A stretch of DNA of 64,000 nucleotides, taken from the IMG/VR virus record IMGVR_UViG_3300017963_000203, positions 1 to 64,000 of that record. One strand, written 5' to 3'. The position numbers were made by a program, and so were the translations under genes. Below the pieces are notes generated by a model that did no database searches, was not told the DNA's origin, and saw nothing but the letters and a program-made list of their open reading frames with translations. This document shows positions 1 to 64,000 of this stretch, piece by piece (the first letter of the stretch is position 1; every line of letters begins with the position of its first letter). Source of the stretch: a virus.

Positions 1-26
1 CGAAGAAGCAATACTTCAAGGTAGAC

Positions 27-962
27 GTGCGAATTGCCAACCTTCCTGAGACGGTGCTCACGAAGGCGCAGAAGATGTACCTCAGCAAACTGGACTTCCG
101 GTGCAACCACAAACGAATCTGCTGGTGGCCCAACAAGAAACTCGCAGAGGACGAGGGCCGGTGTGTCCGTACAATCCAGTATTGGAACCAGAAACTCGCC
201 GGCCTGGGTCTCATCGAGATCCAGCGCTCGGAGGGTGGCGGCGTGAATGTGATTCACGTCCCCGAGTTCGACGACGACGTTCTTTGGAACCTCGGATCTC
301 GGTGGAACCAGAACGCCGGAATCGACGAAACGGATTGCATGGGGGGGTGCAACGGATTGCATGGGGGGGATGCAACGGATTGCACCCCCATCTTAAAAGG
401 AAAAGGTAAAACCAAAATGAAAACCGACGGGAAGAAAACCTTTGACGAAGTCAATGAGGATGAGCAGGTCAAAGATTCGGCGAAGCGCGCCGAAGGCTAC
501 GTCAAGAAGCGGAAGCCTCACACCGTCGTGTCTCCTGAAGCAGAGACTCCTCTCATGGAGAGGATGTGGTCTCCTGAGCCGACAGGAGGGATGCCCGACG
601 AGGCCCAACTGAGCAAGTGGTCTGCTCGGGCATGGACGGACGAGTTCATCTCCAGAATGCGGAAGAGGGGCTACCAGGTTGCCTACCCTCCTCCGAAATA
701 CAAGGCATCAGTCAACCACATCGCAGCAGTCAAAGATCACCTCAGAAATACCGGACTTTCGTATAGAAAGATTTATAGATTTCTGTTAATGTGGTTTCCC
801 GACTCCTACGAGAAGATCTGCGAGACGGAGTTCAAGCAGGACCCGGACGATTTCATGTTTTCCGTGGCCTGGATGGAGCCCCGTCTGAGTAGACTTGTGA
901 AGTTGTTCAAGGAAGGAGACGGCGCGCCGAAGCGCACGTCGAAGAAAAGGAAAGCCCTTTAG
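27..962 (+). CDS. HTH-domain phage replication initiator
   Basis: N-terminal winged-HTH pattern (CWWPNKKLAEDEGRCVRTIQYWNQKLAGLGLIE); internal direct repeats as in lambda O-type initiators; heads the replication cluster. Confidence 0.65.
   Translation: MRIANLPETVLTKAQKMYLSKLDFRCNHKRICWWPNKKLAEDEGRCVRTIQYWNQKLAGLGLIEIQRSEGGGVNVIHVPEFDDDVLWNLGSRWNQNAGIDETDCMGGCNGLHGGDATDCTPILKGKGKTKMKTDGKKTFDEVNEDEQVKDSAKRAEGYVKKRKPHTVVSPEAETPLMERMWSPEPTGGMPDEAQLSKWSARAWTDEFISRMRKRGYQVAYPPPKYKASVNHIAAVKDHLRNTGLSYRKIYRFLLMWFPDSYEKICETEFKQDPDDFMFSVAWMEPRLSRLVKLFKEGDGAPKRTSKKRKAL
329..425. repeat. iteron-like repeats plus A-rich tract, candidate replication origin
   Basis: AACGGATTGCATGGGGGGG(A)TGC at 329 and 351, partial copy AACGGATTGCA at 374, then A-rich 393-423. 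Confidence 0.6.
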
Positions 963-972
963 AGGAGGACTG

Positions 973-2025
973 ATGCTGCTCTCAATCTTGGATGAGAAGA
1001 CGTTCATGATCGGAACCACGACCTTCAAGGTGGGCGAGAAGGTCAATCTCGGTGAGATGGCACCCATCGTTTTCCCGTGGGGAACGACGACGGTGTCCGC
1101 GCTCAACGAGCACCTCTCCCAGATCGCCAAGCGGCTACGGGAGACGAGGAACGCCCTGTCGAACAGGCTCCACGTTTCGGAGGAGGCCTTCGACGAAGAG
1201 GCGGCCAACCTGGCCCTCGACTACGAGTCCCTGGAGCGGGACTGGCTCTACTACAGCGACCTGTTCTACAAGGCGATTCAAGCCAACGTCGGGGGCAACC
1301 TGCCCCTCATCCGCAATCCCGACAACGGAGAGATCACCATCCGGGCCAAGCAGCCCAACGAGACCCTCAACTATCTCCGTGACGTGTGCTCCCAGCGCGT
1401 CCGCTTCTACAACTACGAGGCGCCAAGGCACTTGGCCATGCACTTGGCCGGGAACAAGAGGGACAACGTCTCCATCGAATCCGAGCTCCACATCGACACC
1501 CAGGTCCCCATCGTGAGCGCGACCTTCGAGAACCTGGACGCGGAAAGAACCAGGTCCTGGATGGAGAAAGCCGTTCGCGCCACCTACGATCAGGTGATTC
1601 GGTACGGCGCGGTGGCCGGCATCCTGTGGGTCACCGAAGACCGTGCCTACTTCCTGAACGCAGGAGCGCTTTTGCGCGCGGGACAGGGGGATCCGAAGCT
1701 GGCCCTCACCACGGCGATCCAGCGATGCCAGGGGAAGCTTCCCGTTCCAGAGGCCCTGGGCTTCTTCATCTACGGGAACATGCCCATCGTGGACGAGAAG
1801 GCCCGTGGCGTTCTCCTCTCGTGCCTCTTCGATAAGGGCGAAGGCGCTTTCTACAAGATTCTCACGGTCGACCAGACCCAGAGCCTGCGCCTCAAGGAGG
1901 AGGGGGACGACCCCACGAATCTCGAAGTCTCCCAGGAAGGGGACGAGGCCAAGCTGGACGATGCGATCATCGAAGTCGCCAAGGCCGCCATGAACCCGCC
2001 CAAGGAGGAACCCAAGGAGGAATAG
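973..2025 (+). CDS. hypothetical protein
   Basis: 350-aa ORF, GAGGAGG RBS, genome-typical codon usage. Confidence 0.8.
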   Translation: MLLSILDEKTFMIGTTTFKVGEKVNLGEMAPIVFPWGTTTVSALNEHLSQIAKRLRETRNALSNRLHVSEEAFDEEAANLALDYESLERDWLYYSDLFYKAIQANVGGNLPLIRNPDNGEITIRAKQPNETLNYLRDVCSQRVRFYNYEAPRHLAMHLAGNKRDNVSIESELHIDTQVPIVSATFENLDAERTRSWMEKAVRATYDQVIRYGAVAGILWVTEDRAYFLNAGALLRAGQGDPKLALTTAIQRCQGKLPVPEALGFFIYGNMPIVDEKARGVLLSCLFDKGEGAFYKILTVDQTQSLRLKEEGDDPTNLEVSQEGDEAKLDDAIIEVAKAAMNPPKEEPKEE

Positions 2026-2661
2026 ATGCTCGCGTTCGTAGACGGCGCCGTGGACATCAACCGGCGCCTGGACCAGGGCGGCGCGACCTTCGGAGGTGCT
2101 GGCGTCGTCCTGGTCCAACAGGACGCAGACAGCCTAACCTCCTACAGGGTCATCGGAGTTCCGTTCTGGCCCAACTCACTTCTCATCACCAACAACACCA
2201 TGGAGGTCATGGCCGCGAAGATCGCCTGCGACCTCTGGAAGCCGGAGAAGTCCGGCGAGATCCTTCACGTCTGGACCGATTCGGCGTACGTGAAGAACAT
2301 GCTCTCTTTCGGAACGGGGTATTCAGCCCAGAAAAACAAGGAGCTGATCGAGTACGCTCGACGCTTCTCATCTCGCGAAGACGTGATGTTTCATCACGTT
2401 CGCGGTCACAACGGATTCCCGTGGAACGAAATGGCAGATTTGTCGGCGAGGAAAGCCGTGACTCTCAAGAAGGGGTTCGACAAGACCTACGCCTGCAACA
2501 TCAGCCTCCTGTGTTTCCGATGTCGACGGTTCCCTTGCACAGGGGACAAGACCTTCGGCACAAAGAACGTGGCACTCGCCACTCCGAACGGTTACGCGGG
2601 AATCAGTGAGTGCGATCGCTATCAGATGGCGGACGTGGAAGGGTTCGGATCATGGGTGTAG
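2026..2661 (+). CDS. rnhA: ribonuclease HI
   Basis: VDGA, NNTMEVMAA, WTDSAYV, HVRGHNG.PWNEMADLSA catalytic motifs; Cys-rich C-terminal extension. Confidence 0.9.
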   Translation: MLAFVDGAVDINRRLDQGGATFGGAGVVLVQQDADSLTSYRVIGVPFWPNSLLITNNTMEVMAAKIACDLWKPEKSGEILHVWTDSAYVKNMLSFGTGYSAQKNKELIEYARRFSSREDVMFHHVRGHNGFPWNEMADLSARKAVTLKKGFDKTYACNISLLCFRCRRFPCTGDKTFGTKNVALATPNGYAGISECDRYQMADVEGFGSWV

Positions 2662-3032
2662 AGGAAAGGATTACCCTGCAAGAGTGGGTTGAGGCCATAC
2701 AGGATGTGGCCAGCATCGAGAGGGCGTTGCGGGAGACGTCGAACCCTCAGAAGCAACACCTTCTGTTTCGGGCAAGGCAGGAAGCGGTGGAACGTGTCCT
2801 GGCCATGCGCTACCTGACCGGGGCCACCACGGATCGGATCGAGGCGATCCTCGAAACCGAGCAGTGGGCGGCCGCCTTCTATCAAGAACTCTCGGAGGAG
2901 CCGTCGGATGATATGGGTGAAGCCTATTCACGACTTGAGAAACACGGAGAGTCGCCTCCTGACGCCGGGGAAGTTTCCTCCTGGTATAGCAGCGCATCTC
3001 CCTTGCGTAGAGAACCTGAAAAGCAGGGATAG
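2652..3032 (+). CDS. hypothetical protein
   Basis: ORF coupled to the rnhA stop; start chosen at ATG 2652. Confidence 0.6.
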   Translation: MGVEERITLQEWVEAIQDVASIERALRETSNPQKQHLLFRARQEAVERVLAMRYLTGATTDRIEAILETEQWAAAFYQELSEEPSDDMGEAYSRLEKHGESPPDAGEVSSWYSSASPLRREPEKQG

Positions 3033-3378
3033 AACCAGGAATACACTCTACGAAACGCCAACCACCGAATCACAAGCACGCTGCGTACGCGGCTGGGCGC
3101 CGCACATCGATACAGCGTTCTGCATCTCGGCATTTCACATTTCCTCGTTCTCGGTTCTTGACGACTGGGTTGAGTTCTTCGAGAAGTCTGTTCGGAAGAT
3201 CATTCGGAGCACCGATCTGCTGCTCGTCGTTGCCGTTCAGCGCGCCAGAACGGAAGACCTTCTCTTCCTGACTGACCTGCTGGACGCGAGAGCCAGGAAC
3301 GGTTTACCGACGATGGTGGACGACGGACGAGGAGACCGGTGGGTGGATGTCTACGAACAGGTCATCGAGGTGGGATGA
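2908..3378 (+). CDS. degenerate DnaC/IstB-like helicase loader
   Basis: C-terminal half resembles DnaC (STDLLLV...LTDLLDARARNGLPTMV), lies directly upstream of DnaB; no Walker A visible; start uncertain. Confidence 0.45.
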   Translation: MIWVKPIHDLRNTESRLLTPGKFPPGIAAHLPCVENLKSRDRTRNTLYETPTTESQARCVRGWAPHIDTAFCISAFHISSFSVLDDWVEFFEKSVRKIIRSTDLLLVVAVQRARTEDLLFLTDLLDARARNGLPTMVDDGRGDRWVDVYEQVIEVG

Positions 3379-4664
3379 TGGCGAAGAGGAAGCCGACGAT
3401 CGAGTCAAATCTTCTGACGCGCGTCGCCTGGAACCCGGAAGAAATGAAGGATCTCGAGCTTCGTGGCTTCGATCCGAATGCCTTGAGCGCACCCTATGCC
3501 GCCGCGTTCAAGGAGGCGACACGTTTCATGGTCATGTACGGAGAGTTCCCATCGGCCCAGACTCTGATGAGCCGGGTCAAGGGAATCGAAATTCAGCGGT
3601 CCTGTCCGAAGAGGAAAGCGATCGTCTACTGGGAGACCATTCGGTGGTGGCAATGGCGCAACGACCTGGTCGGCGTCATCCAGGAGGTCTCCGAGATGTT
3701 CCCGGACGAGCTGAAGGACAGTGACCAGTCGCTCGACCTTCCTATGATCACCCAGGCCGGCCTCACGAAGTTCTCGGAGGTGTCGGCCAAGTACGCCAGC
3801 GAAACGGAACGGCCGATCCTTCTCGCGGATGCAGTGGACGATCTGGTCCGGGAACAAGAAGATGCTGGGAGCATGCTCGCAATCCCCATCCCGTTCGAAT
3901 TCATTCAAGAGGAAATTCGCGGATTCAAGGCGGGCCAACTCTACATCGTTGCCGGCCGTCCCAAGACCGGCAAGACCTGGTTCGCTCTCATCTGCGCAGC
4001 CCACGCCCTGTCCCAGGGCTACAAGGTCCTGCTCACCTCCCTTGAGATGCGGTACATCGAAATCGCCAGACGCATGGCGTGCATCATCGGAAAGGTGTCC
4101 TACAACCGATGCGTCAAGCGATCATGGCGTCCGCGGGAGAAGAAGCGGTATTACGAAGTGCTGCGAAGCATCAAGAAAGGGAAGATCGGCCAGAGACTAC
4201 AGATCGTAGGGCCTGGGGTGGCGAAGGGTCCAGAAACCGTGGGCACGTTACACAAGGCGTTCGGTGCTCACTTCGTGGTCGTGGACGCCTTCTACAACAT
4301 GCAGTCCTCCGGGGAGAAGGAGTGGGAGCGCGTTCTTGCACTCATGCGCAAGTACCGACGCGTATCCCTACCGTCCGAGGCCGCGTGGATGCTCGTCACG
4401 CAATTCAACCGGGGCGGCCGCAGCCGGCGAGGGGCCAACCTGGACAACCTGGGCTTCTCCGATGCCATCGGGCAGGACGCCAACGCCCTCATGTACGTCG
4501 TGCGCCCAAATCACTTGAAGAAGGCCCGGCAGGTCGACCTGATCCTGGGCGAGGCACGGGAGGCCGACGACGCCGTCGCCTTCCGCCACTACTGGGACTT
4601 TGTGGAGATGAACTGGGAACCTGTAGGGGCCGTAGCCTACGGCTCTGACGACGAGGAGGTCTAA
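3375..4664 (+). CDS. dnaB: DnaB-like replicative helicase
   Basis: Walker A GRPKTGKT, SLEM, VVVD, QFNR, SDAIGQDA. Confidence 0.92.
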   Translation: MMAKRKPTIESNLLTRVAWNPEEMKDLELRGFDPNALSAPYAAAFKEATRFMVMYGEFPSAQTLMSRVKGIEIQRSCPKRKAIVYWETIRWWQWRNDLVGVIQEVSEMFPDELKDSDQSLDLPMITQAGLTKFSEVSAKYASETERPILLADAVDDLVREQEDAGSMLAIPIPFEFIQEEIRGFKAGQLYIVAGRPKTGKTWFALICAAHALSQGYKVLLTSLEMRYIEIARRMACIIGKVSYNRCVKRSWRPREKKRYYEVLRSIKKGKIGQRLQIVGPGVAKGPETVGTLHKAFGAHFVVVDAFYNMQSSGEKEWERVLALMRKYRRVSLPSEAAWMLVTQFNRGGRSRRGANLDNLGFSDAIGQDANALMYVVRPNHLKKARQVDLILGEAREADDAVAFRHYWDFVEMNWEPVGAVAYGSDDEEV

Positions 4665-5767
4665 TGGACGCCGCTAATCTGCGGAGCGTACTGGAGATGA
4701 TGGGGGCACGGCAGATCCGTCCGTCTGGCGCTGCCAGTTACTCCATCCACTGTTTCTTCCCAGGCCGACACAAGGGTGGCCGGGACCGCAAGCCGTCGAT
4801 GATCGCGTCCATCGACCCCACCGGAGCTTCCTGGTTGAAATGCTTCACATGCGGATACAACAAGACGCTCGCTCGAACCGTGAGAGAGATGTCGAGCCAA
4901 ACCCCCGGGGGCCGTCTCGCCGATCTCGCCGACTGGGTAGAGCGGAACGACGGAAAGATCCGTGGTGGCCCCATGGAGTTCCAAGAGAACAAGAGGAACT
5001 ATACGGAGCAGGCAAGAAGGCTCCTCGGCGTAAGAATGCCCCAGAGGGCCGTCGATTTTCTCAAGGAGAAAGGCATCTATGTCCGGGCCATCGTGGATCG
5101 ATACCTTCTGTGGGAGCCGGAAAAACGGGTCATCATCTTCCCCCACATCGTACGCCGTAAGGGACAGACCATCGTCATCGGTGCGCAGTGCAGAAAGCCC
5201 AGAAAGCCCAAGGGGGGCACGTCCAAGTACTGGCACCACTGGGAATACGACGCAAGATACCACCTCTACGGAGAGCATCTCCTGTCCGGCTGGCGCGGAG
5301 GCGTGATCCTCCTTGTTGAGGGTCAGCTCGATACCCTGCACTGCTGGCAGGAGAACGTGCCGGCCGTGGGGAACCTCGGGAAGGGATGGAACAGGTCCAA
5401 GGGCAAACTTCTCAGGAAATCCGGCATAAGAAGAGTGGTCCTGTTTTTTGACCCAGACGTCTACGAAGAGGAAGAATTTCCCATGGTCGTGTCCGATACG
5501 TTGAAACAGCTTCGCGAGGAGGGCATCGAGGCCGTGGAATACCGCGGAACCAAGGATCCCAAGTACTGTTCGCAGGACGAACTCCTGCATGCGCTGGAAA
5601 CCCCGTTGTTCAAAGGAGGAGTACATGGCCAAGAGGAAGGCAAGCGGTCTGGCCGGCATCAAGAACAAGATGAAGGAACGGCTCGACCCGAAGAACATGC
5701 CCGAAGAGCTGGGCATGATGGCCGGCGGCGCCCAAGACGCCGAAAACCAAGGCAGCTTCGGCCCTGA
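4664..5767 (+). CDS. dnaG: DNA primase (Zn finger + TOPRIM)
   Basis: CFFPGRH...CFTC zinc motif, VEGQLD and FDPD TOPRIM motifs; follows the helicase. Confidence 0.85.
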   Translation: MDAANLRSVLEMMGARQIRPSGAASYSIHCFFPGRHKGGRDRKPSMIASIDPTGASWLKCFTCGYNKTLARTVREMSSQTPGGRLADLADWVERNDGKIRGGPMEFQENKRNYTEQARRLLGVRMPQRAVDFLKEKGIYVRAIVDRYLLWEPEKRVIIFPHIVRRKGQTIVIGAQCRKPRKPKGGTSKYWHHWEYDARYHLYGEHLLSGWRGGVILLVEGQLDTLHCWQENVPAVGNLGKGWNRSKGKLLRKSGIRRVVLFFDPDVYEEEEFPMVVSDTLKQLREEGIEAVEYRGTKDPKYCSQDELLHALETPLFKGGVHGQEEGKRSGRHQEQDEGTARPEEHARRAGHDGRRRPRRRKPRQLRP

Positions 5768-7247
5768 CATCTGGAGCCGTATCTGGCCCCACAGGTCGCC
5801 GTCCATCCCCAACAGCAAGGGGGAGCGAGCCAAGTCCTGGGAATGGTCCCTGAGCGAAGGCGAGGATGGCGACTGCGTGCTCGCAGAGATGCCGCGGCCC
5901 ATCCCGGTCCACCAGGTGTTCATCGGGTGGAAGGAGACGAAGAAGGGCAACTGGTTCGTGAAGGAATACGTGCGTTGCCTCGCCCGCAAGTACGTCTACG
6001 ACAAGACGGCCAAGGTCAGCGTCCAGACGCCGACGAAGGTCGCCTGTCCCTTCTGCCAGGTCCTGGGCGAGGACCGCTGGAGGGCGATCCAGGTCGGCGG
6101 CGTGGTGGACATGCGCGACCAGGACGAACCCTTCGTGGACGCCAACGGAACCCAGATCGAGACTCCGCCTCGGATGCTCCTCCTCATCAACGACGCCGCG
6201 CAGAAGGCGGTCCTCATGGGCCTCCGGGAGCGGGCGGCTCGGAAGAAGAACCTGATCGGAACCATCTTCCACGTGACTCGGGCAACCGGCAAGAACACGT
6301 CGAGGGTGGGGACGAACTGGATCCCCGACCTGGACGAGGAAGTCCCCATCAAGGACATCAAGCAGGTCTACTTCCCGATCGACCTGGACATGGCGTATCC
6401 GATCTTCCACGAGAAAGCGCGCCACCCGTTCAACAAGGGCGAGATCAAGGAGCTGCTCGACCACATGCTCGAGCGCCACGTCATGCTCTCCCTGAAGCAC
6501 GGACACAAGGTTCGGAAGGGCTTCGTGGGGTTCGACGCCCACGGCGCGGCGTCCTACGGCATCGACCTGGACGCCCTGAGGGAGGCGGACGACGGAGAGG
6601 AAGCGCCCTCCAGCGAGGACACGGAGCACGACGTTCCGGCCAAGCGCGGCCTCCGCATCATGGGGAGCGCGAGCGACGGACCGAGCCTCAACGATCTCAC
6701 CGACAAGGGAGACGACGAGGAGAGCTCCGATGAGGAGAGATCCGAGGAACCCGAGGGAAGCAGCGACGAGGGCATGCTCGATCCCGAGGACGTGGCCAAG
6801 TACAACAACGACGAGATCAAGGCTCTCGCCAAGGAGTGGGGCATCAGCCTCAAGGGCGCCGGCCGCTCGGTGGACGCCAAAAGGCTCGTCGTCCTGACAA
6901 GCTCCGAGGGCTTCGACATGGAGGAGGGCGAGGCGAAAGCGTTGCTCGGACTGGTGGAGGAGGAAGCCGAGGAGGCCGAGGGAGAGAGCGAAGGCGAAGG
7001 CGAGGAGGAAGGCGAAGGCGAGGAGGAAGGCGTCGACGTGGACGCGCTCGCCGTGAAGCTCCTGAACAAGGACGAGACCTCCATCACGGAGGTACGGGAG
7101 GCCGCCGAGAAGTACGGCGCGGAGGTCGCTCGTGACGGCAAGGGCCGAGTCCTGCGGAAAAAGACCGTGGAGAACCTGGTCGCGCACCTGGGCGGCAACG
7201 GAGAGGGCTCCGAAGCGCCGAGCGACCACAACCCCTGGGACGACTGA
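5625..7247 (+). CDS. single-stranded DNA-binding protein (gp32-like) with long acidic C-terminus
   Basis: AGGAGG RBS; H...C...CPFC Zn site; acidic tail ending NPWDD; between primase and polymerase. Confidence 0.6.
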   Translation: MAKRKASGLAGIKNKMKERLDPKNMPEELGMMAGGAQDAENQGSFGPDIWSRIWPHRSPSIPNSKGERAKSWEWSLSEGEDGDCVLAEMPRPIPVHQVFIGWKETKKGNWFVKEYVRCLARKYVYDKTAKVSVQTPTKVACPFCQVLGEDRWRAIQVGGVVDMRDQDEPFVDANGTQIETPPRMLLLINDAAQKAVLMGLRERAARKKNLIGTIFHVTRATGKNTSRVGTNWIPDLDEEVPIKDIKQVYFPIDLDMAYPIFHEKARHPFNKGEIKELLDHMLERHVMLSLKHGHKVRKGFVGFDAHGAASYGIDLDALREADDGEEAPSSEDTEHDVPAKRGLRIMGSASDGPSLNDLTDKGDDEESSDEERSEEPEGSSDEGMLDPEDVAKYNNDEIKALAKEWGISLKGAGRSVDAKRLVVLTSSEGFDMEEGEAKALLGLVEEEAEEAEGESEGEGEEEGEGEEEGVDVDALAVKLLNKDETSITEVREAAEKYGAEVARDGKGRVLRKKTVENLVAHLGGNGEGSEAPSDHNPWDD

Positions 7248-8554
7248 TGAACGAATTGCGAATCCTCTACAACCTGATCGAGAGAGCAGGCGGGTTCGCT
7301 TTCGACTTCGAGGCAGTGGACGAGGAGGGTAAGCCGACCACGAATCCGCTTCGTGCGAAGCCTACCCTCCTGTCCATTGCCACCGGGGACAGGAAAGTCG
7401 TGGCCCTCTGCCTGGAGTGGAGCGACGAGGCGAAGAGATACCTCCGGTATCTTCTTAGCCAGCCCCACCTCGTGGCGGTGGCCCACTACGGTAACTATGA
7501 CTTTCCCGTAGCCCACTGGAACGGCATCGACCTCGAGGAGTCGGAGGCGACGTGGTCTGATACACGGCTTCTATGCTGGCTCCAGTTCGAGGACGACGAT
7601 CTCGGGCTGAAGCACCAGGTAATGAAACATCTCGACTACAAAATGCAGAGCTTCAAAAGCGCTGCCGAGTCGGACTTCGCCCAGCGTGCGAAGGACTTGA
7701 AGAAAGAGCTCAAGAGGCTCCCCATCGAGATGAGGAAACAACTTCAAGCAGCAAAACGGGATCTCAAGGCGCAACTGAAGGAGGAGAAACACGCCATCGA
7801 TACGGCGTGGCGAGGAAAGATCAAGGTCAAGGAGATCAACGCCAAGAAGAAGGAGGCGGCCGCCCATACAGATCTCATGATCTCCGACACAGAACTTCGT
7901 CTCCAAGAGGCAGCGGATGCCCGGGCCAAAGAGATCAAACACCTCATCAAGGAGAACGAAGCACTCTCCTGGAAGGTATTCCGGAAGTACGCTGTCGATG
8001 ACGCCAAGCAAACCTGGCGGCTATTCCGGAAGATGATGTCCTGGGTGAAGAAGGAGAAGATGCACCGTTGGCTCGACGTGGAGTTGGTGAACTATCGTGA
8101 ATCGATCATGATGGGAATTCGAGGGTCTTACGTGGACCAGACCCTCGCCGAGGAGATGATCGACGTGTCCGAGCCACTCCTCGATGAATTCCAGGCCAAC
8201 GTCTTCAACATGGCCAAAAGGGAGTTCAATCTCAACTCGGCCGTTGACATGGCCGAAGTGCTCTACCGTGATCTCGGGATTCGACCCCTCCCAGGAACTG
8301 GGCGTTCTCGACTGCCTGGGCTTCTCGACAAGCCATGGGGGTTCAACGCAGACAAGGAGGTCCTCGAGAGGCTCGACCATCCGATTGGGCAGGCCATTCT
8401 CGACTTTCGCTCCGTCCACACCATCTTCTCGAACTTCATGAAGGGGTTCCTGAAGCAAGCCCAAGAGGACCCGCTGGGCAAGAGCCGGGTCCACGTAAAT
8501 TTCAATTCCACCGGAACTGTGACCGGACGCTGGTCGTCCAGTACGCAGTCGTAG
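7247..8554 (+). CDS. polA: family A DNA polymerase, N-terminal chain (3'-5' exonuclease + thumb)
   Basis: ExoI FDFE, ExoII HYGNYDF, ExoIII YAVDDA, EFNLNS, ADKEVLE, ends RVHVNFNSTGTVTGRWSSSTQS*. Confidence 0.9.
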   Translation: MNELRILYNLIERAGGFAFDFEAVDEEGKPTTNPLRAKPTLLSIATGDRKVVALCLEWSDEAKRYLRYLLSQPHLVAVAHYGNYDFPVAHWNGIDLEESEATWSDTRLLCWLQFEDDDLGLKHQVMKHLDYKMQSFKSAAESDFAQRAKDLKKELKRLPIEMRKQLQAAKRDLKAQLKEEKHAIDTAWRGKIKVKEINAKKKEAAAHTDLMISDTELRLQEAADARAKEIKHLIKENEALSWKVFRKYAVDDAKQTWRLFRKMMSWVKKEKMHRWLDVELVNYRESIMMGIRGSYVDQTLAEEMIDVSEPLLDEFQANVFNMAKREFNLNSAVDMAEVLYRDLGIRPLPGTGRSRLPGLLDKPWGFNADKEVLERLDHPIGQAILDFRSVHTIFSNFMKGFLKQAQEDPLGKSRVHVNFNSTGTVTGRWSSSTQS

Positions 8555-8562
8555 GAGGGCCC

Positions 8563-9435
8563 ATGAGGATCATGAACGACCCGTTCATCACGGGACCTGA
8601 CAACATCATCCAGAACGACGGCGAACTGGACATCATCTTCCTTGGCGTGGGCTCGGCCTTCGCCAAGGAACACTTTCAGACGAGCATCCTCATCGTGAAG
8701 GGAAAGACCCACGTGCTCGTCGACTTCGGCATGGACGGCCCGCGCGCTCTCGCGAAGGTGGGCCTCGGCATGCAGGACATCGTGAACTTCCTCCCGACGC
8801 ACTCCCACTCCGACCACGTGGGCGGCGTCGAATCCCTGGCCCTGTTCAACCGCTACGTGGCGCAGCGGTTCATGAATAAGCCCAAGCTCAACTGCATCAT
8901 CACACCCGAGTACCAGAGGATTCTCTGGGACTACACGCTTCGTGGCGGCTTGGAGTGGAACGAGGAGCAGGCCGACGGACGCCGGCGACTGAGCTTCGGG
9001 GATTTCTTCAAGATCACAACACCCCGTTGGAAGACATCCATGCCCAGGGAGATCCACGAAGTGGGCGTCGGGGACCTGAAGCTGGAACTGTTTCGAACCA
9101 ACCACATCCCCGAGCAGGCGCCGAACTGGGAGGCGTCGTTCGTCTCCTACGGCCTGTTCATCGACGACCGTGTCTTTTTCTCCAGCGACTCCCAGTTCGA
9201 CCCGGAGCTCGTGCGCTACTACGACCAACAGTGCGGCCACAGGCACGTCGAGCACTTCTTCCACGATGTTCAGTTCTTCCCCGGCGCCGTGCACGCGCCA
9301 CTCGCTGATCTCAAGACCCTTCCTGCTGACATCAAGAAAAACATGACCCTCATGCACTATTCCGACGATTGGGGAAAGCAGGACATCTCTGACTTCGCCG
9401 GATGGGCCCAGGAAGGCGCCGCGTACCGTTTCTGA
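8563..9435 (+). CDS. apyc1: metallo-beta-lactamase-fold hydrolase, Apyc1-like (anti-Pycsar)
   Basis: GVGSAF, LVDFG, THSHSDHVGGVE, LW..TLRGGL, FFSSDSQFD, FHDVQFFPGAVHA, LMHY, colinear with the Apyc1 sequence as recalled; AGGAGG RBS. Confidence 0.8.
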   Translation: MRIMNDPFITGPDNIIQNDGELDIIFLGVGSAFAKEHFQTSILIVKGKTHVLVDFGMDGPRALAKVGLGMQDIVNFLPTHSHSDHVGGVESLALFNRYVAQRFMNKPKLNCIITPEYQRILWDYTLRGGLEWNEEQADGRRRLSFGDFFKITTPRWKTSMPREIHEVGVGDLKLELFRTNHIPEQAPNWEASFVSYGLFIDDRVFFSSDSQFDPELVRYYDQQCGHRHVEHFFHDVQFFPGAVHAPLADLKTLPADIKKNMTLMHYSDDWGKQDISDFAGWAQEGAAYRF

Positions 9436-9445
9436 GGATGGATCA

Positions 9446-9790
9446 ATGCCCCAATCGCCAGATCCGTACCCGATGTTCCTCGAGGCCATGAAGAAGGCAA
9501 CGTCGGGGATCGGAGAGAATATGCAGGGATTCTCCGTGTGCTTCGCCGCCAAGAAGATCGACCACCCAGACGGCGACAACTTCCCCGGAGTCCCTGACGA
9601 CCAGCTCGTCTACACATGGGCCCAAGGCGGGCCGCCGGTAGTCGTGAATATGATCTACCTCGAACTCGCTGTCAACCTGCTCGAGCAGTTCATACAGAGC
9701 AACCGTGGGAACCTCTACATCGCCATGGAAATGATGAAGGCGAAGGTTCTCGAGAAAATGATGGGCAGGGAACGACAAAGGAGACCCTGA
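9446..9790 (+). CDS. hypothetical protein inside the polA insertion
   Basis: 114-aa ORF with GAGG RBS; stop overlaps the next start (TGATG). Confidence 0.75.
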   Translation: MPQSPDPYPMFLEAMKKATSGIGENMQGFSVCFAAKKIDHPDGDNFPGVPDDQLVYTWAQGGPPVVVNMIYLELAVNLLEQFIQSNRGNLYIAMEMMKAKVLEKMMGRERQRRP

Positions 9791-10887
9791 TGGCGCAGTT
9801 GCAGAACGTACCATCGAGGTCCAAGCCGCAGGAGTATGACGAGAGGATACAAAAATTGGGGCCGCGCATCCGCATGATGTTCGTGGCCCCGCCTCCGGAC
9901 GAATTCTCGCCGGAGGGATACGATCTCATCGTCATTGACGAATCGCAGCTTGAACTCAGGCTCGGAGCCCAGTTCACCAAGGACCCGACTCTTCTTTCCG
10001 TCTACAAGCGGTTCGTGGACGTGGGCGGAATGGTCTTTTACGTCGGCGACATCCACGCCGAAACAGCGCATCGAATGGAGGTGCCAAGGAAGCTGGCGAA
10101 GAACCTCAACTTCGGGCTCATGTACGGAATGAGTCCGGCCAGCTTCGCGAGGTATGCCAAGCTCTACGTTCCTGGGACGAAAACCTACGACGTGCGATCC
10201 GCTGAGGTGTACGTCCAGGGCTTCCGTCGAACCTATTCGGGGGTCTTCAACTACCACGAGAAACTGCGAAGGCGCTGGAACGAAGGGAAGCGATCATTCC
10301 TCATGCTCAGTGGACGGTACCGCCACTTCCCCAAGTGGGCCCGCGTCTCCCCCGGTACCGTGTATAACTCGAAGATTCAGGGCTCGGCTGCCGACGTCAT
10401 GAAAGTCCAACTCTGGGCCATCAAGAAGTGGATCCTGTCCAATCCAGAATTCGAGGGACTAAAACCCTTGATTCAGGTTCACGACGAGTTTATCTTCGAG
10501 GTTCCAAAGCGGATCTCACAGAAGGCGGCTGTGGCGTTGAAATACGTCATGGAGTACCCGTTCTTCGATATGGACGTTCCGCTGCTGGCGTCAGCCAAGG
10601 TGTGTCAGAACTGGGCAGCCAAGGATGACGACAGCATCCCGGAGATAGGCACGTTCTACGCGCAAATCGACGGGAAGGACCGGCTATTCAGGCCGGACCA
10701 ATGGAAGAAGTATCTCGCTGTGGAAGAGAAGACCACGCAGAAGTCTTGCGTGGCCATGCTCTCCCCGAGACAGAAGGCGTGGGCCAGAACGCTCCTGCCC
10801 AAGAGCATTCCTACGTTCGGGGGGCGGAGCAAGGGGCTCAGTATCATGTCCCTCGATGAGTACAGGAAGAGAAAGGAGAGCCAATGA
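9790..10887 (+). CDS. polA: family A DNA polymerase, C-terminal chain (palm/fingers)
   Basis: Starts MAQLQNVP with own AAGGAG RBS; motif A DESQLELR, GDIH, motif B RKLAKNLNFGLMYG, IQGSAAD, motif C VHDE. Confidence 0.92.
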   Translation: MAQLQNVPSRSKPQEYDERIQKLGPRIRMMFVAPPPDEFSPEGYDLIVIDESQLELRLGAQFTKDPTLLSVYKRFVDVGGMVFYVGDIHAETAHRMEVPRKLAKNLNFGLMYGMSPASFARYAKLYVPGTKTYDVRSAEVYVQGFRRTYSGVFNYHEKLRRRWNEGKRSFLMLSGRYRHFPKWARVSPGTVYNSKIQGSAADVMKVQLWAIKKWILSNPEFEGLKPLIQVHDEFIFEVPKRISQKAAVALKYVMEYPFFDMDVPLLASAKVCQNWAAKDDDSIPEIGTFYAQIDGKDRLFRPDQWKKYLAVEEKTTQKSCVAMLSPRQKAWARTLLPKSIPTFGGRSKGLSIMSLDEYRKRKESQ

Positions 10888-11396
10888 TCACGGAACTCGA
10901 CGAGGCAAAAGGGCGTGTAGATGAGGTGATCCGGGACACGGAGCGATCAATCCGTGACGCCAAGGCACGCGGCGCTACCACGAAGCTCCTCTCCTACGAA
11001 GACATGTTCCGCCGCATCCTCGAGAACGCCAGGAAGGATCCGAGGATCGGCCCCAAATACCGGAAGGCGCTCAACGAGTACGCTGAGAGCGAGTACAAGA
11101 AACTCGCCCGGGCGGAGGGATTCAGCGAGCACGTGGTCACGGACGCAAGCGTGTTACGCGGGTACGTCGTCCACCTCCTGATTCGCGTGACGAGCGGAGA
11201 GATCGAAGAGATCACGCCATACGCCGACGAGCGAATCGCAATCGCCAAGTTCAACGAGTGGGCAAAGGAATACGGCCTTCCCACCGCCCAGGAGATCCGC
11301 ATCTTCGAGGCCAAGAAGGACGCCGAAGAGAAGGATCACCCGTTGTACGTCTCTGACCACATGGGAAGCGGGGTGTTCACATGCCCGATCCAGTAG
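10884..11396 (+). CDS. hypothetical protein
   Basis: AGGAG RBS, ATGA-coupled to polA. Confidence 0.75.
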   Translation: MITELDEAKGRVDEVIRDTERSIRDAKARGATTKLLSYEDMFRRILENARKDPRIGPKYRKALNEYAESEYKKLARAEGFSEHVVTDASVLRGYVVHLLIRVTSGEIEEITPYADERIAIAKFNEWAKEYGLPTAQEIRIFEAKKDAEEKDHPLYVSDHMGSGVFTCPIQ

Positions 11397-11785
11397 ACGT
11401 CGAGAAGGATCTGTTCGGCCACCTCGCGGCGGCACATCTCAGAACAGGGAACATGATCCGACTTCGCAGCAGGACCGATCACCGGGATCTGGTCCTGCTC
11501 TCGACCGAGGACAACGTGGAGTACCGCGTCAAGGAGATCGACACCAAGAACGAGTGCGATCTCGTAAACACTCCGTTCGGGTCCGCCAGAGACGCCGTGA
11601 GCCGGCTCTTCGACGTCAACCGTCAGTGGCGAGTCCCGCTGGGAGACGTGGAGTTCACGGACCGCGAGGGCGGCATAGCCGTCACCTGGCGGCACCTGAA
11701 AGCCAACATGCGTACACTCAAATGGATCCTGGAGGATGACGGCTCCGTCTTCTCCGAAATCTTGGGGGGCGCCAAGAAGGCATGA
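11381..11785 (+). CDS. hypothetical protein
   Basis: Tightly packed operon ORF. Confidence 0.65.
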   Translation: MPDPVDVEKDLFGHLAAAHLRTGNMIRLRSRTDHRDLVLLSTEDNVEYRVKEIDTKNECDLVNTPFGSARDAVSRLFDVNRQWRVPLGDVEFTDREGGIAVTWRHLKANMRTLKWILEDDGSVFSEILGGAKKA

Positions 11786-12027
11786 GGGTTCGTCCAGAAG
11801 TCCGGGACCATTTGGTGAGGAACCGAGAGTCCCTGGTTCGCGAGGTGCTCAAAGCGGCGGGGCACCTGAGAACAGGACCTCTCCAGAGAACGGTCGTCGG
11901 GTGCGCCAAAGTGCTCGGCGATCGTTTCGGACGGGTCACGCGGGATGAGTTGTACGTCGCGGTCATGGTGGTCCAATTCCAATGCGCACTTTCAATGAAG
12001 AAATACAAAACCTCGGACAGCGCCTGA
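11782..12027 (+). CDS. hypothetical protein
   Basis: ATGA-coupled 81-aa ORF. Confidence 0.5.
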   Translation: MRVRPEVRDHLVRNRESLVREVLKAAGHLRTGPLQRTVVGCAKVLGDRFGRVTRDELYVAVMVVQFQCALSMKKYKTSDSA

Positions 12028-12713
12028 ACGAGAGTCCTGTCAGCGGCGGCTTCCAGATCCAGCACGTGACGGGCTTCTTCGATCCCCGCAAGTGGGGGTC
12101 GGCCCTGAACGAGTTCAATCGGCTCATGAAGAGCGGCAAGTATCGAGCAGCCTATCGACGGCTCAACCGGATCGCTGACTTTCACGCCAAACGGCTCAGA
12201 AACGTCATCGAGAAGACCCAGAAGTTCCCGGTCGCCTGTGGCGATACGGGGTGTAACCATTGCTGTCGCGTGCTCATGACAACGGCCTCCAGGCTCGAGG
12301 CGAGTGTTATCCGGGGGTCGTACCGCCGCTTACCTCAGGACGTCCAGGCTTACGTGGACGACCGTGCCCGTGATGAGGAGAAGATCCTCAACCGAGCAGC
12401 GGCCATTCTTGGATGGCCCAACGGAGTGACGCGTCAGAACAGAGATGCCGTGGCCGATCTCTATACATCCATCGGTGGCCGATGCATCTTTCTCGGCCGA
12501 GACGGAGGATGCCTGATCTACCAGGACCGCCCGTGGGTGTGCCGGATCATCCAGATCATCGGGCCCAGGTGTTTGATGGGTCAGATGCGCCAAGCGCCAA
12601 TCCACTACGGACTCGTTCAGTTCCTGAACTCCGTAGCTGAGAACAGCGGCGAAGAACCCAACCACTTCGTGGAGATCGTCCGCGCCATGAGCCGGATCGT
12701 TCTCCCGTCGTGA
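11982..12713 (+). CDS. YkgJ/FliB-family CxxxCxxCC cysteine-cluster protein
   Basis: CGDTGCNHCC ... CIFL..DGGCLIYQDRPWVCR. Confidence 0.8.
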   Translation: MRTFNEEIQNLGQRLNESPVSGGFQIQHVTGFFDPRKWGSALNEFNRLMKSGKYRAAYRRLNRIADFHAKRLRNVIEKTQKFPVACGDTGCNHCCRVLMTTASRLEASVIRGSYRRLPQDVQAYVDDRARDEEKILNRAAAILGWPNGVTRQNRDAVADLYTSIGGRCIFLGRDGGCLIYQDRPWVCRIIQIIGPRCLMGQMRQAPIHYGLVQFLNSVAENSGEEPNHFVEIVRAMSRIVLPS

Positions 12714-12745
12714 CCAAGACGAGGCCAATCAGGGTAGGAGGCAGC

Positions 12746-14296
12746 ATGGCCTTCAAGAGACAGGGTGCGCTCATCGTACCCGAATCTGAGTTCACTCGGC
12801 GCCTGGAGAAGCGCCTGAGCGTGTCTGGAACCGATTACATGGGCAAAGAGTACTCGTTCCAAGTGTTTCGATATCGAAATGGCGGTGTGCTCGTACCCAG
12901 GTACACCCTCGGTCCGGGACATGCCATCCTGGCGTCTGGCGGTACACTGCGCCCCACACCAGAGTTCCCACGATTCAAGGGGCATCTGTGGCCAGAGCAG
13001 ATGGAGGGGGCCGAGAGGGCGTTCAGCTACCTCAAAACGGAGCATGGCGTCTTCCTCAACGCCGAGCCGGGGAGCGGAAAGACGGTAGCAGCCATTTGGC
13101 TGGCTGCGGTGCTGAAGCCAAATCGTGTTCTGGTCTTGGTCGATCAGGACAACCTGGCTGACCAGTGGACGAAACGAATCCTCGAGTACGCTCCTGATGC
13201 AACTGTCACCTACATCATGCCCCTCGCCTCTCAGCGCATGCTTCACAAGAAGTACGATCAGCGGAGGATGCTGGCCGGCATCCAACGTCACGATCTGCGC
13301 GGAGACTATATCATCTGCATGACGCAGAGCCTCATTGCTCATCCACGCAGCATCCAGGCCGATCTGCTCATCGTGGACGAGTGTCACGTCTTCTCTGCGC
13401 CCACCTTCAGCAACGCCATCTTCAACATTGACTTCTATTACTCCCTCGCCCTCAGCGCCAACAACACGCGTCCAGACGGGCTCGAGTGGATTTTTCGAGA
13501 GATGCTTGGGCACACCAAGGTCGAGATGAAAGGAAAGCGTCTGCCAGCCCGCGCGGAGTTTTACCCCGTCTCGACCCAGTTCCTTAGCTGGGACGACCCC
13601 GTCGTCAGCGACATGGGAAACTGGTTTCGGAAGCTGTGGTGCACTCGGTACAAGAAGCAGACCACGCGATACGATTGCAGCCTCTGCCACATGACGAAGG
13701 AGTTTGGAAGCACGGAGCTCTCGGTCATCACCCGCAGATGTGGGAGCTTCTGGAAACACGACGAATGGGACGAGAATTCTCTCGAGCGTCACCTCGGTCG
13801 TGATCCGAAATACACCGGGTGGCTTCTCGACACGCTCTCCACATTTCTCAAGGCCAAGCGAGACATCTTCGTTTTCACCAGGCTGCGCGAACCCCTGGAG
13901 CGCCTGCATGGCCTCATAGGGATGGACCTCGGCCCTGTGTCTGGACTCTACATGGGCCACGCAACATCTGCCAAAGACCGCGACCGCAACGCCAGAGCGC
14001 TCAGGAAGCCCATCACCCTGTGCACGTATCAAAAAGCGGGCAAGGGCCTCGACGTGGCTCACAAGGATGGGATCCTCTTCGCCAGTCCCGTGTCCAAAAG
14101 TCGGCTCAATCAGGTCATAGGAAGAGTGGAGAGGGCTCTCCGCGGGAAGAGCCGGCCAGTCGTAATACACCCGATCGTGCCTTTCGTGACGAGCAAAGCC
14201 CGTCTGCGAGGGTGCGTGAAGTGGTATCAGGAGAACCAGTATGACCACAAGATCCACCCAGTTCTCGCCGGTTGTTTTAGAAATGACCGCTACTAA
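12746..14296 (+). CDS. superfamily 2 DNA helicase (UvsW/XPB-like)
   Basis: PGSGKT, DECH, LSA, GLD, QVIGRVER; AGGAGG RBS. Confidence 0.9.
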   Translation: MAFKRQGALIVPESEFTRRLEKRLSVSGTDYMGKEYSFQVFRYRNGGVLVPRYTLGPGHAILASGGTLRPTPEFPRFKGHLWPEQMEGAERAFSYLKTEHGVFLNAEPGSGKTVAAIWLAAVLKPNRVLVLVDQDNLADQWTKRILEYAPDATVTYIMPLASQRMLHKKYDQRRMLAGIQRHDLRGDYIICMTQSLIAHPRSIQADLLIVDECHVFSAPTFSNAIFNIDFYYSLALSANNTRPDGLEWIFREMLGHTKVEMKGKRLPARAEFYPVSTQFLSWDDPVVSDMGNWFRKLWCTRYKKQTTRYDCSLCHMTKEFGSTELSVITRRCGSFWKHDEWDENSLERHLGRDPKYTGWLLDTLSTFLKAKRDIFVFTRLREPLERLHGLIGMDLGPVSGLYMGHATSAKDRDRNARALRKPITLCTYQKAGKGLDVAHKDGILFASPVSKSRLNQVIGRVERALRGKSRPVVIHPIVPFVTSKARLRGCVKWYQENQYDHKIHPVLAGCFRNDRY

Positions 14297-14696
14297 GGTC
14301 GAGACCTTCGGAAAGACCGAAAGGCGGACGGAACTTCTTCACGAAAGGGAGGAAATAGGTATGTGCCAGGATGCCAATGGCCACTGCACCGTGTTCAACG
14401 AGATCAAGATCGCAAACGTGTTCGGACAGTACACGTCCCTGCTGACCGGGATCTCCGTCACGTTCCCATGCGATCCCGACAACTTCGAAGAGGAGGCGAA
14501 GGGATACCATTCACGGATTACCAGGACCATCCAGTCGTTCCAGAACCGCACCCTCGAGGCCGTGGGCAAAGAGAAGGTCTGGCACGGAAAAGGCGGAGCA
14601 GTTCCGGCCGGCGAGACGAAGTCCGTCAAGAAGGCCGTGAAGAAGAAGTCCGGGAGTAAGGCCGTCGCCAGGAAGCGCGTTCCGAGGAAATCCTGA
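14283..14696 (+). CDS. hypothetical protein with Lys-rich C-terminus
   Basis: Fills the gap between helicase and recA; KKAVKKK tail. Confidence 0.65.
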   Translation: MTATKVETFGKTERRTELLHEREEIGMCQDANGHCTVFNEIKIANVFGQYTSLLTGISVTFPCDPDNFEEEAKGYHSRITRTIQSFQNRTLEAVGKEKVWHGKGGAVPAGETKSVKKAVKKKSGSKAVARKRVPRKS

Positions 14697-16228
14697 TGGC
14701 AAAGAAGAAGGCCAAGAAAGCGGTCAAGAAGTCTGCCGCGAAAAAACGAGCGAAGTCCAGGACTCCGCTCAAGGACCGAGACGACATCGAGACGCCGGCG
14801 CCTGCGGCGCGAACCACCTGGGCGGAGGTCGCGGCTGCGGAAGCCGACCAGAGCTGGCTGTCAGAGATGACGGCCATGGAAACGGCCCGCTATCCCAGGA
14901 TCTTCACCGGCCTCATCGACGTGGACACCCTGTTCGCCCCCACCGTGGGCGAACGCATCGAGATCGCCGGAGGAGCCCACAACGGAAAGTCCACGATGTC
15001 CTACATCATGATCGGCACACTCCTGCGTACCTGTCGTCGGTGCTTCACGTTTTCCGTGGAGTGGCTGGACGAAGAGACAGGGGAGATCAAGGAGACCTGC
15101 CGGTGCGGCGCCAACGACCACATGGAGGGGGTGCTGGTCGACATAGAGCGTGCAGCCGATCCCGTGTGGCTTGATACGTGGGGCTGTCGTACTGGGGAGT
15201 CATTCCGGAAGCGACTCCACGGAAGCGGCGCGTTCGAGGTACTCGAGTCCGAGAAACAACGCCGGCTGCACATCATCTACCCCATCAGCGGCGGCCCCAT
15301 GTACACGTTCCTCCAGAAGGCCGTGGCTCAGGGCGCTGTGGACTTCGTGGTCATCGATTCGATCAATTCCCTGATGTCCGACGAGGCGCTCGCCAAAGAC
15401 GCCGGCAGGCGCAACATCGGAGACCGGGCCCGGATGAACTGGGACGGTCTCCGACGCATCACAAGCGCCCAAAACCAGCACACCAACAAGTTCGGTGGAA
15501 AGGCCACTGTGGTGTGGACCAATCACCTCATCGTAGATGTGGGCTCTCAGTGGGGTGGCGACACTGAGGCGGGTGGTCGTGGGGCGAAAATCATGCCGGA
15601 TCAGAAAATCCGGTTCCTGTTCTCGAAGGTGAACGACGGAAAAAAGGCAGAACTCGCCTACCACTCCTATCGGGACACCTTCTTCAACGTCACCAAAAAC
15701 CGGAGTGGCTTCATCGGTGGCGGCAGCGGTTCTTTCCGACTCTTCCTCAACGAGGTCCAGCACAACCGGGTCACCTACTGGCCCGGTGACACGGACGATC
15801 CGGAGAGAATGCTCGGTCTTCTCCGAGACCTCGGCCTGTTCGAGAGTCTGAAGAGCAAGTACCGCGTCCTTGGCAGGGAGTTCAAACGGGTCCAAGAGAT
15901 CAAGGACTTCCTGAATCGCGAAGACATCAAGATGGAATGCCGCTTCTGGCTTGGAGCCATGCGGATGCCCACCATCGCTCGAGCCCACCTGCGGTTCGAA
16001 GACTACTGCTACAGCCCGTTCGAGAGCACCAGGAGAGCGTATGAGCGCACGGCGGAAGAAATCGAAAAGAAAATCCCGGGACTCAACATCGGGGCTGCTC
16101 TCTCAACTGGTGAAGGACCAGGGGAGCCTGGCGGGAAGCCATCTGGGAGCGGAGGCTCTCGAGGCGGCGGACGCAAGGGGAAAGAAAAAGCCACCGACTC
16201 CAGCCTCGAAGATGTCTTCGACTCGTAA
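14696..16228 (+). CDS. recA: RecA/UvsX-like recombinase
   Basis: TGLIDVD, Walker A GAHNGKST, VDIERA.DP, Walker B VVIDSI, IGDRAR, AGGRG, VTKNR. Confidence 0.85.
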   Translation: MAKKKAKKAVKKSAAKKRAKSRTPLKDRDDIETPAPAARTTWAEVAAAEADQSWLSEMTAMETARYPRIFTGLIDVDTLFAPTVGERIEIAGGAHNGKSTMSYIMIGTLLRTCRRCFTFSVEWLDEETGEIKETCRCGANDHMEGVLVDIERAADPVWLDTWGCRTGESFRKRLHGSGAFEVLESEKQRRLHIIYPISGGPMYTFLQKAVAQGAVDFVVIDSINSLMSDEALAKDAGRRNIGDRARMNWDGLRRITSAQNQHTNKFGGKATVVWTNHLIVDVGSQWGGDTEAGGRGAKIMPDQKIRFLFSKVNDGKKAELAYHSYRDTFFNVTKNRSGFIGGGSGSFRLFLNEVQHNRVTYWPGDTDDPERMLGLLRDLGLFESLKSKYRVLGREFKRVQEIKDFLNREDIKMECRFWLGAMRMPTIARAHLRFEDYCYSPFESTRRAYERTAEEIEKKIPGLNIGAALSTGEGPGEPGGKPSGSGGSRGGGRKGKEKATDSSLEDVFDS

Positions 16229-16586
16229 CCGCCTCCAGGGTCAAGAGCACGAGGAGAGCATGCAGGAGCGCCACCGCATGGAGCCTACCATCGCCAGCGG
16301 GTGCGGGAAAAAGGAGAAGGGCGACGCCAAGGACGGCGAGTGGTGCGGAGAGGGCAAGAGCAGCCGCGGAAACAAGGGCATCACCATCACGGAGGACATG
16401 CTCGACAAGCTCTGGAAAGACGCGAAGCACATGGACGCGATCCCGTTCCTCGACCTGGACTTCACCAACGAGGCGAAGACGAGGAGGCCCCGGCATTGGG
16501 TGGTGGTGCCGGGGCCAGTGTTCCAGCAACTCAAGCACATGCTGAAGTTCCTGACCCCTGGTCAGCGAGAGGATCTGAAGCCATGA
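16212..16586 (+). CDS. PD-(D/E)xK nuclease, putative Holliday junction resolvase
   Basis: E...SG.....KGD.......EGK pattern; adjacent to recA. Confidence 0.6.
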   Translation: MSSTRNRLQGQEHEESMQERHRMEPTIASGCGKKEKGDAKDGEWCGEGKSSRGNKGITITEDMLDKLWKDAKHMDAIPFLDLDFTNEAKTRRPRHWVVVPGPVFQQLKHMLKFLTPGQREDLKP

Positions 16587-16843
16587 GACAGAAGTACGTT
16601 CGTCACTCTACCGAAGGATTCATCGTCTGGCATAAGCGACCAGGCGATAGCGGGATCTGGCACAAGGAAATGACCCGCATGTTCCCGACTACTGGTGAGA
16701 TTCTCTCTGCTGGATTCGTGACCTTCGACGAGAATCATCTCCCGGTATGCCGTGGGTACTCTGAAAGCCTGGACCTGGGAAGTCGCCCCGAAGACACCAA
16801 CGCTCTCCGCGAGCAGTGGGGGTTACCCCCGAGTGAGGACTAA
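16583..16843 (+). CDS. hypothetical protein
   Basis: ATGA-coupled 86-aa ORF (SAGFV..C.GYSESLDLGSRPED). Confidence 0.65.
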   Translation: MRQKYVRHSTEGFIVWHKRPGDSGIWHKEMTRMFPTTGEILSAGFVTFDENHLPVCRGYSESLDLGSRPEDTNALREQWGLPPSED

Positions 16844-16847
16844 GAAC

Positions 16848-17405
16848 ATGGGTAGTAAACGCCGTTTCTGGTACGACACGGAGTTCATCGAGTACCCCAA
16901 CACCATCGACCTGATCAGCATCGGAATCGTGAGCGAGAGCGGCGAGGAGTTCTACGGCATCAACTACGAGTGCAATTACGACGCAGCCAACGAGTGGGTC
17001 AGGGAAAATGTGATCGCCGAGCTGCCCCCGCTCCTCCACCCCTCCTACGTGAACACGCCCGACAGCCCTTGGATGACGAAGATCGTCATCGCCCAGAAAG
17101 TTCTGGGGATGCTCAAGCCCTCCAAGGAAGATCCGGTCGAGCTCTGGGGATACTACTCGGCATACGACCACGTCGCGCTGTGCTGGCTCTTTGGGCCGAT
17201 GATCAACCTCCCGCCGGGGATGCCCATGCTCACGCTGGACATCAAGCAGCTCTGCCTCGACCTGGGCGATCCTCGCCTCCCGGAACAAGGGAAGGGCGAG
17301 CACGACGCCCTGGCCGACGCTCGTTGGAACAAGAAGGCTTGGGAGTTCCTCGAGCATCTCAATCGACCCAAGGTGCGGCCACCGCCGCTGGAAATAGAGG
17401 ACTGA
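16848..17405 (+). CDS. DEDDh 3'-5' exoribonuclease (RNase AS/DUF5051-like)
   Basis: YDTEF, LISIGIV, WGYYSAYDHV, DIKQ, HDALADARW. Confidence 0.85.
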   Translation: MGSKRRFWYDTEFIEYPNTIDLISIGIVSESGEEFYGINYECNYDAANEWVRENVIAELPPLLHPSYVNTPDSPWMTKIVIAQKVLGMLKPSKEDPVELWGYYSAYDHVALCWLFGPMINLPPGMPMLTLDIKQLCLDLGDPRLPEQGKGEHDALADARWNKKAWEFLEHLNRPKVRPPPLEIED

Positions 17406-17408
17406 CCC

Positions 17409-17909
17409 ATGGGACTCCTCGACTACGAAGGTCTGGTCTGCGGATGGTGCGGCAGCACCGACATCGGGATGATTCCCCTCGCCACTGTAAGCGTGAAAGG
17501 ACCCGCGCTCGTGTTCCCCATCGCGTACTGTCGCGATTGTGGGGCCCCCTTCGTACCGCCGGAGGGGGTAATCGAGGAGAAACGAGAGGAGTGGGGTGAC
17601 GCAATCCGGAAAGAGTCAAGATCGACCCGCATCAAAAAGAAAGCCCCCACCACGAAAGAACCACCCACACCGGACAAAAAGGAAAAGAAAGACGACAAGC
17701 CTACGTGTGAGAAGTGCGGAAAGAAGATGAGCGTCGATCACACGTCCAAGGCTCGGTACACGACCTTCGTACTTTGGAAGTGCCGGTGCGGCCACACGTG
17801 GCTGGAGAAGCGCCACTATGGTCCCCCGCTCAGTGAGAGCGAATCCGAGAGAGATCCGGAGCCACTCGACCCTGAATCGTTCCCAGAGGTAGACGAGGAT
17901 TTGTCATAA
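17409..17909 (+). CDS. double zinc-ribbon protein
   Basis: CGWC/CRDC and CEKC/CRC pairs. Confidence 0.7.
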   Translation: MGLLDYEGLVCGWCGSTDIGMIPLATVSVKGPALVFPIAYCRDCGAPFVPPEGVIEEKREEWGDAIRKESRSTRIKKKAPTTKEPPTPDKKEKKDDKPTCEKCGKKMSVDHTSKARYTTFVLWKCRCGHTWLEKRHYGPPLSESESERDPEPLDPESFPEVDEDLS

Positions 17910-17934
17910 GAGAGGTGGAGGAAGTCTATTTTTA

Positions 17935-18411
17935 ATGGAGGGACCTATGCCTCTCGGCTGGATCGACCCGGAAGTGGCCCTGGTTCATCGGGGCGTGCCC
18001 ATCTACCACACGTACAAGGACGACGACATCGAAAACAGGATGGAGTACTGGTACTCGTTTTACGTGGCGAGCGAGACGGAGGCCTTCGACGTTCGGAACC
18101 TCGTGGCCGACGGGCGGGACGGGGACGTCACGAAGGAAGACGAACGCCAGAAGATCATTCGACTGGCGATCGAACAGGGTGCCTTGGCGGTTCCCGACGA
18201 CTGCAAACCCGACTGCCCGCACGAGAACCTCTGCGTAGACGAGTACGCGGTGTCGGGCGCAGCCGCCTGCGCTACCCTCGACCGGGATGCGCACACCGGA
18301 CAGGTCATCGGGTTCCAGGTGAACCGGCTCGATGGCGAGATGAAGGAGGTCCACTTCTACTGCGAGGACTGTGGGGAGAGTTTCAAATGGGGCGAAGTCC
18401 AAAACTTCTGA
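17935..18411 (+). CDS. hypothetical protein with C-terminal zinc ribbon
   Basis: CPH...CEDC; upstream GGAGG. Confidence 0.7.
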   Translation: MEGPMPLGWIDPEVALVHRGVPIYHTYKDDDIENRMEYWYSFYVASETEAFDVRNLVADGRDGDVTKEDERQKIIRLAIEQGALAVPDDCKPDCPHENLCVDEYAVSGAAACATLDRDAHTGQVIGFQVNRLDGEMKEVHFYCEDCGESFKWGEVQNF

Positions 18412-18998
18412 AGATGGAACGCCTGTGGAATCGTGTCAAGACGTGCGTTCGATGCGATCGCGAGTACGTGAACAAGTACGTGTTCGGCGACGGCAGCGTG
18501 AACGCCCGTGTCATGATCGTGGGCGAAGGTCCTGGAGAAGAGGAGGACGCGACGGGCCATCCCTTCGTGGGGGAAGCCGGAGAGCTCCTCACAGACATCC
18601 TGAACATGGCTGGCTTTCCTCGCAGAGAGGAACTGTTCATCGCCAATGCCGTCAAGTGCAGACGTACGAGCCGACGAGGCGACAGGCTCAAGAACAAGAA
18701 GCCGAGCGACGGGGAGGTCGCCAGATGCAGTGTGTTCCTCCAGAATCAGCTCGAAATCGTGAAGCCCAGGGTGGTGGTCGGGCTCGGTGGAACGGCCATC
18801 GCCTCCTTGAAGGGGCTGAAGACCAAGGACGTCAAGTCCACGCAGATGGCAGGCCTGACCGAGAAGGGCCCGAACTGCTGGTACCTATGGACGTACCATC
18901 CTGCTTTCCCGATCTACCGCGGGAGAGACGTGGCTATCATTGAACAGATGGTGAGCCACTTCAAGAAGGCGAAGGAGCTGAGCCGTGGAAGAATCTGA
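18387..18998 (+). CDS. uracil-DNA glycosylase, family 4
   Basis: CVRC, GEGPGEEED..G.PFVGEAG, NAVKCR, LG.TA, TYHPA. Confidence 0.93.
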   Translation: MGRSPKLLKMERLWNRVKTCVRCDREYVNKYVFGDGSVNARVMIVGEGPGEEEDATGHPFVGEAGELLTDILNMAGFPRREELFIANAVKCRRTSRRGDRLKNKKPSDGEVARCSVFLQNQLEIVKPRVVVGLGGTAIASLKGLKTKDVKSTQMAGLTEKGPNCWYLWTYHPAFPIYRGRDVAIIEQMVSHFKKAKELSRGRI

Positions 18999-19230
18999 AA
19001 ACGCCGGGCCCGAACTTTTGCTGACCGACAGAGAGTCAGCGATGTTCCAGCGAATCCTTCGAGCGTCCCGTCGGGACGTGGAGAAGATCGACATCGAAGA
19101 GGAGAAGAACCTGGTGACAATCCGGTGCAAGCTCATGATCGATGTGCTCACTGTGGATCTGGACAAGGCCCTGGTAATGACTGATGACGCGTGGGCCGCT
19201 TTCTTCGCCAAACACAAACCGTTGATCTGA
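18985..19230 (+). CDS. hypothetical protein
   Basis: AAGGAG RBS before GTG. Confidence 0.6.
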   Translation: MEESENAGPELLLTDRESAMFQRILRASRRDVEKIDIEEEKNLVTIRCKLMIDVLTVDLDKALVMTDDAWAAFFAKHKPLI

Positions 19231-19237
19231 GGTGACC

Positions 19238-20203
19238 ATGAAGGATCTTGCGGACACCCTTGGTGAATTCATCGGGGGCCTGCTACCGGAACCACCGCTT
19301 GCAGCGGACATCAACCTGGACGAGATCGCAGAGGCGGGGCGGCTCGATCTGTGGCGCAAAGAGCAGAGAAAGCTCGACGCCAACTTCCATCCGTCATCCC
19401 TGTCCGATCCGTGCATGCGGTTCGACGTGGTCCGTCTCATGGTCGTCGGCAAGACCTGGGACAACGAGAAGCACCCGATCGCTATGACGATCAATCCCGA
19501 CCCCGACCCGAATCTGTTCGACTACATTCTGCATCGCCGGTTCGACACGGGCACGGCACTCCACGAGATGGAGCAGGATCGATACTTCGGGCGCACCCCG
19601 AAACTCCTCGGCTGGTGGCGCTGTACGAGCTGCAACCGTATCGTCCGTACGGCGCAGACACGCCCCAAGGACCGCTGCGACAACATCGTGACGGTGCGCT
19701 ACCCCAACGGGAAGCTCGCCGAGGAACGGTACTGCCAGAAGCATGGAGACTGGGAGTACCAGGAAATCCACATGCAGCACAAGGACCTCGCTATTCGGTC
19801 CCGCATCGACTTGCCCATCATCCACCAGGGTCGCGTCTACATCGGTGACCTGAAGACCCTCGGGACCGGGCGGTGGGACCAGCTCCAGAGATTCGGGCGT
19901 CCGTTCCAGAAGGACGAGACCCAGGTCAAGATCTACATCTTCCTGGCCGTCGAAGGAGGGTACTTCAATTTCCCGGTGGGGGGAGGTATACTGCGCTACG
20001 TTCACCAGGGGGACCCCGAGGCGAAGCCGATTCACTTCGGCGTTGCTCGTGACCCGGCCGTAGAGAACTGGCTTCACGAGTACATAGGCACCGTGCGTAA
20101 ACTCGCCGTCGAGGGCCGCTGGGAAGTTGCGACCTGTTTCTGTCAGAAGAAGACCCAAGCCAGAGCGAAGAGATGTGCGCTCCGGCCACTATGTTTTCAG
20201 TAG
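19238..20203 (+). CDS. Cas4-like PD-(D/E)xK exonuclease
   Basis: HPSSL..CMR, GTALHE, RIDL...DLKT, Q...Y, C-terminal Cys cluster. Confidence 0.8.
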   Translation: MKDLADTLGEFIGGLLPEPPLAADINLDEIAEAGRLDLWRKEQRKLDANFHPSSLSDPCMRFDVVRLMVVGKTWDNEKHPIAMTINPDPDPNLFDYILHRRFDTGTALHEMEQDRYFGRTPKLLGWWRCTSCNRIVRTAQTRPKDRCDNIVTVRYPNGKLAEERYCQKHGDWEYQEIHMQHKDLAIRSRIDLPIIHQGRVYIGDLKTLGTGRWDQLQRFGRPFQKDETQVKIYIFLAVEGGYFNFPVGGGILRYVHQGDPEAKPIHFGVARDPAVENWLHEYIGTVRKLAVEGRWEVATCFCQKKTQARAKRCALRPLCFQ

Positions 20204-20212
20204 GAGGAGTCC

Positions 20213-21922
20213 ATGGCCAAGAAATCGGTGAAGAAGGCGTCCAAGAAGAAGGCCGCGAAGTCCAAGACCAAGTCGGCCCCCAGAAAGCCTGCGAAGGGGA
20301 AGAAGGCCCCCAAGCAGGCCGCACCCGCGACAACGGTGGAGCAACGGGCCGGAGAGATCGACATCAACTCCATGGACTACCTGCGCTCCTTCGGGTTCCC
20401 CATTCCCGGCACCTTCGAGGCCCAGAAAAAGCGGATCCTCGAGCTGCGCGAACGGGGTGAGGAGTCCCAGAAACACCTGGGCATTCTGCTGACCGTGATG
20501 CATCACAACCAGGTGCACCTCAACGAGGGTTTCGACAAGTTTCTCGAGTTCGTGGCCGACCGACTGGGCCTCGCATCCGGGTCCGCGAAAAACGCCATGG
20601 CCACCCTGGACATGCACGCCAAGATGGGGATCGCCCCCGACGTGTTCAGGAAGATCGGTCAGGGACACATCCACCAGCTCTTCCGTGCGTTCTCGAAGGG
20701 CGTCATCAACAAGGCCGGTGTCCGGAAGCTGCTCCCTCTCGCTACCATGGGCCACAAGAAGTACATTTCTCGGGATCGGTTCAAAACCCGTATCGACGAG
20801 ATGCTCGGTGAGATGGCCGGGAAGACCGGAGCGGTCCTGAAGTCCTTCGCGCTCAAACCCGAGAGCGGAGAGGCCCAGGAGATGATCGAATCGTGTCTCG
20901 GGACGCTGAAGAAGCATCCCGTGTACCGCGACTTCAGCCAGAGCCAGATCCTCGAGAAGGCTCTGGTGGAGTTCTCCGCAAACCACAGCGGAGACGAGGG
21001 GGCAGCCAAGTTCGCCACCCTCGCGAGCTCCTACGAACTGACAGCATCGCTCACACCCCCGGGCGCTGCCCCCGTCATGATCGTCATGGACCCCGAGAGA
21101 GCCGTCAAGGCCGGCCTCGGCAAGGTGAAGGCCAAGATGGTCGAGCGCGCCTACATGGGGTTCGGCAAGGGGGACTACGCCCAGAAGCTCGTTCTCACCA
21201 CCACGAAGGAGCGCGCGGCCAAGATCATGGGGATTCCCGAGAAACAGGTCCGCGAACTCCCCTTCCAGGTGGACCCGGCCGTTCTGCCGAAGATGCTGAG
21301 CCAGCACTTCGAGACGGTCTCGGTCATGCCCCAACCTGACGAAGCGGCCGCACCCGACCTCATCGAGGCCGCACGCCTGGTGAAGATGTCCGTCGAGGAC
21401 ATCCGCAAGTACGCCGATCAGCTCGGCTACGACGTGCAGAAGAGCGCAAAGAAAGAGCCCCTGCTGAGGATTCTCCTCGCCGACCAGGAGCTCTATGGAT
21501 TCACCGACCAGGCCATCGAGGAACTCCTGGCCCAGAACCCTGACCGCAAGAAGAAGGCCTCCAAGAAGCCCGGCAAGAAGAAGGCCTCCAAGAAGAAGAA
21601 GCCCAAGCCGGAGGAAGAGCCCGATCCTGAGCCCGAAGAGGAGGGCGAAGAGGAGGGCGAAGAGGAAGGAGAGCCCGAGGGCGAAGAGGAAGAGAGCGCC
21701 GAGGAGGACGTCACCAACGAGAAGAAGGTGCGCCACAATCTCGACGTCCTCAAGGCCAACGGGGTCATCACCAGGGCCGATTTCGCGGAGAAGTACAACT
21801 CCCTTCCGCAGAGCATGACCGACGACGAGAAGTACGCCAAGATCTACGAGTGGACCAAGGAGGTCTCGCAGACTCCGCGTGCGAAGAAGATCATCAAGGA
21901 GAAAGGGCTCGAGATCCTGTAG
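20213..21922 (+). CDS. hypothetical nucleic-acid-binding protein (Lys/Ala-rich tails, HeH/Rho-N-like motif, acidic linker)
   Basis: AGGAGG RBS; MSVEDIRKYADQLGYDV..SAKKEPLL; 569 aa. Confidence 0.75.
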   Translation: MAKKSVKKASKKKAAKSKTKSAPRKPAKGKKAPKQAAPATTVEQRAGEIDINSMDYLRSFGFPIPGTFEAQKKRILELRERGEESQKHLGILLTVMHHNQVHLNEGFDKFLEFVADRLGLASGSAKNAMATLDMHAKMGIAPDVFRKIGQGHIHQLFRAFSKGVINKAGVRKLLPLATMGHKKYISRDRFKTRIDEMLGEMAGKTGAVLKSFALKPESGEAQEMIESCLGTLKKHPVYRDFSQSQILEKALVEFSANHSGDEGAAKFATLASSYELTASLTPPGAAPVMIVMDPERAVKAGLGKVKAKMVERAYMGFGKGDYAQKLVLTTTKERAAKIMGIPEKQVRELPFQVDPAVLPKMLSQHFETVSVMPQPDEAAAPDLIEAARLVKMSVEDIRKYADQLGYDVQKSAKKEPLLRILLADQELYGFTDQAIEELLAQNPDRKKKASKKPGKKKASKKKKPKPEEEPDPEPEEEGEEEGEEEGEPEGEEEESAEEDVTNEKKVRHNLDVLKANGVITRADFAEKYNSLPQSMTDDEKYAKIYEWTKEVSQTPRAKKIIKEKGLEIL

Positions 21923-21935
21923 GGGAGGGAGACGC

Positions 21936-22436
21936 GTGATCCCAGTACGACTGTTCACCGACGCCGTCGTGGCCAAATCAGGTCCCGGCGGCGTCGGCTT
22001 CGTACTCCTCAGCGAAGAGGAGGAGAAGCCTTTCTATTACGAACACAAACACCCGATCCCGGATGGAATGATGCAGATCGATGCCGAGCTGTATGGGATC
22101 CTGTCTGGCCTCGAATCCATCGAGCACGTCCTCTTCTCCCACAACCTTCGTCCGAAGGATGTCTTCGTGAGCATCTATACGGATTGCCGACCAGCAATCC
22201 ACGCCCTCAACACCGCTCACGGCCAGGAGGACGACCTGACCAGGATCCTCTGCAAGAGGATCATCCGACTCACCTCCGGCCAGTACGTCGATCCGCACGG
22301 TGGCGGATCAGGCTGGTACTTCCTGTCTGCCAAGAAACCAAAGGTACCGCCGAAACTGCGAAGATTCTACGCGCACATGGTACGGGCCCACGAGCTATCA
22401 AGGGCTGCAAAGGCCGCATTCAAGGGACTATTGTGA
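21936..22436 (+). CDS. second RNase H-like protein
   Basis: LFTDA..GGVG, AELYGIL, IYTDC; last acidic residue replaced (AHELS). Confidence 0.7.
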   Translation: MIPVRLFTDAVVAKSGPGGVGFVLLSEEEEKPFYYEHKHPIPDGMMQIDAELYGILSGLESIEHVLFSHNLRPKDVFVSIYTDCRPAIHALNTAHGQEDDLTRILCKRIIRLTSGQYVDPHGGGSGWYFLSAKKPKVPPKLRRFYAHMVRAHELSRAAKAAFKGLL

Positions 22437-22446
22437 GGGACTGACG

Positions 22447-22860
22447 ATGGGCAAGAAACCATCGAATGAACACGCCGAGTCTTTCTGGACGATCCTCCTC
22501 TCGGAGGTATCTCTCCAGAAAGGCCAATACAGGGTGAAGGGACACTTCGCCTACGTCACCCTCCGTATCCAGGGAGGCACCAAGAAAATGTCTCTTTCTT
22601 GGCTCACACCAGAAGATCGACCGTTCGAGTTCGATCTACCTCCGCACCTCTTCCCAGGAAAGCGGTTCGACAAGATCTCGCCGCTGGATGTCGAGCTTCG
22701 TTTCGTCGAGCTCTTCGACCAGGTTCCGGTGTCGACCATCATGGAAGCACCCATCAACCTCCCCATCGAGAAGCTGCCGCCCAGGAAGAGGCGGCGCGCA
22801 CTCATGGCGGCGAAGAAGAAGAGAGAAAAGCAGATTTGGAACCCGCCTCATGTCGAATAA
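22447..22860 (+). CDS. hypothetical protein
   Basis: GAGGGA RBS; fills the operon. Confidence 0.65.
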   Translation: MGKKPSNEHAESFWTILLSEVSLQKGQYRVKGHFAYVTLRIQGGTKKMSLSWLTPEDRPFEFDLPPHLFPGKRFDKISPLDVELRFVELFDQVPVSTIMEAPINLPIEKLPPRKRRRALMAAKKKREKQIWNPPHVE

Positions 22861-23377
22861 ACTACGCATCCTGGGACTGGATACATCATCTCAAAAGGTT
22901 GGTTGGGCAGTGGTCGGCCAGGGCAAGGAACGCCCCGTCCTGGTCGACCACGGTCTACTCGTTCTGCAAAAGAAGTTGCGGCACCCGGCGAGGATGTGCC
23001 GCTTTGAGAATTTCGTCAAGGAACTCATCAAGACCCATGATGTCCACGATGTCGCCATCGAGGACCTGAAGTCGATCCAGAACGCGAAGACCGTTCGGAT
23101 CCTTCAGAACTACATTGCCGCGGCCACACTGGCGACCTGGAAGATGCTCCGCCGCGACGCCATACTCATCCCGCAATCCACAGCCCACAAGAGAATCGGA
23201 GTGAAAACCTTGACGCCAAAGGAGAAAAAGAAACTCACGAAGAAAGAGATTACCGAATACAACAAGAAAGCTGTACTGACCAAAGTGAACAGGGCGTTTA
23301 ACCTGGAATTAGGCGAACAGCACTACGACGTGAGCGATGCGATCACGATCGGCTTGGCCGGATTAGCGGGCCCATAG
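22850..23377 (+). CDS. ruvC: RuvC-like Holliday junction resolvase
   Basis: ILGLDTSSQKVGWAV, VAIED, DVSDAITIG. Confidence 0.8.
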   Translation: MSNKLRILGLDTSSQKVGWAVVGQGKERPVLVDHGLLVLQKKLRHPARMCRFENFVKELIKTHDVHDVAIEDLKSIQNAKTVRILQNYIAAATLATWKMLRRDAILIPQSTAHKRIGVKTLTPKEKKKLTKKEITEYNKKAVLTKVNRAFNLELGEQHYDVSDAITIGLAGLAGP

Positions 23378-23396
23378 GGGCCCGCAGCCAAGTTTT
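23353..23396 (+). terminator. probable intrinsic terminator
   Basis: GCGGGCCC-ATAG-GGGCCCGC with outer CTTGGC/GCCAAG, then TTTT. Confidence 0.55.
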
Positions 23397-23444
23397 ACCC
23401 AGAGGAAATACCTTCAAAATCTCTACCGCATACGTCATAAGAAT

Positions 23445-23790
23445 AGTGCAGCAGGAGTCCATTCTTCGCGCCAGCTCTCAGGGAAGATGGGCGCCACCAC
23501 CGGACATCCCCCAGTAGGGGAGACTCTCACGTCGATCCAAAAAAAGCCCTCCTTCGGGCAAGTCCCAGTAGCCGCGAGTTGGCATCGTGGTGAAAGCCGG
23601 CCTGAAGGAGACGCCGATCGACCGGGTTGGACGCCCGCACGAGAGGTCGGACGGGGCCTGTGCCCCCCGGGGACTTGCCGCAGACGAGGTTGCACAGAGC
23701 CTCGTCACACTACGAAACGAACTCCCCGGCTCGCGCCTCCGTGCGACAGGCCTTCCATTCAAACCCTCATTTGCTCGAGCCGGGGTTTTT
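23445..23790 (+). ncRNA. unidentified structured RNA (copy 1)
   Basis: Intergenic; stems GGCAAGTCCC/GGGACTTGCC, GACGAGG/CCTCGTC, CCCCGGCTCG/CGAGCCGGGG + T5; motifs shared with 28516-28812. Confidence 0.6.
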
Positions 23791-23877
23791 GAATCTGATG
23801 CTGGACGCAGATCCTCTTCACGATACACTGGTGTGTACGAGCCTTTTTTCCGTTTTCTCTGACGAAAGGAGAATGAC

Positions 23878-24315
23878 ATGAGGACCACTCTGGGGCTCCT
23901 GACGGCCCTGCTGGTGGTGTTCGTGGCTTGCTTCGCGACACAGATGGTGTCCGAGCAGCCTCGGGCTCCCGGTGCAGGGGAGGACGACTTCTGTATGAGA
24001 GAGGACATCCGCACGGGCATCGCCCACACCGACGGGGAGCCGGCCATCCCCTGGTCAAGGACGTACGTCATCGCCTACTTGAGCGACGGCGGCGCCCCGA
24101 CCATGGCCGAACAGGACATCATCGACTTCGAGATGTACGACGGGAAACCTCGCTCCAACGAGGCTTGGTGCCAGGAGGTCACCTTCCCGCGGCGGACCTG
24201 CTCAGAACAGATTCGCGAAAGAAAGATGAATCTGGATGCGCAGCACGCCACGGGCATCAACACCCTCATGGCCATCTTCGCCACCGGCAGGAAGAGCAGG
24301 AGGGCCGGGGTCTGA
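23878..24315 (+). CDS. hypothetical secreted/membrane-anchored protein
   Basis: AAGGAG RBS; N-terminal hydrophobic signal-like stretch. Confidence 0.7.
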   Translation: MRTTLGLLTALLVVFVACFATQMVSEQPRAPGAGEDDFCMREDIRTGIAHTDGEPAIPWSRTYVIAYLSDGGAPTMAEQDIIDFEMYDGKPRSNEAWCQEVTFPRRTCSEQIRERKMNLDAQHATGINTLMAIFATGRKSRRAGV

Positions 24316-24346
24316 ACTGGCGCCGATGGCGCCGGGTCTGTACACT

Positions 24347-24388
24347 GAGCCCCGGGCGGACTTCGGTCTGCTCGGGGCTTTCTTTTTT
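24347..24388 (+). terminator. intrinsic terminator
   Basis: GAGCCCCGGGCGGAC-TTCG-GTCTGCTCGGGGCTT + T-run. Confidence 0.8.
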
Positions 24389-24397
24389 CAAGAATAC

Positions 24398-24759
24398 GGG
24401 GGCGTAAAGGGTTCGACTGGGTAGTGAAAGGATACCTTGCGTGCCGTGGTTGGTCGGTCACCACGTTAAAAGCCGCCCACACTTTTAAGTGCCAATCCAA
24501 ACACTGGGAGCTTCACCGCTCCCCTCGCAGCGGTCGCTTAGACCCCTGCCCTCAAACCGGCGAGGTTCCGTAGCTGGGGCGAGGCCGTTCACGGGACTGG
24601 ATCGGCAGAGCTGGTCGTCTGCTGGTTGAGAAAAGACCTGGCTTCGTCGGGTGGAAAGAACCCGAATAGGTTGCCGGCTCTCGAAAGAACCGGATACGCG
24701 CGTAGACAGGTACTGGAAACTGCTTCAGGACGTGGGTTCGATTCCCACCGCCTCCACCA
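24398..24759 (+). ncRNA. ssrA: tmRNA
   Basis: 5' GGGGGCG..GGTTCGAC pairs with 3' CGCCTCC-ACCA (G3:U Ala determinant); T-arm GTGGGTTCGATTCCCAC; tag frame 24491-24541 ANPNTGSFTAPLAAVA*. Confidence 0.95.
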
Positions 24760-24763
24760 GCAC

Positions 24764-24788
24764 AGCCGAGCGCAACGCTCGGCTTTTT
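24764..24788 (+). terminator. tmRNA terminator
   Basis: AGCCGAGCG-CAA-CGCTCGGCT-TTTT. Confidence 0.85.
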
Positions 24789-24820
24789 CACTAACACCTT
24801 CCTGTTTGAAAGGGAGTCCT

Positions 24821-25831
24821 TTGCTAAAAGCAAGCAATCTCAAAGTATGTCCCGTATGCGGGAAGAGGAAATACTCGAAGAAGAAAGACCCTGTTGGAAA
24901 TAAGTGGCACCAGCATGTGACGGCCTGCATTCGATTCAATGAGAAATACGCAGGCGGCTGTGCCTGCGGAAAGATGCCATCGGACTTTCGCAGTAACGCT
25001 GGTTTTGCAAGCCACTTTTCTCGATGTAAATCAGCAGCAGTCGTGAAGAACCTCCCCACATGTAACTGCGGGAAAACTCGGGAGGATTTTTCCTCTCCTC
25101 AAGCATTCGGCGGTCACGTAAGCTCGTGCGGAATTCGCAAGGACAGTCCTGCCGCAGTCAAGGTCAGGTCCGTTAAAGTAGCAAAACCCTTCCGATGCCC
25201 AGAGTGTTCTAAGTCTTTTGCCACGAAACGGCAGCTAACCGCACATTCGTGGATACACAATAGCGAGGGGTGGGGGGATAAGGATTCGGTTCGACAGGCC
25301 CTACAAACAATCGCCGCATCCAGGATCAAACGGCTCCCCGTCAAAAAAAGAGTAGCCATCTGTCTTCCCGGAAACCGACCCGACAACGAAACGAAACTAC
25401 TCGCAGATCCCGGCTTCCACAGGATTCACATGGTCGAGTGCGACAGGGACAAGTTCCTGGTCGGAAGAGACATGGGATTCGACGTTGAACACGGCGATTT
25501 TCTGGAAGTCATGACTCGCTTAGTGAACGAAGGGACTAATTTCTCTCTTATTGACTACGATCTGTGCGGTACTCTGACGTATGCAGACGGCTCGACGATT
25601 CTCGATGCAATTAGGTTAGGAGGTCTGGCCGATATTGCGGCCGTTAGAATTACGTGTTGCCGACGTAATCACAAAAGGGACGGTCAACTCGACATTGCTG
25701 CATTTGATCGGGATGTCAACCATGCCCTCCCGCCTGGCTATTCTGTGACCGGACGGGCATGGCTTAATTATGTGGGCAAGGATAGATCATCGATGGCTAC
25801 ACAGCAGTGGTTGATCGAGAAAGGGGTGTGA
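24821..25831 (+). CDS. multi-zinc-finger protein with C-terminal SAM-methyltransferase-like fold
   Basis: TTG start after GGGAG; repeated CxC...F..H...C fingers; C2H2 KPFRCPECSKSF..RQLTAHSWIH; VECD, GDFLE, IDYDLCG; lower GC. Confidence 0.6.
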   Translation: MLKASNLKVCPVCGKRKYSKKKDPVGNKWHQHVTACIRFNEKYAGGCACGKMPSDFRSNAGFASHFSRCKSAAVVKNLPTCNCGKTREDFSSPQAFGGHVSSCGIRKDSPAAVKVRSVKVAKPFRCPECSKSFATKRQLTAHSWIHNSEGWGDKDSVRQALQTIAASRIKRLPVKKRVAICLPGNRPDNETKLLADPGFHRIHMVECDRDKFLVGRDMGFDVEHGDFLEVMTRLVNEGTNFSLIDYDLCGTLTYADGSTILDAIRLGGLADIAAVRITCCRRNHKRDGQLDIAAFDRDVNHALPPGYSVTGRAWLNYVGKDRSSMATQQWLIEKGV

Positions 25832-26091
25832 TGTTCAAGTGCAACCTATGTCATAAGGAATTCGAGACGGAGAGATCCCTGAACAGCCATCGAGCTTGGC
25901 ACTCAGGAAAATTGAAGGCTTGGAAAGATGCTTCACTTCTTGAGTACCCAGTGAGCAAAACAAAATGGCGAAGAAAAGGGACCAGGCTCATCCGGGAATT
26001 TCTACGTAAACTGCTGAATCCTGATATGCCTGTCGAAGATCGTGAAGACCTCATCAAGATGATCCACATGGAGATCGAAAAGCATCTCTGA
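25831..26091 (+). CDS. C2H2 zinc-finger protein
   Basis: FKCNLCHKEFETERSLNSHRAWH; TGATG coupling. Confidence 0.7.
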   Translation: MFKCNLCHKEFETERSLNSHRAWHSGKLKAWKDASLLEYPVSKTKWRRKGTRLIREFLRKLLNPDMPVEDREDLIKMIHMEIEKHL

Positions 26092-26099
26092 ATAGTAAC

Positions 26100-26242
26100 T
26101 CACCACCACGGTCGGGCTTGGCTGAGGAGGTTCAGCCTGACATACTTGTGTGGTGTCCTTCATCGGCACCACTCCTTTCCCTGGCGGGGGTCTTCGGGCC
26201 CCCGCGAATCAGTCAAGAGCGAGGCTTCGGCCTCGCTTTTTT
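26100..26242 (+). ncRNA. candidate small RNA (hairpin array ending in a terminator)
   Basis: GGCTGA/TCAGCC, GTGGTG/CACCAC, GCGGGGGTC-TTCG-GGCCCCCGC, AGCGAGGC-TTCG-GCCTCGCT-T5. Confidence 0.45.
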
Positions 26243-26295
26243 ATTGAGGGTGTCGTGCCTGCTGTCAAAGTCGCCATCGAGAAGAAGGAAGAAGA

Positions 26296-26463
26296 GTGAA
26301 GGAGATCGCCACAGAGTTCTTTTGGGGATTCGTGCTGCTCGTCCCCACGCTCGTCATCACCATGCTCGTCCTGGGCTCCATAGGGTATGTCCTGGAGAGC
26401 ATCGCCAAACTGTGGAAGAGGAGGTCAAGTGAACACCAAGACCCTGGAGAAAAAGATTCGTAA
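26296..26463 (+). CDS. small single-pass membrane protein (55 aa, below the ORF-track cutoff)
   Basis: MKEIATEFFWGFVLLVPTLVITMLVLGSIGYVLESIAKLWKRR...; AAGGAAG upstream. Confidence 0.55.
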   Translation: MKEIATEFFWGFVLLVPTLVITMLVLGSIGYVLESIAKLWKRRSSEHQDPGEKDS

Positions 26464-28258
26464 GGCCCGCGTAGCCTACTACAACGGAGAGCCCATCATG
26501 TCGGACAAGGAGTTCGACGAGCTCATGGATCATCTCCGGAACGCAGCCCCGACCAGCCGCGTCCTGAAGGAGGTGGGCGCAAAGCCGATGGGCACCACCG
26601 GAAAGCACTCCATCCCCATGGGAAGCCTGAAGGAAGCCAAGACCCCGGAGGAGATGGAGTCGTGGATGAAGGGGATCAAGCGTGGATTCCTGGTCATGGC
26701 CAAGGTCGACGGGCTCAGCCTGTCCTTGGACTATCGCGCCGGCATGCTCGTACAGGCGCTCACCCGCGGCAACGGCCGAGAAGGGGAGGAGGTGACCGCT
26801 AACGTGCTGGAAATGCAGAACGTCCTCGAAGAGATCCCGGGCTTCGACGGCACTCTGCGCGGCGAAGCGTACCTTCCCGTGGCCACCTTCAAGGAGAAGT
26901 ACGAGGGCGACTACGCCAACCCCAGGAACACCTGCGCCGGCATCGTGCGCCGGCACAGCGGTGAAGGATCTTCAGACGTGCACCTGGCTTACTTCTTCCT
27001 CGAGGAAACGGATCGGTTCTTCGCCACCAAGAGCGAGATGCTGGCACGCATCAAGGAGCTGGGACTCAAGACCGTCGACTCGTTCAAGACGAAGGGAATC
27101 ACGAGCCTCTGGCACGCATGGAACGGTGTGGTGAAGACTCGCTACGAACGAGCCTACGAGATGGACGGCATCGTAGTGTACGTCGACCGTGTAGGCGAGA
27201 GGGATCCAGGAGATCCCTTCCTGCCCGACGACGCCTTCGTCTACAAGTTCAATCCGGACGTGGCCGAGACCCAAGTCACCGAGATCGAGCACGTCGCCGG
27301 CCGGTCCGGGAGGGTCAACCCGAGAGTCCACGTCGAGCCGGTGAAGGTGGGGGGCGTCACAGTCACCCACGCGACGGGGAACAACTATCCCTGGCTGAAG
27401 AACCTGGGCGTGGGCGTTGGGGCCCTGGTCGAGATCTCGCGCCGCGGCGACACCATTCCAGCAGTGGAGAAGGTCCTCAAGGCCGGCGCACCCCTGGTTA
27501 TCCCCGGGTCGTGTCCAGCCTGCAAGAGCGTCCTCGAGAGGGACGGGGCCTACCTCAAGTGCAAGAACCTGGCCTGCGAAGCCAAGGACTCCGGAAGCGT
27601 TGCCCACTGGCTGCGCCTCATCGAGCTGAAGGGCGTCGGAAAGAGGACCTTGGAGAAGCTCGTGGAGATGGGTGTCCGACGTCCCTACCAGCTCTACAAC
27701 CAGCGGTTCGAGTTCTGGCAGGAGTTCGGAGCCAACGGGAGGAAGGTCTTCCAGCAGCTCATGCTGAAGAAGACCGTGAAGCCCGAGTACATCTTGGCCG
27801 CCCACGTCCCCAACGTGGGGCGCCGGCGCTTCCGAGCGCTCATCGACGCCGGCTTCTCCATCGACCACATCCTGCTGAACCGCTCGCCGTTGGCCTACAC
27901 CAACGTGGACGGCATCGGTGAGGAGATGGTCAAGACCATCGACGAAGGAATGAAACAGGAGGCCGCCAACATCCAACGCCTCCTCAACCATGTGAATCCG
28001 GAGGTACCCATGCCGAAGGGAGGAAACCTGGACGGATGGGCCGTCAAGTTCACAGGAAAGATGACGCGGAAGCGGAACGACCTCGAAGACCTCGCCATGG
28101 AGAAGGGAGCGCGCATCGGTTGGCAAAAGGGCAAGAAGAACGTCCTGATCATCGCCGACCCCAACTCCACGAGCACCAAGGCTCAGGCCGCGCGCAAGGC
28201 CGGGCACGAGATCATGTCCGAGGAGCAGTTCCTGGCGGCCGCGGGGGAGGCGGTATGA
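26429..28258 (+). CDS. ligA: NAD-dependent DNA ligase
   Basis: YY..SDKEFD, KVDG, TRGNG..GE, RGE, NPRN, DGIV, CPAC..C....C, HhH, BRCT (FTGKM); GAGGAGG RBS. Confidence 0.95.
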   Translation: MNTKTLEKKIRKARVAYYNGEPIMSDKEFDELMDHLRNAAPTSRVLKEVGAKPMGTTGKHSIPMGSLKEAKTPEEMESWMKGIKRGFLVMAKVDGLSLSLDYRAGMLVQALTRGNGREGEEVTANVLEMQNVLEEIPGFDGTLRGEAYLPVATFKEKYEGDYANPRNTCAGIVRRHSGEGSSDVHLAYFFLEETDRFFATKSEMLARIKELGLKTVDSFKTKGITSLWHAWNGVVKTRYERAYEMDGIVVYVDRVGERDPGDPFLPDDAFVYKFNPDVAETQVTEIEHVAGRSGRVNPRVHVEPVKVGGVTVTHATGNNYPWLKNLGVGVGALVEISRRGDTIPAVEKVLKAGAPLVIPGSCPACKSVLERDGAYLKCKNLACEAKDSGSVAHWLRLIELKGVGKRTLEKLVEMGVRRPYQLYNQRFEFWQEFGANGRKVFQQLMLKKTVKPEYILAAHVPNVGRRRFRALIDAGFSIDHILLNRSPLAYTNVDGIGEEMVKTIDEGMKQEAANIQRLLNHVNPEVPMPKGGNLDGWAVKFTGKMTRKRNDLEDLAMEKGARIGWQKGKKNVLIIADPNSTSTKAQAARKAGHEIMSEEQFLAAAGEAV

Positions 28259-28515
28259 CCGACCCGAACGCCGTCTTCGCACTTCTCGGAAATCTCGATG
28301 ATCGCCGCCGGAGTACGATGAACATGCTGAACCGAATCGTCGACGGAGAGCCGAGCGATCGTTCAGTTCTCGCCGAAGTGCTTCTGAATCACACTGCGAT
28401 CATGCGCGGTCAGCAGATCATCATCAGCCTTTTAACCGACCAAGGCTTGGCCACACGGAGTATGGCCAGGGACGCCCTGCCCGACTACCAAAAAGGGCAT
28501 GCTGATCAGTCATAA
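28255..28515 (+). CDS. hypothetical protein
   Basis: GGAGG RBS, ATGA-coupled to the ligase. Confidence 0.65.
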   Translation: MTDPNAVFALLGNLDDRRRSTMNMLNRIVDGEPSDRSVLAEVLLNHTAIMRGQQIIISLLTDQGLATRSMARDALPDYQKGHADQS

Positions 28516-28812
28516 GAAACTCGGTAGGAACCTTTCATTCATTCACAACTCTGTCGTGGCCCATAAGGGCTTAAAGGAAGCACCGTAGGGAGCACCAGGT
28601 TGACCGTCGATCAAGCAGCCGCTTGAGAGATGGGGTACGGGCCAAGGAGACGGGATACCTGATCGGCACGCGCAGCCGTGACGGGGAACCGACCTGCTTG
28701 GTCAAGGAGGGGTCAGCCGCCGAAACGTAAGACGTGTAGGCGGGATCGAGGTGTGCACGCCACGATCGGTTCCGGAAGAGACTCGATACCCGCGCGGATC
28801 GAGTTTCTTTTT
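28516..28812 (+). ncRNA. unidentified structured RNA (copy 2)
   Basis: Intergenic; TTGACC/GGTCAA, AAGCAG/CTGCTT, GTCGATCA/TGATCGGC; terminator GAGACTCGAT/ATCGAGTTTC + T5; motifs shared with copy 1. Confidence 0.6.
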
Positions 28813-28820
28813 ACTCAGCG

Positions 28821-28897
28821 AAAATCAAGTTCGTATTTTATATTTTCGTGGAAATTTTCACGAAAAGTCGATATGCTCAAAAACGACCCTTGATTTT
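28821..28897. promoter_or_regulatory. AT-rich nested inverted repeat (operator/promoter candidate)
   Basis: TTTTCGTGGAAA|TTTTCACGAAAA (28843-28866, one mismatch) inside AAAATCAAG...CTTGATTTT. Confidence 0.5.
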
Positions 28898-28914
28898 TCA
28901 CTCGGAGTGGTCAC

Positions 28915-29127
28915 GTGGAAAAGTACGGCGCAATTCAATGTCCGAAGTGCAAGAGCATGAATGTGATCGAGGAGGGTGCTGAGAAGATCGCGGTCGAGCA
29001 CAACGATCTGATCAAGACGGCCTCCGAGAACATGGGGGGCTCGTTCCTTTGCCAGGACTGCAAGCACAGATTCAGCAAGGTGACCGGGTCCGCCGCCTGC
29101 TTGCCGGACGAAAAGTCGGGCACCTGA
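28915..29127 (+). CDS. zinc-ribbon protein
   Basis: CPKC...CQDC; GGAG RBS before GTG. Confidence 0.7.
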   Translation: MEKYGAIQCPKCKSMNVIEEGAEKIAVEHNDLIKTASENMGGSFLCQDCKHRFSKVTGSAACLPDEKSGT

Positions 29128-29582
29128 TTCGTGTCCGCCTGTCCGACAGCACAAAGGATCTACTGGATCGAGTAAGCAGAGACTCGAGCCGGCCCCTCGT
29201 CGACATCGTTTCTGCCGCCGCCAAGAACTACCTCGAGAACCCCTCCTACTACAAGCCCCGCATCCTCGAATCTCAAGAAGAGCAACCCCACATCATCAGC
29301 GTCCGGGTGAGCAAGGGAGTCTCGGATTTCTTTCTCGATGAAGCTTTTGTCGCGCCCATCCGGGCGCGTCTTCATTTCATGGGCCTGGTCGTCGGCTTCT
29401 TTTTACGAAGATACCCGTACAGGGATCTCGTGACCGCACTCCATTCGTACGCCGACGTTATCGGGCCAATGCTGAGGGAGAGGCAGAATGGGAAATCTAA
29501 GCTCAAAACCACGCAAGACCCCGAAGATCATCCAACCCGGCGATCCCGACTACGCTCGTCTCGTAGGAACAGTCACCGATGA
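29049..29582 (+). CDS. ribbon-helix-helix DNA-binding protein (start uncertain)
   Basis: LIRVRLSDSTKDLLDRVSRDSSRPLVDIVSAAAKNYL and a second IISVRVSK strand. Confidence 0.55.
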   Translation: MPGLQAQIQQGDRVRRLLAGRKVGHLIRVRLSDSTKDLLDRVSRDSSRPLVDIVSAAAKNYLENPSYYKPRILESQEEQPHIISVRVSKGVSDFFLDEAFVAPIRARLHFMGLVVGFFLRRYPYRDLVTALHSYADVIGPMLRERQNGKSKLKTTQDPEDHPTRRSRLRSSRRNSHR

Positions 29583-29964
29583 GGATGTGGCGACGCTTCA
29601 AGAGAGCGTCGACCAGACCATCCACGGCGACGACATCTTCATCCCCTTCAAGAAGATGTCCCTGCGCCAGGGCGTCCTGGAGTACGGTGTGATCGAGATC
29701 GCACCGGACGTCTGCAAGCTCATCTTTCACTTCGAGAACGTCTCCAAGAACTTCGCCAATCAGCTTGGCCGGTTCTTCTGGGAGAAGGTACGCAGGAAGA
29801 TCATCACGGACGCGGACCTCATGGCCGGGGCATCCGTAGAGGCGGGTGAGAACCCCATCTTCAGAAGCAACTGGGACGTGACCATTCTCAACATCAGCGC
29901 TCTCGTCGCCCAGGCGAAGCTCAATCTCATCGTCGATAGTCTGAAAAAGGAGTTCCCTGTATGA
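29488..29964 (+). CDS. hypothetical protein
   Basis: GGAGAGG RBS; ATGA-coupled to the sigma gene. Confidence 0.7.
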   Translation: MGNLSSKPRKTPKIIQPGDPDYARLVGTVTDEDVATLQESVDQTIHGDDIFIPFKKMSLRQGVLEYGVIEIAPDVCKLIFHFENVSKNFANQLGRFFWEKVRRKIITDADLMAGASVEAGENPIFRSNWDVTILNISALVAQAKLNLIVDSLKKEFPV

Positions 29965-30923
29965 AAAAGACAAGCGCTGATTTCAGAGAGTACTACACGC
30001 AGTTTCGTGCCTATCCTCCTCTTCGCCCCACCGAGGAACGCCGCCTGCTGCACGTGATCAAAGGCCTGCAACCGCCAGTGGACTACGACGGCATGGAGCG
30101 AATGTGGGGAAAGCACAAGGAGAACGGGACCAAGGGCGCCATCGATGATCTGTGGCTCTCGCTCGACGAGAAGATGTGGGGCGTCAAACAGGAGAACCCA
30201 TTCCCAGTCAACGGAACCTGCCGGCGGCCAACGCGACAGGAAATGAAAGAGGCCCTCGAGCGTTTCGTCATGCACAACATGCGCCTGGTCCTGTCGAGAG
30301 TGCTGAAGTTCAGGCACCAGGAGGACCCAGACGTCATGGAGATCGTCTCCTACGGGACCGACGGTCTTTACCGAGCCATCGAGCTCTTCGACCTATCCCG
30401 CGGGACGAGGTTCTCCACCTACGCCGTCCACTGGATTGAGTCTCAGATCAGGAAAGGCCTCAAGTTCGTCGAAGGGCAGAAACCCCCTCTCCTGAAGAAA
30501 CTGACGAGCACGTTCAAGAGGGCCGAGAAAGACCTCACCACGGACGACGGCATTCGCCCGACGAACGAGGACGTGGCCGAGCACCTGAACTGGGGGCGAA
30601 AGACCCTGCACATCTACCAGACGTCAGGAATCTCCAATACGCCGATAGAGACCTTCGACCGCGAGGACGAATCGTGCGAACCCATACCCGATGACATCGT
30701 GCAGAGGGAGATTGTGAACGCTCTACACGACAACATGGGTGTTCTGGAGCCGTTCGAGGAGGACATCATCAGGAGGCACTACGGACTCGGCTACCCGGAG
30801 GAGACCCTACAGAAGCTGGCAGCCAGGTACGGCGTGACCAAGGAGCGCATCCGGCAGATTGAGAACGGCGGCCTCGAGAAGCTCTACATGGCCCTCCGCG
30901 CCTTCCGCGATCCGGACGATTAA
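29961..30923 (+). CDS. sigma-70 family RNA polymerase sigma factor
   Basis: Region 2 HNMRLV, GLYRAIELFD.SRGTRFSTYAVHWI; region 4 TLQKLAARYGVTKERIRQIE. Confidence 0.92.
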   Translation: MKKTSADFREYYTQFRAYPPLRPTEERRLLHVIKGLQPPVDYDGMERMWGKHKENGTKGAIDDLWLSLDEKMWGVKQENPFPVNGTCRRPTRQEMKEALERFVMHNMRLVLSRVLKFRHQEDPDVMEIVSYGTDGLYRAIELFDLSRGTRFSTYAVHWIESQIRKGLKFVEGQKPPLLKKLTSTFKRAEKDLTTDDGIRPTNEDVAEHLNWGRKTLHIYQTSGISNTPIETFDREDESCEPIPDDIVQREIVNALHDNMGVLEPFEEDIIRRHYGLGYPEETLQKLAARYGVTKERIRQIENGGLEKLYMALRAFRDPDD

Positions 30924-30954
30924 AAAGAAAGACGGGCCCCGAAGGACCCGTCTT
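30922..30954. terminator. terminator at the convergence of the two arms
   Basis: AAGACGGG...CCCGTCTT stem preceded by an A-run (U-tail on the - strand). Confidence 0.65.
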
Positions 30955-30995
30955 CCCACCGATGGAATCCAGCGTTCGGAGTCTGGATTTCTTAC

Positions 30996-31760
30996 CTACG
31001 CCGCCAGGCTGAGTTGCGTCCCCACGCTCACGAGCTGCACCGGGGCCACCTGGTCGAACTGCCCGTTCACGCCTTCCGCGATCACCACGTTGTTCGCGTC
31101 GACGCCCATCGAGTGCGCTTCGATGTAGCAGTCCTGGAGGTAGCATGCCCCGTACGGCCTGTTCTTCGCATCCTTGAAGATGACGGAGATCCCGAAGGGA
31201 ATCTGGAACAGGTCCGAGGCCAGGTTGATGAAGAAGTCCCGGTTGTCCTCGCCGGTCGCCCCGCCATAGCCCGGCGGGAGCAGGTACTTGCTCGGGAACA
31301 GATCCGCGTACAGGGGGGGCGTGACCAGGCCCGCGCTCTGGAGAGACGAACCGGTCGTGCCCTCGCGGATGAACTTGAACTCGTTCCCGCCGAAGCCCGG
31401 CCGGTTGGGCGCCAGGGAGTAGAGCAGCCTCATGAGGGACGGCCCGAAGAACATCACGCGGTTGATCTGGAAATTCGCCGCCAGACGCCCCGTGACGAAG
31501 TAGGCTCGCTTCGACCCGATCTCGAAGAGACGGGTAAGGAACCTGTTCTGGGCCATCATGAAGTTCTGCACGAGGCCGATCGGGTAGAGGTTGCTCTTCA
31601 CCGACTCGGGCGTGCTGTTTGCTCCGACCAGGTACTCGAGCCGCGCAGGACCTGCCAGGAGGAGGGTGGACTCGGCCGAGATGTACTCGCCATTGACCAG
31701 CTCCGCCTGAACGTGCTCTGCCGCCCAGTTCCAGTTCAGGAAATTCGTGCCTTCGGCCAT
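30996..31760 (-). CDS. tail tube protein (putative)
   Basis: PIGLVQN..Q.R.L.RLFEIGS...YF..G pattern; downstream of the sheath. Confidence 0.65.
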   Translation of the reverse strand: MAEGTNFLNWNWAAEHVQAELVNGEYISAESTLLLAGPARLEYLVGANSTPESVKSNLYPIGLVQNFMMAQNRFLTRLFEIGSKRAYFVTGRLAANFQINRVMFFGPSLMRLLYSLAPNRPGFGGNEFKFIREGTTGSSLQSAGLVTPPLYADLFPSKYLLPPGYGGATGEDNRDFFINLASDLFQIPFGISVIFKDAKNRPYGACYLQDCYIEAHSMGVDANNVVIAEGVNGQFDQVAPVQLVSVGTQLSLAA

Positions 31761-31781
31761 TTCCAGTCTCCTCCTCGGATG

Positions 31782-32006
31782 TTACTTGTTCATCTTCTTG
31801 AGAGTCTCGGCGAGACGCGCCCTCTTTCCGAGCTTCCCCGGGGCCTCAGCCGCCCGAGCCAAGGTCTTGGCCGGAATCTTCTTCCCCTGGGGAATGCCGA
31901 GCTGCTTGTGGAGTGCTCCGGGCTTCTTGATCGCCCGCTGGATCCACTTGCCCGCTCCTTGCTTCTCCAATTCGTCGAAGAAGCCGTAGATGAAAGGTGC
32001 GCTCAT
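31782..32006 (-). CDS. small basic virion protein with N-terminal tag
   Basis: FIYGFFDELEKQG then KWIQRAIKKPGALHKQLG..GKKIP...GKLGKRARLAETLKKM, a small basic phage protein type. Confidence 0.8.
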   Translation of the reverse strand: MSAPFIYGFFDELEKQGAGKWIQRAIKKPGALHKQLGIPQGKKIPAKTLARAAEAPGKLGKRARLAETLKKMNK

Positions 32007-32338
32007 CGGTTCCTCCCGAACCAGGTCTTGACTCGCTGAACGAGTCCGGGTTTCCGTTGCCGGAACGACGCGTATCTGCGCCGCATAGGCTTCAGCGACT
32101 TGATCCGTTTTCCAACGTCGCTTGCCATGCTCTTGGCCGACTCCATCACGGACCCGGACTCGATTGGTTTTTCCTCAGAACCACCCCCGGGGGTGGGAAC
32201 TACTTCGACCTGCGGAGCCTTCGTGTAGCCCCTGTATACCTCTTTCAGTTTACTCTGAAGGTCTCGAAGTTCCTTCTTTCCGAAGAACGCATTCTTCTCG
32301 AGCTCATCCAGAAATCCTGTTATGAAAGCTTCGTTCAT
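32003..32338 (-). CDS. tagged basic virion protein
   Basis: MNEAFITGFLDELEKNA tag; basic C-terminus. Confidence 0.75.
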   Translation of the reverse strand: MNEAFITGFLDELEKNAFFGKKELRDLQSKLKEVYRGYTKAPQVEVVPTPGGGSEEKPIESGSVMESAKSMASDVGKRIKSLKPMRRRYASFRQRKPGLVQRVKTWFGRNR

Positions 32339-33483
32339 CAGGCTGCCACGCCGCGACCCTGAATCTTCGCCGCGGTCCTCTTGGCCCACGGAATGGCTGC
32401 ACCCCACCCGCCACCGGGCGGCTTCGCTGCGGGAGGTGCGCCCACTCCTGCGCCGGCCGCAGCCCTGCCCAAGATGCCTGTGGGCTTCGACGGAGGAGTC
32501 CCGGTCGACGGTGTCGAGCCGATTCCCTTCGCCGCGCCCGCCATGACACCTGTGGGTTTCGCTGGCGCGCCGGCCGGACCGCCGCCGGGGCCAAACCTTC
32601 CGGCCGCGATGTTCCGTTCACGGATTTTTGCGCCTGCGGAAGCGACCGATGGAGCAGCGGGCTTCGCCAACGGTTTCGCCGGCGTGGCCGCATCGATCTT
32701 CCGGAACCTGGCCACGTCCTCACGGCCGCTGGCCCTCGCCGCGGCCCTGAGCTCGTTGCGACGCCGGATTTTCTTTCCGAGCGCAGCGAACGGATCGGCT
32801 TTCGGCTGGGCAGCCGCCGGAGGTGCCGTCTTCTTGGCCGCTTGAAGATCCTTCCAGCTCTTTGCTCCCCATCCGGACATGGGCCGGCTGCTGACCTTCT
32901 TTCCGGTATCGGCCACAGCCGGAGCCTTCTTGGGCTGCGCCACGGGAGGTGTGGCCTTCTTCGCTCCGATCTGGCGCGTGCCCACCCCCGGAATGGAGTA
33001 GGTGCCCTTTCCGGGCTTGCCCTTCCCCAGTCCGTGGCGCCCCATGATGCGCTTGGCACGCCCTGTCCGTACACGACCCACCGTGGCCTGGTCGGTTCCT
33101 TTGATGCGTCCGAAACGCAAGGAGCCGCCTTCAGCCGTGGATTTGAAGCCGCCGGTGCCTGTGGTCTTGCCGCCGGTGGCCAAGAGTTTCTTCGCGGCCG
33201 CCTGGCGAGCGCCGCCGATGCTGGCCTTGGCCCGGGACATGAACCGCTGCTTGGCCGCTCCGGAGAGATCCCGCCAGCCGGCGCTCTTCTCGAGCTCGTC
33301 GTAAAGGCCGGCGAAGAAGGCCTCCTCGAGGGAAGACATGGGGCCCTCTTCGTCCTCCGAAGCGAACTTGCTGAAGAACCCCGCCATGAAGATGTCCTCG
33401 GCGGTCGGTGCCGGGTCGGCGGGCGCGTCTGCCGCCTTCTCGAGCTCGTCCACGAGCCCACCCAGGAACACGTCGTAGTTCAT
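32338..33483 (-). CDS. Ala/Gly/Lys-rich virion protein with three N-terminal tags
   Basis: VFLGGLVDELEKAA, IFMAGFFSKFA, AFFAGLYDELEKSA then a low-complexity basic region. Confidence 0.8.
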   Translation of the reverse strand: MNYDVFLGGLVDELEKAADAPADPAPTAEDIFMAGFFSKFASEDEEGPMSSLEEAFFAGLYDELEKSAGWRDLSGAAKQRFMSRAKASIGGARQAAAKKLLATGGKTTGTGGFKSTAEGGSLRFGRIKGTDQATVGRVRTGRAKRIMGRHGLGKGKPGKGTYSIPGVGTRQIGAKKATPPVAQPKKAPAVADTGKKVSSRPMSGWGAKSWKDLQAAKKTAPPAAAQPKADPFAALGKKIRRRNELRAAARASGREDVARFRKIDAATPAKPLAKPAAPSVASAGAKIRERNIAAGRFGPGGGPAGAPAKPTGVMAGAAKGIGSTPSTGTPPSKPTGILGRAAAGAGVGAPPAAKPPGGGWGAAIPWAKRTAAKIQGRGVAA

Positions 33484-33492
33484 GTCGGCCTC

Positions 33493-36400
33493 TTAGATGT
33501 AGATGTAGACCTCGCCCTCGGCCGCGGAGACGTACGGGGTCACGCGGCACTTGATGATGAAGGTGTCCGGACGGTCCGGATCCTCCTCGATGCTCAGGAG
33601 CACGACGTCGCGCAGCTCCTTGTTCTGCTCGACCACGTCCTTCCGGACGGCCTCGAAGTTGTTGCTCACCAGGTCGAAGAAGGGCTCGTCAATCACGAAG
33701 GGCCCGAGCAGCGGCTTGAGCTGGCTTCGCAGCTTCCTGGCGAACGAGTCCACCTGGACCGCCACGTTGTCCTCGGCCTTGTAGATGTCGGTGACGTCCG
33801 TGGAGAGCGCCCGGATGGCGTAGGGTTCCAGGTCGTCGCCGTCGTGGATGATGTAGTAGTTCCCGCCGTCGATGATGATGTCCTGGTAGGCCTCGATGTC
33901 CCCCATGGGATCCAGGATGCGGTAGATGGAGCCCCTCTTGAATCCGGTCAGGGGCTGTTTGGGGTTCTCGTTGGACCGCTTCCCGGCCTCGATGACGGTG
34001 AGGTACTCGGCCCCCAGAGTGGCGATCTGGTCGCCGCCCCCGAAAGGCCCCGTAGTGGCGTCCTCGCCCGCGATCTCGTCCGTGAACCGCATCATGACCG
34101 TATCGGGCCAGATGTTCCGGAAGCGACGGTTGGGGATGCTCTGGGCGTAGGCCGCCTGCTGGTTGGCTCGCTCGAGCAGCGAGAGATTCTTGCTCTTGAT
34201 GTCCCACGAACTCGCGGTTCCGCTCGACGGAGAGGGCACCGTGGGGTCGGCCACGATCCGCATGGTGCTTTGCCCCGACGCCGGTGTGGATCCCTGGATC
34301 GAGATGATCCTGGCGTTGGTGATCGGGTAGTCCGTCGTTCCGTCGTTGAGCGTGCCATTGAAGACGTCGCCCACGACCACTCCGTAGCTCGTCAGATCAC
34401 GAGTGGTGGAGACGACGGTGGTGATCCCGGTGGCCGTCTTGCCGTAGGTGACCGCGTCGCCCAGACTCTCACTCGTACGCGTGGTCTGCACGACCTCCTT
34501 GTGGGAGAAGTAGGTGATCCGCTCCCGCTTCTCCTCGGGCTCGCTCATGAGCGACACGTGGGTCCGCAGGAGGGCCAGGACATCCTCCCTCTGGGTGAGG
34601 ACGATGGGGATGTAGACCTCGTCGCTCTCGGCGACCGTCAAGCCGTCCGTCCAGTCGGCCACGGTATCGTCCGTGACCTGGATGGCGAAGGCGCTCGCGC
34701 CCAGAACCGTGAAGAGAGTCTGGGCAGCCAGGGCCAGATCGTTGCCGGGGACCGGCGCCCCCAGAATGGCCTCGAAGTTGTTCTCGTCGATGGGCACCCG
34801 CTGGTTGAGGAGGTCGTTCCTCTTGGCCGCGTAGGTGCACAGGACGTCTCCCTGGAGAGGCGACCCGGTGACCGTCTTCTTGATCCGGTAGTTGATGTCC
34901 TGCCCCGTGTCGGGGAAGGTGACGGCGTTGATGAAGAGGCCCGCGTAGGCTCCCGCACCCGGAGACCCCACCAGCTCGTTCTTGACCGTGAGCTGTGTGT
35001 CCGAGTCCACCGAGATCACCTCGAGGATCGCGGCGTTCTGGTCCAGCACGTTGAACGCGAAGCGCGTGTCGCTCGCGGAGGCCGGGGGGTTGCCCGGGAT
35101 GATGTTCACCACGTCCAGCGTGCCTACGCCCGCCGGGTGCACCGTCACAACGGTGAAGAGCGTAGTCCCGGTGACTACGTCCTGGATCCAATCCCCCGGG
35201 ACCACCCCGGCCGTCGCGAAGTCCACGCCAGCGGCGGTGATCCGACGTTCGGTCGGACCGCCAGCACCGGTGCCCTCGGCGAGGTAGGAGCCGGCCGTGT
35301 TCCCCGTGATGCTGGTCGGCGTCCTGATCTCGTAGGAGACGAAGGACGGGTTGATGGCGGTGGCGGTGGGATTCGGATCGGTGCTGTCGTGCTGCGACAC
35401 GACCAGTTCCGTGGCTGAAGGCACCCCCTGAACGATGAAGATCGGCGGGTTCCCCACTCCCAGGTACGGGGCCGGTCCCGCCAGGTTGTCGATGATGATT
35501 TCGTCACCGATGGCGATCGGCGTAGCGAGAAAATTGGCCGTAGCATCGTGAAAAATCCTCTGACCGGCAGGAGGCGCGGGCTGTCCCCACGCAGCGACAC
35601 CGTCAGCGTCGTACTCACCAACCAGGGAAAAGATCCCTGGACCGAGATTCTTGGGCGCGCCGTAGCGCACAATGTCGTAGGGGACGCCAACGGCCGCGGC
35701 CGTCAGAGCCGGATTTGGCACCGGCAGCGTGACGATGTTCTCGCAGTCGTCGATGAGGATTTCGCTCGCCACGCTGTTGACCAGGAAGAAGGGAACCCAG
35801 TCTCCCAGAGCGTCCGCAGAGAAGATGATGTCGTTGGCGAGCACAGGACCCGCGGTGATGAAAAGAGCGGCCGCATCGGAGAAGGACCGACTCGTGGCCG
35901 GCGCTCCCGTCCCCGTCCCCACCGCTCCGTAATCGCCGCCCAGGACGCTGATGATGGCGTCCCAGCCGTCGATGGTGCACAGGTCGCCCACGTCCACACC
36001 GTTCTGCTCGAACTGCTGGTTCGAGCTGCTGAGGATGCGGAAACCGTAGGCGTCCTCCGCGCCGAGAACGGCGTCGGGCACCAGAGGGGTCACGGCCTTG
36101 TTCCGGCGCACCACGTCGAGCTGGCTGTCCGAAATGATGTTCACCACGTCGAAGGACGGGTAGTAACTCCCGTCCGAATGAAGCGTCTCGATGACGTCGT
36201 TCGTGGCGACCTCGGCGTCGATGAAGTCCTCCTCGGCGTCGGTGAAGTATCCCGACACGGCCGAATAGGCTCCGTCTTCCCCTTCCACGATGGTGAAGAC
36301 CACCGAAGCTCCGGCCGCAATGTCGAAATGCGGCGGGTCGGCCACGAAGTCGTAGGACAGGTCCGGTGAGAGGACCTCGCCCAGGCCGTAGTTGTTCGAG

Positions 36401-36669
36401 ATGAAGACGTGCGGCTCGAGGACGTCCGGGAACTCGAGAACATCCAGGACGGCTCCGGGCTGCTCCACCGTCGAGCCCGCGATGAGGTCGGGGAAGTAGT
36501 AGCGCTGGCCCGGCTGACCTCCGACGAAGGAACCGGCGTTTCCGCGCCAGACGAACTGGCGGTTCAAGCCGATGAGCGCCACAGGGAGATTCGTCGCGGG
36601 CACGATGGGTGCCTGCGTCTCGAAGATCTGGAAGACCGTGATGTCCGGTCGAAGGCCGCTCAGTGCCAT
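33493..36669 (-). CDS. contractile tail sheath protein
   Basis: 1058 aa; N-terminal RPDITVFQ...PVALIG; C-terminal IRALST...E.....VD...LG.F.I...D..RPD.....V.PY. Confidence 0.8.
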   Translation of the reverse strand: MALSGLRPDITVFQIFETQAPIVPATNLPVALIGLNRQFVWRGNAGSFVGGQPGQRYYFPDLIAGSTVEQPGAVLDVLEFPDVLEPHVFISNNYGLGEVLSPDLSYDFVADPPHFDIAAGASVVFTIVEGEDGAYSAVSGYFTDAEEDFIDAEVATNDVIETLHSDGSYYPSFDVVNIISDSQLDVVRRNKAVTPLVPDAVLGAEDAYGFRILSSSNQQFEQNGVDVGDLCTIDGWDAIISVLGGDYGAVGTGTGAPATSRSFSDAAALFITAGPVLANDIIFSADALGDWVPFFLVNSVASEILIDDCENIVTLPVPNPALTAAAVGVPYDIVRYGAPKNLGPGIFSLVGEYDADGVAAWGQPAPPAGQRIFHDATANFLATPIAIGDEIIIDNLAGPAPYLGVGNPPIFIVQGVPSATELVVSQHDSTDPNPTATAINPSFVSYEIRTPTSITGNTAGSYLAEGTGAGGPTERRITAAGVDFATAGVVPGDWIQDVVTGTTLFTVVTVHPAGVGTLDVVNIIPGNPPASASDTRFAFNVLDQNAAILEVISVDSDTQLTVKNELVGSPGAGAYAGLFINAVTFPDTGQDINYRIKKTVTGSPLQGDVLCTYAAKRNDLLNQRVPIDENNFEAILGAPVPGNDLALAAQTLFTVLGASAFAIQVTDDTVADWTDGLTVAESDEVYIPIVLTQREDVLALLRTHVSLMSEPEEKRERITYFSHKEVVQTTRTSESLGDAVTYGKTATGITTVVSTTRDLTSYGVVVGDVFNGTLNDGTTDYPITNARIISIQGSTPASGQSTMRIVADPTVPSPSSGTASSWDIKSKNLSLLERANQQAAYAQSIPNRRFRNIWPDTVMMRFTDEIAGEDATTGPFGGGDQIATLGAEYLTVIEAGKRSNENPKQPLTGFKRGSIYRILDPMGDIEAYQDIIIDGGNYYIIHDGDDLEPYAIRALSTDVTDIYKAEDNVAVQVDSFARKLRSQLKPLLGPFVIDEPFFDLVSNNFEAVRKDVVEQNKELRDVVLLSIEEDPDRPDTFIIKCRVTPYVSAAEGEVYIYI

Positions 36670-36670
36670 G

Positions 36671-37342
36671 TCACTTCACCTCATGGATTGGTTCATCCTC
36701 CCCGGGAAGGAAGAACTGGTACTCGAATCTGCCGAACCTCAAGGACTTCTTCACCACCCACCTGCTCGCCTGGTCCACGACCATCGAAACCGGGGTCAGG
36801 AACAAGTCGGCCTGTGAATCCGCCTTCACAACGATCGGCGCGCCCACTCTCGGGTCGCTCAGTTTCTGGACGTTGATCCGTTTCCGGATCTCCTCCTTGA
36901 AGTAGCGAATCAGACCTGTGACCGCCCAGGCCAGGTCCTCGGACTCTGTGTCCCGTCTCGAGATGCAGTTGAGGATCACGGGCATTTCGGTCATGTCCGC
37001 GTAGGTCTTCTTCTGCCCCAGGTACGAGACCGTGTTCTGCTTGCCACCGATTCCCAAGTTGAGGAAACCGAAGTCGCCTCGGCTCACGATGATCATGGGC
37101 CTCGGCTCCGTTTGCTCGAGCTCATCCGAGTAGGTGTCCGCCAAGACGAGCTTCGAGGCCGAAGAGATCTCCCCTTTCTCGAAGTCGAACACGAAGAGGA
37201 ACGGGTTCTTCCCGTCCAACAGCTCCGGCTCCGAGAAGGCACTCGCGAGGATCTGGAGGAGCACGCGCCGCGGGTACCGCAGAGGGTTGCCCACGGGCGT
37301 GGTCAGATCCTTTACCTCCGGAGTGCCAAACTTGGTCGTCAT
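36671..37342 (-). CDS. tail terminator/completion protein (putative)
   Basis: Directly upstream of the sheath; RPMIIVSRG, LNCISR..ESEDLA. Confidence 0.5.
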   Translation of the reverse strand: MTTKFGTPEVKDLTTPVGNPLRYPRRVLLQILASAFSEPELLDGKNPFLFVFDFEKGEISSASKLVLADTYSDELEQTEPRPMIIVSRGDFGFLNLGIGGKQNTVSYLGQKKTYADMTEMPVILNCISRRDTESEDLAWAVTGLIRYFKEEIRKRINVQKLSDPRVGAPIVVKADSQADLFLTPVSMVVDQASRWVVKKSLRFGRFEYQFFLPGEDEPIHEVK

Positions 37343-37346
37343 GGGC

Positions 37347-37640
37347 CTACTCCAAGCCGAGGAGTTTCCTCGCGATGGGCACCCACTCGTCCGCCGTTTT
37401 CTCGAGCTCGAAGTTGACCCCGGCCTTGAAATTGGGGTCTTCCATGATCTGCTCGACCGGCATGGAGGTGAGCGACGCCACCTTCTGGAGGCCCGGGAAG
37501 ACGTCCTGCACGTCGGCGTCGAGCCGGCCCTGGGCCTCGAGCTCCGCGCCTCGTGCGGAAGCGAGCTTCTCGGGGTCCGCCCCCGTGATGGCGATGAGCT
37601 CCATCTGGAGCCTTTCTTCCGCCGTCATTTCTCCGTTCAT
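37347..37640 (-). CDS. small acidic virion/assembly protein with KxA sites
   Basis: EKLA, QKVA, FKAGVNFELEKTA. Confidence 0.7.
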   Translation of the reverse strand: MNGEMTAEERLQMELIAITGADPEKLASARGAELEAQGRLDADVQDVFPGLQKVASLTSMPVEQIMEDPNFKAGVNFELEKTADEWVPIARKLLGLE

Positions 37641-37649
37641 GGCTTGCTC

Positions 37650-38102
37650 CTATCCAACGTCGATGACCGTGAGGGGAGGCTTCACAACTCTGAAGGAGAT
37701 GGGCTCGTCCATCTTCTTCCGGGCCAGATGCGCTCCCTTCTCCACGAAAGCCTTCCCGGGAGTCCCGGGGAACTGCCATTTCCCTTCAAGGATCGACTTC
37801 AGGGTCACCTTTCGGAAGACCGTCGTTCCTGAGAGTTTTATCGGCACCACCCGGTTTATCAAGTTCCACATGATGCGCGGCCGGCTTCCTTTATCCACCT
37901 CTTCGGCGTACGGAGCCGAAGAAACCACCCGGATTGTTCGGGGACCGATATCCTGTATGGAGATGCTGTCCGCGAGATTCCCTGTGGGGCTCTTGCATAC
38001 ATTCCGAATGGCATCCGAAATCCCCGGCTTGAGCCGCTCCTTGAACTGAGCAATGGCCTCCTCAGAAGCGTCCTCGTCGATAATGATGATGGCCAGTGAC
38101 AT
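37650..38102 (-). CDS. neck/tail-completion protein (HK97 gp10-like)
   Basis: TGNLADSI...PYAEEVDKG, PG..GK.FVE. Confidence 0.55.
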   Translation of the reverse strand: MSLAIIIIDEDASEEAIAQFKERLKPGISDAIRNVCKSPTGNLADSISIQDIGPRTIRVVSSAPYAEEVDKGSRPRIMWNLINRVVPIKLSGTTVFRKVTLKSILEGKWQFPGTPGKAFVEKGAHLARKKMDEPISFRVVKPPLTVIDVG

Positions 38103-38344
38103 CAGTATTTGAGTTTCTTTCTGATGAACGTGGTGATCGCCTTGGGGGGTCGAATCCGCATGGCTTCGGCCCAATCCTTGACAGAACCGGGCCCGGATTC
38201 GTCGTCTGTCTGCGGCTTCACAGCCTCCACTCTGGCCTTGTCCGTTGTGCCTATACCCCGTATAGCCATCTTCTGCGCCTTACGGAGTTTGTCGAGGCTC
38301 ATCTTGACGGAGGCTCTCTGGATTGAATCTCTGAACAGGTTCAT
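38102..38344 (-). CDS. hypothetical protein
   Basis: Coupled at both ends within the operon. Confidence 0.6.
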   Translation of the reverse strand: MNLFRDSIQRASVKMSLDKLRKAQKMAIRGIGTTDKARVEAVKPQTDDESGPGSVKDWAEAMRIRPPKAITTFIRKKLKY

Positions 38345-39261
38345 GCGACCACCACGATGAAATCCACGTCTTCCGGATCCTTTCCCTCCTGATCTTCTTC
38401 AGGCGTCGTTTCGTAGTCCTGGACGACGGGTCGCTGCGCGTACCGCCTGTTGTCTCGCCACTCCCTGATTACGGGGGTCAGGTTAGACGGGATGGGGAGT
38501 TTGTGCTCGATGTCCCCTGTGTTCAGCTCGATCATCTGGAGATCTTGGTGAATCGTGACTCGATGATGCTCCGTCGGAGACACGCTGACCAGGCGCCACC
38601 GCTTCCCCGTGTTCACCTCGTAGATGAGATCCCTGGGGCTTACGATGGGGAGGAAGCTGCACATACCGGTAGTCTGAGAAACCTGACGCAAGGTGTCCCC
38701 TGGCTCATTGACCTTGGCCACAGGATTGATCTTCACCTGGGTCAGGATGGGAGAATAAAAGCCCCCGAGGCGGCCTGTGTTAAAACAGCGCGGGCACGTG
38801 GACGACATGACCTTCTGTAGTACCGGGTCCCAGCAGTCTGGGCACCTTTCGCCCTCTCCACGTCGAACGTAGATCAGGCAGGGTACACCCTCGAAGCGGA
38901 GGGCGATGTCTGTCCTTCTTCGCGTTGCAACCGTTTCAAGAGTAGGTTGCGACGCTACTCCAAATGCCTCGCTCTCGTCAACGCTGCCGTCCGGACTTGT
39001 TACTCGCAGCTTGTAGTAAACCTCCCGCCACTTGTCCCGAATTAGCGCGCCCGAATCCCGGAAATACTGCTGTGTTCCCGGCACGTCTGCGATGGATTCG
39101 AACGGACCTTCGGAAGAGTATCCGCGGAAGACTGTAACGGCCGTCTGATCGAGATCCTCGTTGGTGGGTTGAATCCACCACGACACGATCACCGCCTCTC
39201 GGCTGGCGATTTCCACGAACACTGCGTGCTCGAGTGTCTCGAGTTTATCGATCCTGACCAT
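38341..39261 (-). CDS. head-closure/neck protein with FnIII-like domain and Zn finger
   Basis: VFRG.S.EGPF..IA...YYKLRV; RCPDCWD...CPRCFNTG..GGFY; start may extend to 39333. Confidence 0.55.
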   Translation of the reverse strand: MVRIDKLETLEHAVFVEIASREAVIVSWWIQPTNEDLDQTAVTVFRGYSSEGPFESIADVPGTQQYFRDSGALIRDKWREVYYKLRVTSPDGSVDESEAFGVASQPTLETVATRRRTDIALRFEGVPCLIYVRRGEGERCPDCWDPVLQKVMSSTCPRCFNTGRLGGFYSPILTQVKINPVAKVNEPGDTLRQVSQTTGMCSFLPIVSPRDLIYEVNTGKRWRLVSVSPTEHHRVTIHQDLQMIELNTGDIEHKLPIPSNLTPVIREWRDNRRYAQRPVVQDYETTPEEDQEGKDPEDVDFIVVVA

Positions 39262-39348
39262 GTCACAAGCCACAGGGCGCGCCTCAGCCCAGATACGGAA
39301 GGCCACCTCGGGGAACAGCGGGGTGACGCACAACCTCCGCTGTCAAAC

Positions 39349-39978
39349 TCAATCTCTGGTAAAACTGATCGTAATCTCTATTCCTTCGTCGTCGGCCAAG
39401 GCCTCCCTTGGATCTTCTGTGGCCTTTTTCCACTCCCCAGGGGGTGGGCCAACGGCGTCGTAGATCACAAAATCGCCCTTCACGAAAGCGATCGGACCCG
39501 CGCCGAAGTTGACGGCACCGGCATCCTTGGCGTAGAAGTACTGCTTGTCGGAGCCGACCCCATTCACAAGCGTTGGCGTATTGGTCGAGGCTGCCCAATC
39601 CCCCAAATACCTTCCGGCGCTTCCTTTGTCCGTTCCGAGCCTGATGGGGGTCACTCCCTTCCAGCTCGACAAGTATCTGGGATTGTAGGGCTTCCTGAAA
39701 TAAATGTTGGTCGCTGCCGGATCGGGTGGCACGGGAACCGCGATGCGGACCTGGCCGAGAGGTAGTCTCGATGGAGGCTGGATTACATGCCACGTCCCCA
39801 CTGTCCCGTACCAGCTCCACCACATCCGCTGAAAGGGGGCGCTTCCGCGATGGATCTCTGCGTGCGTACTGCCGGCAATGATCGCCACCAGTGTGTCGTA
39901 CCGAGCGTCGAAAGCCGCCTGCATGTCCGCGTTGGGGTTGCCGAGAACCGTGATGGTGCCTTGCTGCTCCGTAGGCAT
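39349..39978 (-). CDS. virion structural protein, paralog of 39989-40378 with an inserted domain
   Basis: Shares GNP..MQAA, HRGSAP.QRMWWS, RKPYNPR with its neighbour; insert YLGDWAASTNTPTL...GDFVIY. Confidence 0.75.
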   Translation of the reverse strand: MPTEQQGTITVLGNPNADMQAAFDARYDTLVAIIAGSTHAEIHRGSAPFQRMWWSWYGTVGTWHVIQPPSRLPLGQVRIAVPVPPDPAATNIYFRKPYNPRYLSSWKGVTPIRLGTDKGSAGRYLGDWAASTNTPTLVNGVGSDKQYFYAKDAGAVNFGAGPIAFVKGDFVIYDAVGPPPGEWKKATEDPREALADDEGIEITISFTRD

Positions 39979-39988
39979 TCCGCTCTCC

Positions 39989-40378
39989 TTAGTCCTGTGT
40001 GAAGGTCACGACGATCTCGACGATCCTATCGTCCGCCTTCCCACGAAGATCGGAGTAGACAGGAATGAGATCCTTCCGCTCTTCCAGGTGCCGCGGATTG
40101 TACGGCTTTCGAAGATAGAACTTCGTAGCACCGGCGAGAGCGACTCTGAGCGGCCCCATGGGCAGCCGAGAAGGTTCCTGAATCGGGAACCATTCGTTCG
40201 CGAGCCCAGTGAAGCTCCACCACATCCTCTGCCACGGAGCGCTTCCACGATGAACTTCCACGTGTGTGGCACCAGCAGGGATCGTAACCTCGGTGTCGTA
40301 GGTGAGATTCACAGCCGCCTGCATGTTCACGTCCGGATTTCCGTGGACCGAAACGGTCCCTTCGACTTCGACCGGCAT
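39989..40378 (-). CDS. virion structural protein (paralog pair)
   Basis: See paralog; AGGAG RBS. Confidence 0.75.
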   Translation of the reverse strand: MPVEVEGTVSVHGNPDVNMQAAVNLTYDTEVTIPAGATHVEVHRGSAPWQRMWWSFTGLANEWFPIQEPSRLPMGPLRVALAGATKFYLRKPYNPRHLEERKDLIPVYSDLRGKADDRIVEIVVTFTQD

Positions 40379-40388
40379 GGGCCTTCTC

Positions 40389-40898
40389 CTATACGATCAC
40401 CGAGATGAACCCCGTTCCTCCGACCCTGTAGCCGTCCCAGAGTTCCGAGGGGACGACTCCCCAGGCGAGATCGCAGTTCTGGTTAATTTTAAGTTCCTTG
40501 ACGAGCTTGTCGAACCCGTTGCCTGCGTCCCCTCCGCGCAATCTGGCGATCGTGGTGTTGTAGAACTGCCACTTGTCGTTGATCATCTTCCGCACGTTTC
40601 CATCCGTCACATCCAGCATGTTCCGCTGCATTCGGATGGACACGGAGGTGAGGGTCCTGGCCGCCGCTTCATCGACGACCAGAAGGGCTTGGGGACCGGT
40701 GAGACTTTCGATGGAGATGTCCAGGCCCGGGCCGCTGGGCTCGATGAGGTTGTACCGATGAACGGCGTCCACGAGCATCTCAGCCAGAAAGGTGTCCGGA
40801 GACTCCTCCGTCTCGATGAGCTCGTTGGCCTCCTTGTAGTCCTGGAGAAAGCGTCGAAGCTTTCCCACGAGGCTCACGGGGACCTTGTATTCCGGCAT
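40389..40898 (-). CDS. head-tail adaptor (putative)
   Basis: LRRFLQDY.EAN.LI, RN.L..TDG pattern; downstream of the capsid gene. Confidence 0.55.
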   Translation of the reverse strand: MPEYKVPVSLVGKLRRFLQDYKEANELIETEESPDTFLAEMLVDAVHRYNLIEPSGPGLDISIESLTGPQALLVVDEAAARTLTSVSIRMQRNMLDVTDGNVRKMINDKWQFYNTTIARLRGGDAGNGFDKLVKELKINQNCDLAWGVVPSELWDGYRVGGTGFISVIV

Positions 40899-41494
40899 CA
40901 GAACATCTCCATCAGATCGTCAGCCGCGCTCTTCTTGGCCGGAGCTTTCTTCTTGGCTGGAGCTTTCTTCCCCACCTTCTTCGGAGGCCTGTTGGCGATT
41001 CTCTTCCGCTTCTTCTCTTTCTTGGAAGCGGCCTTCGGCTTCTCCTCGGACTTCTTGGGGATCTCCACCGTCACGACAGCCTCTTCCGCAGGAACCTCGG
41101 GCTTGTCCGTGACCTTGACTGTGGTGGGCTCCCGGTCCAGAGGCTTCTCCTTGGCCTCCATCTTGGCCGCCATGACCCCGGCCTGGACGATCCTGGGCTC
41201 GGCGCCGGTGTCGTCCAGAGCGTAGCCTGGCGGGACCCTCACGTCGAATCCGGGCACGCGCAAGATCTGCGGATTCACGCCGATGACCTCCTTGGCCACC
41301 GAATCGGGAACCATGGCTCCGATGTTGATGATCAAGCCGTCGGGGCCGACAACCAGGAACCTGTCCCCGTATCGCCGGCGCTCGTCCGGAAGGATGTCGT
41401 CCAGGCGCGTCTTCACGGACGTGCCCGGCTTGAACCTCCGGATTTGGAGGTTCAGCGGCCCTTCCCCGTAATAGGTGATCTGTGCGGTTTTCAC
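40898..41494 (-). CDS. hypothetical protein with Lys-rich C-terminus
   Basis: AAGGAGG RBS before GTG; KKAPAKKKAPAKK. Confidence 0.7.
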   Translation of the reverse strand: MKTAQITYYGEGPLNLQIRRFKPGTSVKTRLDDILPDERRRYGDRFLVVGPDGLIINIGAMVPDSVAKEVIGVNPQILRVPGFDVRVPPGYALDDTGAEPRIVQAGVMAAKMEAKEKPLDREPTTVKVTDKPEVPAEEAVVTVEIPKKSEEKPKAASKKEKKRKRIANRPPKKVGKKAPAKKKAPAKKSAADDLMEMF

Positions 41495-42750
41495 GACGCC
41501 TCCTTTGATCTCCTCGTGAGATGAGCGAATTGAATCGAGCCACTCAGGAGTCCCTTCGCCTTTGGGACATCCGTCGTGCGTTTCTTGCCCGATACAAGTT
41601 TACGCCCGGTCTCGAGACGAAGGAACGGATTCTTTCTGAGGACCGGGCTTTTCTTCACGTTGGGATCCAGAAGCATCTTCGCGCCGGCGGCAAACTTGTC
41701 GAGGTACGATGCCTTCTTCTCCTGGCCCGTTCTTCGACGACCCTGGAGCCACTGCTGGATCTTACGACCGAGCAGCGCGCCCCCAATCGTGCCGCCCAGG
41801 GCGCCAATCCCAGGAGCGATTCCTGACGCTCCGGACATGCCTCGACGTGCGAGCGCGTCACCGACAGCACTCCCGGCAAGGCCGCCACCGATCATCCCTG
41901 CTGGAGCGAGGGCTGCACCCGGAAGACCTCCGACAGCGCCACCGCCACCAGCACCCAGGCCGAGGAGCATCATCAGTTCGATGAGCGTGAAGCCCTTCTT
42001 CTCGAGCTCGTCCTCGAAACCTTGCAGGAAGGCGGTCTTCTTCATCCTTCCGAATCTCCTCACGCGCGTCGTCTTCTCGATCATCACACCGCTGGGCGTG
42101 GGCTTGAATTCGGACTTGAGGGTCTCCCATCCCTCATTTCGAGGGCCCAAAGCGATGTCCTTGTCGCTGAATTTCTGTCCCCTGAAAACCCTGGCCACCT
42201 CCTCCTCAGACCCCTGTTTCTTCATGCGCTCGATGTCCTTCGTGTCCTTCTCGCGCCCCATTCTACGCTTGAAGTCCAGGGTCGTGGGAACGTCCCAGTG
42301 CTTGAGGCCGCGAAGCGTGGTCGTGGGCACGTTGCTGAAGTCACGACCACCGACGTACCACCGACCGGTGAAGACGGTGATCGGGCCGTAGTTGGTCCTG
42401 ATGGTGAGCATGGGGGAGCCGATTGGACTCCGCCCCGGGACTGCGCCGGGAAAGGAGGACATCTTCTTGAACGCTTCCTCCGGTACCTGAACGTCGAGAT
42501 CGTTGATCTCTCGCAGGCCCAAAGCGCCGAGGAGTGCGCTCCCCCCCAGGACCACATCGCTCTTCGGGACGCCGGCATGAGCCAGGATGCGCTCGAGCAT
42601 GGCCGTAAGCTGGATGTACTTCGTCGCCTGGCCCTTCTTCTCCATGCGCCTTCTCCGTCGTCGCTTGGGGATGATCTTCCGGACAGCCTGCATCATGTCC
42701 TGGGCCGTGTCCGGGTCGAACCGTCGCCGATGCTTCGGGTATCGTGGCAT
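41491..42750 (-). CDS. modular virion polyprotein: nucleotidyltransferase domain + pilin-like/glycine-zipper segment
   Basis: GGSALL...REINDLDV and GREKDTKD NTase motifs (42211-42630); AFLQGFEDELEKKG|FTLIELMMLL; modules bounded by Kx[AG]. Confidence 0.75.
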   Translation of the reverse strand: MPRYPKHRRRFDPDTAQDMMQAVRKIIPKRRRRRRMEKKGQATKYIQLTAMLERILAHAGVPKSDVVLGGSALLGALGLREINDLDVQVPEEAFKKMSSFPGAVPGRSPIGSPMLTIRTNYGPITVFTGRWYVGGRDFSNVPTTTLRGLKHWDVPTTLDFKRRMGREKDTKDIERMKKQGSEEEVARVFRGQKFSDKDIALGPRNEGWETLKSEFKPTPSGVMIEKTTRVRRFGRMKKTAFLQGFEDELEKKGFTLIELMMLLGLGAGGGGAVGGLPGAALAPAGMIGGGLAGSAVGDALARRGMSGASGIAPGIGALGGTIGGALLGRKIQQWLQGRRRTGQEKKASYLDKFAAGAKMLLDPNVKKSPVLRKNPFLRLETGRKLVSGKKRTTDVPKAKGLLSGSIQFAHLTRRSKEAS

Positions 42751-42765
42751 GGCCGATCTCCGACG

Positions 42766-42805
42766 AAAAAGCCCCACCCGCCTCAGAGCCGGGCGGATGG
42801 GGCTC
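42766..42805 (-). terminator. terminator after the major capsid gene
   Basis: AGCCCCATCCGCC...GGCGGGTGGGGCT-TTTT on the - strand. Confidence 0.75.
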
Positions 42806-42837
42806 TCTCAGTTATCGTGGGCAGCTCGCCTCGTGGC

Positions 42838-44028
42838 TTACACCACGGCCGGCAGCGCCGCCTGGAGGTTGTCGTTGATGATGGTGAAGTTCCCGGCCGA
42901 GGCCGTGACGCCCGCGGGCGTCTGGAACGTCACCGGCAACGTCATCCTGGCTCCCTTGAGCAGGATGGCGCCGAGGGCGCGGATGTTGCCGAAGCCGGCC
43001 CCGACGTCCTCCCAGGCCTCCATCTCGATCCAGCGGCTCCGCTTGTCGATGAAGAACTTGGTGTTCTCCAGGACCATGAAGCGGCCGATGAACTCGGGGG
43101 CCGGGAACACGTAGATGACGCCCGGCTCGACGAGGTCGTCGTTGTCCCGGATCGTGGTCACGAAGGTGTAGCCGCCCACGGTCGTGTACTTGTACCCGTC
43201 GCGGACGATCTCGCTCGTGATCTCGAGGCCGGCCTCCGTCAGCGACCACGCGACGGTGTCGGTCCAGGTGACCTCGTGGAGGAGGAAGGTACGCGCCTTC
43301 TGCTGGCGCGCGGCGGGGATCTTCACGAGGTCCTTCAGGACCACGCGGTTCCAGTCGTCCTCGTCGGAGAGGATGATGTTGGAGTAGATCGCGTCCGCCC
43401 GGTTGAGGTTGGCCGTGGGAATCGGGGCCCACGCGCCGGCGCCCTTGGCCCTCTGGAAGAGGAAGCGCATGAACTCGGCCTGATCGCCGAAGTTCCTCGT
43501 GCCGCCGGCGACGACGCCGCGCTGCACGAGCTTGTTGTAGTTGTACCGGGTGCCCAGGAAAAGCCCCGACTTCACGTGCTGCATGAACGTGAAGTCCTCC
43601 TGCTCCTGGATGTCCTTGGCGATGTTCTGCTCCAGGATCTTGGTGAGGGGCATGCGGTAGGAGCGGAGCTCCTGCTCGGACTTGATGATCTTGTCCGAGG
43701 AGATCGTGTGAAACACGATCTTGTACCGCGGAGCCTGGATGTAGGTCTTCTCCGGCTCGCCGCGCCAGTTGATGTGCATGGCGATGGAATCCGGCTCGAG
43801 GTCGTCGATGTACTCGAGACCTTCGTCCTCGATCCTCCGCTGGCACTCCTTCTCCGTCACGACCTTCGGAGGCAGGATCTTGCGGCAGAAAGCGTTCTCA
43901 CGGAGCTTCTGCTGGATGTACAGGCCGCTGGCCTGTCCGAGCTTCGTGAGCGCCTCGCCGCCGACCTCGAGGGTCTGCCCGAACAGCGTGTTGAACTGCT
44001 CGGCGTTGAACGCGCCCGTATCCGACAT
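42838..44028 (-). CDS. major capsid protein
   Basis: 396 aa, strongest codon bias, AGGAGG RBS, KLRENAFCRKILPP, DIQEQED..F, own terminator; follows protease/scaffold genes. Confidence 0.8.
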   Translation of the reverse strand: MSDTGAFNAEQFNTLFGQTLEVGGEALTKLGQASGLYIQQKLRENAFCRKILPPKVVTEKECQRRIEDEGLEYIDDLEPDSIAMHINWRGEPEKTYIQAPRYKIVFHTISSDKIIKSEQELRSYRMPLTKILEQNIAKDIQEQEDFTFMQHVKSGLFLGTRYNYNKLVQRGVVAGGTRNFGDQAEFMRFLFQRAKGAGAWAPIPTANLNRADAIYSNIILSDEDDWNRVVLKDLVKIPAARQQKARTFLLHEVTWTDTVAWSLTEAGLEITSEIVRDGYKYTTVGGYTFVTTIRDNDDLVEPGVIYVFPAPEFIGRFMVLENTKFFIDKRSRWIEMEAWEDVGAGFGNIRALGAILLKGARMTLPVTFQTPAGVTASAGNFTIINDNLQAALPAVV

Positions 44029-44092
44029 GTCAGTTCCTCCTATTGAGAACCTTTCTCCCGGAACCCTACTTCACCGTCGAGACAATCGCGGC

Positions 44093-44623
44093 TTAGTACT
44101 GGGTGCCGATGGAGTTGTACATGAAGAAGATGGTGTCTCCCCTGAGCTTGGTGATCACGCCGAAGCTGACCTTGCCGCCGATGGCGCCCGCCGCCACGGC
44201 CTGGGGCTTCCCGTGGTCCGCGGCCGGAGCCGCGTTCGGGGTGATCGTGACGTGCTTGCCCACGGCCGGATCGTTGGCCGGGGACGCCGCCACGTACCAG
44301 CGATCGAGCGGGATGGCCAGCTCGATGCCGCCGCCCTGGATGCCCGAGAGACCGCCGGCCAGGAGAGCCTGGTTGGGCGCGCTCGGGTCGAACGGATCCG
44401 TCTGCGAGTCCTGGGCGGACGGCGCGCTCGACACCAGGAAGTTGACGTAGGCGACGAGGTCGTTCTCGTCGGCGAGGCGCGCGTAGCCCGTGGTGTCGTG
44501 GGTCACGAAACGCCCTTCCTCGACCGTCGAGGTCAGATCACGCCAGTTCAGCTTCTCGAAGTTGAAGGAGCTGAACTTCGCGTTGATCGTGACGATCGAC
44601 TCGCTCTTTCTCTCCTGAGTCAT
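44093..44623 (-). CDS. capsid decoration/cement protein (putative)
   Basis: Immediately upstream of the capsid gene; beta-rich; high codon bias. Confidence 0.55.
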   Translation of the reverse strand: MTQERKSESIVTINAKFSSFNFEKLNWRDLTSTVEEGRFVTHDTTGYARLADENDLVAYVNFLVSSAPSAQDSQTDPFDPSAPNQALLAGGLSGIQGGGIELAIPLDRWYVAASPANDPAVGKHVTITPNAAPAADHGKPQAVAAGAIGGKVSFGVITKLRGDTIFFMYNSIGTQY

Positions 44624-44645
44624 GGCTTTTCACTCCTTCTGATTT

Positions 44646-45035
44646 CTACCCGATGACACCCCGATCGAGGAGATCGCTGAAGCAATCCGCAATCGGGTTT
44701 TTGCCACCGCTCTTGGGCTGTGACTCGGACACCGGTTCTCCCAGACGGGTCTCGAAACGATCGATCCCCAGTTCGTGTGCCGATTTGGTGACTTGAAACC
44801 TCATGGGATCGGCCATGAACTCCGCGACCTTGTCAGTCGCATCGTTCGGGTCGATCTGGCCTTCGGCGATGAGTTGCAGCACGCCCTTTGTGATCTCCAG
44901 TTCCTGTTGAATGGCTGCCACCTTTTCCATCGCCTCCTGGGCCTTCTCTTCGGCGGTCTTGACCAGGACTTCCTGATTCCTCAGTTTGTCCCGAATCCTC
45001 GCCGCCACCTCCGTATCCAGAACGACTTTGCCCAT
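44646..45035 (-). CDS. scaffolding-like coiled-coil protein
   Basis: VKTA, EKVA, TKSA; helical; head module. Confidence 0.55.
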   Translation of the reverse strand: MGKVVLDTEVAARIRDKLRNQEVLVKTAEEKAQEAMEKVAAIQQELEITKGVLQLIAEGQIDPNDATDKVAEFMADPMRFQVTKSAHELGIDRFETRLGEPVSESQPKSGGKNPIADCFSDLLDRGVIG

Positions 45036-45036
45036 C

Positions 45037-45279
45037 TCACGGTTCCAGTGAGACCAGGGCGTCGAGAGCCGCAAGCCATCCGGCCATTGTCAGGTCCTCA
45101 CGACGCTCCAGGTACGCCTTCTTTTCCAGCCCCCGCTGAACCTCGGAGTTCCCCATGGCGTCCGTCAGCGACCCGATGACCTCGTCGAGATCGGGGTCCG
45201 CCTGTGCTTCCTTCCGGAAGCGCTCCCTGGACCGGGCTTTGATCTGGTCCAGGGCTGACTGAACAGCCGCAACGTCCAA
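45037..45279 (-). CDS. small head-assembly protein
   Basis: TTG start after GGAGG; RKEA, EKKA. Confidence 0.6.
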   Translation of the reverse strand: MDVAAVQSALDQIKARSRERFRKEAQADPDLDEVIGSLTDAMGNSEVQRGLEKKAYLERREDLTMAGWLAALDALVSLEP

Positions 45280-45282
45280 GGG

Positions 45283-45756
45283 TTACTCCTCCTCGGCGGA
45301 TTCCTCGCCGAGCTCGAGCAGGATGTTGGCCGCCAAGCGGCCGAGCTGCTCGGATTCCTCGTCCGAGGCGACCTTCTCCAGGTCCTCCTCGGAGATGCCC
45401 GCCATCTGGAGGGCCTCGCCCGCGAGGGCGCCGAGCTCCGCGAGCTCTTCGGCGGCTTCCTTGGAGAGCTCTTCTTCGCCCTCCTCGACGCCCGCCGTCT
45501 TCTCCTCGCCCCCTTCGGGCTCGGAGTGCGCCGCGATGTGCTCTTCGACCAGTTGGGCCGCGGCCGACAGCATGCCCGAGTCGGACATGGGGGCCACCTC
45601 GCCGTTGGCCTCGGCCACCTTCAGCAGGTCGACAGCCTCGTCGAGGAGCTGCTGGCGGAGCTCGTCGCCTTCGTACGCGGCTTCGATGGCCGCGAGCTTG
45701 ACGTTGAACTCCTGCTGGTCCAGGGCCTGGACGATGTCGCTGAGTCTCGTCTCCAT
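45283..45756 (-). CDS. acidic scaffold/core protein
   Basis: Very acidic; VKLA, LKVA, EKTA, SKEA, EKVA. Confidence 0.65.
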   Translation of the reverse strand: METRLSDIVQALDQQEFNVKLAAIEAAYEGDELRQQLLDEAVDLLKVAEANGEVAPMSDSGMLSAAAQLVEEHIAAHSEPEGGEEKTAGVEEGEEELSKEAAEELAELGALAGEALQMAGISEEDLEKVASDEESEQLGRLAANILLELGEESAEEE

Positions 45757-45850
45757 CTCGTTCTTCCTCCTGGATGTCTTTCGGTCACTCCTCGACTGTT
45801 CGAGGAGAGTCTCACACCGGGCGAACGGAGATCAATCCCGGGAAGGCGAC

Positions 45851-46270
45851 TTAGCCTCCGCGGGTCTCCGCCGGGTTCGGGTTCTTGGACTGCGGGGGAG
45901 CCACCGCGCCGTAGGTCACGTTGGGGTTGGCCCCCTCGATCTTCTTCTCGGTGACCCCGCCGCCCCCGGTCTCGCCGATCGTGGCGCCGGCCGGCCCCGC
46001 GCCGTGGCGCTCCTGGACCTTCTTGGCCACGTTCTTGAAGACCGACTGGTCGTTTTCGGGGTTGGCCTGGGAAGACTCGACGGTGCCGCCTTCGGCCGCC
46101 GTCTTCTTGAGTTCCGCGACGAAGCCCTTGGCGAACATGCGCCCGCCGGCGAAGAGGTCTTCCGCGACCTTCATCATGGGATCGTCGGCCTTGCCGGCGG
46201 AAGCGTTCTTCTCCAGGCTCCCGTCGGTCTCGAGTTCCTCGAGCAGACTGTCGATGTTGATGCCGTTCAT
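45851..46270 (-). CDS. head core protein with tag
   Basis: LEKNA, MKVA, MFAKGFVAELKKTA. Confidence 0.7.
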   Translation of the reverse strand: MNGINIDSLLEELETDGSLEKNASAGKADDPMMKVAEDLFAGGRMFAKGFVAELKKTAAEGGTVESSQANPENDQSVFKNVAKKVQERHGAGPAGATIGETGGGGVTEKKIEGANPNVTYGAVAPPQSKNPNPAETRGG

Positions 46271-46283
46271 GTCGAACGCTCCT

Positions 46284-47819
46284 TCAAACCTTTTTCATCT
46301 TCAACCCGACCAGGAAAGGCGTCACCGGCCGGAACCTGTCACTCGCAGTTTTAATCCCCGCCAAAGCATTTTCAACCGCGTCGGGGTCACGAATCAGCAA
46401 AGTTTTCTCTGCTGCTTTCACCAGGTCTTCGACATCCAGTCGCCCGAGTGCTTCCAGGTACTTGTCGTAGACTTCGCTTGCCCCCTTGTCAAGAGCCGCC
46501 CCCGGCTTTGGTCCTGAGATTCTTATAATCCTGACCACGCGTTTGGCAAATGGCGGATCAAACAAACTCCTGCTCGGGATCAACTCTTTGAACTTCGATA
46601 GGAGTCTGGGGAGTACTGAATCCAAGTCAAGTCGTTCCGGAACTTTCTCCGAGTCTCCCTCTGTGATGATCTCCACTTCGGGTTTCTTGAGAAGGATACC
46701 CGATGCTGTTGCGCCGTTAAAGATTTCCTCCGGAGACATCGTTTGGCGCATCGATTTGAGGGACACGGCCGGAATGCACCTCGACGCGTTGTCATCCTCT
46801 TTCACGAGGTTCGAGAGGATTTTCTGTGCCTTCGGCTTGAGCAGAGTCTTGCCGAGATTGTCCTGGCCAGGTTCGGCTGGGACTTCTTTGCTGATCTCGC
46901 CAAGCTTGAAGATCGTTCTTTTCTTTCGCATGGATTCCTGCGCCGAGGCAACCTTCACGAAGTCGACACTACGAATGGTGTAATCTTCGTGACGTTGGAC
47001 AACCGTGGGGTCGGCTGTTGGAAGATGAACGCCGGCGACTTTTCGAAGGGAATACGCTGGAGCGAATGCTGGCGTGATTACTCTCGAAATATCGAAGAAC
47101 CTCGGGAACCAGTTTTCTGCCGCGACCTTTCTTCCGTCTGGAAGCGTGACGTTCAACAGCGTCCGAAGATGCTCACAGTACTGGTTCCGATTCTTCGCCA
47201 CATTCTTGCAGATGGAGCAAACGTCGAACGCGACCTTGCAACCCATGGACCACGGAATGGGCTCACCACGGTCGATCATGCCCACGAGATCCGGGGCGGA
47301 AAGACCAACGCCGTCCCTTGGTGGATCCTTTCGAATGAAAACGATGAGCTCTCCGCGGCGCATCTTCTCGTTGTATGCCGCGCAAATCACCTTCTCCCCG
47401 ATGGAGAACTTCGGGTCTTTGTTGTTGTGAAGGACGAACGGGTAGGCATAAGTCTCGAAGGTGCTGATACCGTACTCCGGAGGAATCGGACGGCCGGTCT
47501 TTCTGAGGAACGCCTGGATGTCCGGAGGGGGCGGCTCATGAAGGAGAGACCACTCCCAGAAGCTGTCGCCGTTCTTGTTGCTCCCCCATGCCTCGGTAGC
47601 ACCCACGGCGTTGATGTGCACGTATCTACCGTCTTCCCTCGGAGAGAGGGAGGCCGCAGCTTTGATGAGACGCTCCGGAATGTAGACCTCGGACGCTGTC
47701 TTCTCGAAGACGCGCGAATGGATCGGGAGATAGGACGGGCCCCACCTGGCATCGTATGCGGGGGCCACGTGCTTCTCCATCTCCGGAGAGAGGATCAGAT
47801 TTGCTCTCTTGTCGATCAT
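46284..47819 (-). CDS. prohead maturation protease
   Basis: NKNGDSF, His (VLHNNKD), Ser (WSMGC), CSIC..CEH Zn insertion, FFDISRV..PA; upstream of scaffold/capsid genes. Confidence 0.75.
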   Translation of the reverse strand: MIDKRANLILSPEMEKHVAPAYDARWGPSYLPIHSRVFEKTASEVYIPERLIKAAASLSPREDGRYVHINAVGATEAWGSNKNGDSFWEWSLLHEPPPPDIQAFLRKTGRPIPPEYGISTFETYAYPFVLHNNKDPKFSIGEKVICAAYNEKMRRGELIVFIRKDPPRDGVGLSAPDLVGMIDRGEPIPWSMGCKVAFDVCSICKNVAKNRNQYCEHLRTLLNVTLPDGRKVAAENWFPRFFDISRVITPAFAPAYSLRKVAGVHLPTADPTVVQRHEDYTIRSVDFVKVASAQESMRKKRTIFKLGEISKEVPAEPGQDNLGKTLLKPKAQKILSNLVKEDDNASRCIPAVSLKSMRQTMSPEEIFNGATASGILLKKPEVEIITEGDSEKVPERLDLDSVLPRLLSKFKELIPSRSLFDPPFAKRVVRIIRISGPKPGAALDKGASEVYDKYLEALGRLDVEDLVKAAEKTLLIRDPDAVENALAGIKTASDRFRPVTPFLVGLKMKKV

Positions 47820-48787
47820 CCGAACACCGTGGTCACTCGAGGTATAGCCACACTCGCCGTATTGGTCATTCCAGTGAGGGGCGCAGGTTGTGGCGCCGCC
47901 GCCGGGGGTGCAGCGGTCGGCATCTTCAGTCTACCGCGTTCCGCTCGCCGCATGAGAACATTTTGCAGGCGGGGGATGCCAGCCGACTCCTGAAGGATCC
48001 CAGGGAGCCCCTGCATCGCGATGAGCGGGAGCACACCGCCCAAGATCGGGCTGCGAACCCCCAGCCCATACATGATGGGTTCGATAGCGCTCATGGCAGC
48101 CATCTGGAGGAGCATGCTCCCCCAGGGGTTGTTCACGATCTTCGCCCACGGCCCCACCTTCATCCCCTGCTGCTGGGCGACGCCGAGAGGGTCGGCCTCC
48201 ACCGCCTTCTGCTGTCTGAGAATACTCTGGAACTTTTTCTGAGTAATTGGGGCCTGACTCGGTCTTGCTGCCTTGGGCACAGCAGGAGTGCCGGGCTTGG
48301 GAACCTTGAGCCCCGCCTGAAACTTCTTCCACATCGCCTCGCCACCCGGGACAGCCGATCCCGCTGGCTTGGACACGACAGGAGCCTTGGGCGGAGTGGC
48401 GGTCAGCCCCTTCAACCAATCGAGAGCCCCGCCCTCCTTGGATAGAGCATCCGTTCCATCCCCGACGAGGCTCACGTTCGTGTCGCCCCACTGTGGGATC
48501 GCTCTTGTGGAAAGAATTTTGTACTTGGATGCTTTCCGGCGCGTTGGTTTGACGCCGCCACCACGGACCACCTTGTCTCGGAGAGATCGGTCGTTAGCCT
48601 GGGCCTTGAGACCGATGCCGCGTAGGATCTCTTGGCGCTCCTGACGTGCAGGCGAAGGAACCTTGCGACCAGCTCCGGACTCGTACTCCTCTTGCGCGGA
48701 GATCTCGCTGGAGCCCTGAGCCTCGGGCTTGCTGAGCGTTGCGGGCCCGATTCGCCCGCGCCACGTGACCTGCATTCCGTCGCGCAT
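47816..48787 (-). CDS. internal virion protein (putative)
   Basis: SKEG|GALDWLKG site; hydrophobic C-terminal segments; start uncertain. Confidence 0.6.
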   Translation of the reverse strand: MRDGMQVTWRGRIGPATLSKPEAQGSSEISAQEEYESGAGRKVPSPARQERQEILRGIGLKAQANDRSLRDKVVRGGGVKPTRRKASKYKILSTRAIPQWGDTNVSLVGDGTDALSKEGGALDWLKGLTATPPKAPVVSKPAGSAVPGGEAMWKKFQAGLKVPKPGTPAVPKAARPSQAPITQKKFQSILRQQKAVEADPLGVAQQQGMKVGPWAKIVNNPWGSMLLQMAAMSAIEPIMYGLGVRSPILGGVLPLIAMQGLPGILQESAGIPRLQNVLMRRAERGRLKMPTAAPPAAAPQPAPLTGMTNTASVAIPRVTTVFG

Positions 48788-48799
48788 GCGTCTTCCGAT

Positions 48800-49729
48800 C
48801 TACTTGCTGCGGCCCGGGGTTCTTGCTCGCGCACTCCCACCACGCATCTCGATGATGGTCGGCGCGTGAATGGTCGTGCCTTTCTGCCTCGGCCCGAAGT
48901 TCTTCGCCACGTCGAGCATGGTGGTGGCCATTTGGTTGACCTGGCCCTGGGTGGTGCGCTCGATGTTTCCGCTCTGATTCTCGATGTCGAGCAGCTCCTT
49001 GATCATGCCCGGCTGGATGAGATCCGGGCCTGTCTCGTGCCACCGCTTCATGAGATTCCCCGCGAGAATCGGATTCTGGGCCACGTGCGGGGCGAAGGTC
49101 GTGAGAATCTGAAAGTAATGGCCCACGTTGGGGTCGTTCCTCAGCTCGGGATGCTGTCGGAGGATCCTGGTGAGCGAGTTCTTCAGATTGCCTGACTGCG
49201 TGATGGCTTTCACACCGGAGGCGATGACCGGAGCGGCGACGCCGCTGAGGGCCATGGCCGCCATGATCGGCTGCCAGTTCTTTCCCCACCACTGACCGCC
49301 TCGGACGATGCCTCCTGGCTTGCCAGGAGTGCCCTTGCCATGCCACGTGTACTTGGTGCCCCTACCAACTCCTCGACCCACATCCTTCAACGCCTGGAGC
49401 ATCTTGTCTGCGATGCCGGCAGTCTTCTCGATGTGAGGGGACAATTTCTCGAGAGCCGAGAACGCCTCCTTCGTGATGTGCCGGTCGACGGCCGCGCGCT
49501 CGTGGTCTTCTCCACGGAAAGCGATATAGGTGGTGACGCGGCCGATCTTCTCGATGAGATCGTCGGACGCGTAGGCCAGGTGCTGCTCGACGAGGCGCGA
49601 CATGCCCTCACGATCCCCAGCCTGGGCGCATTTCAGCATCCCGGCCACGAACTTGCCGATCTCCGCGCGCTCGTCCTCGTTGAAGTTCCGCTCGTTGTAA
49701 AGCGCAGCGAATTTTTCGAAGATGGACAT
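48800..49729 (-). CDS. internal virion/ejection protein (putative)
   Basis: EKFA, LKCA, EKIG, TKEA, EKTA then amphipathic and TM-like segments. Confidence 0.7.
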   Translation of the reverse strand: MSIFEKFAALYNERNFNEDERAEIGKFVAGMLKCAQAGDREGMSRLVEQHLAYASDDLIEKIGRVTTYIAFRGEDHERAAVDRHITKEAFSALEKLSPHIEKTAGIADKMLQALKDVGRGVGRGTKYTWHGKGTPGKPGGIVRGGQWWGKNWQPIMAAMALSGVAAPVIASGVKAITQSGNLKNSLTRILRQHPELRNDPNVGHYFQILTTFAPHVAQNPILAGNLMKRWHETGPDLIQPGMIKELLDIENQSGNIERTTQGQVNQMATTMLDVAKNFGPRQKGTTIHAPTIIEMRGGSARARTPGRSK

Positions 49730-49738
49730 GGTAAACCT

Positions 49739-50992
49739 CTACATCTGGAAGGGCGGCGCGTAGGCCTGGTTCCCGTAGAACGAGCCAACCGGGGCCTGCG
49801 GCCCTTGGACCTGAGCCTCAGGACTCCACCCTGCCCGGCCCTCACGCCCGAACGCGCGCCCGAAGCCTCGACCCACCGCCTTGAGAATCGAAGGACCGAA
49901 GAGGAGGGCAGCCAGAAGTGGAACCCCACCGCCGACCATGGCCGTACCCTTTCCCATCCTCCAGGCCTTGCCCAGGACACCGGACTGCTTCACGGGCGCC
50001 TTGGTCGCCGCCGCGATCTTTCGGATCTCGACAACCTTGTGGAAGAGGTCCTCGTCCGCCATGCTCGACGCCTTCTTCGCCAGGTTCTCCACCTCCGACA
50101 TCAGGTACTCCTGCGTGTCCAGGTTGTCGGTGAAGGAGTTCGTACCGACTTCGACCGGGTCCGGAGCGTCGTTCAGCATCTGGATCGCTCCTCGAACGGA
50201 GTCGGTCTCGCTGATTTTCTTCCGGAAGGTATCGAGGTCCACCTGGAATGCGTGGCGCCCGTTGATGACCTGCCACTCGCCGTTGGGGATCTCCACGTTC
50301 TGCGCGAGGATCTTCTTGTCCACGGGATGGCCGAGCTTGGTCAGATCGTCCTTGACCGCCTCGAAGACCTTGAGCCAGAGCCGATCGTTCCCTGGGAACG
50401 CGGCGCAGGCGTACTTCATGAGATCCTGAATCTCGCCGCCGTCGAGAAGGACGTGGTTTCGCGCTTCCTCCCGAATCTTGGCGTAGGCCTTGTGCGTGGC
50501 GTCCTCTGATGCCTGCTTCTGGAGGGCCAGCTCACCAACCCTCTTTCGAAGCTCAGAGAGGACGACACCGGCGCTGTGCTCGGCGCGCTTCTCCATGAGC
50601 TCCTCGGCTTCCTTCACGAACGGACGCGCGCTGGCGACCTTCTCGATCCCCTCGAGAACGGTCTGCTTGAAAGCGGACTCGTCCCGCATGGGCTCGAACA
50701 CGGACATGACAGAGGCCGTTTTCACGGTACTGGCCTTGTCGGGATGCAGGATTGCCTGCACGCCGGCCAAGGATGCCAACGGGAAAGTGAACGTCTTGTC
50801 GCCAGCGGTCTTGAACAGACGCTCGTTGGCATCCAGATTCGTGAGCTCCACGACTCTCTGGATCTGGACCGGCGAGAGATTGTTCTTCTCGGCGAGCTTC
50901 GCGATGGTGTCGTTGAGTGGCACGTTCTTCTCTACGAACTGCTCCGAGGCCATCTTGGCGAAGTCGGCGAAACGGATCGGATTGATATCCAT
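49739..50992 (-). CDS. internal head protein
   Basis: KLAEKNNLSPVQIQRVVELTN; many KxA sites; C-terminal TM-like GGGVPLLAALLFGP. Confidence 0.75.
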   Translation of the reverse strand: MDINPIRFADFAKMASEQFVEKNVPLNDTIAKLAEKNNLSPVQIQRVVELTNLDANERLFKTAGDKTFTFPLASLAGVQAILHPDKASTVKTASVMSVFEPMRDESAFKQTVLEGIEKVASARPFVKEAEELMEKRAEHSAGVVLSELRKRVGELALQKQASEDATHKAYAKIREEARNHVLLDGGEIQDLMKYACAAFPGNDRLWLKVFEAVKDDLTKLGHPVDKKILAQNVEIPNGEWQVINGRHAFQVDLDTFRKKISETDSVRGAIQMLNDAPDPVEVGTNSFTDNLDTQEYLMSEVENLAKKASSMADEDLFHKVVEIRKIAAATKAPVKQSGVLGKAWRMGKGTAMVGGGVPLLAALLFGPSILKAVGRGFGRAFGREGRAGWSPEAQVQGPQAPVGSFYGNQAYAPPFQM

Positions 50993-51001
50993 GATCCTCT
51001 C

Positions 51002-51889
51002 CTATCTGATGGATCCCGAAAGCGACGTCTTCCCGATCTGTTTCGAGATCGCGGCCGGCCCCTCTCCCTTCGGGATCGGGCCGATGATCTGCTTTCGGAT
51101 GGCTTTGCTTCTCTTCAGCCGCGTCTGTAGATTGCCGTTTGGAGGGCCCGCCACCCTCTGGTTTGGGGCCATCTGAGGGGTTGGCATCTTGGGTCTCATG
51201 CTCTTCGGGAGAGACGCGCCAACCTTGTCAAGCTCGTCCAGGAAGCCGTCCAAGAAGGCTTCAGCGGCGCTCTTGCGGAAGAACTGGCTCACCCCGGGGA
51301 CTTTGACGCCCTTCGAGATTGCCGACCGACTCCGCGAAAGGGCCCTCTCGGAGAACCCGCCCTTCGGCGCCAGACTACTGGGCAACTTGGTCTTGGCCAT
51401 GACCACCCGTGGAATTCTCTCTCCCTTGGGTCCGGTGGTCTCCGGGTACACCTCTTTCACAGAGACCTTGCCCCCAAGACGATGCGCTCGCTGAGCAGAT
51501 TCACGCTCGACTGGATGCCAACCACCGCTCCTCAACTTCTTCCCCTGCTGCATGAAGCTGGAGAGTCCGCTCTCGGCTTCCTTCTCGATACCGGCGAGAA
51601 ATCCAGCGGTAAACGCCTCCTCCGCCTGCTTGATGGTGGAGTTCTTAGCCCTCGTCATGAAGACGTTCTTGTTGATCTTGGGCTCCTCAGGGCCTTTCAC
51701 GCACTTTCCACTGTCGAAGGTCAGCTTGTTGGGCTCCTTGCTTGGAAGGTCCGGCTTCTCCTTCGAGTCGTGACTCGGCGCTCCCTGAGAGGCGTTGACG
51801 TCGGCTTGAGACGGAAGAACGCCGCCGGCCCCCAGCCGATCCTCTGCCATCTTGGCGAATCTCGCCAGAAGATCCTCGTAGGTGATCAT
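51002..51889 (-). CDS. tagged modular virion protein
   Basis: KQAEEAFTAGFLAGIEKEA and KSAAEAFLDGFLDELDKVG separate basic modules. Confidence 0.75.
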   Translation of the reverse strand: MITYEDLLARFAKMAEDRLGAGGVLPSQADVNASQGAPSHDSKEKPDLPSKEPNKLTFDSGKCVKGPEEPKINKNVFMTRAKNSTIKQAEEAFTAGFLAGIEKEAESGLSSFMQQGKKLRSGGWHPVERESAQRAHRLGGKVSVKEVYPETTGPKGERIPRVVMAKTKLPSSLAPKGGFSERALSRSRSAISKGVKVPGVSQFFRKSAAEAFLDGFLDELDKVGASLPKSMRPKMPTPQMAPNQRVAGPPNGNLQTRLKRSKAIRKQIIGPIPKGEGPAAISKQIGKTSLSGSIR

Positions 51890-51942
51890 GCTCTTCTCCG
51901 TCAAATGTAGTCCTCTAAGGTTTACTCAGGGGACCCATGATT

Positions 51943-53820
51943 TCAAGACCGAACAGCCGGAACGATCGTCCTGGCGTAGTCCCCGTAATACTGCTTGGCT
52001 GCCAGCCAGCAGTACATCGTCGCCTGAAAAGCATCGTCGGGGAGCGTGTGGTCGTAGCGCATGGTCTGATGATAGTCGTCGTACTCGATGAAGATCGAGG
52101 TGAAGTCGTCGATCATGGGCATCTTGGGGCTGGGGTCGTTCTTCATGAGTTCGAAGCAAGGGAACCGGATGCGGGCCTTCTTGATCGTGTCGATCACATC
52201 CCGCATGTTCTGGAACCGGTCGATCAGGTATCGGCCGTACTTGCCCGCCTTGGGATCGAACTTCACAAGGGCGCGCTGCTGCGTGGACTGGAACTCGAGC
52301 AAGACAGGATCCGGTGTGCCCACATCCACCGGTTTCCACCCGTAGTTGTCCACGAGGTGCTCGTTGTTGATGTGGCCGAAACCATAGTCCGATCCGCAGA
52401 AGGCCACCTGGAACTGCCTGGCGAGCTTGTCGAAATGGAAGGGCTGCTGAACCAGGTCCGATTTCTCGCCCAGGTACTTCTCCATGTAATGAATCCGGAA
52501 CTTCTCGTCGGCGCCGAACGTACCGACGACCACCACGGTGAACGCACGTTTCTTCCTCTTCTTCCCCTGCGTGTCCGTAGATCGAAGACCGGTACCGTGG
52601 TCGATGCCCATGAACATCGGCCGCCCTACCCGGCGAAGACCATCTGGACGGTCCCACGACTTCCGCTCCTCCTCGCAGGCATTTCGGATGTCCTGTTCGG
52701 TGAGGACAAGCTCGCCCTCCTCGCTGGGGAGGCCGAGCGCTTCATTCTGGAAAATGGAGAAAGGGACCTCTGGATCGTGGAGTTTGGAGTGAACTCGCTT
52801 GAATGACTGGAAGGGGACCTGGATCTGGCTGATCCTGAAGCCGAAGCTCTCGTCCAGCTTGCTCGGCCGCATGGCCACCCACTCACCGCCGAAATCATTC
52901 GGGTCCCGCGGATTCTTGTGCTTCTTCGGAAAGATTTCCTTCCCGCATCGCGTGCAGATGAAGAAGAAGTCGCCGATGACGTTTTCGTCCAGGTAGTTCC
53001 AGTGAGAGCAGTGGCTGCACTTGACCATCCACTCGAACTGGCTCGTCTGATCGTAGCGCCTGGGCAGCACGTTCATCTTCGACTTTGGCGTCCCCGTATA
53101 GATCCGGAAGAACCGATCTGGTAGGGCGTGTGACTGGGTCTCCTCGATAACGGGAATTTCGTCGGAGATGATGTCCTGAATCTCGTCGATGTTGACCAGA
53201 TCGGCCGAAACACCGCGAGTGGCGTCGGCTGTCAAATAGCAGGATCGAAAGTTCGCATAGGCTCCGTTGTTGAACTCCTTCATCCCCACCTGCCAGATGT
53301 TCATGGTGGAGAGCATCTCAGCAGCAATACGCGGAGAGTCCTCAGCGATCTTCTTGAAACGCTGCTGGCTGAAGACGGAGACCTGGCTGAACCTGGGCTG
53401 GATGAACAGGGCCTTCATGTTGGGCATGGAGGCCATGAGGGCGATGGACTTACAGGCCGCGGTCGTGCTCTTCTCGCACTGCCGAGCCCACATGAGCACC
53501 ATGTTCCGCGAGCCCTCTGGATGCTTGACGCTCAGGTCGTAGATGGGTTTGAGGTAGGAACGATCGTGACGAATGACCGAGCCGTCCATCTGCTTGATGT
53601 GATCGACGTATCGGAACGGCCAGCCCTTCTCGACGTGGATGATTTCCGGAATGAGATCAGAGAGTGTGGTTACATCCCGTGTAGCCTCTTCATCGTAGAG
53701 AGACTCCTGCTCTGCCTCCCCCATGCCGATGATCAGATTTCCATCTTCGTCGACGAAGTTAATCTCTCGAGGATTGACCGTGCCGTCCTCGATAAACCAG
53801 CCGTCGTTATGACCTGCCAT
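51943..53820 (-). CDS. terL: terminase large subunit
   Basis: ARQCEKST Walker A, RG.SAD...IDEIQD, GTPK, CSHC..CTRC, NEALGLP, nuclease GIDHG, DDAFQA. Confidence 0.9.
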   Translation of the reverse strand: MAGHNDGWFIEDGTVNPREINFVDEDGNLIIGMGEAEQESLYDEEATRDVTTLSDLIPEIIHVEKGWPFRYVDHIKQMDGSVIRHDRSYLKPIYDLSVKHPEGSRNMVLMWARQCEKSTTAACKSIALMASMPNMKALFIQPRFSQVSVFSQQRFKKIAEDSPRIAAEMLSTMNIWQVGMKEFNNGAYANFRSCYLTADATRGVSADLVNIDEIQDIISDEIPVIEETQSHALPDRFFRIYTGTPKSKMNVLPRRYDQTSQFEWMVKCSHCSHWNYLDENVIGDFFFICTRCGKEIFPKKHKNPRDPNDFGGEWVAMRPSKLDESFGFRISQIQVPFQSFKRVHSKLHDPEVPFSIFQNEALGLPSEEGELVLTEQDIRNACEEERKSWDRPDGLRRVGRPMFMGIDHGTGLRSTDTQGKKRKKRAFTVVVVGTFGADEKFRIHYMEKYLGEKSDLVQQPFHFDKLARQFQVAFCGSDYGFGHINNEHLVDNYGWKPVDVGTPDPVLLEFQSTQQRALVKFDPKAGKYGRYLIDRFQNMRDVIDTIKKARIRFPCFELMKNDPSPKMPMIDDFTSIFIEYDDYHQTMRYDHTLPDDAFQATMYCWLAAKQYYGDYARTIVPAVRS

Positions 53821-54835
53821 CAGCCAACTGCCCCTGAATCTCCGCGTTGATGGATTTGAACTCCCTGTCGGAAGCGACGATGGAAATGTTCTGGAAGAAC
53901 GAGCCACCTTGGACAGGCTTGTCCACGTCTCCGCGCGTCACACCCACCTTGGTGTAAGAGTTGAGGTGCTGGTGAACGTGCTTGAATCCTTCCCCCTTCA
54001 TAGCCAACGTCGCGAGAATCTTCTTCTCGAGATCGACAGCCACGATGCGCAGCGTCTCCTGGAAGTGAGGCTCCTTCCCTTCGCGAATACGCAGTTCGCC
54101 TGTGGTCATCCCCCTGGCTTTGCTCTTCGCCTTCCTCTCGGTGGGTAGGATGATGCCCAGGTAGTACCGCCAGTCACGCTCGGTCATGGGCGCGATGTCG
54201 TAAAAAACAGACATGTAGAGGTCGAGCGCCACATTCTTCCACTGCTGTCCGGAGAGCTCCTCCATAGCGGCCTGATGGTCGGCCCGGGTCCCTCGCGTGG
54301 TCACAACGCTCTCTATGATGTTCTTGGTTTTGGCGTCACCCAGGAACGAAAAGAAATTATCCATCCACAAGGGGTTCGAATACGGGACGATGACGCCGAT
54401 GACCCGAAGGAGCATCTCATAGGCGCCTTTCTGCTTCGCCGACGGAGCCTTGCGTTTCTTCACCGTGTCCTTGAGTTCCTTCGGGATCCTGGACAGGAAC
54501 CGCTTCTCGAGCTTCTTGTAGTAACCGAGCCCGAACTTGGGGGACGCGAGGTTGCGCTGATGGATCTCGGCCACGGCCTCCTTCTGTGGTGTGGTGAGGA
54601 ACTTGAGGCAGAGGAAACGGTGGAACGGAAGAATGTGGCCGTTCTCGCGCCCGCTCCCCCCGAAACTGTAGATGTGATTCTTGGCGCATCTGAGGATGAA
54701 GTCGTCGCGTGGATCGATCTTGTAGAGGATGCGGCCGTGTTTCGCCTGCGGCTTCGCCTTCAAGAGATCCTGGACCTCATTGAAAGTGGCCGGCGAAATG
54801 CCGTACTTCTCGCAGATTTGGACTCGTGTAATCAT
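53807..54835 (-). CDS. hypothetical DNA-binding protein (terminase small subunit candidate)
   Basis: N-terminal HTH-like TRVQICEKYGISPATF; directly upstream of terL. Confidence 0.5.
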   Translation of the reverse strand: MITRVQICEKYGISPATFNEVQDLLKAKPQAKHGRILYKIDPRDDFILRCAKNHIYSFGGSGRENGHILPFHRFLCLKFLTTPQKEAVAEIHQRNLASPKFGLGYYKKLEKRFLSRIPKELKDTVKKRKAPSAKQKGAYEMLLRVIGVIVPYSNPLWMDNFFSFLGDAKTKNIIESVVTTRGTRADHQAAMEELSGQQWKNVALDLYMSVFYDIAPMTERDWRYYLGIILPTERKAKSKARGMTTGELRIREGKEPHFQETLRIVAVDLEKKILATLAMKGEGFKHVHQHLNSYTKVGVTRGDVDKPVQGGSFFQNISIVASDREFKSINAEIQGQLADGRS

Positions 54836-55335
54836 CGCATGTGAATGACGTACTCTGTCTTATCATAACCAAACAGAGAATTTTCCAAAGCCTTTCGGTT
54901 TGAAGATGGCGTAGATCTGATGTGCTCCAGGTTCGCAAAAAGGTGAGATTCGACCCCATCGTCGAGAATCGAGGCCATGAACAGGCCGCCACCTTTTTTC
55001 TTCACGACGATGATTTCCACCTCCCCGTACATCTCGGCCAGGTCACGCCACAAGTATGCCCAGTCGTCTGAACGACCGCACCCGGAAGCCGCTGTGATCC
55101 ACGGCCGCTGAGAGAACCCGAACCACCGCAACGAGACTTCGTCGCAAGAAAACCCGCGCTGATCCATATCGGAAGACACGAGGCCCCAACGTGGAGCGCG
55201 GGTCCGCAGATACCGGAGGACCCCGAGACCACGGTGCTCAATATCGCTTGAGAGCCACGCCTGAAACGCCGATGGAATCACGCCCCAGGCTGGTCTCACG
55301 TAGCGAAACCAGGCGCTGGTGATCAGACGTATCAA
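54832..55335 (-). CDS. hypothetical protein
   Basis: Coupled at both ends. Confidence 0.55.
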   Translation of the reverse strand: MIRLITSAWFRYVRPAWGVIPSAFQAWLSSDIEHRGLGVLRYLRTRAPRWGLVSSDMDQRGFSCDEVSLRWFGFSQRPWITAASGCGRSDDWAYLWRDLAEMYGEVEIIVVKKKGGGLFMASILDDGVESHLFANLEHIRSTPSSNRKALENSLFGYDKTEYVIHMR

Positions 55336-56879
55336 CCCTCGCTTTCCATGATGGTGTGGCTGTACTGCCGCAGGTCACGTTCCGCGTTGTCCAAGGCGTA
55401 CATGGCCGTCTTCAGGGGCTCCTGGGAGACGGGCAGGCCCAGCCTCGACGCCAGGAGGAGTTTCGCGCACGCCTCCTTCGCCTGACCGAGCTTCTCGATC
55501 TGGTCCACGAACTTGTAGGCATTCTCCTCGGTGATGAAGTTCAACCCGAGCATGGCGTCGACGGTGTTCTTCGCCTCGTCGTCGTCCACGTCCAGGGCGA
55601 TCTTCACGAATTTCTGGCCGTCCACCGTGGAGAGGGGCAGCCACTTGCCGCTCACCGGCTGAACGAAGGCTGCCTCTTTCATGAGGTTGGGGTAGGAGCC
55701 TCGGAACGCCGGTCGCGGCTGTTCCTTCGCGCTGGCGTCTTTCTCCATGGTCACGGGCTCGTAAGAACCGAGCTTCGCCATCTTCGAGCAGGGAACGAAA
55801 GACCAGTCCTGGCTGATGAAGAGACCACCCTGGTCGTCCATGTGGATGTTCTTGATGTTGGGCGAGACGTGAATCTCCCGCGTGCCGTAAATGGAGTCCA
55901 CCGCGATCTTGTCGATGCCGCCCGGCATCGTTGCGCGACCCACCACTTTCACGGGCTCGGTGGCGATGATGCTTCCGTTCTTCTGGAGAACGAAGGCGCC
56001 CCACCCGTTGGGGTCCTTCCCGAAAGAGGCGGTCTTGTCGAGGGCCACCTCTTCACCGAAGATCGGGTCGCTGGCGTAGTAGTACCGATCTCCGCCGAGT
56101 TCGAAGACGCCCATGACGCCGTCTCGCACCTTCCCGTCCAGACCGAAGATGTGATCGGCCACGATGCACGTGGTGTCTTCGTTGCCCATGGCGACCTTGA
56201 AGACGCCGGCCTTCGTGATCTGAGGCTTCCGGATCTTCACCGGGAGCGCCTTGCGCTTGAGCATGTCCGTGGCCTTGGGGCCGGCCACTGCCGACGTCTT
56301 CTCGGCCTCTTTCGACGCACGAGCATTGTCGGCGAAGACCTGGCGGAACGAGGCGTTCTTTCGCATGGCCCACTCGAGCGCTTCCTGAGATCCGAAGGCG
56401 AGCTGGGCTTCCCTCTCGAAAGACTCGAAGGGAAGGTCGATCTTGGCCGCATAGACGTAACGGCCATCGTAGGGCGGCTGCGTCCGGGAGAAGAGGGCCA
56501 TGTCGCTCGCGGCACCCTCCCCGGGCTCCACGGGCTTGCCCAGGGTCGTTCCCTGAACGATCTCCTGGAGCGACGACTTGGTGAGCGGATGGAGCCTTCC
56601 GTTCACCCAGAAAACGTCGAGTGGGGAGAGGCGGAAGTTGTCCACCACGAGAGGGATCGATACCTTGTCATCGAGCTGGATCTGCCCGACGCCGGCACCG
56701 TTCTCCGCGTCCACCCGGTTGAAGTTCACCTGGACCTTGGCGTTGGCGAGCCACGGATAGGACTGGTGGAGGAACTTCACCACCTCCTGCATCCACTCGT
56801 CCGGGTTCTTGCTCAGCTTGACGTTGGCTTCCTTCTCGAAGGTGCCGAGCACTTTCTCCGTGATGAAGAGATTTTCCAT
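55332..56879 (-). CDS. internal virion protein with many KxA sites
   Basis: EKEA, SKEA, DKTA, DKIA, EKDA, MKEA, VKIA; TVDAMLGLNFITEEN. Confidence 0.75.
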   Translation of the reverse strand: MENLFITEKVLGTFEKEANVKLSKNPDEWMQEVVKFLHQSYPWLANAKVQVNFNRVDAENGAGVGQIQLDDKVSIPLVVDNFRLSPLDVFWVNGRLHPLTKSSLQEIVQGTTLGKPVEPGEGAASDMALFSRTQPPYDGRYVYAAKIDLPFESFEREAQLAFGSQEALEWAMRKNASFRQVFADNARASKEAEKTSAVAGPKATDMLKRKALPVKIRKPQITKAGVFKVAMGNEDTTCIVADHIFGLDGKVRDGVMGVFELGGDRYYYASDPIFGEEVALDKTASFGKDPNGWGAFVLQKNGSIIATEPVKVVGRATMPGGIDKIAVDSIYGTREIHVSPNIKNIHMDDQGGLFISQDWSFVPCSKMAKLGSYEPVTMEKDASAKEQPRPAFRGSYPNLMKEAAFVQPVSGKWLPLSTVDGQKFVKIALDVDDDEAKNTVDAMLGLNFITEENAYKFVDQIEKLGQAKEACAKLLLASRLGLPVSQEPLKTAMYALDNAERDLRQYSHTIMESEG

Positions 56880-56888
56880 GACTCGCTC

Positions 56889-58316
56889 CTACGACAGCGT
56901 TTTCGAAGTCAGTACCTTGCTCGACGACGATGCCTGCGGCTGATCCAACGTCTGCTGGATGTCCGTTGACTGAAGGGCCGTCGGCGGCGTACCGGGCGTG
57001 ATGAGAACGGGATGAGTGTGCAGTTTAATGGCGCTCATGTCCGCATCGTACTTGGTCAGGAACCTCTCGTCCACGAGACCCATACCCCTGACCGAAAGAT
57101 CCGTGTTCAGATTGATCGCCATCAGCTCCCCGCTTCCGCTGATGTCCAGCTTGTCACCAGACACCTGGTACGTCAGGTTGGGCACCCCGTCGGTGCCCTC
57201 CGGAACCTGAATGCTTTCGCCGTCCACCACGAGCGACGACGCCATGGGCGACTGGCTGTTGAATTTTAGCTGGCCGCCCACGATCTCGAGCATCCCAGCG
57301 ATCTGAACACCCTTGTCCGTCAGAGCGATGAACTTATCGCTGGCCCACGTGAGTGAGATGCGCTTGTCGTCCATGAGAATCGAGCGACCTTTCCGCTTGA
57401 GCACAAGCATGCTGTCGCTCAGAACGACCTTGTTGTCCCCCCAAACGAGACCGATTTGGTTTTCGTTCATCCGGAACTGGGCATCCTTGCCGAACGTGTC
57501 CTGTCCGGCCTGAATCGCCACCTTAGAGAGTCTGACCTCTTTGGCCTGATTATCCACCTCGAGCAGCGCGTGCGTCCCCAAGAGCGCCCACACACCTTCG
57601 GAGATGGTCTGCCCCTTTGTCTCCACAGAGACGTTCTTGGTGGGGCGGTTCCCGTTCGAAACTGCGCCAGCGACGATATCCACGTCACGGTCAGCTTCGT
57701 CGGATGGATCACTGTTGATGCTGATGGTGGTCGTGGCCTGCTTGGTCTTGTCGTCGGTCTGGACCTTAAAGCTGTATCCGGCGAAGATCTGCCAGCAATC
57801 CTTGGCCCAAGTGACCGCAAGACTCTTCACCCGACTCAGAAGACGGAAACAGAAGTTCGAGGCCAGGGAGAGGATGTCACCGTTCTCGTAGATCTGGTGA
57901 TAACTACGAGGATCATCCCGGTTCTGCATGACCACATCGCCCTCCAACGGTGGGTCAATAACATATTCCCCGAAGTCAGCCATGTCGATGCTGTATCGGT
58001 CGTGGAGGGCCCTACGAAGCTCGAGGTCCTTCTGGTACACGGCACCCGCAGGAGATTCTCTTTCCTTCGTGGGCGCCCTTGACGAAGCAACTTCGCCGAG
58101 AATGAGCCAGCTTGACGTGGCAAACTTGATACAGGCCACCCGAGTGCCGACAGGGTACGGCTTGTAGGCACCGCTCATGATTGGGCGAGCGATCCCCTCA
58201 CTTTTCCCATCGAGAGCGATTCGGTACGTGTTCACGCCGGGATCGTACGTGCGCACGAAACCCATGTTGAACGCCGCTTCTTGCGCTGAATCGCCGAACA
58301 GTCCCGATCGCAGCAT
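56889..58316 (-). CDS. baseplate spike/hub protein (gpV/gp5-like)
   Basis: N-terminal OB-like G.V..YDP...PVGTRV, beta-repeat stalk, C-terminal HTH(P) metal-binding motif. Confidence 0.65.
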   Translation of the reverse strand: MLRSGLFGDSAQEAAFNMGFVRTYDPGVNTYRIALDGKSEGIARPIMSGAYKPYPVGTRVACIKFATSSWLILGEVASSRAPTKERESPAGAVYQKDLELRRALHDRYSIDMADFGEYVIDPPLEGDVVMQNRDDPRSYHQIYENGDILSLASNFCFRLLSRVKSLAVTWAKDCWQIFAGYSFKVQTDDKTKQATTTISINSDPSDEADRDVDIVAGAVSNGNRPTKNVSVETKGQTISEGVWALLGTHALLEVDNQAKEVRLSKVAIQAGQDTFGKDAQFRMNENQIGLVWGDNKVVLSDSMLVLKRKGRSILMDDKRISLTWASDKFIALTDKGVQIAGMLEIVGGQLKFNSQSPMASSLVVDGESIQVPEGTDGVPNLTYQVSGDKLDISGSGELMAINLNTDLSVRGMGLVDERFLTKYDADMSAIKLHTHPVLITPGTPPTALQSTDIQQTLDQPQASSSSKVLTSKTLS

Positions 58317-58317
58317 C

Positions 58318-61300
58318 TCACTCCTCGAGCTTGTCCACAAGTTCCTGTAGAGCCGCACTCACGTCCCCGTCGAGATCGGAATGAACAACCTCTTCGGGCT
58401 CGACCATCAGGGACATTATAGAGTCGATCTCACGGGTGAGAGCCACCTTGGACATGTTCTGGTCCACTTTCGTGTTGAAGTACTTTCCGAAAGCGTACGT
58501 AGCAATGGGATGGCCACCAGGACCGATGTTGGAAACGGCTCCGAGCCCCGGGGCGGCCTTGAGTGTCTGGTGGGGCCGCTCGGCTACGAGCTGACCGATG
58601 AAGTCGTTCGCGTATTGAGGAGCCTTCCTGATGGACAAGAGCGTAGGCGTGAACACAATGGGCTGCTTTCCCTTCTTCCGCAGCTTCTTGTTCATGGCCT
58701 CCAGATTGTTCACGGAGATCACGTCGCCTCGGTGCACCCCGAACTCCACGTCTGCATCGCCCGGCTCGTCCACTTGGGCCCGTGTCGTGAGTGGATGGAT
58801 GGCAGTCTCGAAGATCTTCCGCTTCACCCGGACGCCGGCGTCGGTGAAGACCCGGCTCATGTCACCGATCATTCTCTCCTGAACGACGTGGATGTCGTTG
58901 GTGGCCGCGAGGACATCCTGAGGCTTGACAGCCCCGCCAGCCGAGAGCATCTGACCGGCTCGAACGGATTGACCCTTCTTCACGCCCAGACCGACCTCCT
59001 TGGGCACGAAGTGTCGCATTCCCGCGACACTCACGTTCCAGCCGCCAGCGGCGGAAGTCTCTATGCTGTCGATCTTTCCGCCCTGGAGTGCCAAAATGGC
59101 ACGGCCCTTCACATTGGTGGGCATCTCAAGGATCTGTTTCAGCCTGGGGTAGCCCAAACTTGCACCGCCCAGGGCGCCGCCCGTGTGAAACGTCTTCATC
59201 GTGAGCTGCGTTGCCGGCTCCGAAATCGTTTGACCGGCGAGTGTTCCGACATGGTAACCCACGTTGGGGAGGTTTCCGTTCTCCAACGGACCAAAGCACA
59301 TGGCGCAGACGCCCCGAGTGGCCTGGCACCGTAGGGGAGACCGAACCTTGATCTTCTTCACGCCGCGCGCCTTGAGGTTCCTGATGAGCTGCGGGTCGGT
59401 GATCTTCCCGCGGTATGGCCCACTGGCCACGACCCGGTCAAGCGCTTCTGGATCCGTGATGCCCATTTCGATACCCATGGTCGTCCCGCAATCCCGCGCT
59501 GAGATGGTCGTGTCCACTGTAGCGGCGATGAGCGCCTTTCCGAATGCGCCGGTGTCAGCCGTCGAAAGCGTACGGTCCATGAGGCCCTTCCGGGAGCCGG
59601 GGATCATGGCCCAGAAGCTGCCCATGTCCATGCCCTCGGAGAAGGACTTCTCGATGGGCACCTCGATGATCTTCCCCTCGTGATCTGTCACGGCCACGGG
59701 CGAGGCGACCATCTGGGTGATCATATTGGACTTCCCGAAAGCCCCGGAGAGTGGACCTCCGATGACCATCCGGTTGTCCACCTTGGCCTTGACCGCACGC
59801 TCCATCTCCTTCTGGGCCCGCCCGTAGGCCTTGGCGAAGCCCATGGTCTTGGCGTTCTTCTTCGCCTTGGCCAAAATGGAGTCGCGCTCGTTCTTCGGGA
59901 AGGAGAGATCGCCCAGGTCGAAAGACCATCCAATCTCGGTCACGTACTTGTTCCCGAGATCCTTGATCTTCGAAATCACCTGGCCGGCCACGGCCGGCTT
60001 CTTCCTGGCAACGTCATGGATGATCTTCATGAGCTTCCCCTTGTCGACCGAGATGTTTCCCGGTTTGAATCCGACAGGGAACGCCTGGTTGAAGATGATC
60101 TGCCCTGCGCAAATCCGATTCCCGTGAATTGACACCGCTTGATTGGCTTTGATGCGGCCGCTCCGGTACATCTGGAGAACCTCGTTCTCTGAGCTCGCCT
60201 TAGTGACCGCTGCGCCTTTCGGGGTGGTCATGAGGTAGACCCCGAGAACCATTTCCATCGATGGAGAGTGGATCAGGCTGTTATCCCGGGGACTGAAGAG
60301 GTTGTTGCTCGGGAGCAGATTTGTCGTAGCCTCGCGGCGAGCATCCTCCGACACCGGTACGTGGACCTGCATGGCGTCGCCATCGAAATCGGCGTTGAAC
60401 CCCTTCACCACGAGAGGGTTGATCTCGATGGCCTTACCCTTCGTGAGCATGGGCTTGAAGGAGAGAAGGCTGAATTTGTGGAGGGACGGGGCTCGGTTCA
60501 GCACGACCGGCCGCTCCCGGACTACGGCCTCGAGTGCGGAGAGGGCTGAAGGATCTCGCTTCTCGATCAGTTCCCTGGCCTTCAGTGGCGGATACCCGAG
60601 CATCCCCATCCTCTGGACGATGAAAGGCTTGTAGATGGTGAAGGCCATTTCCTCGGGAATCTTCGCCTCATCGATGCCGAGTTTGGGGTCCGGGATGATC
60701 GTGGACCGGCCGGTGAGGTCCTGCCTGCGCTTCAGCACACGACCTTGAAAGAGGCCGTACTTGTTCTGCTGTCCCTTGATGGTGGCCAGGAATCCCTTGA
60801 AATTCTGGCTTCTGGTCAGAGGCTCCTGCAACCCCACCAGCCCACGGACCGCACCGTAGAGCTGCGCCCGGAGTGGAGCAAGGTTCTTGTCGTCCACACC
60901 CAAGCTCTTGAGGTCCTTGATCTGGTTGTTCACCATGAGGACCTCTCGGTAGCCGTGTACGGGATCCGCCACGTTCAGCGTTCCGTCCGGATTGGGGTAG
61001 ATGGGGCGCATCTTGGCCGGAACGACGGGCACCTTCGAGTTGAGGTACGCCTTCGCCGGCGTCAGGTTCACAGCCTTGAGCGCACGGAGATATCGGAGCT
61101 TCTTGATGGCTACGTCACGCCGATCCCCCTTCAACCCGCTGACCTGGCGCCGCAAACTCCTCAGCTCTCCGTCCACGTCGATCTTCGATAGAAGAATCTT
61201 GAGACCTTCGCCGCCCGTCTTGTTCTGAGGTGCGTGATCGTGGGTGATCTCTCCCTCCGGCGTGACCCACAACGTGCCGTTGATGAGTCCGTTAAACTGC

Positions 61301-63999
61301 GTTCGCTTGAACGGACGCCCGGGCTGGCTGAGAACGCCCATGATAGCCTGATCCATGAGTGGATTGGCGATGGGTCCCTCGAGGTCGATGTGATTCCAGT
61401 AGTTCCCGTCGAAACCGCCTGTCAACCCTCGATCAAAGAGGCCCCGCGGCTCGGGGGCCAAGTCGTTGGCCCGCACTACGCCAGGACTCGTGATGGCCCC
61501 GTTGCTCTGGTCGAGGATATCCTCGTCAGTGAGCGGGAGTGCCTTGAGCTTCTTGCCCTCCTGCTTCACGTTGATCCCGGCGCCCTTCATGTAAGCCATG
61601 AACTTGTTCACCACGAAGGGCGACTTCGGTGGCGGCGTCGGGAGGCCGAGCTGGATGGCACGCCAGAACTCGTCGTTCTTCTGGGACTTGATCGTGGCCG
61701 CATCCCGCAGAAACGCCGTGCCTCCGGAAGAAAGGAGCGAGTAGAGCTCCATCATCCCGATGGCCATGGGGCTGGCGTGAGGTTCACGTGCCGGAGATTC
61801 GTCGTGGGTATACGTCGTGTGGCCACGGGCGCTCAGCTTCTTCGAGACCTGGTGGCGCAACTTCACGAAGTGCAGATTTCCCGTCTGCACATTGTCGTGG
61901 TACTTGTTCGTGGTCGGATCGTGGAGACGTTCGGCACTGTTACGGTTGAGACCGTTGGCCTCGAGCTGCTGACGAATGTGCTCCGTGGCGTCTGCCACAC
62001 CACCGAAGTTCTGGACGAGGTACGGCTTCCCCGTCTTCTCGGCGATCTTCCCCGCGGACGCTTCGAGATACGCCCCGGGATTGGCCCGGCCAAGGACTCC
62101 GGACGGATTGAAGAGGACGTCGAGGGGCTTGCCATCCTCGCCGTGATACATCTCCTTGTCCGGAAGGATCATCGTGACGATGCCCTTTCCGCCGTGCCTC
62201 TGAGAGAGCTTGTCTCCGACCTCCAACGTCTCCTCGGTCTTCACATAGACGGTGATGAACTTTCGCGTCTTGACCACGTTCATCACCTCGGCCGGGTATT
62301 CGCTGTCCCACCGAACCGACACATCCTGCCACTGGTGCTTCAGAGACCGGTGCAAACTGGCGTAGCTGAATTCCTCGTGGACCTTTATCTTTCTCACGGC
62401 TGGAATCGCCACATCACCCATCTGGAGGACGGCGCCAGTCTTCACAATCCCGTTGGGGCCGTACTTCGACCGGTCCAACCCCTCGGCCTCAGCGGGGAAG
62501 TGAGCCAGGAATACCGGAAGCCCCACGCTGATCGTAGAGTCCAGGTTCAGGGTCATCTCGTGTTTATGCACCGAGGTGAGTTTCTTGGCCGCAGTCTCCG
62601 AGACGACGATACCGTCCTCGAAGTTGTACCCCTTGTAAGGCATGAATCCCGTTCGAAGGCTCTTCCCGAGAGCCAAGGCGCCGTTACGCGTGAAGTCGGA
62701 ATCGGCCACCGGCTGACCCTTCCGCACACGGTCTCCCGTCTTCACAATCGCCTTCTCGTTCAGGAAAGCGTTCGAATTGAGCGGGTAGTGATCGTGGAGC
62801 GGGACGGTGTACGTCTGCCCATCGTTCCCTTGAATCGTGATCTTCTTCGAAGTGACACGCTTCACCACACCGTCCACTGGAGCCTGGGGCACGATACGCT
62901 CGCCAACAGCCGTCTCGTAGCCCCGCGCTCCGAACTTGGACTGAACGAGGGGCACGTCCGGGTCCTTCAACGGCACGGCCTGGGTGATGTGATGACTCGC
63001 CATGAGGATCCGGTTGGGGCTGTTCGTGTGAACGAAGGGGACGGCATTGGCCGCGAAACTGAGGATCTTGGAGGCGCTGTCCACGATGTAATCCACCTGA
63101 CGTGCGGGGATCATCTTGAACTCGCCTTTGTACCGGGCCTTGACCGGATCTCTCCGCGCTTTCGGCGGCGTCCTGGTGGTGTCGAACTCATCGTTGAACG
63201 CGAGCACCTTGTCCTCGAGGTCGAAGGCTTTCTTCGTCTCTCTCGCGCCCGTCTTGGCGTTGATCACCGTCAGCCCAATGTCGTTCCCGATCTTCTTGGA
63301 ACCGAGAGCGAGATGGGCATTGATGCCGATCTTGCTCGACTCTGGCGTCTGAACAGGGTCGAAGATCCCCAGGTGGCTCGGGTGCAGGGCACGGAGTCGG
63401 TCACTTACCGCGTGTACGGAGGAGATGCCTCCCTCGCCCATGGACGTGACCAGGGACTGCACGCCCACCATGTCGAGGGGATTATTCTGGTCGCTGTATC
63501 GAGAGAACTCGCTTGTGGTGAAGAACCGCTGCACGGGCTTGGTAAAAAGAGAAGGTGGAAGCACGTCGACCACTGACGGCCGGCGATCGATCTGGAATCG
63601 AATCGACCTCTCGGCTGTCGGTACGTTCTGCTCGAGCTTCTCGACGATGAAATCGTCCACCGAATGCAGGGACTTGTAGGCCAGGTTCTCAGTGTCGTCG
63701 GCCTTCACCTCTCCGCGAGCCAGAGCCAGGGCCTTCTCGCTCGAAGCCACAAGGACCTTGGGCTCGATGCGGCTGTATCGGGTCCCAAGCGTCAGCTTCG
63801 TGATGTTCGGATCCAGCGGTTTGCTGGCAAAGAACTTTCCGATGGCCTCGGCCAAGGCTTCCTGACCCTCCGGCTGGTCGGCGTAGGGTCGCATCTTTTT
63901 GTAGAGCTTCGCCAACTCAGCAGGGCGGTCGTACTTCCGATTCTCTTGGAGGATCTCGTCGCCCCAGATCTTCCGAAGGTCCACATCGGTGACGCCCAG
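58318..63999 (-). CDS. rpoBC: fused beta/beta' multi-subunit RNA polymerase (5'-truncated by the window edge)
   Basis: beta motifs HPSH...TPES..IG, GYNFED, GDKLSQRHGGKG, KLRHQV; beta' motifs NRAPSLH, NADFDGD, GQTISEPATQLTMKTFHTGG in one frame; frame open to the window end. Confidence 0.95.
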   Translation of the reverse strand: MGVTDVDLRKIWGDEILQENRKYDRPAELAKLYKKMRPYADQPEGQEALAEAIGKFFASKPLDPNITKLTLGTRYSRIEPKVLVASSEKALALARGEVKADDTENLAYKSLHSVDDFIVEKLEQNVPTAERSIRFQIDRRPSVVDVLPPSLFTKPVQRFFTTSEFSRYSDQNNPLDMVGVQSLVTSMGEGGISSVHAVSDRLRALHPSHLGIFDPVQTPESSKIGINAHLALGSKKIGNDIGLTVINAKTGARETKKAFDLEDKVLAFNDEFDTTRTPPKARRDPVKARYKGEFKMIPARQVDYIVDSASKILSFAANAVPFVHTNSPNRILMASHHITQAVPLKDPDVPLVQSKFGARGYETAVGERIVPQAPVDGVVKRVTSKKITIQGNDGQTYTVPLHDHYPLNSNAFLNEKAIVKTGDRVRKGQPVADSDFTRNGALALGKSLRTGFMPYKGYNFEDGIVVSETAAKKLTSVHKHEMTLNLDSTISVGLPVFLAHFPAEAEGLDRSKYGPNGIVKTGAVLQMGDVAIPAVRKIKVHEEFSYASLHRSLKHQWQDVSVRWDSEYPAEVMNVVKTRKFITVYVKTEETLEVGDKLSQRHGGKGIVTMILPDKEMYHGEDGKPLDVLFNPSGVLGRANPGAYLEASAGKIAEKTGKPYLVQNFGGVADATEHIRQQLEANGLNRNSAERLHDPTTNKYHDNVQTGNLHFVKLRHQVSKKLSARGHTTYTHDESPAREPHASPMAIGMMELYSLLSSGGTAFLRDAATIKSQKNDEFWRAIQLGLPTPPPKSPFVVNKFMAYMKGAGINVKQEGKKLKALPLTDEDILDQSNGAITSPGVVRANDLAPEPRGLFDRGLTGGFDGNYWNHIDLEGPIANPLMDQAIMGVLSQPGRPFKRTQFNGLINGTLWVTPEGEITHDHAPQNKTGGEGLKILLSKIDVDGELRSLRRQVSGLKGDRRDVAIKKLRYLRALKAVNLTPAKAYLNSKVPVVPAKMRPIYPNPDGTLNVADPVHGYREVLMVNNQIKDLKSLGVDDKNLAPLRAQLYGAVRGLVGLQEPLTRSQNFKGFLATIKGQQNKYGLFQGRVLKRRQDLTGRSTIIPDPKLGIDEAKIPEEMAFTIYKPFIVQRMGMLGYPPLKARELIEKRDPSALSALEAVVRERPVVLNRAPSLHKFSLLSFKPMLTKGKAIEINPLVVKGFNADFDGDAMQVHVPVSEDARREATTNLLPSNNLFSPRDNSLIHSPSMEMVLGVYLMTTPKGAAVTKASSENEVLQMYRSGRIKANQAVSIHGNRICAGQIIFNQAFPVGFKPGNISVDKGKLMKIIHDVARKKPAVAGQVISKIKDLGNKYVTEIGWSFDLGDLSFPKNERDSILAKAKKNAKTMGFAKAYGRAQKEMERAVKAKVDNRMVIGGPLSGAFGKSNMITQMVASPVAVTDHEGKIIEVPIEKSFSEGMDMGSFWAMIPGSRKGLMDRTLSTADTGAFGKALIAATVDTTISARDCGTTMGIEMGITDPEALDRVVASGPYRGKITDPQLIRNLKARGVKKIKVRSPLRCQATRGVCAMCFGPLENGNLPNVGYHVGTLAGQTISEPATQLTMKTFHTGGALGGASLGYPRLKQILEMPTNVKGRAILALQGGKIDSIETSAAGGWNVSVAGMRHFVPKEVGLGVKKGQSVRAGQMLSAGGAVKPQDVLAATNDIHVVQERMIGDMSRVFTDAGVRVKRKIFETAIHPLTTRAQVDEPGDADVEFGVHRGDVISVNNLEAMNKKLRKKGKQPIVFTPTLLSIRKAPQYANDFIGQLVAERPHQTLKAAPGLGAVSNIGPGGHPIATYAFGKYFNTKVDQNMSKVALTREIDSIMSLMVEPEEVVHSDLDGDVSAALQELVDKLEE

Positions 64000-64000
64000 A

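Follow-up and report, generated by a model that had tools for sequence, protein, structure and literature searches.

The window analysed here, which comprises the first 64,000 nucleotides of the virus record IMGVR_UViG_3300017963_000203, derives from an uncultured phage whose family A DNA polymerase is cut between TGRWSSS and LQNVP. The upstream gene, polN (7247-8554; this and all features below are on the plus strand), encodes 435 aa with a probable 3'-5' exonuclease domain and the first third of the polymerase domain, and ends in TGRWSSSTQS followed by TAG. The downstream gene, polC (9790-10887, 365 aa), begins with MAQLQNVP and carries the remainder of the polymerase domain with motifs A, B and C. 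Between polN and polC is a gap occupied by two complete genes: an Apyc1-like gene (8563-9435, 290 aa) for a metallo-beta-lactamase (MBL)-fold phosphodiesterase, a probable anti-Pycsar nuclease, and a small ORF (9446-9790, 114 aa), the stop codon of which overlaps the polC start codon as TGATG. The spacers measure only 8 nt (polN/Apyc1) and 10 nt (Apyc1/small ORF). For each of the chains there is a separate stop or start codon as well as a separate ribosome-binding site: the polN stop codon lies within a Shine-Dalgarno-like TAGGAGG (8552-8558), which, as read directly, ends 4 nt upstream of the ATG of the Apyc1 gene, and AAGGAG (9778-9783) stands 6 nt ahead of the polC ATG at 9790. A TAGGAG-type polN junction was also found in the related loci L008, L022, L019, L009 and L017, and the corresponding sequence of L007 is TAGTAGGAG. 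On re-reading the sequence, the coordinates, chain ends, polC ribosome-binding site and two complete gap genes given by a first-pass annotation were all found as described. Its proposal that an anti-defence gene is linked to replication is also supported, in that the Apyc1 gene lies within a tightly packed, same-strand string shared with replication genes, and a consensus scan, which is a weak test, detected no plus-strand promoter-like or terminator-like sites in 6800-11600.

With the Pfam profile DNA_pol_A (PF00476, cut-off 34.3 bits), polN covers positions 13-124 (E 3e-16, 59.7 bits) and polC positions 128-380 (E 2.4e-39, 135.8 bits); with the NCBIfam Pol I profile, polN ends at position 633 of 889 and polC picks up at 637. 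Hence nothing is removed by the cut. At the junction every motif residue is retained, with one to three extra residues on polN and with MAQ in place of the usual xPN on polC. Furthermore, polN matches the PHROG family phrog_17, DNA polymerase (E 3e-36), and scores 23.5 bits against the 3'-5' exonuclease profile PF01612, just under the cut-off of 23.6; its acidic residues D20, E22, D85 and D251/D252 are invariant in our alignment A3. polC aligns to the Klenow fragment (E 2.5e-29), and its D50, SQLELR, RKLAKNLNFGL.YGM and QVHDE are invariant in alignment A4 (motif positions D50, S52-R57, R100-G113 and H231-E233); we take these to be motifs A (DxSQxELR), B (RxxAKxxNFGxxYG) and C (HDE). Neither a second PF00476 match nor any PF00136 match occurs in the 130.9-kb record (68% complete), and the split PolA is the only recognisable DNA polymerase within it, although the missing part of the genome may encode another. 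In an AF2 model of an intact relative, P0021 (pLDDT 91.7), residues 452-454 form a strand and residues 455-476 the coil after it, with a local dip in confidence to 81-84; in the intact sister clade, the loop at the exact position of the break is longer. The break falls at the start of the coil after the short TGRxSS strand, and so resembles a nick in a loop.

The polymerase domain is spread over two polypeptides, by a stop codon (8552-8554) and a new start (9790) in the window, in all of the 14 distinct loci that show the junction (the window, L001/L013, L007-L012, L014, L015, L017-L019 and L022), and the cut is at the same codon position in each. Across these loci polN ends with TGRW(S/T/A)SS plus one to three residues and polC starts with MAQLQN(V/I)PSR. 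In ten loci in which the new termini were compared, the tails were one to three residues on polN and none on polC, and the stop codon, start codon and ribosome-binding site were conserved at both junctions while the gap content ranged from about 350 to 1660 nt; across split loci the gap holds one to four genes. The locus searches used the pattern MAQLQN[VI]P, which is able to find split forms only, and for this reason the number of loci found is an overestimate of how common the split is; an unbiased HMMER search gave only about three representatives of the split clade among the best 150. The comparison with relatives having an intact polA, proposed in the first-pass annotation, united the split forms in a single clade (all 10 of 10 rows; SH-aLRT 95), which is nested within polymerases that are intact at the break site; the nearest of these are 42-50% identical, 750-870 aa long and carry the motif TGRxSSxxPNLQNIPSR. 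Within the split clade, polC identity goes down to about 56-60%. Judging from these sequences, the polA break is old and common to the whole group of related phages, and the notion of a recent break was not borne out.

All four genes are maintained by purifying selection: dN/dS was 0.08-0.12 (polN, against L007, L008 and L022), 0.06-0.10 (polC), 0.10-0.23 (small ORF) and 0.07 (Apyc1 gene, against L019), with a saturated dS of at least 1 in these comparisons. Logan contigs from two runs of two studies span 7008-11100 and 7073-11100 unbroken with no letter differences, although either run may be the source sample itself. These contigs reproduce both junctions exactly, and misassembly is unlikely.

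The protein encoded by the Apyc1-like gene matches the Pfam family Anti-Pycsar_Apyc1 (PF23023; E 4.9e-31, 108.5 bits, cut-off 50), and solved Apyc1 chains match it over residues 22-270 (7u2r, E 9e-34; 7u2s, E 2e-30; 7t28, E 5e-29). The HxHxDH metal-binding motif is present, THSHSDHVGG in the window aligning to THIHGDHVGG of 7u2r. The 290-aa protein is probably an Apyc1-type hydrolase and anti-Pycsar nuclease; close MBL relatives of Apyc1 are described as preferring cAMP and cGMP, and the cCMP/cUMP hydrolysis of relaxed base specificity that separates Apyc1 from these related phosphodiesterases is, in that account, shown by assay alone (PMC9117128); it is not readable from sequence. An Apyc1 gene is present in the gap of 4 of the 12 loci with a visible interval (the window, L019, L014 and L018, which represent two subclades), each time directly upstream of the small ORF. 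The other eight have the same break without it, and it is missing from a third subclade (L009 and L017) and from the 136-kb record G001. Apyc1 identities are 0.81 and 0.83 within the two subclades and 0.71-0.77 between them, and those of polC are 0.80 and 0.88 within and 0.70-0.75 between. Since the divergence of Apyc1 tracks that of the polymerase, Apyc1 appears to be an old, dispensable resident of the gap, and may have sat there already in the common ancestor of the two subclades.

The only constant gap gene is the small ORF, which was found in the gap of 14 of 14 split loci. It belongs to a clade-specific family of 105-118 aa (13 sequences in alignment A2), and its 17 database relatives are all 105-116 aa long and none is named. 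None of the 13 members matched Pfam at E<=1, the small ORF matched nothing in PHROG or NCBIfam, and its AF2 model (pLDDT 81; helix-strand-strand-helix-helix) had no match at E<=0.001 in a fold search of PDB and BFVD. In most loci its stop codon overlaps or abuts the polC start. Furthermore, the split record G001 contained it, and it was detected in none of the three records with PolA intact at the site (G002-G004). A role of the protein alongside the two polymerase chains is probable, for instance in assembling them or as a third subunit. We tentatively raise the further possibility that it is an obligatory third polymerase component, a free-standing clasp or assembly factor replacing the lost peptide bond, because the small ORF was present in all 14 split loci and in none of the three intact records, is under purifying selection and, in most loci, stops at or next to the polC start. 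If this is true, the split clade replicates with a three-gene family A polymerase, and the polymerase gap is a protected slot in which accessory genes such as Apyc1 are guaranteed co-expression with replication.

We consider it likely, with a probability of roughly 0.8, that the sole recognisable DNA polymerase gene of this phage underwent one old fission and that the enzyme is now made as two proteins. The two chains would assemble non-covalently through the normal intramolecular interfaces of palm, thumb and fingers, and the gap would have become a landing place for accessory genes. The Apyc1-type cyclic-nucleotide phosphodiesterase should blunt Pycsar-type defence, and is probably transcribed together with the replication genes.

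One possible origin of the fission, although we rather doubt it, is that an intein or homing-endonuclease element targeting the TGRxSS/PNLQNIP coding sequence fractured the gene and subsequently disappeared, so that two genes and the small ORF remained. Four related PolAs (P0032, P0051, P0063 and P0064) contain inteins of 143-432 aa, which have Cys directly after TGRx(S/A) and end with His-Asn before Ser, and Pfam Intein_splicing was above the cut-off in both of those scanned, P0032 and P0063. The insertion point of these site-A inteins lies two residues upstream of the polN/polC break; this is close, but the two positions are not the same. In addition, the 405-aa P0027 has a 34-residue head ending with His-Asn-Ser right before the PNLQ motif, suggestive of a split-intein C-piece in that position; however, P0027 comes without genomic context and could be a gene call starting inside an ordinary intein. 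Motif B inteins also occur in the same polymerase clade (L012, with LAGLIDADG). However, no Hint/intein Pfam match was found in any of the four window proteins, polN ends three residues past TGRWSSS in the window (one to three across the clade) and polC begins at the motif, and comparing the profiles of the small-ORF family and the site-A inteins gave a probability of 0.06%. Searches for HNH, GIY-YIG and LAGLIDADG were negative for the ORFs in the gaps of the window, L019, L010, L009 and L017.

It is unlikely that, as the first-pass annotation suggested, a cassette with the anti-defence gene was inserted into an intact polA with target-site duplication, which would have split the gene and tied Apyc1 expression to replication. 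The position of Apyc1 next to the small ORF in two subclades, and the parallel between its identities and those of polC, make it conceivable that a founding cassette held both genes. However, the alleged 12-nt direct repeat (8543-8554 and 9793-9804) is identical at only 9 of 12 positions, and a best 12-mer match of at least 9 was obtained in 11.9% of 5000 random pairs of 30-nt segments from the window; at the same junctions, nine related split loci have only 6-8 of 12. We therefore judge both copies to be a chance match and reject the duplication. The break without Apyc1 in 8 of the 12 loci, as well as the absence of Apyc1 from the third subclade and G001, also speaks against the cassette as the cause of the split, and the gap ORFs tested showed no transposase, recombinase or endonuclease domain.

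It is highly improbable that DNA excision, RNA splicing, protein splicing or ribosomal bypass restores a single chain from the two parts, a possibility that had been offered in the form of an excisable or bypassed cassette. General precedent comes from introns and inteins described in phage polymerase genes (PMC10580990) and from the inteins in relatives, and rare joined molecules could escape contigs. However, an Rfam scan of 8300-10000 gave no match to any family, and hence to no group I or group II intron core, at E<=1, the intergenic spaces amount to only 8 and 10 nt, and no intein blocks are present in the window proteins; on these points the earlier description of a two-chain PolA with neither intein nor intron stands. 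Contigs of four runs contained no form joined across 8549/9800, the gap varies while the stop, start and ribosome-binding site are kept, and the gap genes evolve under purifying selection. Decay to a pseudogene or an artefact of assembly, for which nothing speaks beyond the interruption of an essential motif, is hardly credible in view of dN/dS of about 0.1 (0.06-0.23 over the four genes, with saturated dS), invariant catalytic motifs, a layout common to 14 loci from different samples and the exact reproduction of the window by the Logan contigs.

Several known systems resemble this arrangement in part. Dassa and colleagues reportedly described, in 2009, fractured genes with split inteins and a free-standing endonuclease, and the family B polymerase of T4-like phages is said, after Petrov and colleagues in 2006, to be split as gene 43A/43B. 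These splits are reported to be at target sites of selfish elements, and the related PolAs here likewise carry inteins two residues from the break. Unlike the gene 43 product, the window polymerase belongs to family A, and unlike in the systems of Dassa and colleagues, neither chain of the window clade carries a split-intein half, so that no trans-splicing is expected. The nrdA-a / mobE / nrdA-b genes of Aeromonas phage Aeh1 are the 'genes in pieces' reportedly described by Friedrich and colleagues in 2007. As in that case, the gene for an essential, replication-related enzyme is fragmented in a conserved region. In the published account of Aeh1, function is restored by non-covalent assembly with no RNA or protein splicing, mobE in the gap is recognisably a homing endonuclease gene, and the new C- and N-terminal tails are essential for NrdA activity (Crona et al. 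2011, PMC3045599). Non-covalent assembly is what we propose for the window chains; in contrast, no endonuclease domain was found in the window gap, and tails of the window type are one to three residues on polN and none on polC.

Among family A polymerases, PolA of T7-like cyanophages of the S-SBP1 and S-TIP37 type is also described as two gene products with predicted reassembly, split at the exonuclease/polymerase domain boundary by a 1-nt deletion that leaves overlapping genes and no gene between (Czernecki et al. 2023, PMC10201439; PMC12695635). In the window the cut instead falls within a near-universal motif of the polymerase domain, and the gaps of the clade hold one to four genes. Closer in layout are the Zobellviridae-related OM43 phages MEP401 and MEP402, reported to have a split PolA as ORF13, a small ORF14 and ORF15, a split shared by most of their relatives (PMC10580990); these have in common with the window a cut inside the polymerase domain, one small intervening gene and tight packing. 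However, MEP401 PolA (sequence OP830906) is interrupted about 17 residues downstream of the window position, between PNLQNF and motif A, its 78-aa ORF14 is not detectably related to the small-ORF family of the window (hhalign probability 0.5%), and the two polymerases are only distantly related. The MEP401 gap is not reported to hold an anti-defence gene, in contrast to the Apyc1 gene of the window. The anti-Pycsar nuclease Apyc1 of Bacillus phage SBSphiJ (Hobbs et al. 2022, PMC9117128) shares the MBL fold and the HxHxDH metal motif with the window protein, which has full-length similarity to the solved structures but is longer (290 aa against about 245-257 aa given for the SBSphiJ type), and, unlike SBSphiJ Apyc1, comes from a distant, GC-rich and uncultured phage, where its gene sits in the middle of a split polymerase gene. 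Taken from its sequence, the locus is best read as encoding a non-covalent two-chain polymerase, which would be a variant of the known 'genes in pieces' type.

In the window, the family A DNA polymerase (PolA) is encoded by two genes, each with its own start and stop; the break between them is conserved, every part is under selection, and a small ORF always accompanies the split. The N-terminal half, polN, runs from 7247 to 8554 (435 aa; C-terminus TGRWSSSTQS, stop TAG), and the C-terminal half, polC, from 9790 to 10887 (365 aa; N-terminus MAQLQNVP). Between them lie an ORF for an Apyc1-type (anti-Pycsar) protein at 8563-9435 (290 aa) and the small ORF at 9446-9790 (114 aa). The ORF listing and direct reading bore out the two-gene split proposed in the first-pass annotation, with its coordinates, its junction sequences and the two complete genes in the gap. 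The genes are tightly packed, with spacers of 8 and 10 nt and an overlap of the small-ORF stop and the polC start in TGATG, and Shine-Dalgarno-like sites were found across the polN stop (TAGGAGG), upstream of 9446 (GAGGA) and 6 nt before 9790 (AAGGAG). In the Pfam DNA_pol_A model, positions 13-124 fall in polN and 128-380 in polC; in the NCBIfam Pol I model (889 positions), polN extends up to 633 and polC begins from 637. Judged from these profile alignments, the polymerase gene is cut clean, with no part missing. The neighbours of the split block are genes for a primase (4664-5767, phrog_47) and a helicase (12710-14296, phrog_16), and the block is probably transcribed as one unit with them; a weak scan of the plus strand from 6800 to 11600 detected no promoter- or terminator-like sites. 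The space between the primase gene and polN is occupied by a gene (5589-7247) for a 552-aa protein with a long, Glu/Asp-rich acidic C-terminal part, which has a counterpart in the related metagenomic locus L001 (2915-4339, 474 aa) and whose sole PHROG match is weak and of unknown function (E 6e-4). Because the listed start places about 180 nt of this gene inside the primase ORF, translation may in fact begin further downstream.

A DNA search of the region against isolated-phage records gave no match, and the isolated-phage protein closest to polC has about 31% identity. Scans of IMG/VR and JGI metagenome contigs yielded 19 distinct loci (L001 and L013 are one and the same). The identical break was found by tblastn and ORF reading in 14 distinct loci (the window, L001, L007-L012, L014, L015, L017-L019 and L022), a share that is biased upwards because one of the two search patterns, MAQLQN[VI]P, finds split forms only. 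In all ten loci with junctions read, including the window, polN terminates one to three residues after TGRW(S/T/A)SS, and the N-terminus of polC reads MAQLQN(V/I)PSR (10/10). Identity of polC to that of the window ranges from 87% down to 56% across the split loci. L016 (43% identity) has a single continuous frame at the break site, L002 (35% identity) has an intact open frame of 636 aa, and L005 and L006 are continuous at the site with a second insertion further downstream. The best matches in a pattern-independent HMMER search, with polC as a query against 1.84 billion cluster representatives, included the split-type proteins P0019 (367 aa, aligned over 1-363) and P0020 (with an insert), the fragment P0018, and dozens of polymerases of 720-870 aa with 42-50% identity, which read TGRxSSxxPNLQNIPSR and in which position 420-520 aligns with polC residue 3. 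In the maximum-likelihood tree of the polC-equivalent part (53 rows; P0018 and the eight short rows P0039, P0046, P0053, P0057-P0060 and P0067 were left out), all ten split rows formed one clade (SH-aLRT 95) that lies within a larger set of rows whose site is uncut. Its sister clade, P0045, P0054 and P0056 (joint support 96), is intact and has a longer loop exactly at the break. The tree is compatible with one single fission; the site cut in the split clade is variable in its nearest intact relatives, and the loop there evidently tolerates change. In the three sister proteins, the loop from TGRxSS to QN exceeds the usual length by about five residues, and the PNL consensus is lost.

Misassembly at the junctions, which the first-pass annotation had considered, is made unlikely by Logan contigs of two runs from two studies, which span both junctions in one piece with 0 differing letters; either run may be the source sample, and such contigs speak for presence, not for absence. 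The runs X3 and X4 gave short identical pieces only, at low depth. Pseudogene-like decay was not seen either. In pairwise Nei-Gojobori comparisons among the window, L007, L008, L022, L019 and L015, with dS of about 1 or more, dN/dS was 0.08-0.12 for polN, 0.06-0.10 for polC, 0.10-0.23 for the small ORF and 0.07 for Apyc1. Furthermore, the acidic exonuclease residues in the polN alignment (A3) and the polymerase motifs A, B and C in the polC alignment (A4) are invariant. Neither a second PF00476 match nor any PF00136 match is present in the source record (130.9 kb, of which the window is the first 64 kb; CheckV completeness estimate 68%).

Family A polymerases are known from textbooks as single-chain enzymes, and their TGRxSS/LQNxP motif contacts the primer strand. 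In the Klentaq and Klenow structures, these minor-groove contacts come from Arg in TGR and from Gln and Asn in LQN. Since TGR and LQN both touch the primer strand, polN and polC would both form the DNA-binding surface. An AF2-type model of the intact relative P0021 (50% identical to polC), made with a 22-sequence alignment, has a mean pLDDT of 91.7 and shows a short strand (452-454) after TGR followed by a coil (455-476), with block confidence of 81-84 at the coil versus 87 just before it and 89 or more after it. In this model the break corresponds to the start of the coil at 455. We propose that the products of polN and polC fold together as a nicked polymerase, and that the small protein assists or joins the polymerase complex. 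A chain that is cut inside the polymerase domain without a mending tail, intein or intron, and yet is strongly selected, offers a test of the palm's need for covalent continuity.

One plausible explanation of the fission is that a selfish element fractured the polymerase gene. In the related polymerases P0032, P0051, P0063 and P0064, inserts of 143-432 aa begin with Cys right after TGRx(S/A) and end with His-Asn before Ser-x-x-PNLQNIP, and Pfam Intein_splicing was just above the cut-off in both of the two proteins scanned among these four. Within the SSS run, the intein point follows the first Ser and the break of the split clade the third. P0027 (405 aa) has a 34-residue head that ends with His-Asn-Ser directly before the PNLQ motif. 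This head resembles the C-terminal piece that a split intein at this PolA site would have; alternatively, the gene call of P0027, which comes without genomic context, may begin within an ordinary intein. Another group of in-frame inserts, of about 300 aa and matched as two stretches, lies near motif B in the polymerases of L005 (3484-6873) and L006 (3457-6732) and in P0020, P0031, P0034, P0049 and P0052, of which L005, L006, P0031, P0034, P0049 and P0052 are uninterrupted at the TGR/LQN site. In polC of L012 (318-2393, 692 aa), an intein of 326 residues with a LAGLIDADG_3 domain, a Cys start and a His-Asn-Cys end is located in motif B, between NFGL and YGM; the insert of P0018 has its His-Asn end at the same spot, and that of P0020 is Cys-initiated and follows RKLAK, five residues before the L012 site. 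The members of this motif-B group are probably inteins. L012 also combines the gene break and an intein in one polymerase. In this polymerase lineage, selfish elements thus target the few codons around the break, and such an element is therefore a plausible cause of the fission, although no remnant in the split clade proves it. At the same few codons, related polymerases show intact forms, forms with an intein, probable split-intein forms and split forms that lack an intein, and such a series is suited to the study of how selfish elements fracture essential genes.

The two parts could be rejoined into one chain by splicing, excision or bypass, the last two having been offered in the first-pass annotation as an excisable or bypassed cassette, but this is very unlikely. 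We found no route for this. The Rfam scan of 8300-10000 gave no match at E<=1, and Pfam detected no Hint or intein domain in the proteins of polN, Apyc1, the small ORF and polC, in agreement with the earlier reading that neither an intein nor an intron is present. No contig joining across the gap was found in four runs. In addition, the gap varies from about 350 to about 1660 nt in the relatives and differs in its gene contents, which is hard to square with a conserved signal for splicing or bypass. Read-through of the polN TAG would give no fusion product, since the next in-frame stop is three codons on. A recent insertion with a 12-nt target-site duplication is not supported: the two 12-mers lie where they had been placed, but their 9/12 identity is at chance level (the best 12-mer match was at least 9 in 11.9% of 5000 random pairs of 30-nt window segments), the equivalent junctions of nine related split loci give best matches of 6-8/12, the random mode, so that the repeat is no evidence of a transposition-type insertion, and the break is old and clade-wide.

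The small ORF was found in all 14 split loci: 13 sequences make up its family alignment (A2), and the copy in L012 is truncated at the N-terminus. In most loci the stop of the small ORF and the polC start overlap or touch, and in L001 the overlap of the two genes is about 30 nt; only in L009 and L017 does the small ORF not directly adjoin polC. An ORF of 143-157 aa without a Pfam match lies between the small ORF and polC in these two loci (L009, 1689-2120; L017, 1292-1765). The protein database contains 17 members of the family, all unnamed and of 105-116 aa. The family profile matched the split virus record G001 and gave no match in three virus records with PolA intact at the site (G002, G003 and G004; 63-78% complete). 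The small ORF has no match in Pfam, PHROGs or NCBIfam. Its AF2 model (pLDDT 81) has the order helix-strand-strand-helix-helix, and fold searches with the model gave 0 matches at E<=0.001 in PDB and 0 in BFVD; the best ESM Atlas feature score, 0.78, is below the level that shuffled proteins also reach. Fused forms were not found among proteins of 204-2000 aa in a search that is itself weak. Derivation of the family from a Hint domain was considered and rejected (profile comparison probability 0.06%). A complex prediction for polN, polC and the small ORF from the three alignments scored 0.00 versus a mark of 0.32 and was weighed neither way on binding. As a constant companion of the split polymerase, the small gap protein is a candidate assembly factor.

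The 290-aa protein matches Pfam Anti-Pycsar_Apyc1 with 108.5 bits (cut-off 50) and the solved Apyc1 structures 7u2r, 7u2s and 7t28 with E values of 9e-34 to 5e-29, near full length and including the HxHxDH motif. It may degrade cyclic mononucleotide alarm signals early in infection. The first-pass annotation attributed the split to an anti-defence cassette. However, only four of the 12 loci with a visible interval upstream of the small ORF have Apyc1 (the window, L019, L014 and L018), and an anti-defence gene as the cause of the split is thus unsupported. The gap holds the small ORF alone in L007, L008, L022 and L001, and the 136-kb record G001 has no Apyc1. In L010 (5465-5662) and L011 (3901-4098), a 65-aa PF12843 protein (QSregVF_b, E 9e-9) replaces Apyc1 between polN and the small ORF. 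In L019, two short ORFs without a Pfam match (1208-1432, 74 aa; 1443-1628, 61 aa) lie between polN and Apyc1, and the 61-aa ORF has two Cys-x-x-Cys pairs, resembling a zinc ribbon. Over shared columns, Apyc1 identity is 0.81 and 0.83 for members of the same subclade and 0.71-0.77 for members of different subclades; these values parallel those of polC (0.80 and 0.88 within, 0.70-0.75 between), which argues that Apyc1 is no recent arrival. Apyc1 has probably resided in the gap since before the two subclades parted and been lost several times, although recombinational exchange of Apyc1 between relatives would look the same. There is still a slight chance that it was part of a founding cassette. 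Ahead of the Apyc1 ATG, the frame stays open over a further 228 nt (8335-8562) and overlaps the end of polN; L019 does not show this open stretch, and high G+C probably accounts for it. The placement of Apyc1 shows that counter-defence genes can lodge in the polymerase gap.

Splits of phage polymerases are proving to be a recurrent phenomenon. The closest published layout is that of MEP401 and MEP402, with PolA in two ORFs and a small unknown ORF between them (PMC10580990). However, our reading of the MEP401 record sequence places its break about 17 residues further downstream than that of the window, and its intervening ORF is unrelated to the small-ORF family described here. The exo/pol splits of T7-like cyanophages lie at the domain boundary (PMC10201439; PMC12695635), and passages of the 2023 PolA reclassification cover the exo/pol boundary as the sole split, calling it the first in PolAs (PMC10201439). 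The inteins of phiCbK are in TerL and RNR, not in PolA (PMC3556154), and in an overview of jumbo phages the split enzyme is Pol III alpha rather than PolA (PMC7824862). We found no published PolA cut between TGRxSS and LQNxP in the literature searched, which had most subscription journals outside it. Aeh1 nrdA/mobE serves as the functional model of how a fractured gene is rescued non-covalently, with an endonuclease and essential tails (PMC3045599); the split clade of the window has neither. What appears to be new here is an old, clade-wide split of PolA inside a core motif, with no intein and no tails, together with a faithful companion gene and a gap hosting accessory genes. Such a PolA might supply engineers with parts for split polymerases, and its most notable features are the break site, the absence of any clasp on either chain and the companion gene.

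Follow-up and report, generated by a model that had tools for sequence, protein, structure and literature searches.

In phage HK022, nascent put RNA alone makes polymerase ignore terminators; put RNAs are about 70 nt long, form two stem-loops and target the polymerase of the host. Phage-encoded small RNAs, of which the T4 stable RNAs that adjoin tRNA genes are an example, form discrete promoter-to-terminator units with no ORF inside, and the raiA motif RNA is noncoding, large and structured, with a high GC content. In attenuating leaders and riboswitch expression platforms, a promoter is followed by a long untranslated leader and then by an intrinsic terminator in front of genes; riboswitch platforms oppose a closing P1 helix to the terminator. 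PMC5473149 and PMC11477058 belong to the general riboswitch literature. HK022 carries two related elements, putL and putR, each set shortly after a promoter and before terminators; PMC9378689 describes them as cis-acting antitermination RNAs.

Here we analyse two regions of a window that covers positions 1 to 64,000 of a phage record, 130.9 kb long and about 68% complete. The first-pass annotation had taken them for paralogous copies of an unrecognised structured RNA, possibly a ribozyme or riboswitch, with a pseudoknot and a loose likeness to raiA. Like attenuating leaders, both appear to place a long untranslated RNA between promoter and intrinsic terminator ahead of genes, and in copy 1 a strand of a strong helix can pair with the 5' arm of the terminator, as in riboswitch platforms. 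Unlike riboswitches, however, they have no conserved aptamer and no Rfam family, their bodies are absent in relatives, and the alternative fold of copy 2 is energetically poor. They share with the put elements their number per phage and, as read here, their position, but they span 300-350 nt rather than about 70 nt and would presumably be transcribed by the phage's own polymerase; no put model was among their Rfam matches. They are also laid out like phage-encoded small RNAs, although no homologue of them was found. The likeness to raiA, with which they would share large size, GC-richness and a structured, noncoding character, did not hold up, as neither copy had a raiA match in Rfam at E<=10.

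Layout of the two candidate units

The features of the two loci, with GTCAYRAGA as the consensus of the promoter-like motif, are as follows.

23434..23442, + strand: GTCATAAGA promoter-like motif at the start of unit 1, judged by the strand bias and gene-start position of GTCAYRAGA
23443..23721, + strand: body of unit 1 (copy 1), holding the reported motifs, which were verified, and a 10-bp helix; no coding signature
23722..23790, + strand: terminator hairpin of unit 1, arms 23724-23736/23773-23785, then TTTTT
23878..24315, + strand: 145-aa ORF with hydrophobic N-terminus, first gene after unit 1; GC3 0.85, no GTCAYRAGA of its own
24398..24759, + strand: tmRNA gene (Rfam RF00023, 136.7 bits; ARAGORN tag peptide ANPNTGSFTAPLAAVA)
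28509..28517, + strand: GTCATAAGA promoter-like motif at the start of unit 2, overlapping the stop codon of an 86-aa ORF (28255-28515)
28518..28775, + strand: body of unit 2 (copy 2), motifs verified
28640..28703, + strand: long irregular hairpin inside copy 2, from minimum-free-energy pairs, lying within the stretch that a diverged relative retains
28776..28812, + strand: terminator of unit 2, hairpin and T-run, arms 28776-28792/28793-28809, then TTTTT; its tail, ending in TTTCTTTTTACT, is conserved in relatives
28813..28900, no strand assigned: AT-rich region directly 3' of unit 2, conserved in four relatives

As a description of the letters, the first-pass annotation was accurate. All eight motifs (GTAGGG, CGTCGATC, AGCCGC, AAGGAGACG, GATCG, GCACG, GACGGGG and CGAAACG) lie at the reported positions in both copies, the GTCATAAGA box precedes each copy, the stems GGCAAGTCCC/GGGACTTGCC and AAGCAG/CTGCTT are both found, and a terminal hairpin with a T-run stands at each 3' end. 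Both regions are also noncoding, as had been proposed: their GC content by codon position is unlike that of real genes (GC2 0.54-0.69 versus 0.40-0.49), none of the four internal ORFs matches PHROGs, and neither region matches Pfam or PHROGs. Given the motif at the 5' end and the terminal hairpins with T-runs, the regions look like two protein-free, promoter-to-terminator units of about 300 to 350 bases each, with sequence signals of the promoter and intrinsic terminator that would mark an independent transcription unit, be it a small RNA or a leader.

In the 130.9-kb genome the + strand has 13 copies of GTCAYRAGA and the - strand two, where base composition predicts about 1.5 per strand. It mostly lies 15-30 nt upstream of an RBS and ATG, and because of this usual position it looks like a phage promoter. 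Downstream of unit 1 the motif is absent as far as the 145-aa ORF and the tmRNA, so both genes would need read-through from unit 1 unless an unrecognised promoter exists. The 145-aa ORF itself has no family in Pfam or PHROGs.

Against Rfam 15 (4227 models), searched at gathering score and at E<=10, the tmRNA is the sole gathering-score match in the window. Copy 1 drew three matches at E<=10 (E 0.8-6.3; 12.7-17 bits against gathering cut-offs of 50-75), none credible, and copy 2 drew none, so the units were rightly called unrecognised. Unit 1 contains the helices I2, I3 and I4 and a perfect 10-bp helix (23557-23566/23670-23679) that is unlikely by chance, with a rough expectation of 0.06-0.2 per region.

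Resemblance between the copies and conservation in relatives

Support for the two regions being paralogous was weak. Between the cores (23505-23725 in copy 1, 28575-28735 in copy 2), collinear chains of exact k-mers summed to 58 at k=5, 43 at k=6 and 31 at k=7, values reached by 2/1496 and 3/1500, 4/1496 and 6/1500, and 6/1496 and 6/1500 random genomic windows, respectively, with self-overlap left in place in the second window set of each pair. The motif chain thus falls in the top 0.2-0.4% of random pairs. A gap-lenient local alignment scored 50, a score reached by none of 500 shuffles and by 1/1483 and 5/1489 random windows. At ordinary gap costs (-5/-2), however, the signal was gone, the pair scoring 19 against a background mean of 17.5, and even under lenient costs the pair score was equalled by 23 of 6516 windows (14 loci) scanned against copy 1 and by 23 of 6509 (6 loci) against copy 2. 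Neither copy was the other's best match in a reciprocal search of the genome, nhmmer returned self matches only, and MAFFT did not align the motifs between the copies. Two of the eight motifs include GATC, which the genome has in 2.3-fold excess (8.25 per kb versus 3.6 expected). The two copies therefore seem to resemble each other only modestly more than chance would allow.

The syntenic relatives compared (ligase identity 62-69%) numbered four at locus 2 and two at locus 1, and the core was present in none of them (0/4 and 0/2). What these relatives have there is either the terminator on its own or a promoter followed by a short hairpin and terminator. In one of them, L194, both loci are laid out as here, but the leaders are no longer than about 85-100 nt, at locus 1 followed by a look-alike of the N-terminus of the 145-aa ORF; another, L193, keeps the promoter at locus 1. 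No further members were found in 4.69 Mb of compared loci or, for the cores, in pattern scans of IMG/VR. In a closer relative, found among reads, copy 2 is reduced to its 3' half, the contig aligning from 28632 to 28991. GATCG (now GATACG), GCACG and GACGGGG are altered in it, the eleven listed changes clustering at 28663-28682, and it still forms a hairpin of similar shape (-22.5 versus -29.1 kcal/mol in copy 2). Aligned identity across this half is about 80%, and pieces of the ligase differ by 16-19% (32/197, 43/227 and 43/244), so the half is conserved about like coding DNA. We read the conserved part as the promoter-leader-terminator arrangement, within which the long bodies would be lineage-specific and fast-evolving.

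Candidate leaders and competing explanations

The account we favour, at a probability of roughly 40%, is that each region is a noncoding transcription unit acting as a long leader or attenuator RNA. The phage's own RNA polymerase would probably start at GTCAYRAGA, and the unit would end at the intrinsic terminator ahead of the next genes, namely the 145-aa ORF and tmRNA behind unit 1 and a Zn-ribbon gene cluster behind unit 2. Whether the polymerase halts at the terminator or continues past it would depend on how the leader folds, possibly in concert with a factor. Starting from the motifs, the hairpins, the missing coding signal and the absence from relatives, all directly observed, we infer that the units are transcribed, that the motif acts as a promoter and that some switching may occur. 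A leader function is favoured by the strand-biased motif at gene starts together with the 3' hairpin and T-run on both units, by the missing coding signature and lack of protein-family matches, by the lack of a motif between unit 1 and the genes behind it, by the layout that L194 keeps at both places and the promoter that L193 keeps at locus 1, and by the coding-like conservation of the 3' half of copy 2. It is also favoured in copy 1 by an alternative pairing: the 3' strand of the 10-bp helix (23670-23679) can pair instead with 23720-23729, in the 5' arm of the terminator, and the terminator-free fold, at -141.9, lies only 2.7 kcal/mol above the minimum-free-energy fold of -144.6, although alternative pairings of such size are common in GC-rich RNAs of about 300 nt. 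Several results count against it. The candidate antiterminator fold of copy 2 is 22 kcal/mol worse than the minimum-free-energy fold, and both units fold only mildly better than dinucleotide shuffles (z -1.1 to -2.5 overall; -2.1 for unit 1 without terminator, -2.4 for unit 2 without terminator and -1.1 for its core alone). A consensus terminator scan, which returned 5 sites in total against 6.0 expected from shuffles, listed neither hairpin, probably owing to loops or mismatches beyond its limits. Finally, the AT-rich region between the terminator of unit 2 and the next gene could hold a promoter of its own. If the units are real regulatory leaders, they would offer a case of RNA structure setting the timing of a phage-borne tmRNA and neighbouring genes in a large phage that has its own RNA polymerase, a matter on which, to our knowledge, little is known in such phages.

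Chance resemblance between fast-evolving filler or decayed sequence, with only the promoter motif and terminators functional, is an unlikely account that nevertheless deserves real weight. The loss of similarity at ordinary gap costs, the equally scoring loci elsewhere in the genome, the failure of reciprocal search, nhmmer and MAFFT to link the copies and the two GATC-inflated motifs all speak for it, as do leaders of 0-100 nt that suffice in relatives and predicted folds that give shared motifs different pairing roles: AAGGAG has its partner upstream in the first copy but downstream in the second, and AGCCGC forms one strand of a stem in copy 1 but spans a loop and a stem in copy 2. Yet the motif chain keeps its high rank among random pairs, and with only two such units few comparisons are involved; the closer relative retains the 3' half of copy 2 at an identity like that of coding DNA, and the perfect helix of copy 1 is improbable by chance. 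We consider it rather unlikely that the units are instead independent small RNAs, about 350 and 300 nt long, that act in trans on host or phage mRNAs or proteins and not on their own downstream genes. Such RNAs would fit a unit with promoter-like motif and terminator and no ORF between, and the next gene at locus 2 lies behind the separate, conserved AT-rich region, where read-through would be needless; the terminator loop of copy 1 carries CCUCC and CCUUCC, pyrimidine-rich stretches of the kind that may pair with Shine-Dalgarno sequences. Against them stands the absence of the bodies from every syntenic relative.

The AT-rich region also raises the question of replication. Its 28801-28900 stretch, at 32% GC the lowest of all 100-nt windows of the genome, has inverted repeats (I3 and I5), lies within a replication gene block with RuvC and ligase and is near the place, at about 28-31 kb, where the cumulative GC skew turns. 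The blocks AAATCAA, GAAATT, ATATGCTC and CTTGAYTTT are conserved across five sequences, and four relatives keep them with the terminator and not the RNA body. Transcription-activated phage origins are known from T7, T4 and lambda, and by analogy transcription of unit 2 from the phage promoter toward this region might activate or prime replication, the sequence of the RNA mattering little. We hold this to be highly improbable: a terminator separates promoter from AT-rich region, unit 1 lacks such a neighbour, the skew gives a weak signal in a record only about 68% complete, and the region may be a mere promoter cluster. Still harder to credit is a new family of ligand-sensing or catalytic RNAs built on a shared pseudoknot, in which GTCGATC pairs with GATCGRC across the closing stem. 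Both pairings do exist in both copies, as the first-pass annotation had seen, the closing stems differ in sequence, the closing helix of copy 1 competes with the terminator arm in riboswitch fashion, and the lack of an Rfam match would make the RNA new. In copy 2, however, the helices have 4 nt in common and the closing stem costs about 10 kcal/mol (9.9) relative to the minimum-free-energy fold; the change of GATCG to GATACG in the closer relative, where GCACG and GACGGGG also differ, would disrupt the proposed strand; and GTCGATC and GATCGAC share the palindrome CGATCG, common in this genome, so their complementarity is partly automatic. Nor was conservation found outside the lineage in the relatives, loci and IMG/VR scans compared. 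A generic riboswitch aptamer conserved across relatives was rejected on the absent cores (0/4 and 0/2) and the three altered motifs. Rfam holds the known ribozyme classes, and a self-cleaving ribozyme recognisable by a known catalytic core was set aside on the three weak matches of copy 1 and the lack of any for copy 2 (E<=10). What stands of the earlier interpretation is noncoding units without Rfam match between promoter-like and terminator bounds. The evidence as it stands carries two lineage-specific noncoding units only, more likely regulatory leaders than a new RNA family; it does not support the family, the pseudoknot or the riboswitch or ribozyme nature that had been proposed.

The terminator hairpin of unit 1

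A firmer by-product of the analysis, deserving a separate look, concerns the terminator hairpin of copy 1: two unrelated phages (L349 and L351) have an almost identical version of its loop of about 39 nt. The closing stem of the hairpin differs in all three, with both-sided changes in 6 of 18 predicted pairs, and a model of it (R1) scored 108, 101 and 84 bits on the three sequences used to build it. It is conceivable, if improbable, that this hairpin is a portable module exchanged between unrelated large phages and that the units at the same time belong, as diverged members, to a new class of regulatory RNA in phages, whose shared pseudoknotted core would detect a signal and gate read-through by the phage RNA polymerase into the tmRNA and neighbouring operons. 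The near-constant loop on varying stems in itself points to a functional module of RNA or DNA.

Genomic setting and noncoding character

Two gene-free regions flank the tmRNA gene of this phage, and our leading reading, to which we give a probability of roughly 0.4, is that both are lineage-specific leader or attenuator RNAs gating read-through from a phage promoter. The IMG/VR record that holds them is 130,894 bp long, with an estimated completeness of 68%, and the relevant stretch is laid out as follows.

22688-23377: RuvC-like gene (Pfam PF02075, E 1.6e-12), neighbour of copy 1
23434-23790: copy 1, between the RuvC-like gene and the 145-aa ORF preceding the tmRNA gene
24398-24759: tmRNA gene, complete
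26429-28258: NAD-dependent DNA ligase gene
28509-28812: copy 2, after the ligase gene and an 86-aa ORF and ahead of a small Zn-ribbon gene, from which a very AT-rich sequence separates it

Each of the eight motifs described in the first-pass annotation is located where it was placed, as are its GTCATAAGA boxes and closing stems in the two copies, and each region ends in a hairpin followed by a T-run. A simple terminator scan listed neither hairpin, the scan finding 5 sites against 6.0 expected from shuffles. The promoter-like motif GTCAYRAGA occurs at 13 sites on the plus strand of the whole genome (17903, 23434 and 28509 among them) versus 2 on the minus strand, with about 1.5 per strand expected by chance from base composition, a count in keeping with a promoter used by the phage polymerase. 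It is usually found 15-30 nt upstream of an RBS and start codon, with N4 and TGRA usually following before the RBS, and often with a terminator tail ending TTTTTAC just upstream. This distribution therefore sets the two regions apart as the two cases in which the motif is followed by 300-350 gene-free nt and then a terminator.

Protein coding was ruled out as an explanation. Real genes here have a GC2 of 0.40-0.49 and a GC3 of 0.66-0.85, compared with 0.54-0.69 and 0.50-0.71 for ORFs found within the two regions; PHROGs gave no match to any of the 4 internal ORFs, and the motifs that the copies share do not keep the same reading frame from one copy to the other. Remnants of tmRNA or tRNA were likewise ruled out, neither covariance models nor ARAGORN giving a match. 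At the Rfam gathering score the tmRNA was the sole match, and at E<=10 copy 1 had three negligible matches and copy 2 none. Thus neither copy credibly matches a known family, and the resemblance to the raiA motif suggested in the first-pass annotation is unsupported.

Resemblance and predicted folds of the two copies

Whether the two copies resemble each other beyond chance depends on how they are compared. The collinear chain of exact words that they share is equalled by only 0.2-0.4% of window pairs drawn at random from this genome, and a gap-lenient local alignment of the cores (23505-23725 and 28575-28735) scores 50, a value reached by 0 of 500 shuffles. In a systematic genome scan, copy 1 was matched equally well by 14 other loci and copy 2 by 6. 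At ordinary gap costs the score of the pair does not stand out from background, and the best match of either copy in the genome is not the other. When each core was searched with nhmmer against the genome and 264 of 268 loci (about 3.25 Mb; the own-genome loci L001-L004 were left out, the genome itself being included), only self matches were returned, and MAFFT aligned the copies in other registers without lining up the motifs. The word chain and the lenient alignment speak for a resemblance, and the genome scan and the ordinary-gap-cost, nhmmer, MAFFT and best-match comparisons speak against it; we put common descent or shared function of the cores at about even odds.

Searches for further copies brought no additional member. 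BLAST of both regions against 50,697 GenBank phage records produced no match at E<=1. The pattern AAGGAGACG..GATCG..GCACG was found in 105 stretches of IMG/VR, and since none outside the window's own locus has more than one of five further motifs, we regard these matches as chance. When 345 sequences (4.69 Mb) were scanned on both strands for a chain of seven motifs, six or seven of the 7 were recovered at the two copies only, a result that is circular as regards the copies themselves; chains of five made up 12 entries in 9 other loci.

GATC, which two of the motifs contain, is 2.3 times as frequent in this genome as expected. Because of this, and because the palindrome CGATCG lies at its centre, the GTCGATC/GATCGRC pairing of the proposed pseudoknot is partly automatic. 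The GATC cluster in copy 2 (5 in 300 nt) was considered as an origin mark and rejected, since at least 5 are found in 270 of 2612 windows. The densest cluster of the whole genome, 12 GATC in 300 nt, is at 113651-113950, beyond the window.

With the terminators removed, dinucleotide-shuffle z scores came to -2.1 (copy 1) and -2.4 (copy 2); the cores by themselves gave -2.5 and -1.1, respectively. In copy 1 a perfect 10-bp helix is predicted between 23557-23566 and 23670-23679, and the second strand is also able to pair with the terminator's 5' arm (23720-23729); the terminator-free fold lies 2.7 kcal/mol above the minimum-free-energy fold. On these predictions a switch geometry is plausible for copy 1. 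A candidate antiterminator in copy 2 would cost 22 kcal/mol. The closing stem that the proposed pseudoknot would cross costs 5.6 kcal/mol in copy 1 and 9.9 kcal/mol in copy 2 and, given that the shared motifs do not have the same role in one predicted fold as in the other, a fold common to both copies is unsupported.

A closer relative is present in the public sequencing run X3 as a 3415-nt contig with ligase pieces 16-19% different from the window; the same variant occurs in runs X1 and X2 as 151-nt contigs. The X3 contig can be aligned with 28632-28991 (64 differing letters, 15 gaps), and gives no alignment at 80% to 28242-28632. Eleven listed changes cluster at 28663-28682 and leave 28683-28697 unchanged, a block from which patterns searched in IMG/VR gave 0 matches each. 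GATCG becomes GATACG, GCACG and GACGGGG are altered, and three of the five affected predicted pairs break. With the listed changes applied to copy 2 a similarly shaped hairpin is still predicted, for a relative rebuilt in part from those changes, 196 more differences and 36 more indels existing. The prediction amounts to no more than a hint that structure constrains the 3' half of copy 2. X3 has almost no cover over 23300-23681 and proves nothing about that part.

The two loci in related phages

Homologues of the ligase are known at 62-69% identity. A single-protein search of IMG/VR with the ligase found no relatives, an alignment search found L110 only (46% identity), and a metagenome scan yielded the loci L190-L199, among which L192, L196, L197 and L199 were not counted, as their synteny does not extend past the ligase on its downstream side. 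GTDB genomes hold no ligase homologue above 33% identity; the nearest cellular ones (L270-L348, 27-33%) come for the most part from Spirochaetota MAGs, which hints at best weakly at the host.

L190, locus 2: terminator only
L191 and L195, locus 2: small ORF, then terminator
L194, locus 2: about 85 nt in total, made up of the GTCATAAGA motif, a single hairpin and a terminator
L193, locus 1: promoter motif, then a 46-codon open frame, then tmRNA
L194, locus 1: motif, about 100-nt leader, then a look-alike of the 145-aa ORF

At locus 2 the core is present in none of the four syntenic relatives (L190, L191, L194, L195), all of which keep the terminator tail, the AT-rich region and the Zn-ribbon gene. 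Neither of the two relatives at locus 1 (L193, L194) has a core there. Taken together, the relatives at both loci therefore indicate that the promoter/leader/terminator layout is conserved and the long bodies are not.

A leader or attenuator function would be consistent with that layout and with the possible switch in copy 1. We find it doubtful, though worth serious consideration, that the copies resemble each other by chance and have largely unconstrained bodies; the missing cores would fit such bodies, and the shared word chain would not be expected. That the units act in trans as small RNAs seems to us rather unlikely; in its favour each runs from a promoter-like motif to a terminator over gene-free sequence, and against it the long bodies are not kept in relatives. 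For unit 2, an origin-associated transcript has in its favour the AT-rich region at 28813-28900, which falls in the lowest-GC 100 nt of the genome (28801-28900, 32% GC) and carries two inverted repeats, and in which four relatives keep the blocks AAATCAA, GAAATT, ATATGCTC and CTTGAYTTT. The region might serve as an origin or as a cluster of promoters of another class, and we hold the origin transcript itself to be highly improbable. Least probable of all is the riboswitch or ribozyme family originally proposed, which would call for a fold shared by both copies.

Downstream of the tmRNA gene, 24821-26091 holds two ORFs with weak C2H2 zinc-finger matches, all under Pfam cut-offs. Reads of the X3 relative join 24759/24760 directly to about 26094-26160, the block 24821-26091 being missing there. 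L193 has a second copy, at 2690-2720, of about 30 nt from the 3' end of its tmRNA (2145-2175). It follows a ~150-codon ORF just downstream of the tmRNA, an arrangement that resembles gene insertion at the tmRNA 3' end with target duplication.

The conserved-loop hairpin ending copy 1

The terminator hairpin of copy 1 was examined because read depth in run X3 is raised at 23733-23776 (91.8 versus about 10-17 nearby). Two unrelated IMG/VR phages carry almost the same loop (GCCTCCGTGCGACAGGCCTTCCATTCAAACCCTCATTTG, about 39 nt).

23722-23790: hairpin in the window
L349 (87.8-kb record), about 1840-1905, minus strand: hairpin with a tRNA-like stretch on one side and a tRNA-Leu gene on the other
L351 (120.9-kb record), about 4410-4475, minus strand: hairpin about 100 nt past a 541-aa ORF, then TTTTG

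The closing stems, of 9-10 bp, differ in all three phages (CCCCGGCTCG, CCTCTCGGGG and CCTCGGCCC, each with its complement), and RNAalifold finds two-sided changes in 6 of 18 pairs across the three hairpins. R1, a model built from the three sequences, detects one copy per record in these phages. Besides those three, neither 1.62 Mb of other phage loci nor five phage records gave it a match; the hairpin matches no Rfam family. With one mismatch allowed, the hairpin pattern matched in 0 of 5 sequences searched; in Spirochaetota it matched 5 of 401 genomes against 7 reversed-control matches, which is chance level. A match in L353 was set aside as lying in coding sequence and looking like chance.

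The first 17 nt of the loop (GCCTCCGTGCGACAGGC) also occur alone, in L349, L350 (511-527) and L352 (2339-2355); by our estimate a 17-mer match alone could arise by chance. In L349 the lone copy is about 190 nt upstream of the hairpin on the minus strand, so placed that the two 17-nt copies bracket the tRNA-like stretch, which ARAGORN does not call, and the first of them has 21 nt in common with L350.

Follow-up and report, generated by a model that had tools for sequence, protein, structure and literature searches.

A portable tag bearing a putative head-protease site on unrelated late proteins of a phage

One short peptide recurs in a set of proteins of an uncultured large phage that otherwise appear unrelated, which raises the question of what such a tag is for. 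The peptide was noticed in a 64,000-nucleotide stretch of viral DNA (the window; positions 1 to 64,000 of IMG/VR record IMGVR_UViG_3300017963_000203, 130,894 bp in full), where an initial annotation took it for an address that loads diverse cargo into the capsid and is then released at Kx[AG] sites.

The tag and its carriers

An HMM of the tag (motif xxAFxxGFxDELEKx[AG]), trained on 14 copies and searched against six frames of the whole record, finds 18 copies in 14 proteins; these score 14.1–30.9 bits and all lie on the minus (late) strand, separated by a sharp gap from the best non-tag match at 4.7 bits. Every copy listed by the initial annotation exists, in frame and on the minus strand of the ORF named for it. 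The full tag is also absent from the replication arm, as had been asserted: set late against early, 18 of 18 copies fall on the late strand, with no match on plus-strand ORFs anywhere in the record. The carriers were described as otherwise unrelated, and with their tags masked the 14 proteins indeed show no mutual blastp match at E ≤ 1e-4. DNA identity among the copies averages 0.55, and identical tag residues share a codon at a rate of 0.55, equal to the codon-usage expectation (0.55); the copies are not recent DNA duplicates, their likeness being kept in protein and not in DNA. The tag core is only moderately amphipathic, with a mean hydrophobic moment of 0.49 against 0.28 ± 0.14 in shuffles, 7.6% of which match it.

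All features located below are on the minus strand. Within the window, N-terminal tags are found in ORF 31782-32006 (74 aa; MSAPFIYGFFDELEKQG, 31950..32003, 30.0 bits) and in ORF 32003-32338 (MNEAFITGFLDELEKNA, 32282..32335, 28.1 bits), the latter with a basic cargo of pI 10.7. ORF 31782-32006 has a Shine-Dalgarno-like GGGAGG ahead of its ATG and is, beyond the tag, a very basic peptide (pI 11.7), to which the PHROG 20603 and 15706 profiles align from residues 19–20, right behind the tag. ORF 32338-33483 (381 aa), with a basic, A/G/K/P-rich cargo of pI 11.6, carries a first, N-terminal tag (33424..33477, 22.1 bits), a degenerate one (IFMAGFFSKFA, 33364..33396, only 2.7 bits), and an internal tag, EEAFFAGLYDELEKSA (33274..33327, 26.2 bits), to which the degenerate copy provides an upstream K-x-A (KFA). 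The tag at ORF 37347 (37386..37439, 24.0 bits) is preceded by LQKVA. In ORF 41491-42777, tag KTAFLQGFEDELEKKG (41986..42039, 23.3 bits) runs straight into a pilin-like hydrophobic segment, FTLIELMMLL, and three residues ahead of the tag stands an internal Met that has its own Shine-Dalgarno-like sequence, GAGGAG; the L025 orthologue retains both tag and segment. The acidic ORF 45851-46270 (139 aa; GRMFAKGFVAELKKTA, 46091..46144, 23.2 bits) sits between the protease gene and a scaffold-like gene and has orthologues in nine related loci; three of these proteins, the window's own included, group by blastp. Directly downstream of the large terminase gene (51943..53907; PHROG 675, E 5.8e-51; Pfam GpA_ATPase, E 5.5e-11), the basic ORF 51002-51904 (300 aa) holds two tags: EEAFTAGFLAGIEKEA (51569..51622, 20.7 bits; IKQA upstream) and AEAFLDGFLDELDKVG (51212..51265, 23.7 bits; RKSA upstream). 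With more than one tag each, ORFs 32338-33483 and 51002-51904 agree with the multi-cargo polyproteins proposed earlier. A second KxA ahead of internal copies, likewise proposed, is a regular feature: K.[AG] occurs within 19 residues ahead of the tag in all nine internal copies, compared with a frequency of 0.22 in random windows.

Nine full copies lie within the window, where the tag does span the virion module; nine more lie outside, however, and render that description too narrow. These occupy three tandem genes at 72979-74158, single positions at 104708, 108763, and 112473, and a region with three copies and one degenerate copy at 119588-122428. The three tandem genes are directly upstream of the portal gene, and G001 and G003 likewise have tag matches 1–2 kb upstream of theirs. 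The tagged genes at 104708, 108763, 112473, and 119588, by contrast, are in tail- or fibre-like clusters away from head genes, a setting that counts against a head-loading role.

The claim of diverse cargo holds in so far as the carriers are unrelated, but most are small, very basic proteins and not enzymes: 12 of the 14 cargoes have a pI of 9.4–11.7, whereas the median pI of 50 late proteins lacking the tag is 5.07. Hydrophobic glycine-rich proteins and a SET-domain protein are tagged as well, as is a polyprotein in which the tag (residues 152-169) lies between DUF5661 (105-148) and a rubrerythrin-like domain (193-264). For the 73593-73919 cargo, 55 of 77 homologues have a leader with K.[AG] shortly ahead of the conserved domain and 22 do not, median pre-domain lengths being 26 and 16.5 residues, respectively. 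Because PHROG profiles begin behind it, because it can stand between domains, and because leader-bearing and leader-less homologues coexist, the tag reads, at the level of sequence, as a separable add-on.

The short site and the head protease

The C-terminal end of the tag, L-E-K-x-[A/G], is a case of a shorter site, hydrophobic-[E/D]-K-x-[A/G]. Once the tags are taken out, [LIVMF][ED]K.[AG] occurs 21 times in the late proteins of the window against 2.7 expected (about 8-fold; z 10.3; 0/300 shuffles), and seven times against 6.1 expected in plus-strand (early) proteins. Bare K.[AG] sites, which had been called dense, are weakly so in the late proteins of the window (120 versus 97.4 expected, z 2.5, tags removed) but not genome-wide (238 versus 226.7, z 0.8). 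A bare Kx[AG] as the site must therefore be abandoned, since the signal requires a hydrophobic residue two positions ahead of the lysine; the site would best be written hydrophobic-x-K-x-[A/G].

Among 80 related loci, 72 exceed z = 3 for the short site, compared with 2 of 80 opposite-strand controls. The enrichment is 2.46-fold, against 1.09-fold for the reversed motif and 1.10- and 1.08-fold when K is replaced by R or E; for hydrophobic-x-K-x-A-[SAG] it reaches 6.3-fold. The family logo reads M/L/F at P5, E at P4, K at P3, T/V/I at P2, A (74%) or G at P1, and S at P1′, with near-zero information beyond P5–P1′. The short site is also enriched in the cultured phages Arash and Vibrio D69, and by these counts it appears both family-wide and specific. 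The whole Arash record nevertheless contains no full tag.

A DNA pattern for the tag was scanned through bacterial and archaeal genomes totalling 596 billion bases and through a virus collection. The cellular genomes gave 56 stretches, 44 of them with a tag-HMM match of at least 9 bits; nearly all of these lie inside unrelated cellular proteins, mostly lacking A/G behind K-x, and a protease homologue was found in none of the 56 loci (2–8 kb each). The virus collection gave 13 stretches, of which eight are tag-like and come from six contigs, at least three of which have this phage's protease and capsid protein.

ORF 46284-47819, described previously as the protease, does appear to be one: fold matches and PHROG 18299 (E 2e-4) identify it as a prohead protease, and its model (pLDDT 76.9) has the fold of T4 gp21 and herpesvirus assemblin. 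The model aligns with gp21 (5jbl_A; Z 9.5, rmsd 2.8, 130 aligned) and the VZV protease (1vzv_A; Z 9.3, rmsd 3.6, 119 aligned), as well as the HCMV and KSHV proteases (Z 6.3 and 5.7), and H131 and S191 are invariant among 36 sequences. A protease domain (about residues 59-262) is followed in the model by a disordered linker (267-323) and a helical C-terminal domain (329-511). Sites at which the protease might cut itself (arrows mark putative cuts) are FEKTA↓S (38-42), LRKVA↓G (258-262), and LDKGA↓S (443-447); short sites in the disordered N terminus, at the end of the catalytic domain, and near the C terminus are conserved in relatives.

The major capsid protein (42838..44028; PHROG 2522, E 6e-6; tblastn match to the protein annotated as major capsid protein in Arash) carries the short site ALTKLG↓QAS at residues 26-31 (43936-43953), ahead of a conserved YIQxKLRE block, and relatives keep this N-terminal site. 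It has no full tag (HMM ≤4.3), and other head proteins likewise have the short site only. An acidic 157-aa protein (45283..45756; EDLEKVA↓SDEE; homologues in 14 related loci) is a presumed scaffold from its position and composition. A conserved 417-aa head-module protein (49739..50992) carries a pair of short sites and, towards its C terminus, a hydrophobic segment. Its homologues span 52 related loci, among them Arash gp220 (E 1.3e-4) and a D69 protein (E 1.3e-5), these two having 10 hydrophobic-x-K-x-A sites each; a 309-aa protein (48800..49729) has four short sites, a hydrophobic segment, and homologues in 48 related loci. The 515-aa protein at 55332..56879 has five short sites, one of which ends a conserved 18-residue N-terminal leader (FEKEA↓N; present in 16 of 20 homologues). 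Three of the five fall within regions modelled as disordered (1-17, 281-286, 372-431); those at 322-326 and 461-465 fall in predicted strands or helices and may escape cutting.

Proposed loading and cutting, and the alternatives

The account we favour, with some reserve, is that the tag is a loading propeptide comparable to the T4 capsid-targeting sequence (CTS) and taken off by the head protease. It would be a portable element of about 16–18 residues in two parts: a helix-prone F-x-x-G-F-x-D-E that, as in the T4 CTS, would dock proteins into the assembling prohead core, and an L-E-K-x-[A/G] that would be recognised by the gp21/assemblin-fold protease. We place the putative cut after the small residue (A/G), with a cut after K as a sequence-compatible alternative. 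N-terminal tags would be clipped off within the prohead, and internal tags, with a site on either side, would be excised, so that a multi-module protein would fall apart into individual cargoes; the mostly small, very basic cargo would be suited to lying with packaged DNA. By analogy, this is probably a load-into-the-capsid-then-clip label of the kind known from phage T4, although both the label and its herpesvirus-like cutting rule would be new. All predictions of loading and cleavage that can be examined in silico agree with the data, and the interpretation given in the initial annotation is partly supported.

In the capsid protein and the rest of the head proteins the short site stands alone, which leaves the front half of the tag without an independently identified partner and counts against the loading account. 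The whole tag might instead be an extended recognition or propeptide element that is cut, with F-x-x-G-F-x-D-E acting as an exosite or a temporary inhibitor or solubiliser and not an address, cargo entering the prohead otherwise, for example through a body that binds DNA or scaffold. The short-site evidence fits this equally well; the capsid protein, the protease, and the 55332 protein must enter the prohead yet carry only the short site, and homologues of one cargo have minimal leaders lacking the F-x-x-G-F part. We nonetheless consider it unlikely, though the most serious alternative: 14 unrelated proteins share a conserved extension of 10 residues, in which one Gly is invariant and two positions are aromatic, and this exceeds what the site logo calls for; nor is it evident why an N-terminal peptide of 16 residues should be clipped off, if not for targeting or masking. 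Masking fails, in turn, because the tag has a net charge of only about −3 against a cargo Lys+Arg content of 16–29%.

It is less probable still that the tag stays uncut as a permanent docking helix for a repeated virion site (the inner capsid surface, the portal, or a DNA-bound core), with K-x-[A/G] conserved as a binding interface. Short conserved helices can act as binding modules, and multi-tag proteins could be multivalent binders; the short motif, however, is conserved in stretches of the protease that are predicted to be disordered and flank its domains (residues 1-43, past 262, and 434-444) and in the N-terminal leaders of the 55332 and capsid proteins, a placement that forms a pattern of processing sites and not one common interface. 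Leader-less homologues of one cargo, moreover, start near the end of the others' leaders, and a second site brackets the internal tags in nine of nine cases. A host-read signal that would direct proteins to the host envelope, such as a long leader of the prepilin type or some other signal for export or sorting, is very improbable: the copy at 41986-42039 does end in K-K-G before FTLIELMMLL, with Gly in position −1 and Glu in position +5 as in type IV prepilins, but no comparable hydrophobic segment was seen by eye behind the eight other window copies or in six of the out-of-window tagged proteins, and the cellular matches are mostly internal and A/G-less, with no protease homologue in their 2–8 kb loci, while at least three of the tag-like viral contigs share this phage's protease and capsid protein.

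Comparison with known systems

Among the internal proteins of T4 only the CTS is conserved, and it loads diverse internal proteins and can load foreign ones (PMC3012670). The peptide described here resembles it as a short, conserved N-terminal element on diverse, largely basic proteins, ending at a putative head-protease site and accompanied by a protease of gp21 fold. It differs in sequence, its loading function is putative, it marks more proteins (14), and in multi-module proteins it is also found at internal positions, with a site on either side. T4 gp21 cleaves at L/I-x-E; the putative site of this phage, in contrast, conserves Lys and a small residue and not Glu at P1.

In SPN3US, several head and ejection proteins lose N-terminal propeptides, both long ones and short ones of just 20–24 residues, to the protease gp245, which acts at A-x-E and also cuts itself; about 80% of head proteins stay uncut (PMC10052503). 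The putative maturation described here is like that of phiKZ and SPN3US in pairing a head protease with N-terminal propeptides; its putative site differs from the A-x-E motif, and a shared address peptide is not mentioned in the available text of PMC10052503.

The herpesvirus assemblin precursor pUL26, organised as protease–linker–scaffold, cuts itself after Ala at its R and M sites, which are YLQA-T and VQA-S in PrV (PMC4498786). The phage protease is laid out similarly, with an N-terminal protease, a disordered linker, and a helical C-terminal domain, and has conserved x-A sites, parallel to the R and M sites, where the protease domain ends and about 64 residues short of the C terminus; the family site likewise prefers Ala at P1 and Ser at P1′. 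Its conserved upstream positions, P3 (Lys) and P5 (hydrophobic), differ from pUL26, from which the phage family's protease is further set apart by a conserved Cys/His cluster (C201, C204, C215, and H217).

Tag copies, their placement and distribution

The IMG/VR record comprises 130,894 bp, with the window forming its first 64 kb, and has a CheckV completeness of 68% and a G+C content of about 60%. Genes lie on the plus strand (early) up to about 30.9 kb and on the minus strand (late) from 30,996 onwards. The minus-strand block carries the large terminase (51943–53907, minus; PHROG 675, E 5.8e-51), the major capsid protein (42838–44028, minus; PHROG 2522, E 6e-6), a neck/tail-completion-like protein, and a fused RNA polymerase beta/beta' gene. 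Comparison of the capsid protein and of the protease places Salmonella phage Arash and Vibrio phages D69, D148, and D181 (38%–44% identity, part-length) as the closest cultured relatives, with Bacillus phage G more distant.

The initial annotation described a short peptide tag, xxAFxxGFxDELEKx[AG], recurring in otherwise unrelated ORFs across a virion module (31782–56879). All the copies that it listed are present, in frame, and on the minus strand; their amphipathicity is moderate. A hidden Markov model (HMM) built from 14 copies and run on six frames of the whole record gave 18 matches of 14.1–30.9 bits, exclusively on the late strand, with the next match at 4.7 bits. Plus-strand ORFs hold no copy, in agreement with the initial annotation, which saw no full tag in the replication arm. 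The copies within the virion module stand, but the tag is not confined to it: the window contains nine full copies and one degenerate copy, and nine more lie beyond. On the minus strand outside the window, the HMM found three tandem small tagged genes (record 72979–74158), single tagged genes at record positions 104708, 108763, and 112473, and a 946-aa protein with three copies and a degenerate fourth (record 119588–122428).

In total, 14 proteins carry the 18 copies, and masking the tags leaves no mutual similarity among them at E ≤ 1e-4; the ORFs are indeed otherwise unrelated. Mean DNA identity between copies is 0.55, and synonymous codon choice for identical residues, also 0.55, equals the codon-usage expectation. 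These values are not those of recent DNA duplicates, an origin that is thereby ruled out, and the similarity of the tags is thus held at the protein level. Half of the copies (9/18) are situated at or within three residues of a start codon, most being preceded by a Shine-Dalgarno-like sequence; one short peptide is thus shared by the N-termini of unrelated proteins, as in the capsid targeting sequence (CTS) of phage T4 internal proteins. A second K.[AG] had been noticed ahead of the internal copies, and it occurs within 19 residues upstream in all nine, against a chance of 0.22, so that excision on both sides is possible.

Several lines of sequence evidence show that the tag is an add-on module. 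The PHROG profiles matching the cargo of the basic 74-aa protein at 31782–32006 start at residues 19–20, directly after the tag, and the first tag of the 946-aa protein (residues 152–169) is placed between a DUF5661 match (105–148) and a rubrerythrin-like match (193–264). The cargo at record 73593–73919 belongs to a family of 77 small proteins, of which 55 have a K.[AG] leader shortly before the conserved domain (with a hydrophobic residue too in 49 of the 55) and seven the full tag (≥12 bits). In the remaining 22, the stretch before the domain has a median of 16.5 residues versus 26, and these naked forms begin close to where the leaders of the others end. One cargo thus occurs full-tagged, with a minimal leader, or naked.

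When 2.9 million viral contigs were searched with a DNA pattern encoding F-x-x-G-F-x-D-E-L-E-K, 13 stretches were returned; eight, from six contigs, are tag-like, and several of these are consecutive small genes, each with a tag at its start. Four of the six contigs were searched whole and hold three to eight tag matches each. The portal candidate is common to all four; the protease and capsid protein of this phage are found in three, the exception being a fragment of 31% completeness. More distant relatives have variants of the tag close to their protease (13 of 80 loci), an example being M-N-x-F-x-x-G-F-A-D-E-L-x-K-x-[AG], and tagged ORFs across all loci number 47, in 37 similarity clusters; no full tag occurs in Arash. 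The same DNA pattern, run against 596 Gb of bacterial and archaeal genomes, gave 56 stretches, 44 with a tag-HMM match of at least 9 bits. Nearly all of these 44 are internal to unrelated proteins, mostly without a small residue after K-x, and none of the 56 cellular loci contains a protease homologue. Judged by these sequence searches, the tag therefore belongs to this phage lineage and is not a general cellular signal.

The head protease and the short site

The ORF at 46284–47819 (minus strand), called a protease by the initial annotation, keeps that identity. Its AlphaFold model (pLDDT 76.9) has an ordered domain of strands and helices at about residues 59–262, a disordered linker (267–323), and helices at 329–511. 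Foldseek gave no match to this model in the PDB at E ≤ 0.001, with herpes proteases at ranks 46 and 48; the fold match came from an exhaustive structural search (VIA-align), in which the T4 prohead protease gp21 (5jbl_A; Z 9.5, rmsd 2.8, 130 aligned) and the VZV protease (1vzv_A; Z 9.3, rmsd 3.6, 119 aligned) exceed the third row, HCMV 8j3s_A (Z 6.3), by 3 Z units. The first unrelated fold, 6kz3_A, scores 6.1 and the KSHV protease 5.7. A homologue in phage G, gp19, was found by tblastn and is annotated as a head maturation protease in the available text of PMC12484599. Fold matches and this annotation together make the identity of 46284–47819 as a prohead protease of the gp21/assemblin fold well supported. 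The gene lies in the head module upstream of the scaffold-like and capsid genes, an order kept in Arash and Vibrio D69. Relatives number 306 at E ≤ 1e-5 among 8,000 scored database candidates, and H131 and S191, a candidate catalytic pair, do not vary among 36 aligned sequences with identities as low as 28%. A sequence search of PDB chains with the protease, the 515-aa ORF 55332–56879, and the portal candidate gave nothing meaningful.

Bare KxA sites had been described as dense. Counted in late proteins with the tags removed, K.[AG] is weakly enriched in the window (120 versus 97.4 expected, z 2.5) and roughly flat genome-wide (238 versus 226.7). The longer form that ends the tag, [LIVMF][ED]K.[AG], occurs 21 times in late proteins of the window with tags removed, versus 2.7 expected, a number reached in none of 300 shuffles; all late proteins hold 30 (6.4 expected) and early proteins seven (6.1 expected), and the reversed motif is flat.

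This short site is found where processing sites are expected. The protease has three candidates: FEKTA|S (residues 38–42), inside disordered residues 1–43; LRKVA|G (258–262), at the end of the catalytic domain; and LDKGA|S (443–447), in a disordered loop 64 residues from the C-terminal end. The first two are kept down to about 28% identity and the third in close relatives, and 67 of 70 relatives have K.[AG] in their aligned segments (K-[VI]-A at 260–262), compared with a background frequency of 0.22 in windows of equal length. Among capsid-protein relatives, about 70 in number, nearly all have a site some 25–31 residues from the N-terminus, before a conserved Y-I-x-x-K-L-R-E block, and in a clade seemingly without one it is present a few residues upstream. 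This N-terminus is not the tag itself, the tag HMM scoring at most 4.3 on 70 capsid proteins. ORF 55332–56879 begins with an 18-residue leader ending FEKEA|N (site in 16 of 20 homologues), and its model (pLDDT 65.8) shows the leader and two further sites in disordered segments; in a fold search its C-terminal helical hairpin alone matched generic coiled coils. Across clades, no informative one-sided loss was found between the protease's own site and that of the capsid protein.

Relatives of the protease are encoded on at least 528 IMG/VR contigs, of which 80 loci (1.38 Mb) were kept for a family-wide comparison of same-strand ORFs with opposite-strand control ORFs. Hydrophobic-x-K-x-[AG] is enriched at z > 3 in 72 of the 80 loci (median z 5.8) and in two of the 80 opposite-strand controls; z is 4.9 in the head region of Arash and 5.3 in that of Vibrio D69. 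Pooled observed/expected is 2.46 for this motif, 1.09 for its reverse, 1.10, 1.08, and 1.03 when K is replaced by R, E, or Q, and 0.99 with S/T for A/G. It reaches 5.6 for [LIVMF][DE]K.[AG] (0.87 reversed) and 6.3 for [LIVMF].K.A[SAG]. The signal is thus directional and residue-specific, and the reversed-motif and K-to-R/E/Q controls rule out helical periodicity or composition alone as its source. The site logo has M/L/F/I at P5, E at P4, K at P3, T/V/I/L at P2, A (74%) or G at P1, and S at P1', with little information elsewhere; in relatives, T, V, N, S, or Q may replace the acidic residue preceding K. Scaffold-like proteins adjoining the protease in Arash and D69 have 8–10 short sites each. 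The Arash protease homologue is gp222, and the Arash capsid protein, gp226, has LVKEA as a candidate site; gp220 and gp223 hold candidate sites as well. The Arash paper, in its available text, reports virion LC-MS/MS and mentions no protease or cleavage.

Proposed function and comparison with known systems

Cleavage in T4 takes place C-terminal to Glu in a hydrophobic/small-x-E motif. The short site differs from this rule in its conserved Lys at P3 and Ala or Gly at P1. In the available text of the respective sources, the head protease of SPN3US follows an A-x-E rule (PMC10052503), and herpesvirus assemblin cuts after Ala at the release and maturation sites of the protease–scaffold precursor (PMC4498786). 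The processing rule of this phage, as read from its sequences, would be nearer that of assemblin than the Glu rule of T4-like and phiKZ-like phages. The protease also resembles herpesvirus pUL26 in combining, in the model, a protease, a linker, and a helical C-terminal domain in one chain, with K-V-A at the domain border and L-D-K-G-A|S near the end. Targeting propeptides and head-protease processing are already known; a search of the literature at hand found no account of this tag, of a K-x-A rule for a clade with cultured phages, of bracketed internal cassettes, or of a pUL26-like layout in a phage protease.

The tag is probably both an address and a propeptide cut by the head protease, in the manner of the T4 CTS; this sharpens the model of the initial annotation and is the simplest one to fit all results. 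The end of the tag would be the recognition site of the protease, with a putative scissile bond at the short site, and the front half would be an address for the prohead core, a role that the available text of PMC3012670 gives to the T4 CTS. That the tag is a processing signal with no address function is an unlikely alternative, which would keep the cut at its end and give no such role to its front half. An uncut docking helix is more doubtful still. A co-fold of protease residues 44–511 with the first 40 residues of the 31782 protein, run without controls, scored 0.00 and speaks neither for nor against any of these readings. A host-directed signal is very improbable: one copy, KKG|FTLIELM, fits the type IV prepilin rule, in which Gly at −1 ends the leader and the hydrophobic helix behind it has Glu at +5, but, by eye, no comparable hydrophobic segment follows the tag in the other eight window copies or in six out-of-window tagged proteins, and nearly all of the cellular matches of at least 9 bits are internal and none of the cellular loci has a protease homologue.

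A broader proposal builds on the address-and-propeptide reading and, taken jointly, is tentative. The processing code hydrophobic-E-K-x-A|S may be common to a large clade of big phages, most of them uncultured, that takes in no fewer than 528 IMG/VR contigs, the cultured phages Arash (Salmonella) and D69 (Vibrio) and, at a greater distance, Bacillus phage G. The code would be herpesvirus-like, with a cut after Ala instead of the cut after Glu of T4 and phiKZ, and one branch would have added to it an excisable address cassette for loading and releasing chromatin-like cargo. The cassette could precede any protein as an N-terminal element or be inserted between the modules of a polyprotein, and the cargo would be loaded and then released into the capsid and, at infection, into the host. 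Such cargo would include DNA-coating basic proteins, a SET-domain methyltransferase, a ferritin/rubrerythrin-like module, membrane-active glycine-rich proteins, and a peptide whose processed end mimics mature pilin.

The proteins inside the heads of large phages, injected with the DNA, are mostly unknown and decide early host takeover and counter-defence. If the tag and site rule predict the internal and processed proteome, annotation alone would answer the question of head content for at least 528 contigs. A gp21/assemblin-fold protease with Ala/Gly at P1 and a pUL26-like layout would, if true, add a link between phage and herpesvirus maturation, and a short excisable loading tag would, like the T4 CTS, be a practical means of packing capsids with foreign proteins.

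Cargo and neighbouring genes

With the tag removed, 12 of the 14 tagged proteins have a pI of 9.4–11.7 and 16%–29% Lys+Arg, against a median pI of 5.07 in 50 untagged late proteins; the two acidic ones have their genes among those of the head and neck. Hydrophobic, glycine-rich stretches are present in some cargoes, and one has DUF5661 and rubrerythrin-like modules. The latter, the 946-aa protein (record 119588–122428; positions 8588–11428 of locus L024), starts with DUF5661, a tag, the rubrerythrin-like domain, a second tag, and a basic segment with a hydrophobic helix; these are followed by the third tag, two 30-residue ACATPGEKIRSKGKG repeats, the degenerate tag, and a basic glycine-rich tail. 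A tagged basic 273-aa protein (record 112473–113294; L023:12473–13294) has a C-terminal SET domain (Pfam E 4.9e-7), and its tag is the weakest copy (14.1 bits), without a K-x-[AG] end (DELDVQLS). The family of record 73593–73919 (database proteins P0121–P0197) consists of widespread phage proteins of about 100 aa with a K-N-K-V-P-L-T-P-E-E-R core and variable leaders ending K-x-A; neither Pfam nor PHROG matched it.

In 41491–42777, around 41992–42045, the tag is followed by K-K-G and then by FTLIELMMLL and a glycine-rich hydrophobic stretch. By its residues, K-K-G/FTLIELMMLL looks like a type IV prepilin cleavage site, and a 79%-identical relative (locus L025) keeps KKG|LTIIELL. Within this ORF, an internal Met preceded by GAGGAG hints at a nested start.

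The portal candidate (record 71099–72982; L022:7099–8982; PHROG 64, E 5.8e-7; Atlas clusters named portal 0.98) has three tagged genes immediately upstream, and two relatives have tag matches 1–2 kb upstream of their portal gene. ORF 55332–56879 was set aside as the portal, as PHROG 64 and the Atlas portal clusters favour 71099–72982. The candidate has no similarity to Arash gp218 and none detectable to the 615-aa protein at the Arash portal position; near residue 120 it has a zinc-ribbon-like insertion (CPAC...CTKC).

Residues C201, C204, C215, and H217 form a Cys/His cluster (residues 201–217) that shows little or no variation within the protease family, possibly a metal-binding insertion in the gp21/assemblin fold. 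Several close protease homologues (P0002, P0010, P0011, P0013, P0022–P0024, P0027, P0035, and P0043) are about 860–890 aa long; they carry the intein/homing-endonuclease families PF14528, PF05203, and PF14890 of Pfam, which points to insertion of inteins into the gene for the head protease. Homologues at a greater distance have PF18823 at the C-terminus.

A 2,064-aa late-strand ORF (58318–64000 in the window, running to 64512 of the record) combines beta-like and beta'-like domains of RNA polymerase in one chain (Rpb2_6, E 3e-53; Rpb1 domains 1–5). In an Arash virion preparation, no protein was detected more than the beta subunit, according to the available text of PMC10585845; the fused polymerase of this phage may therefore be packaged in the virion too. 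Lastly, the adjacent genes 39349–39978 and 39989–40378 form a tandem duplication with differing middle parts: the N-terminal half is near-identical (MP.E..GT..V.GNP...MQAA...), the C-terminal ...I.V.FT.D is common to both, and 39349–39978 matches PHROG minor tail protein families.
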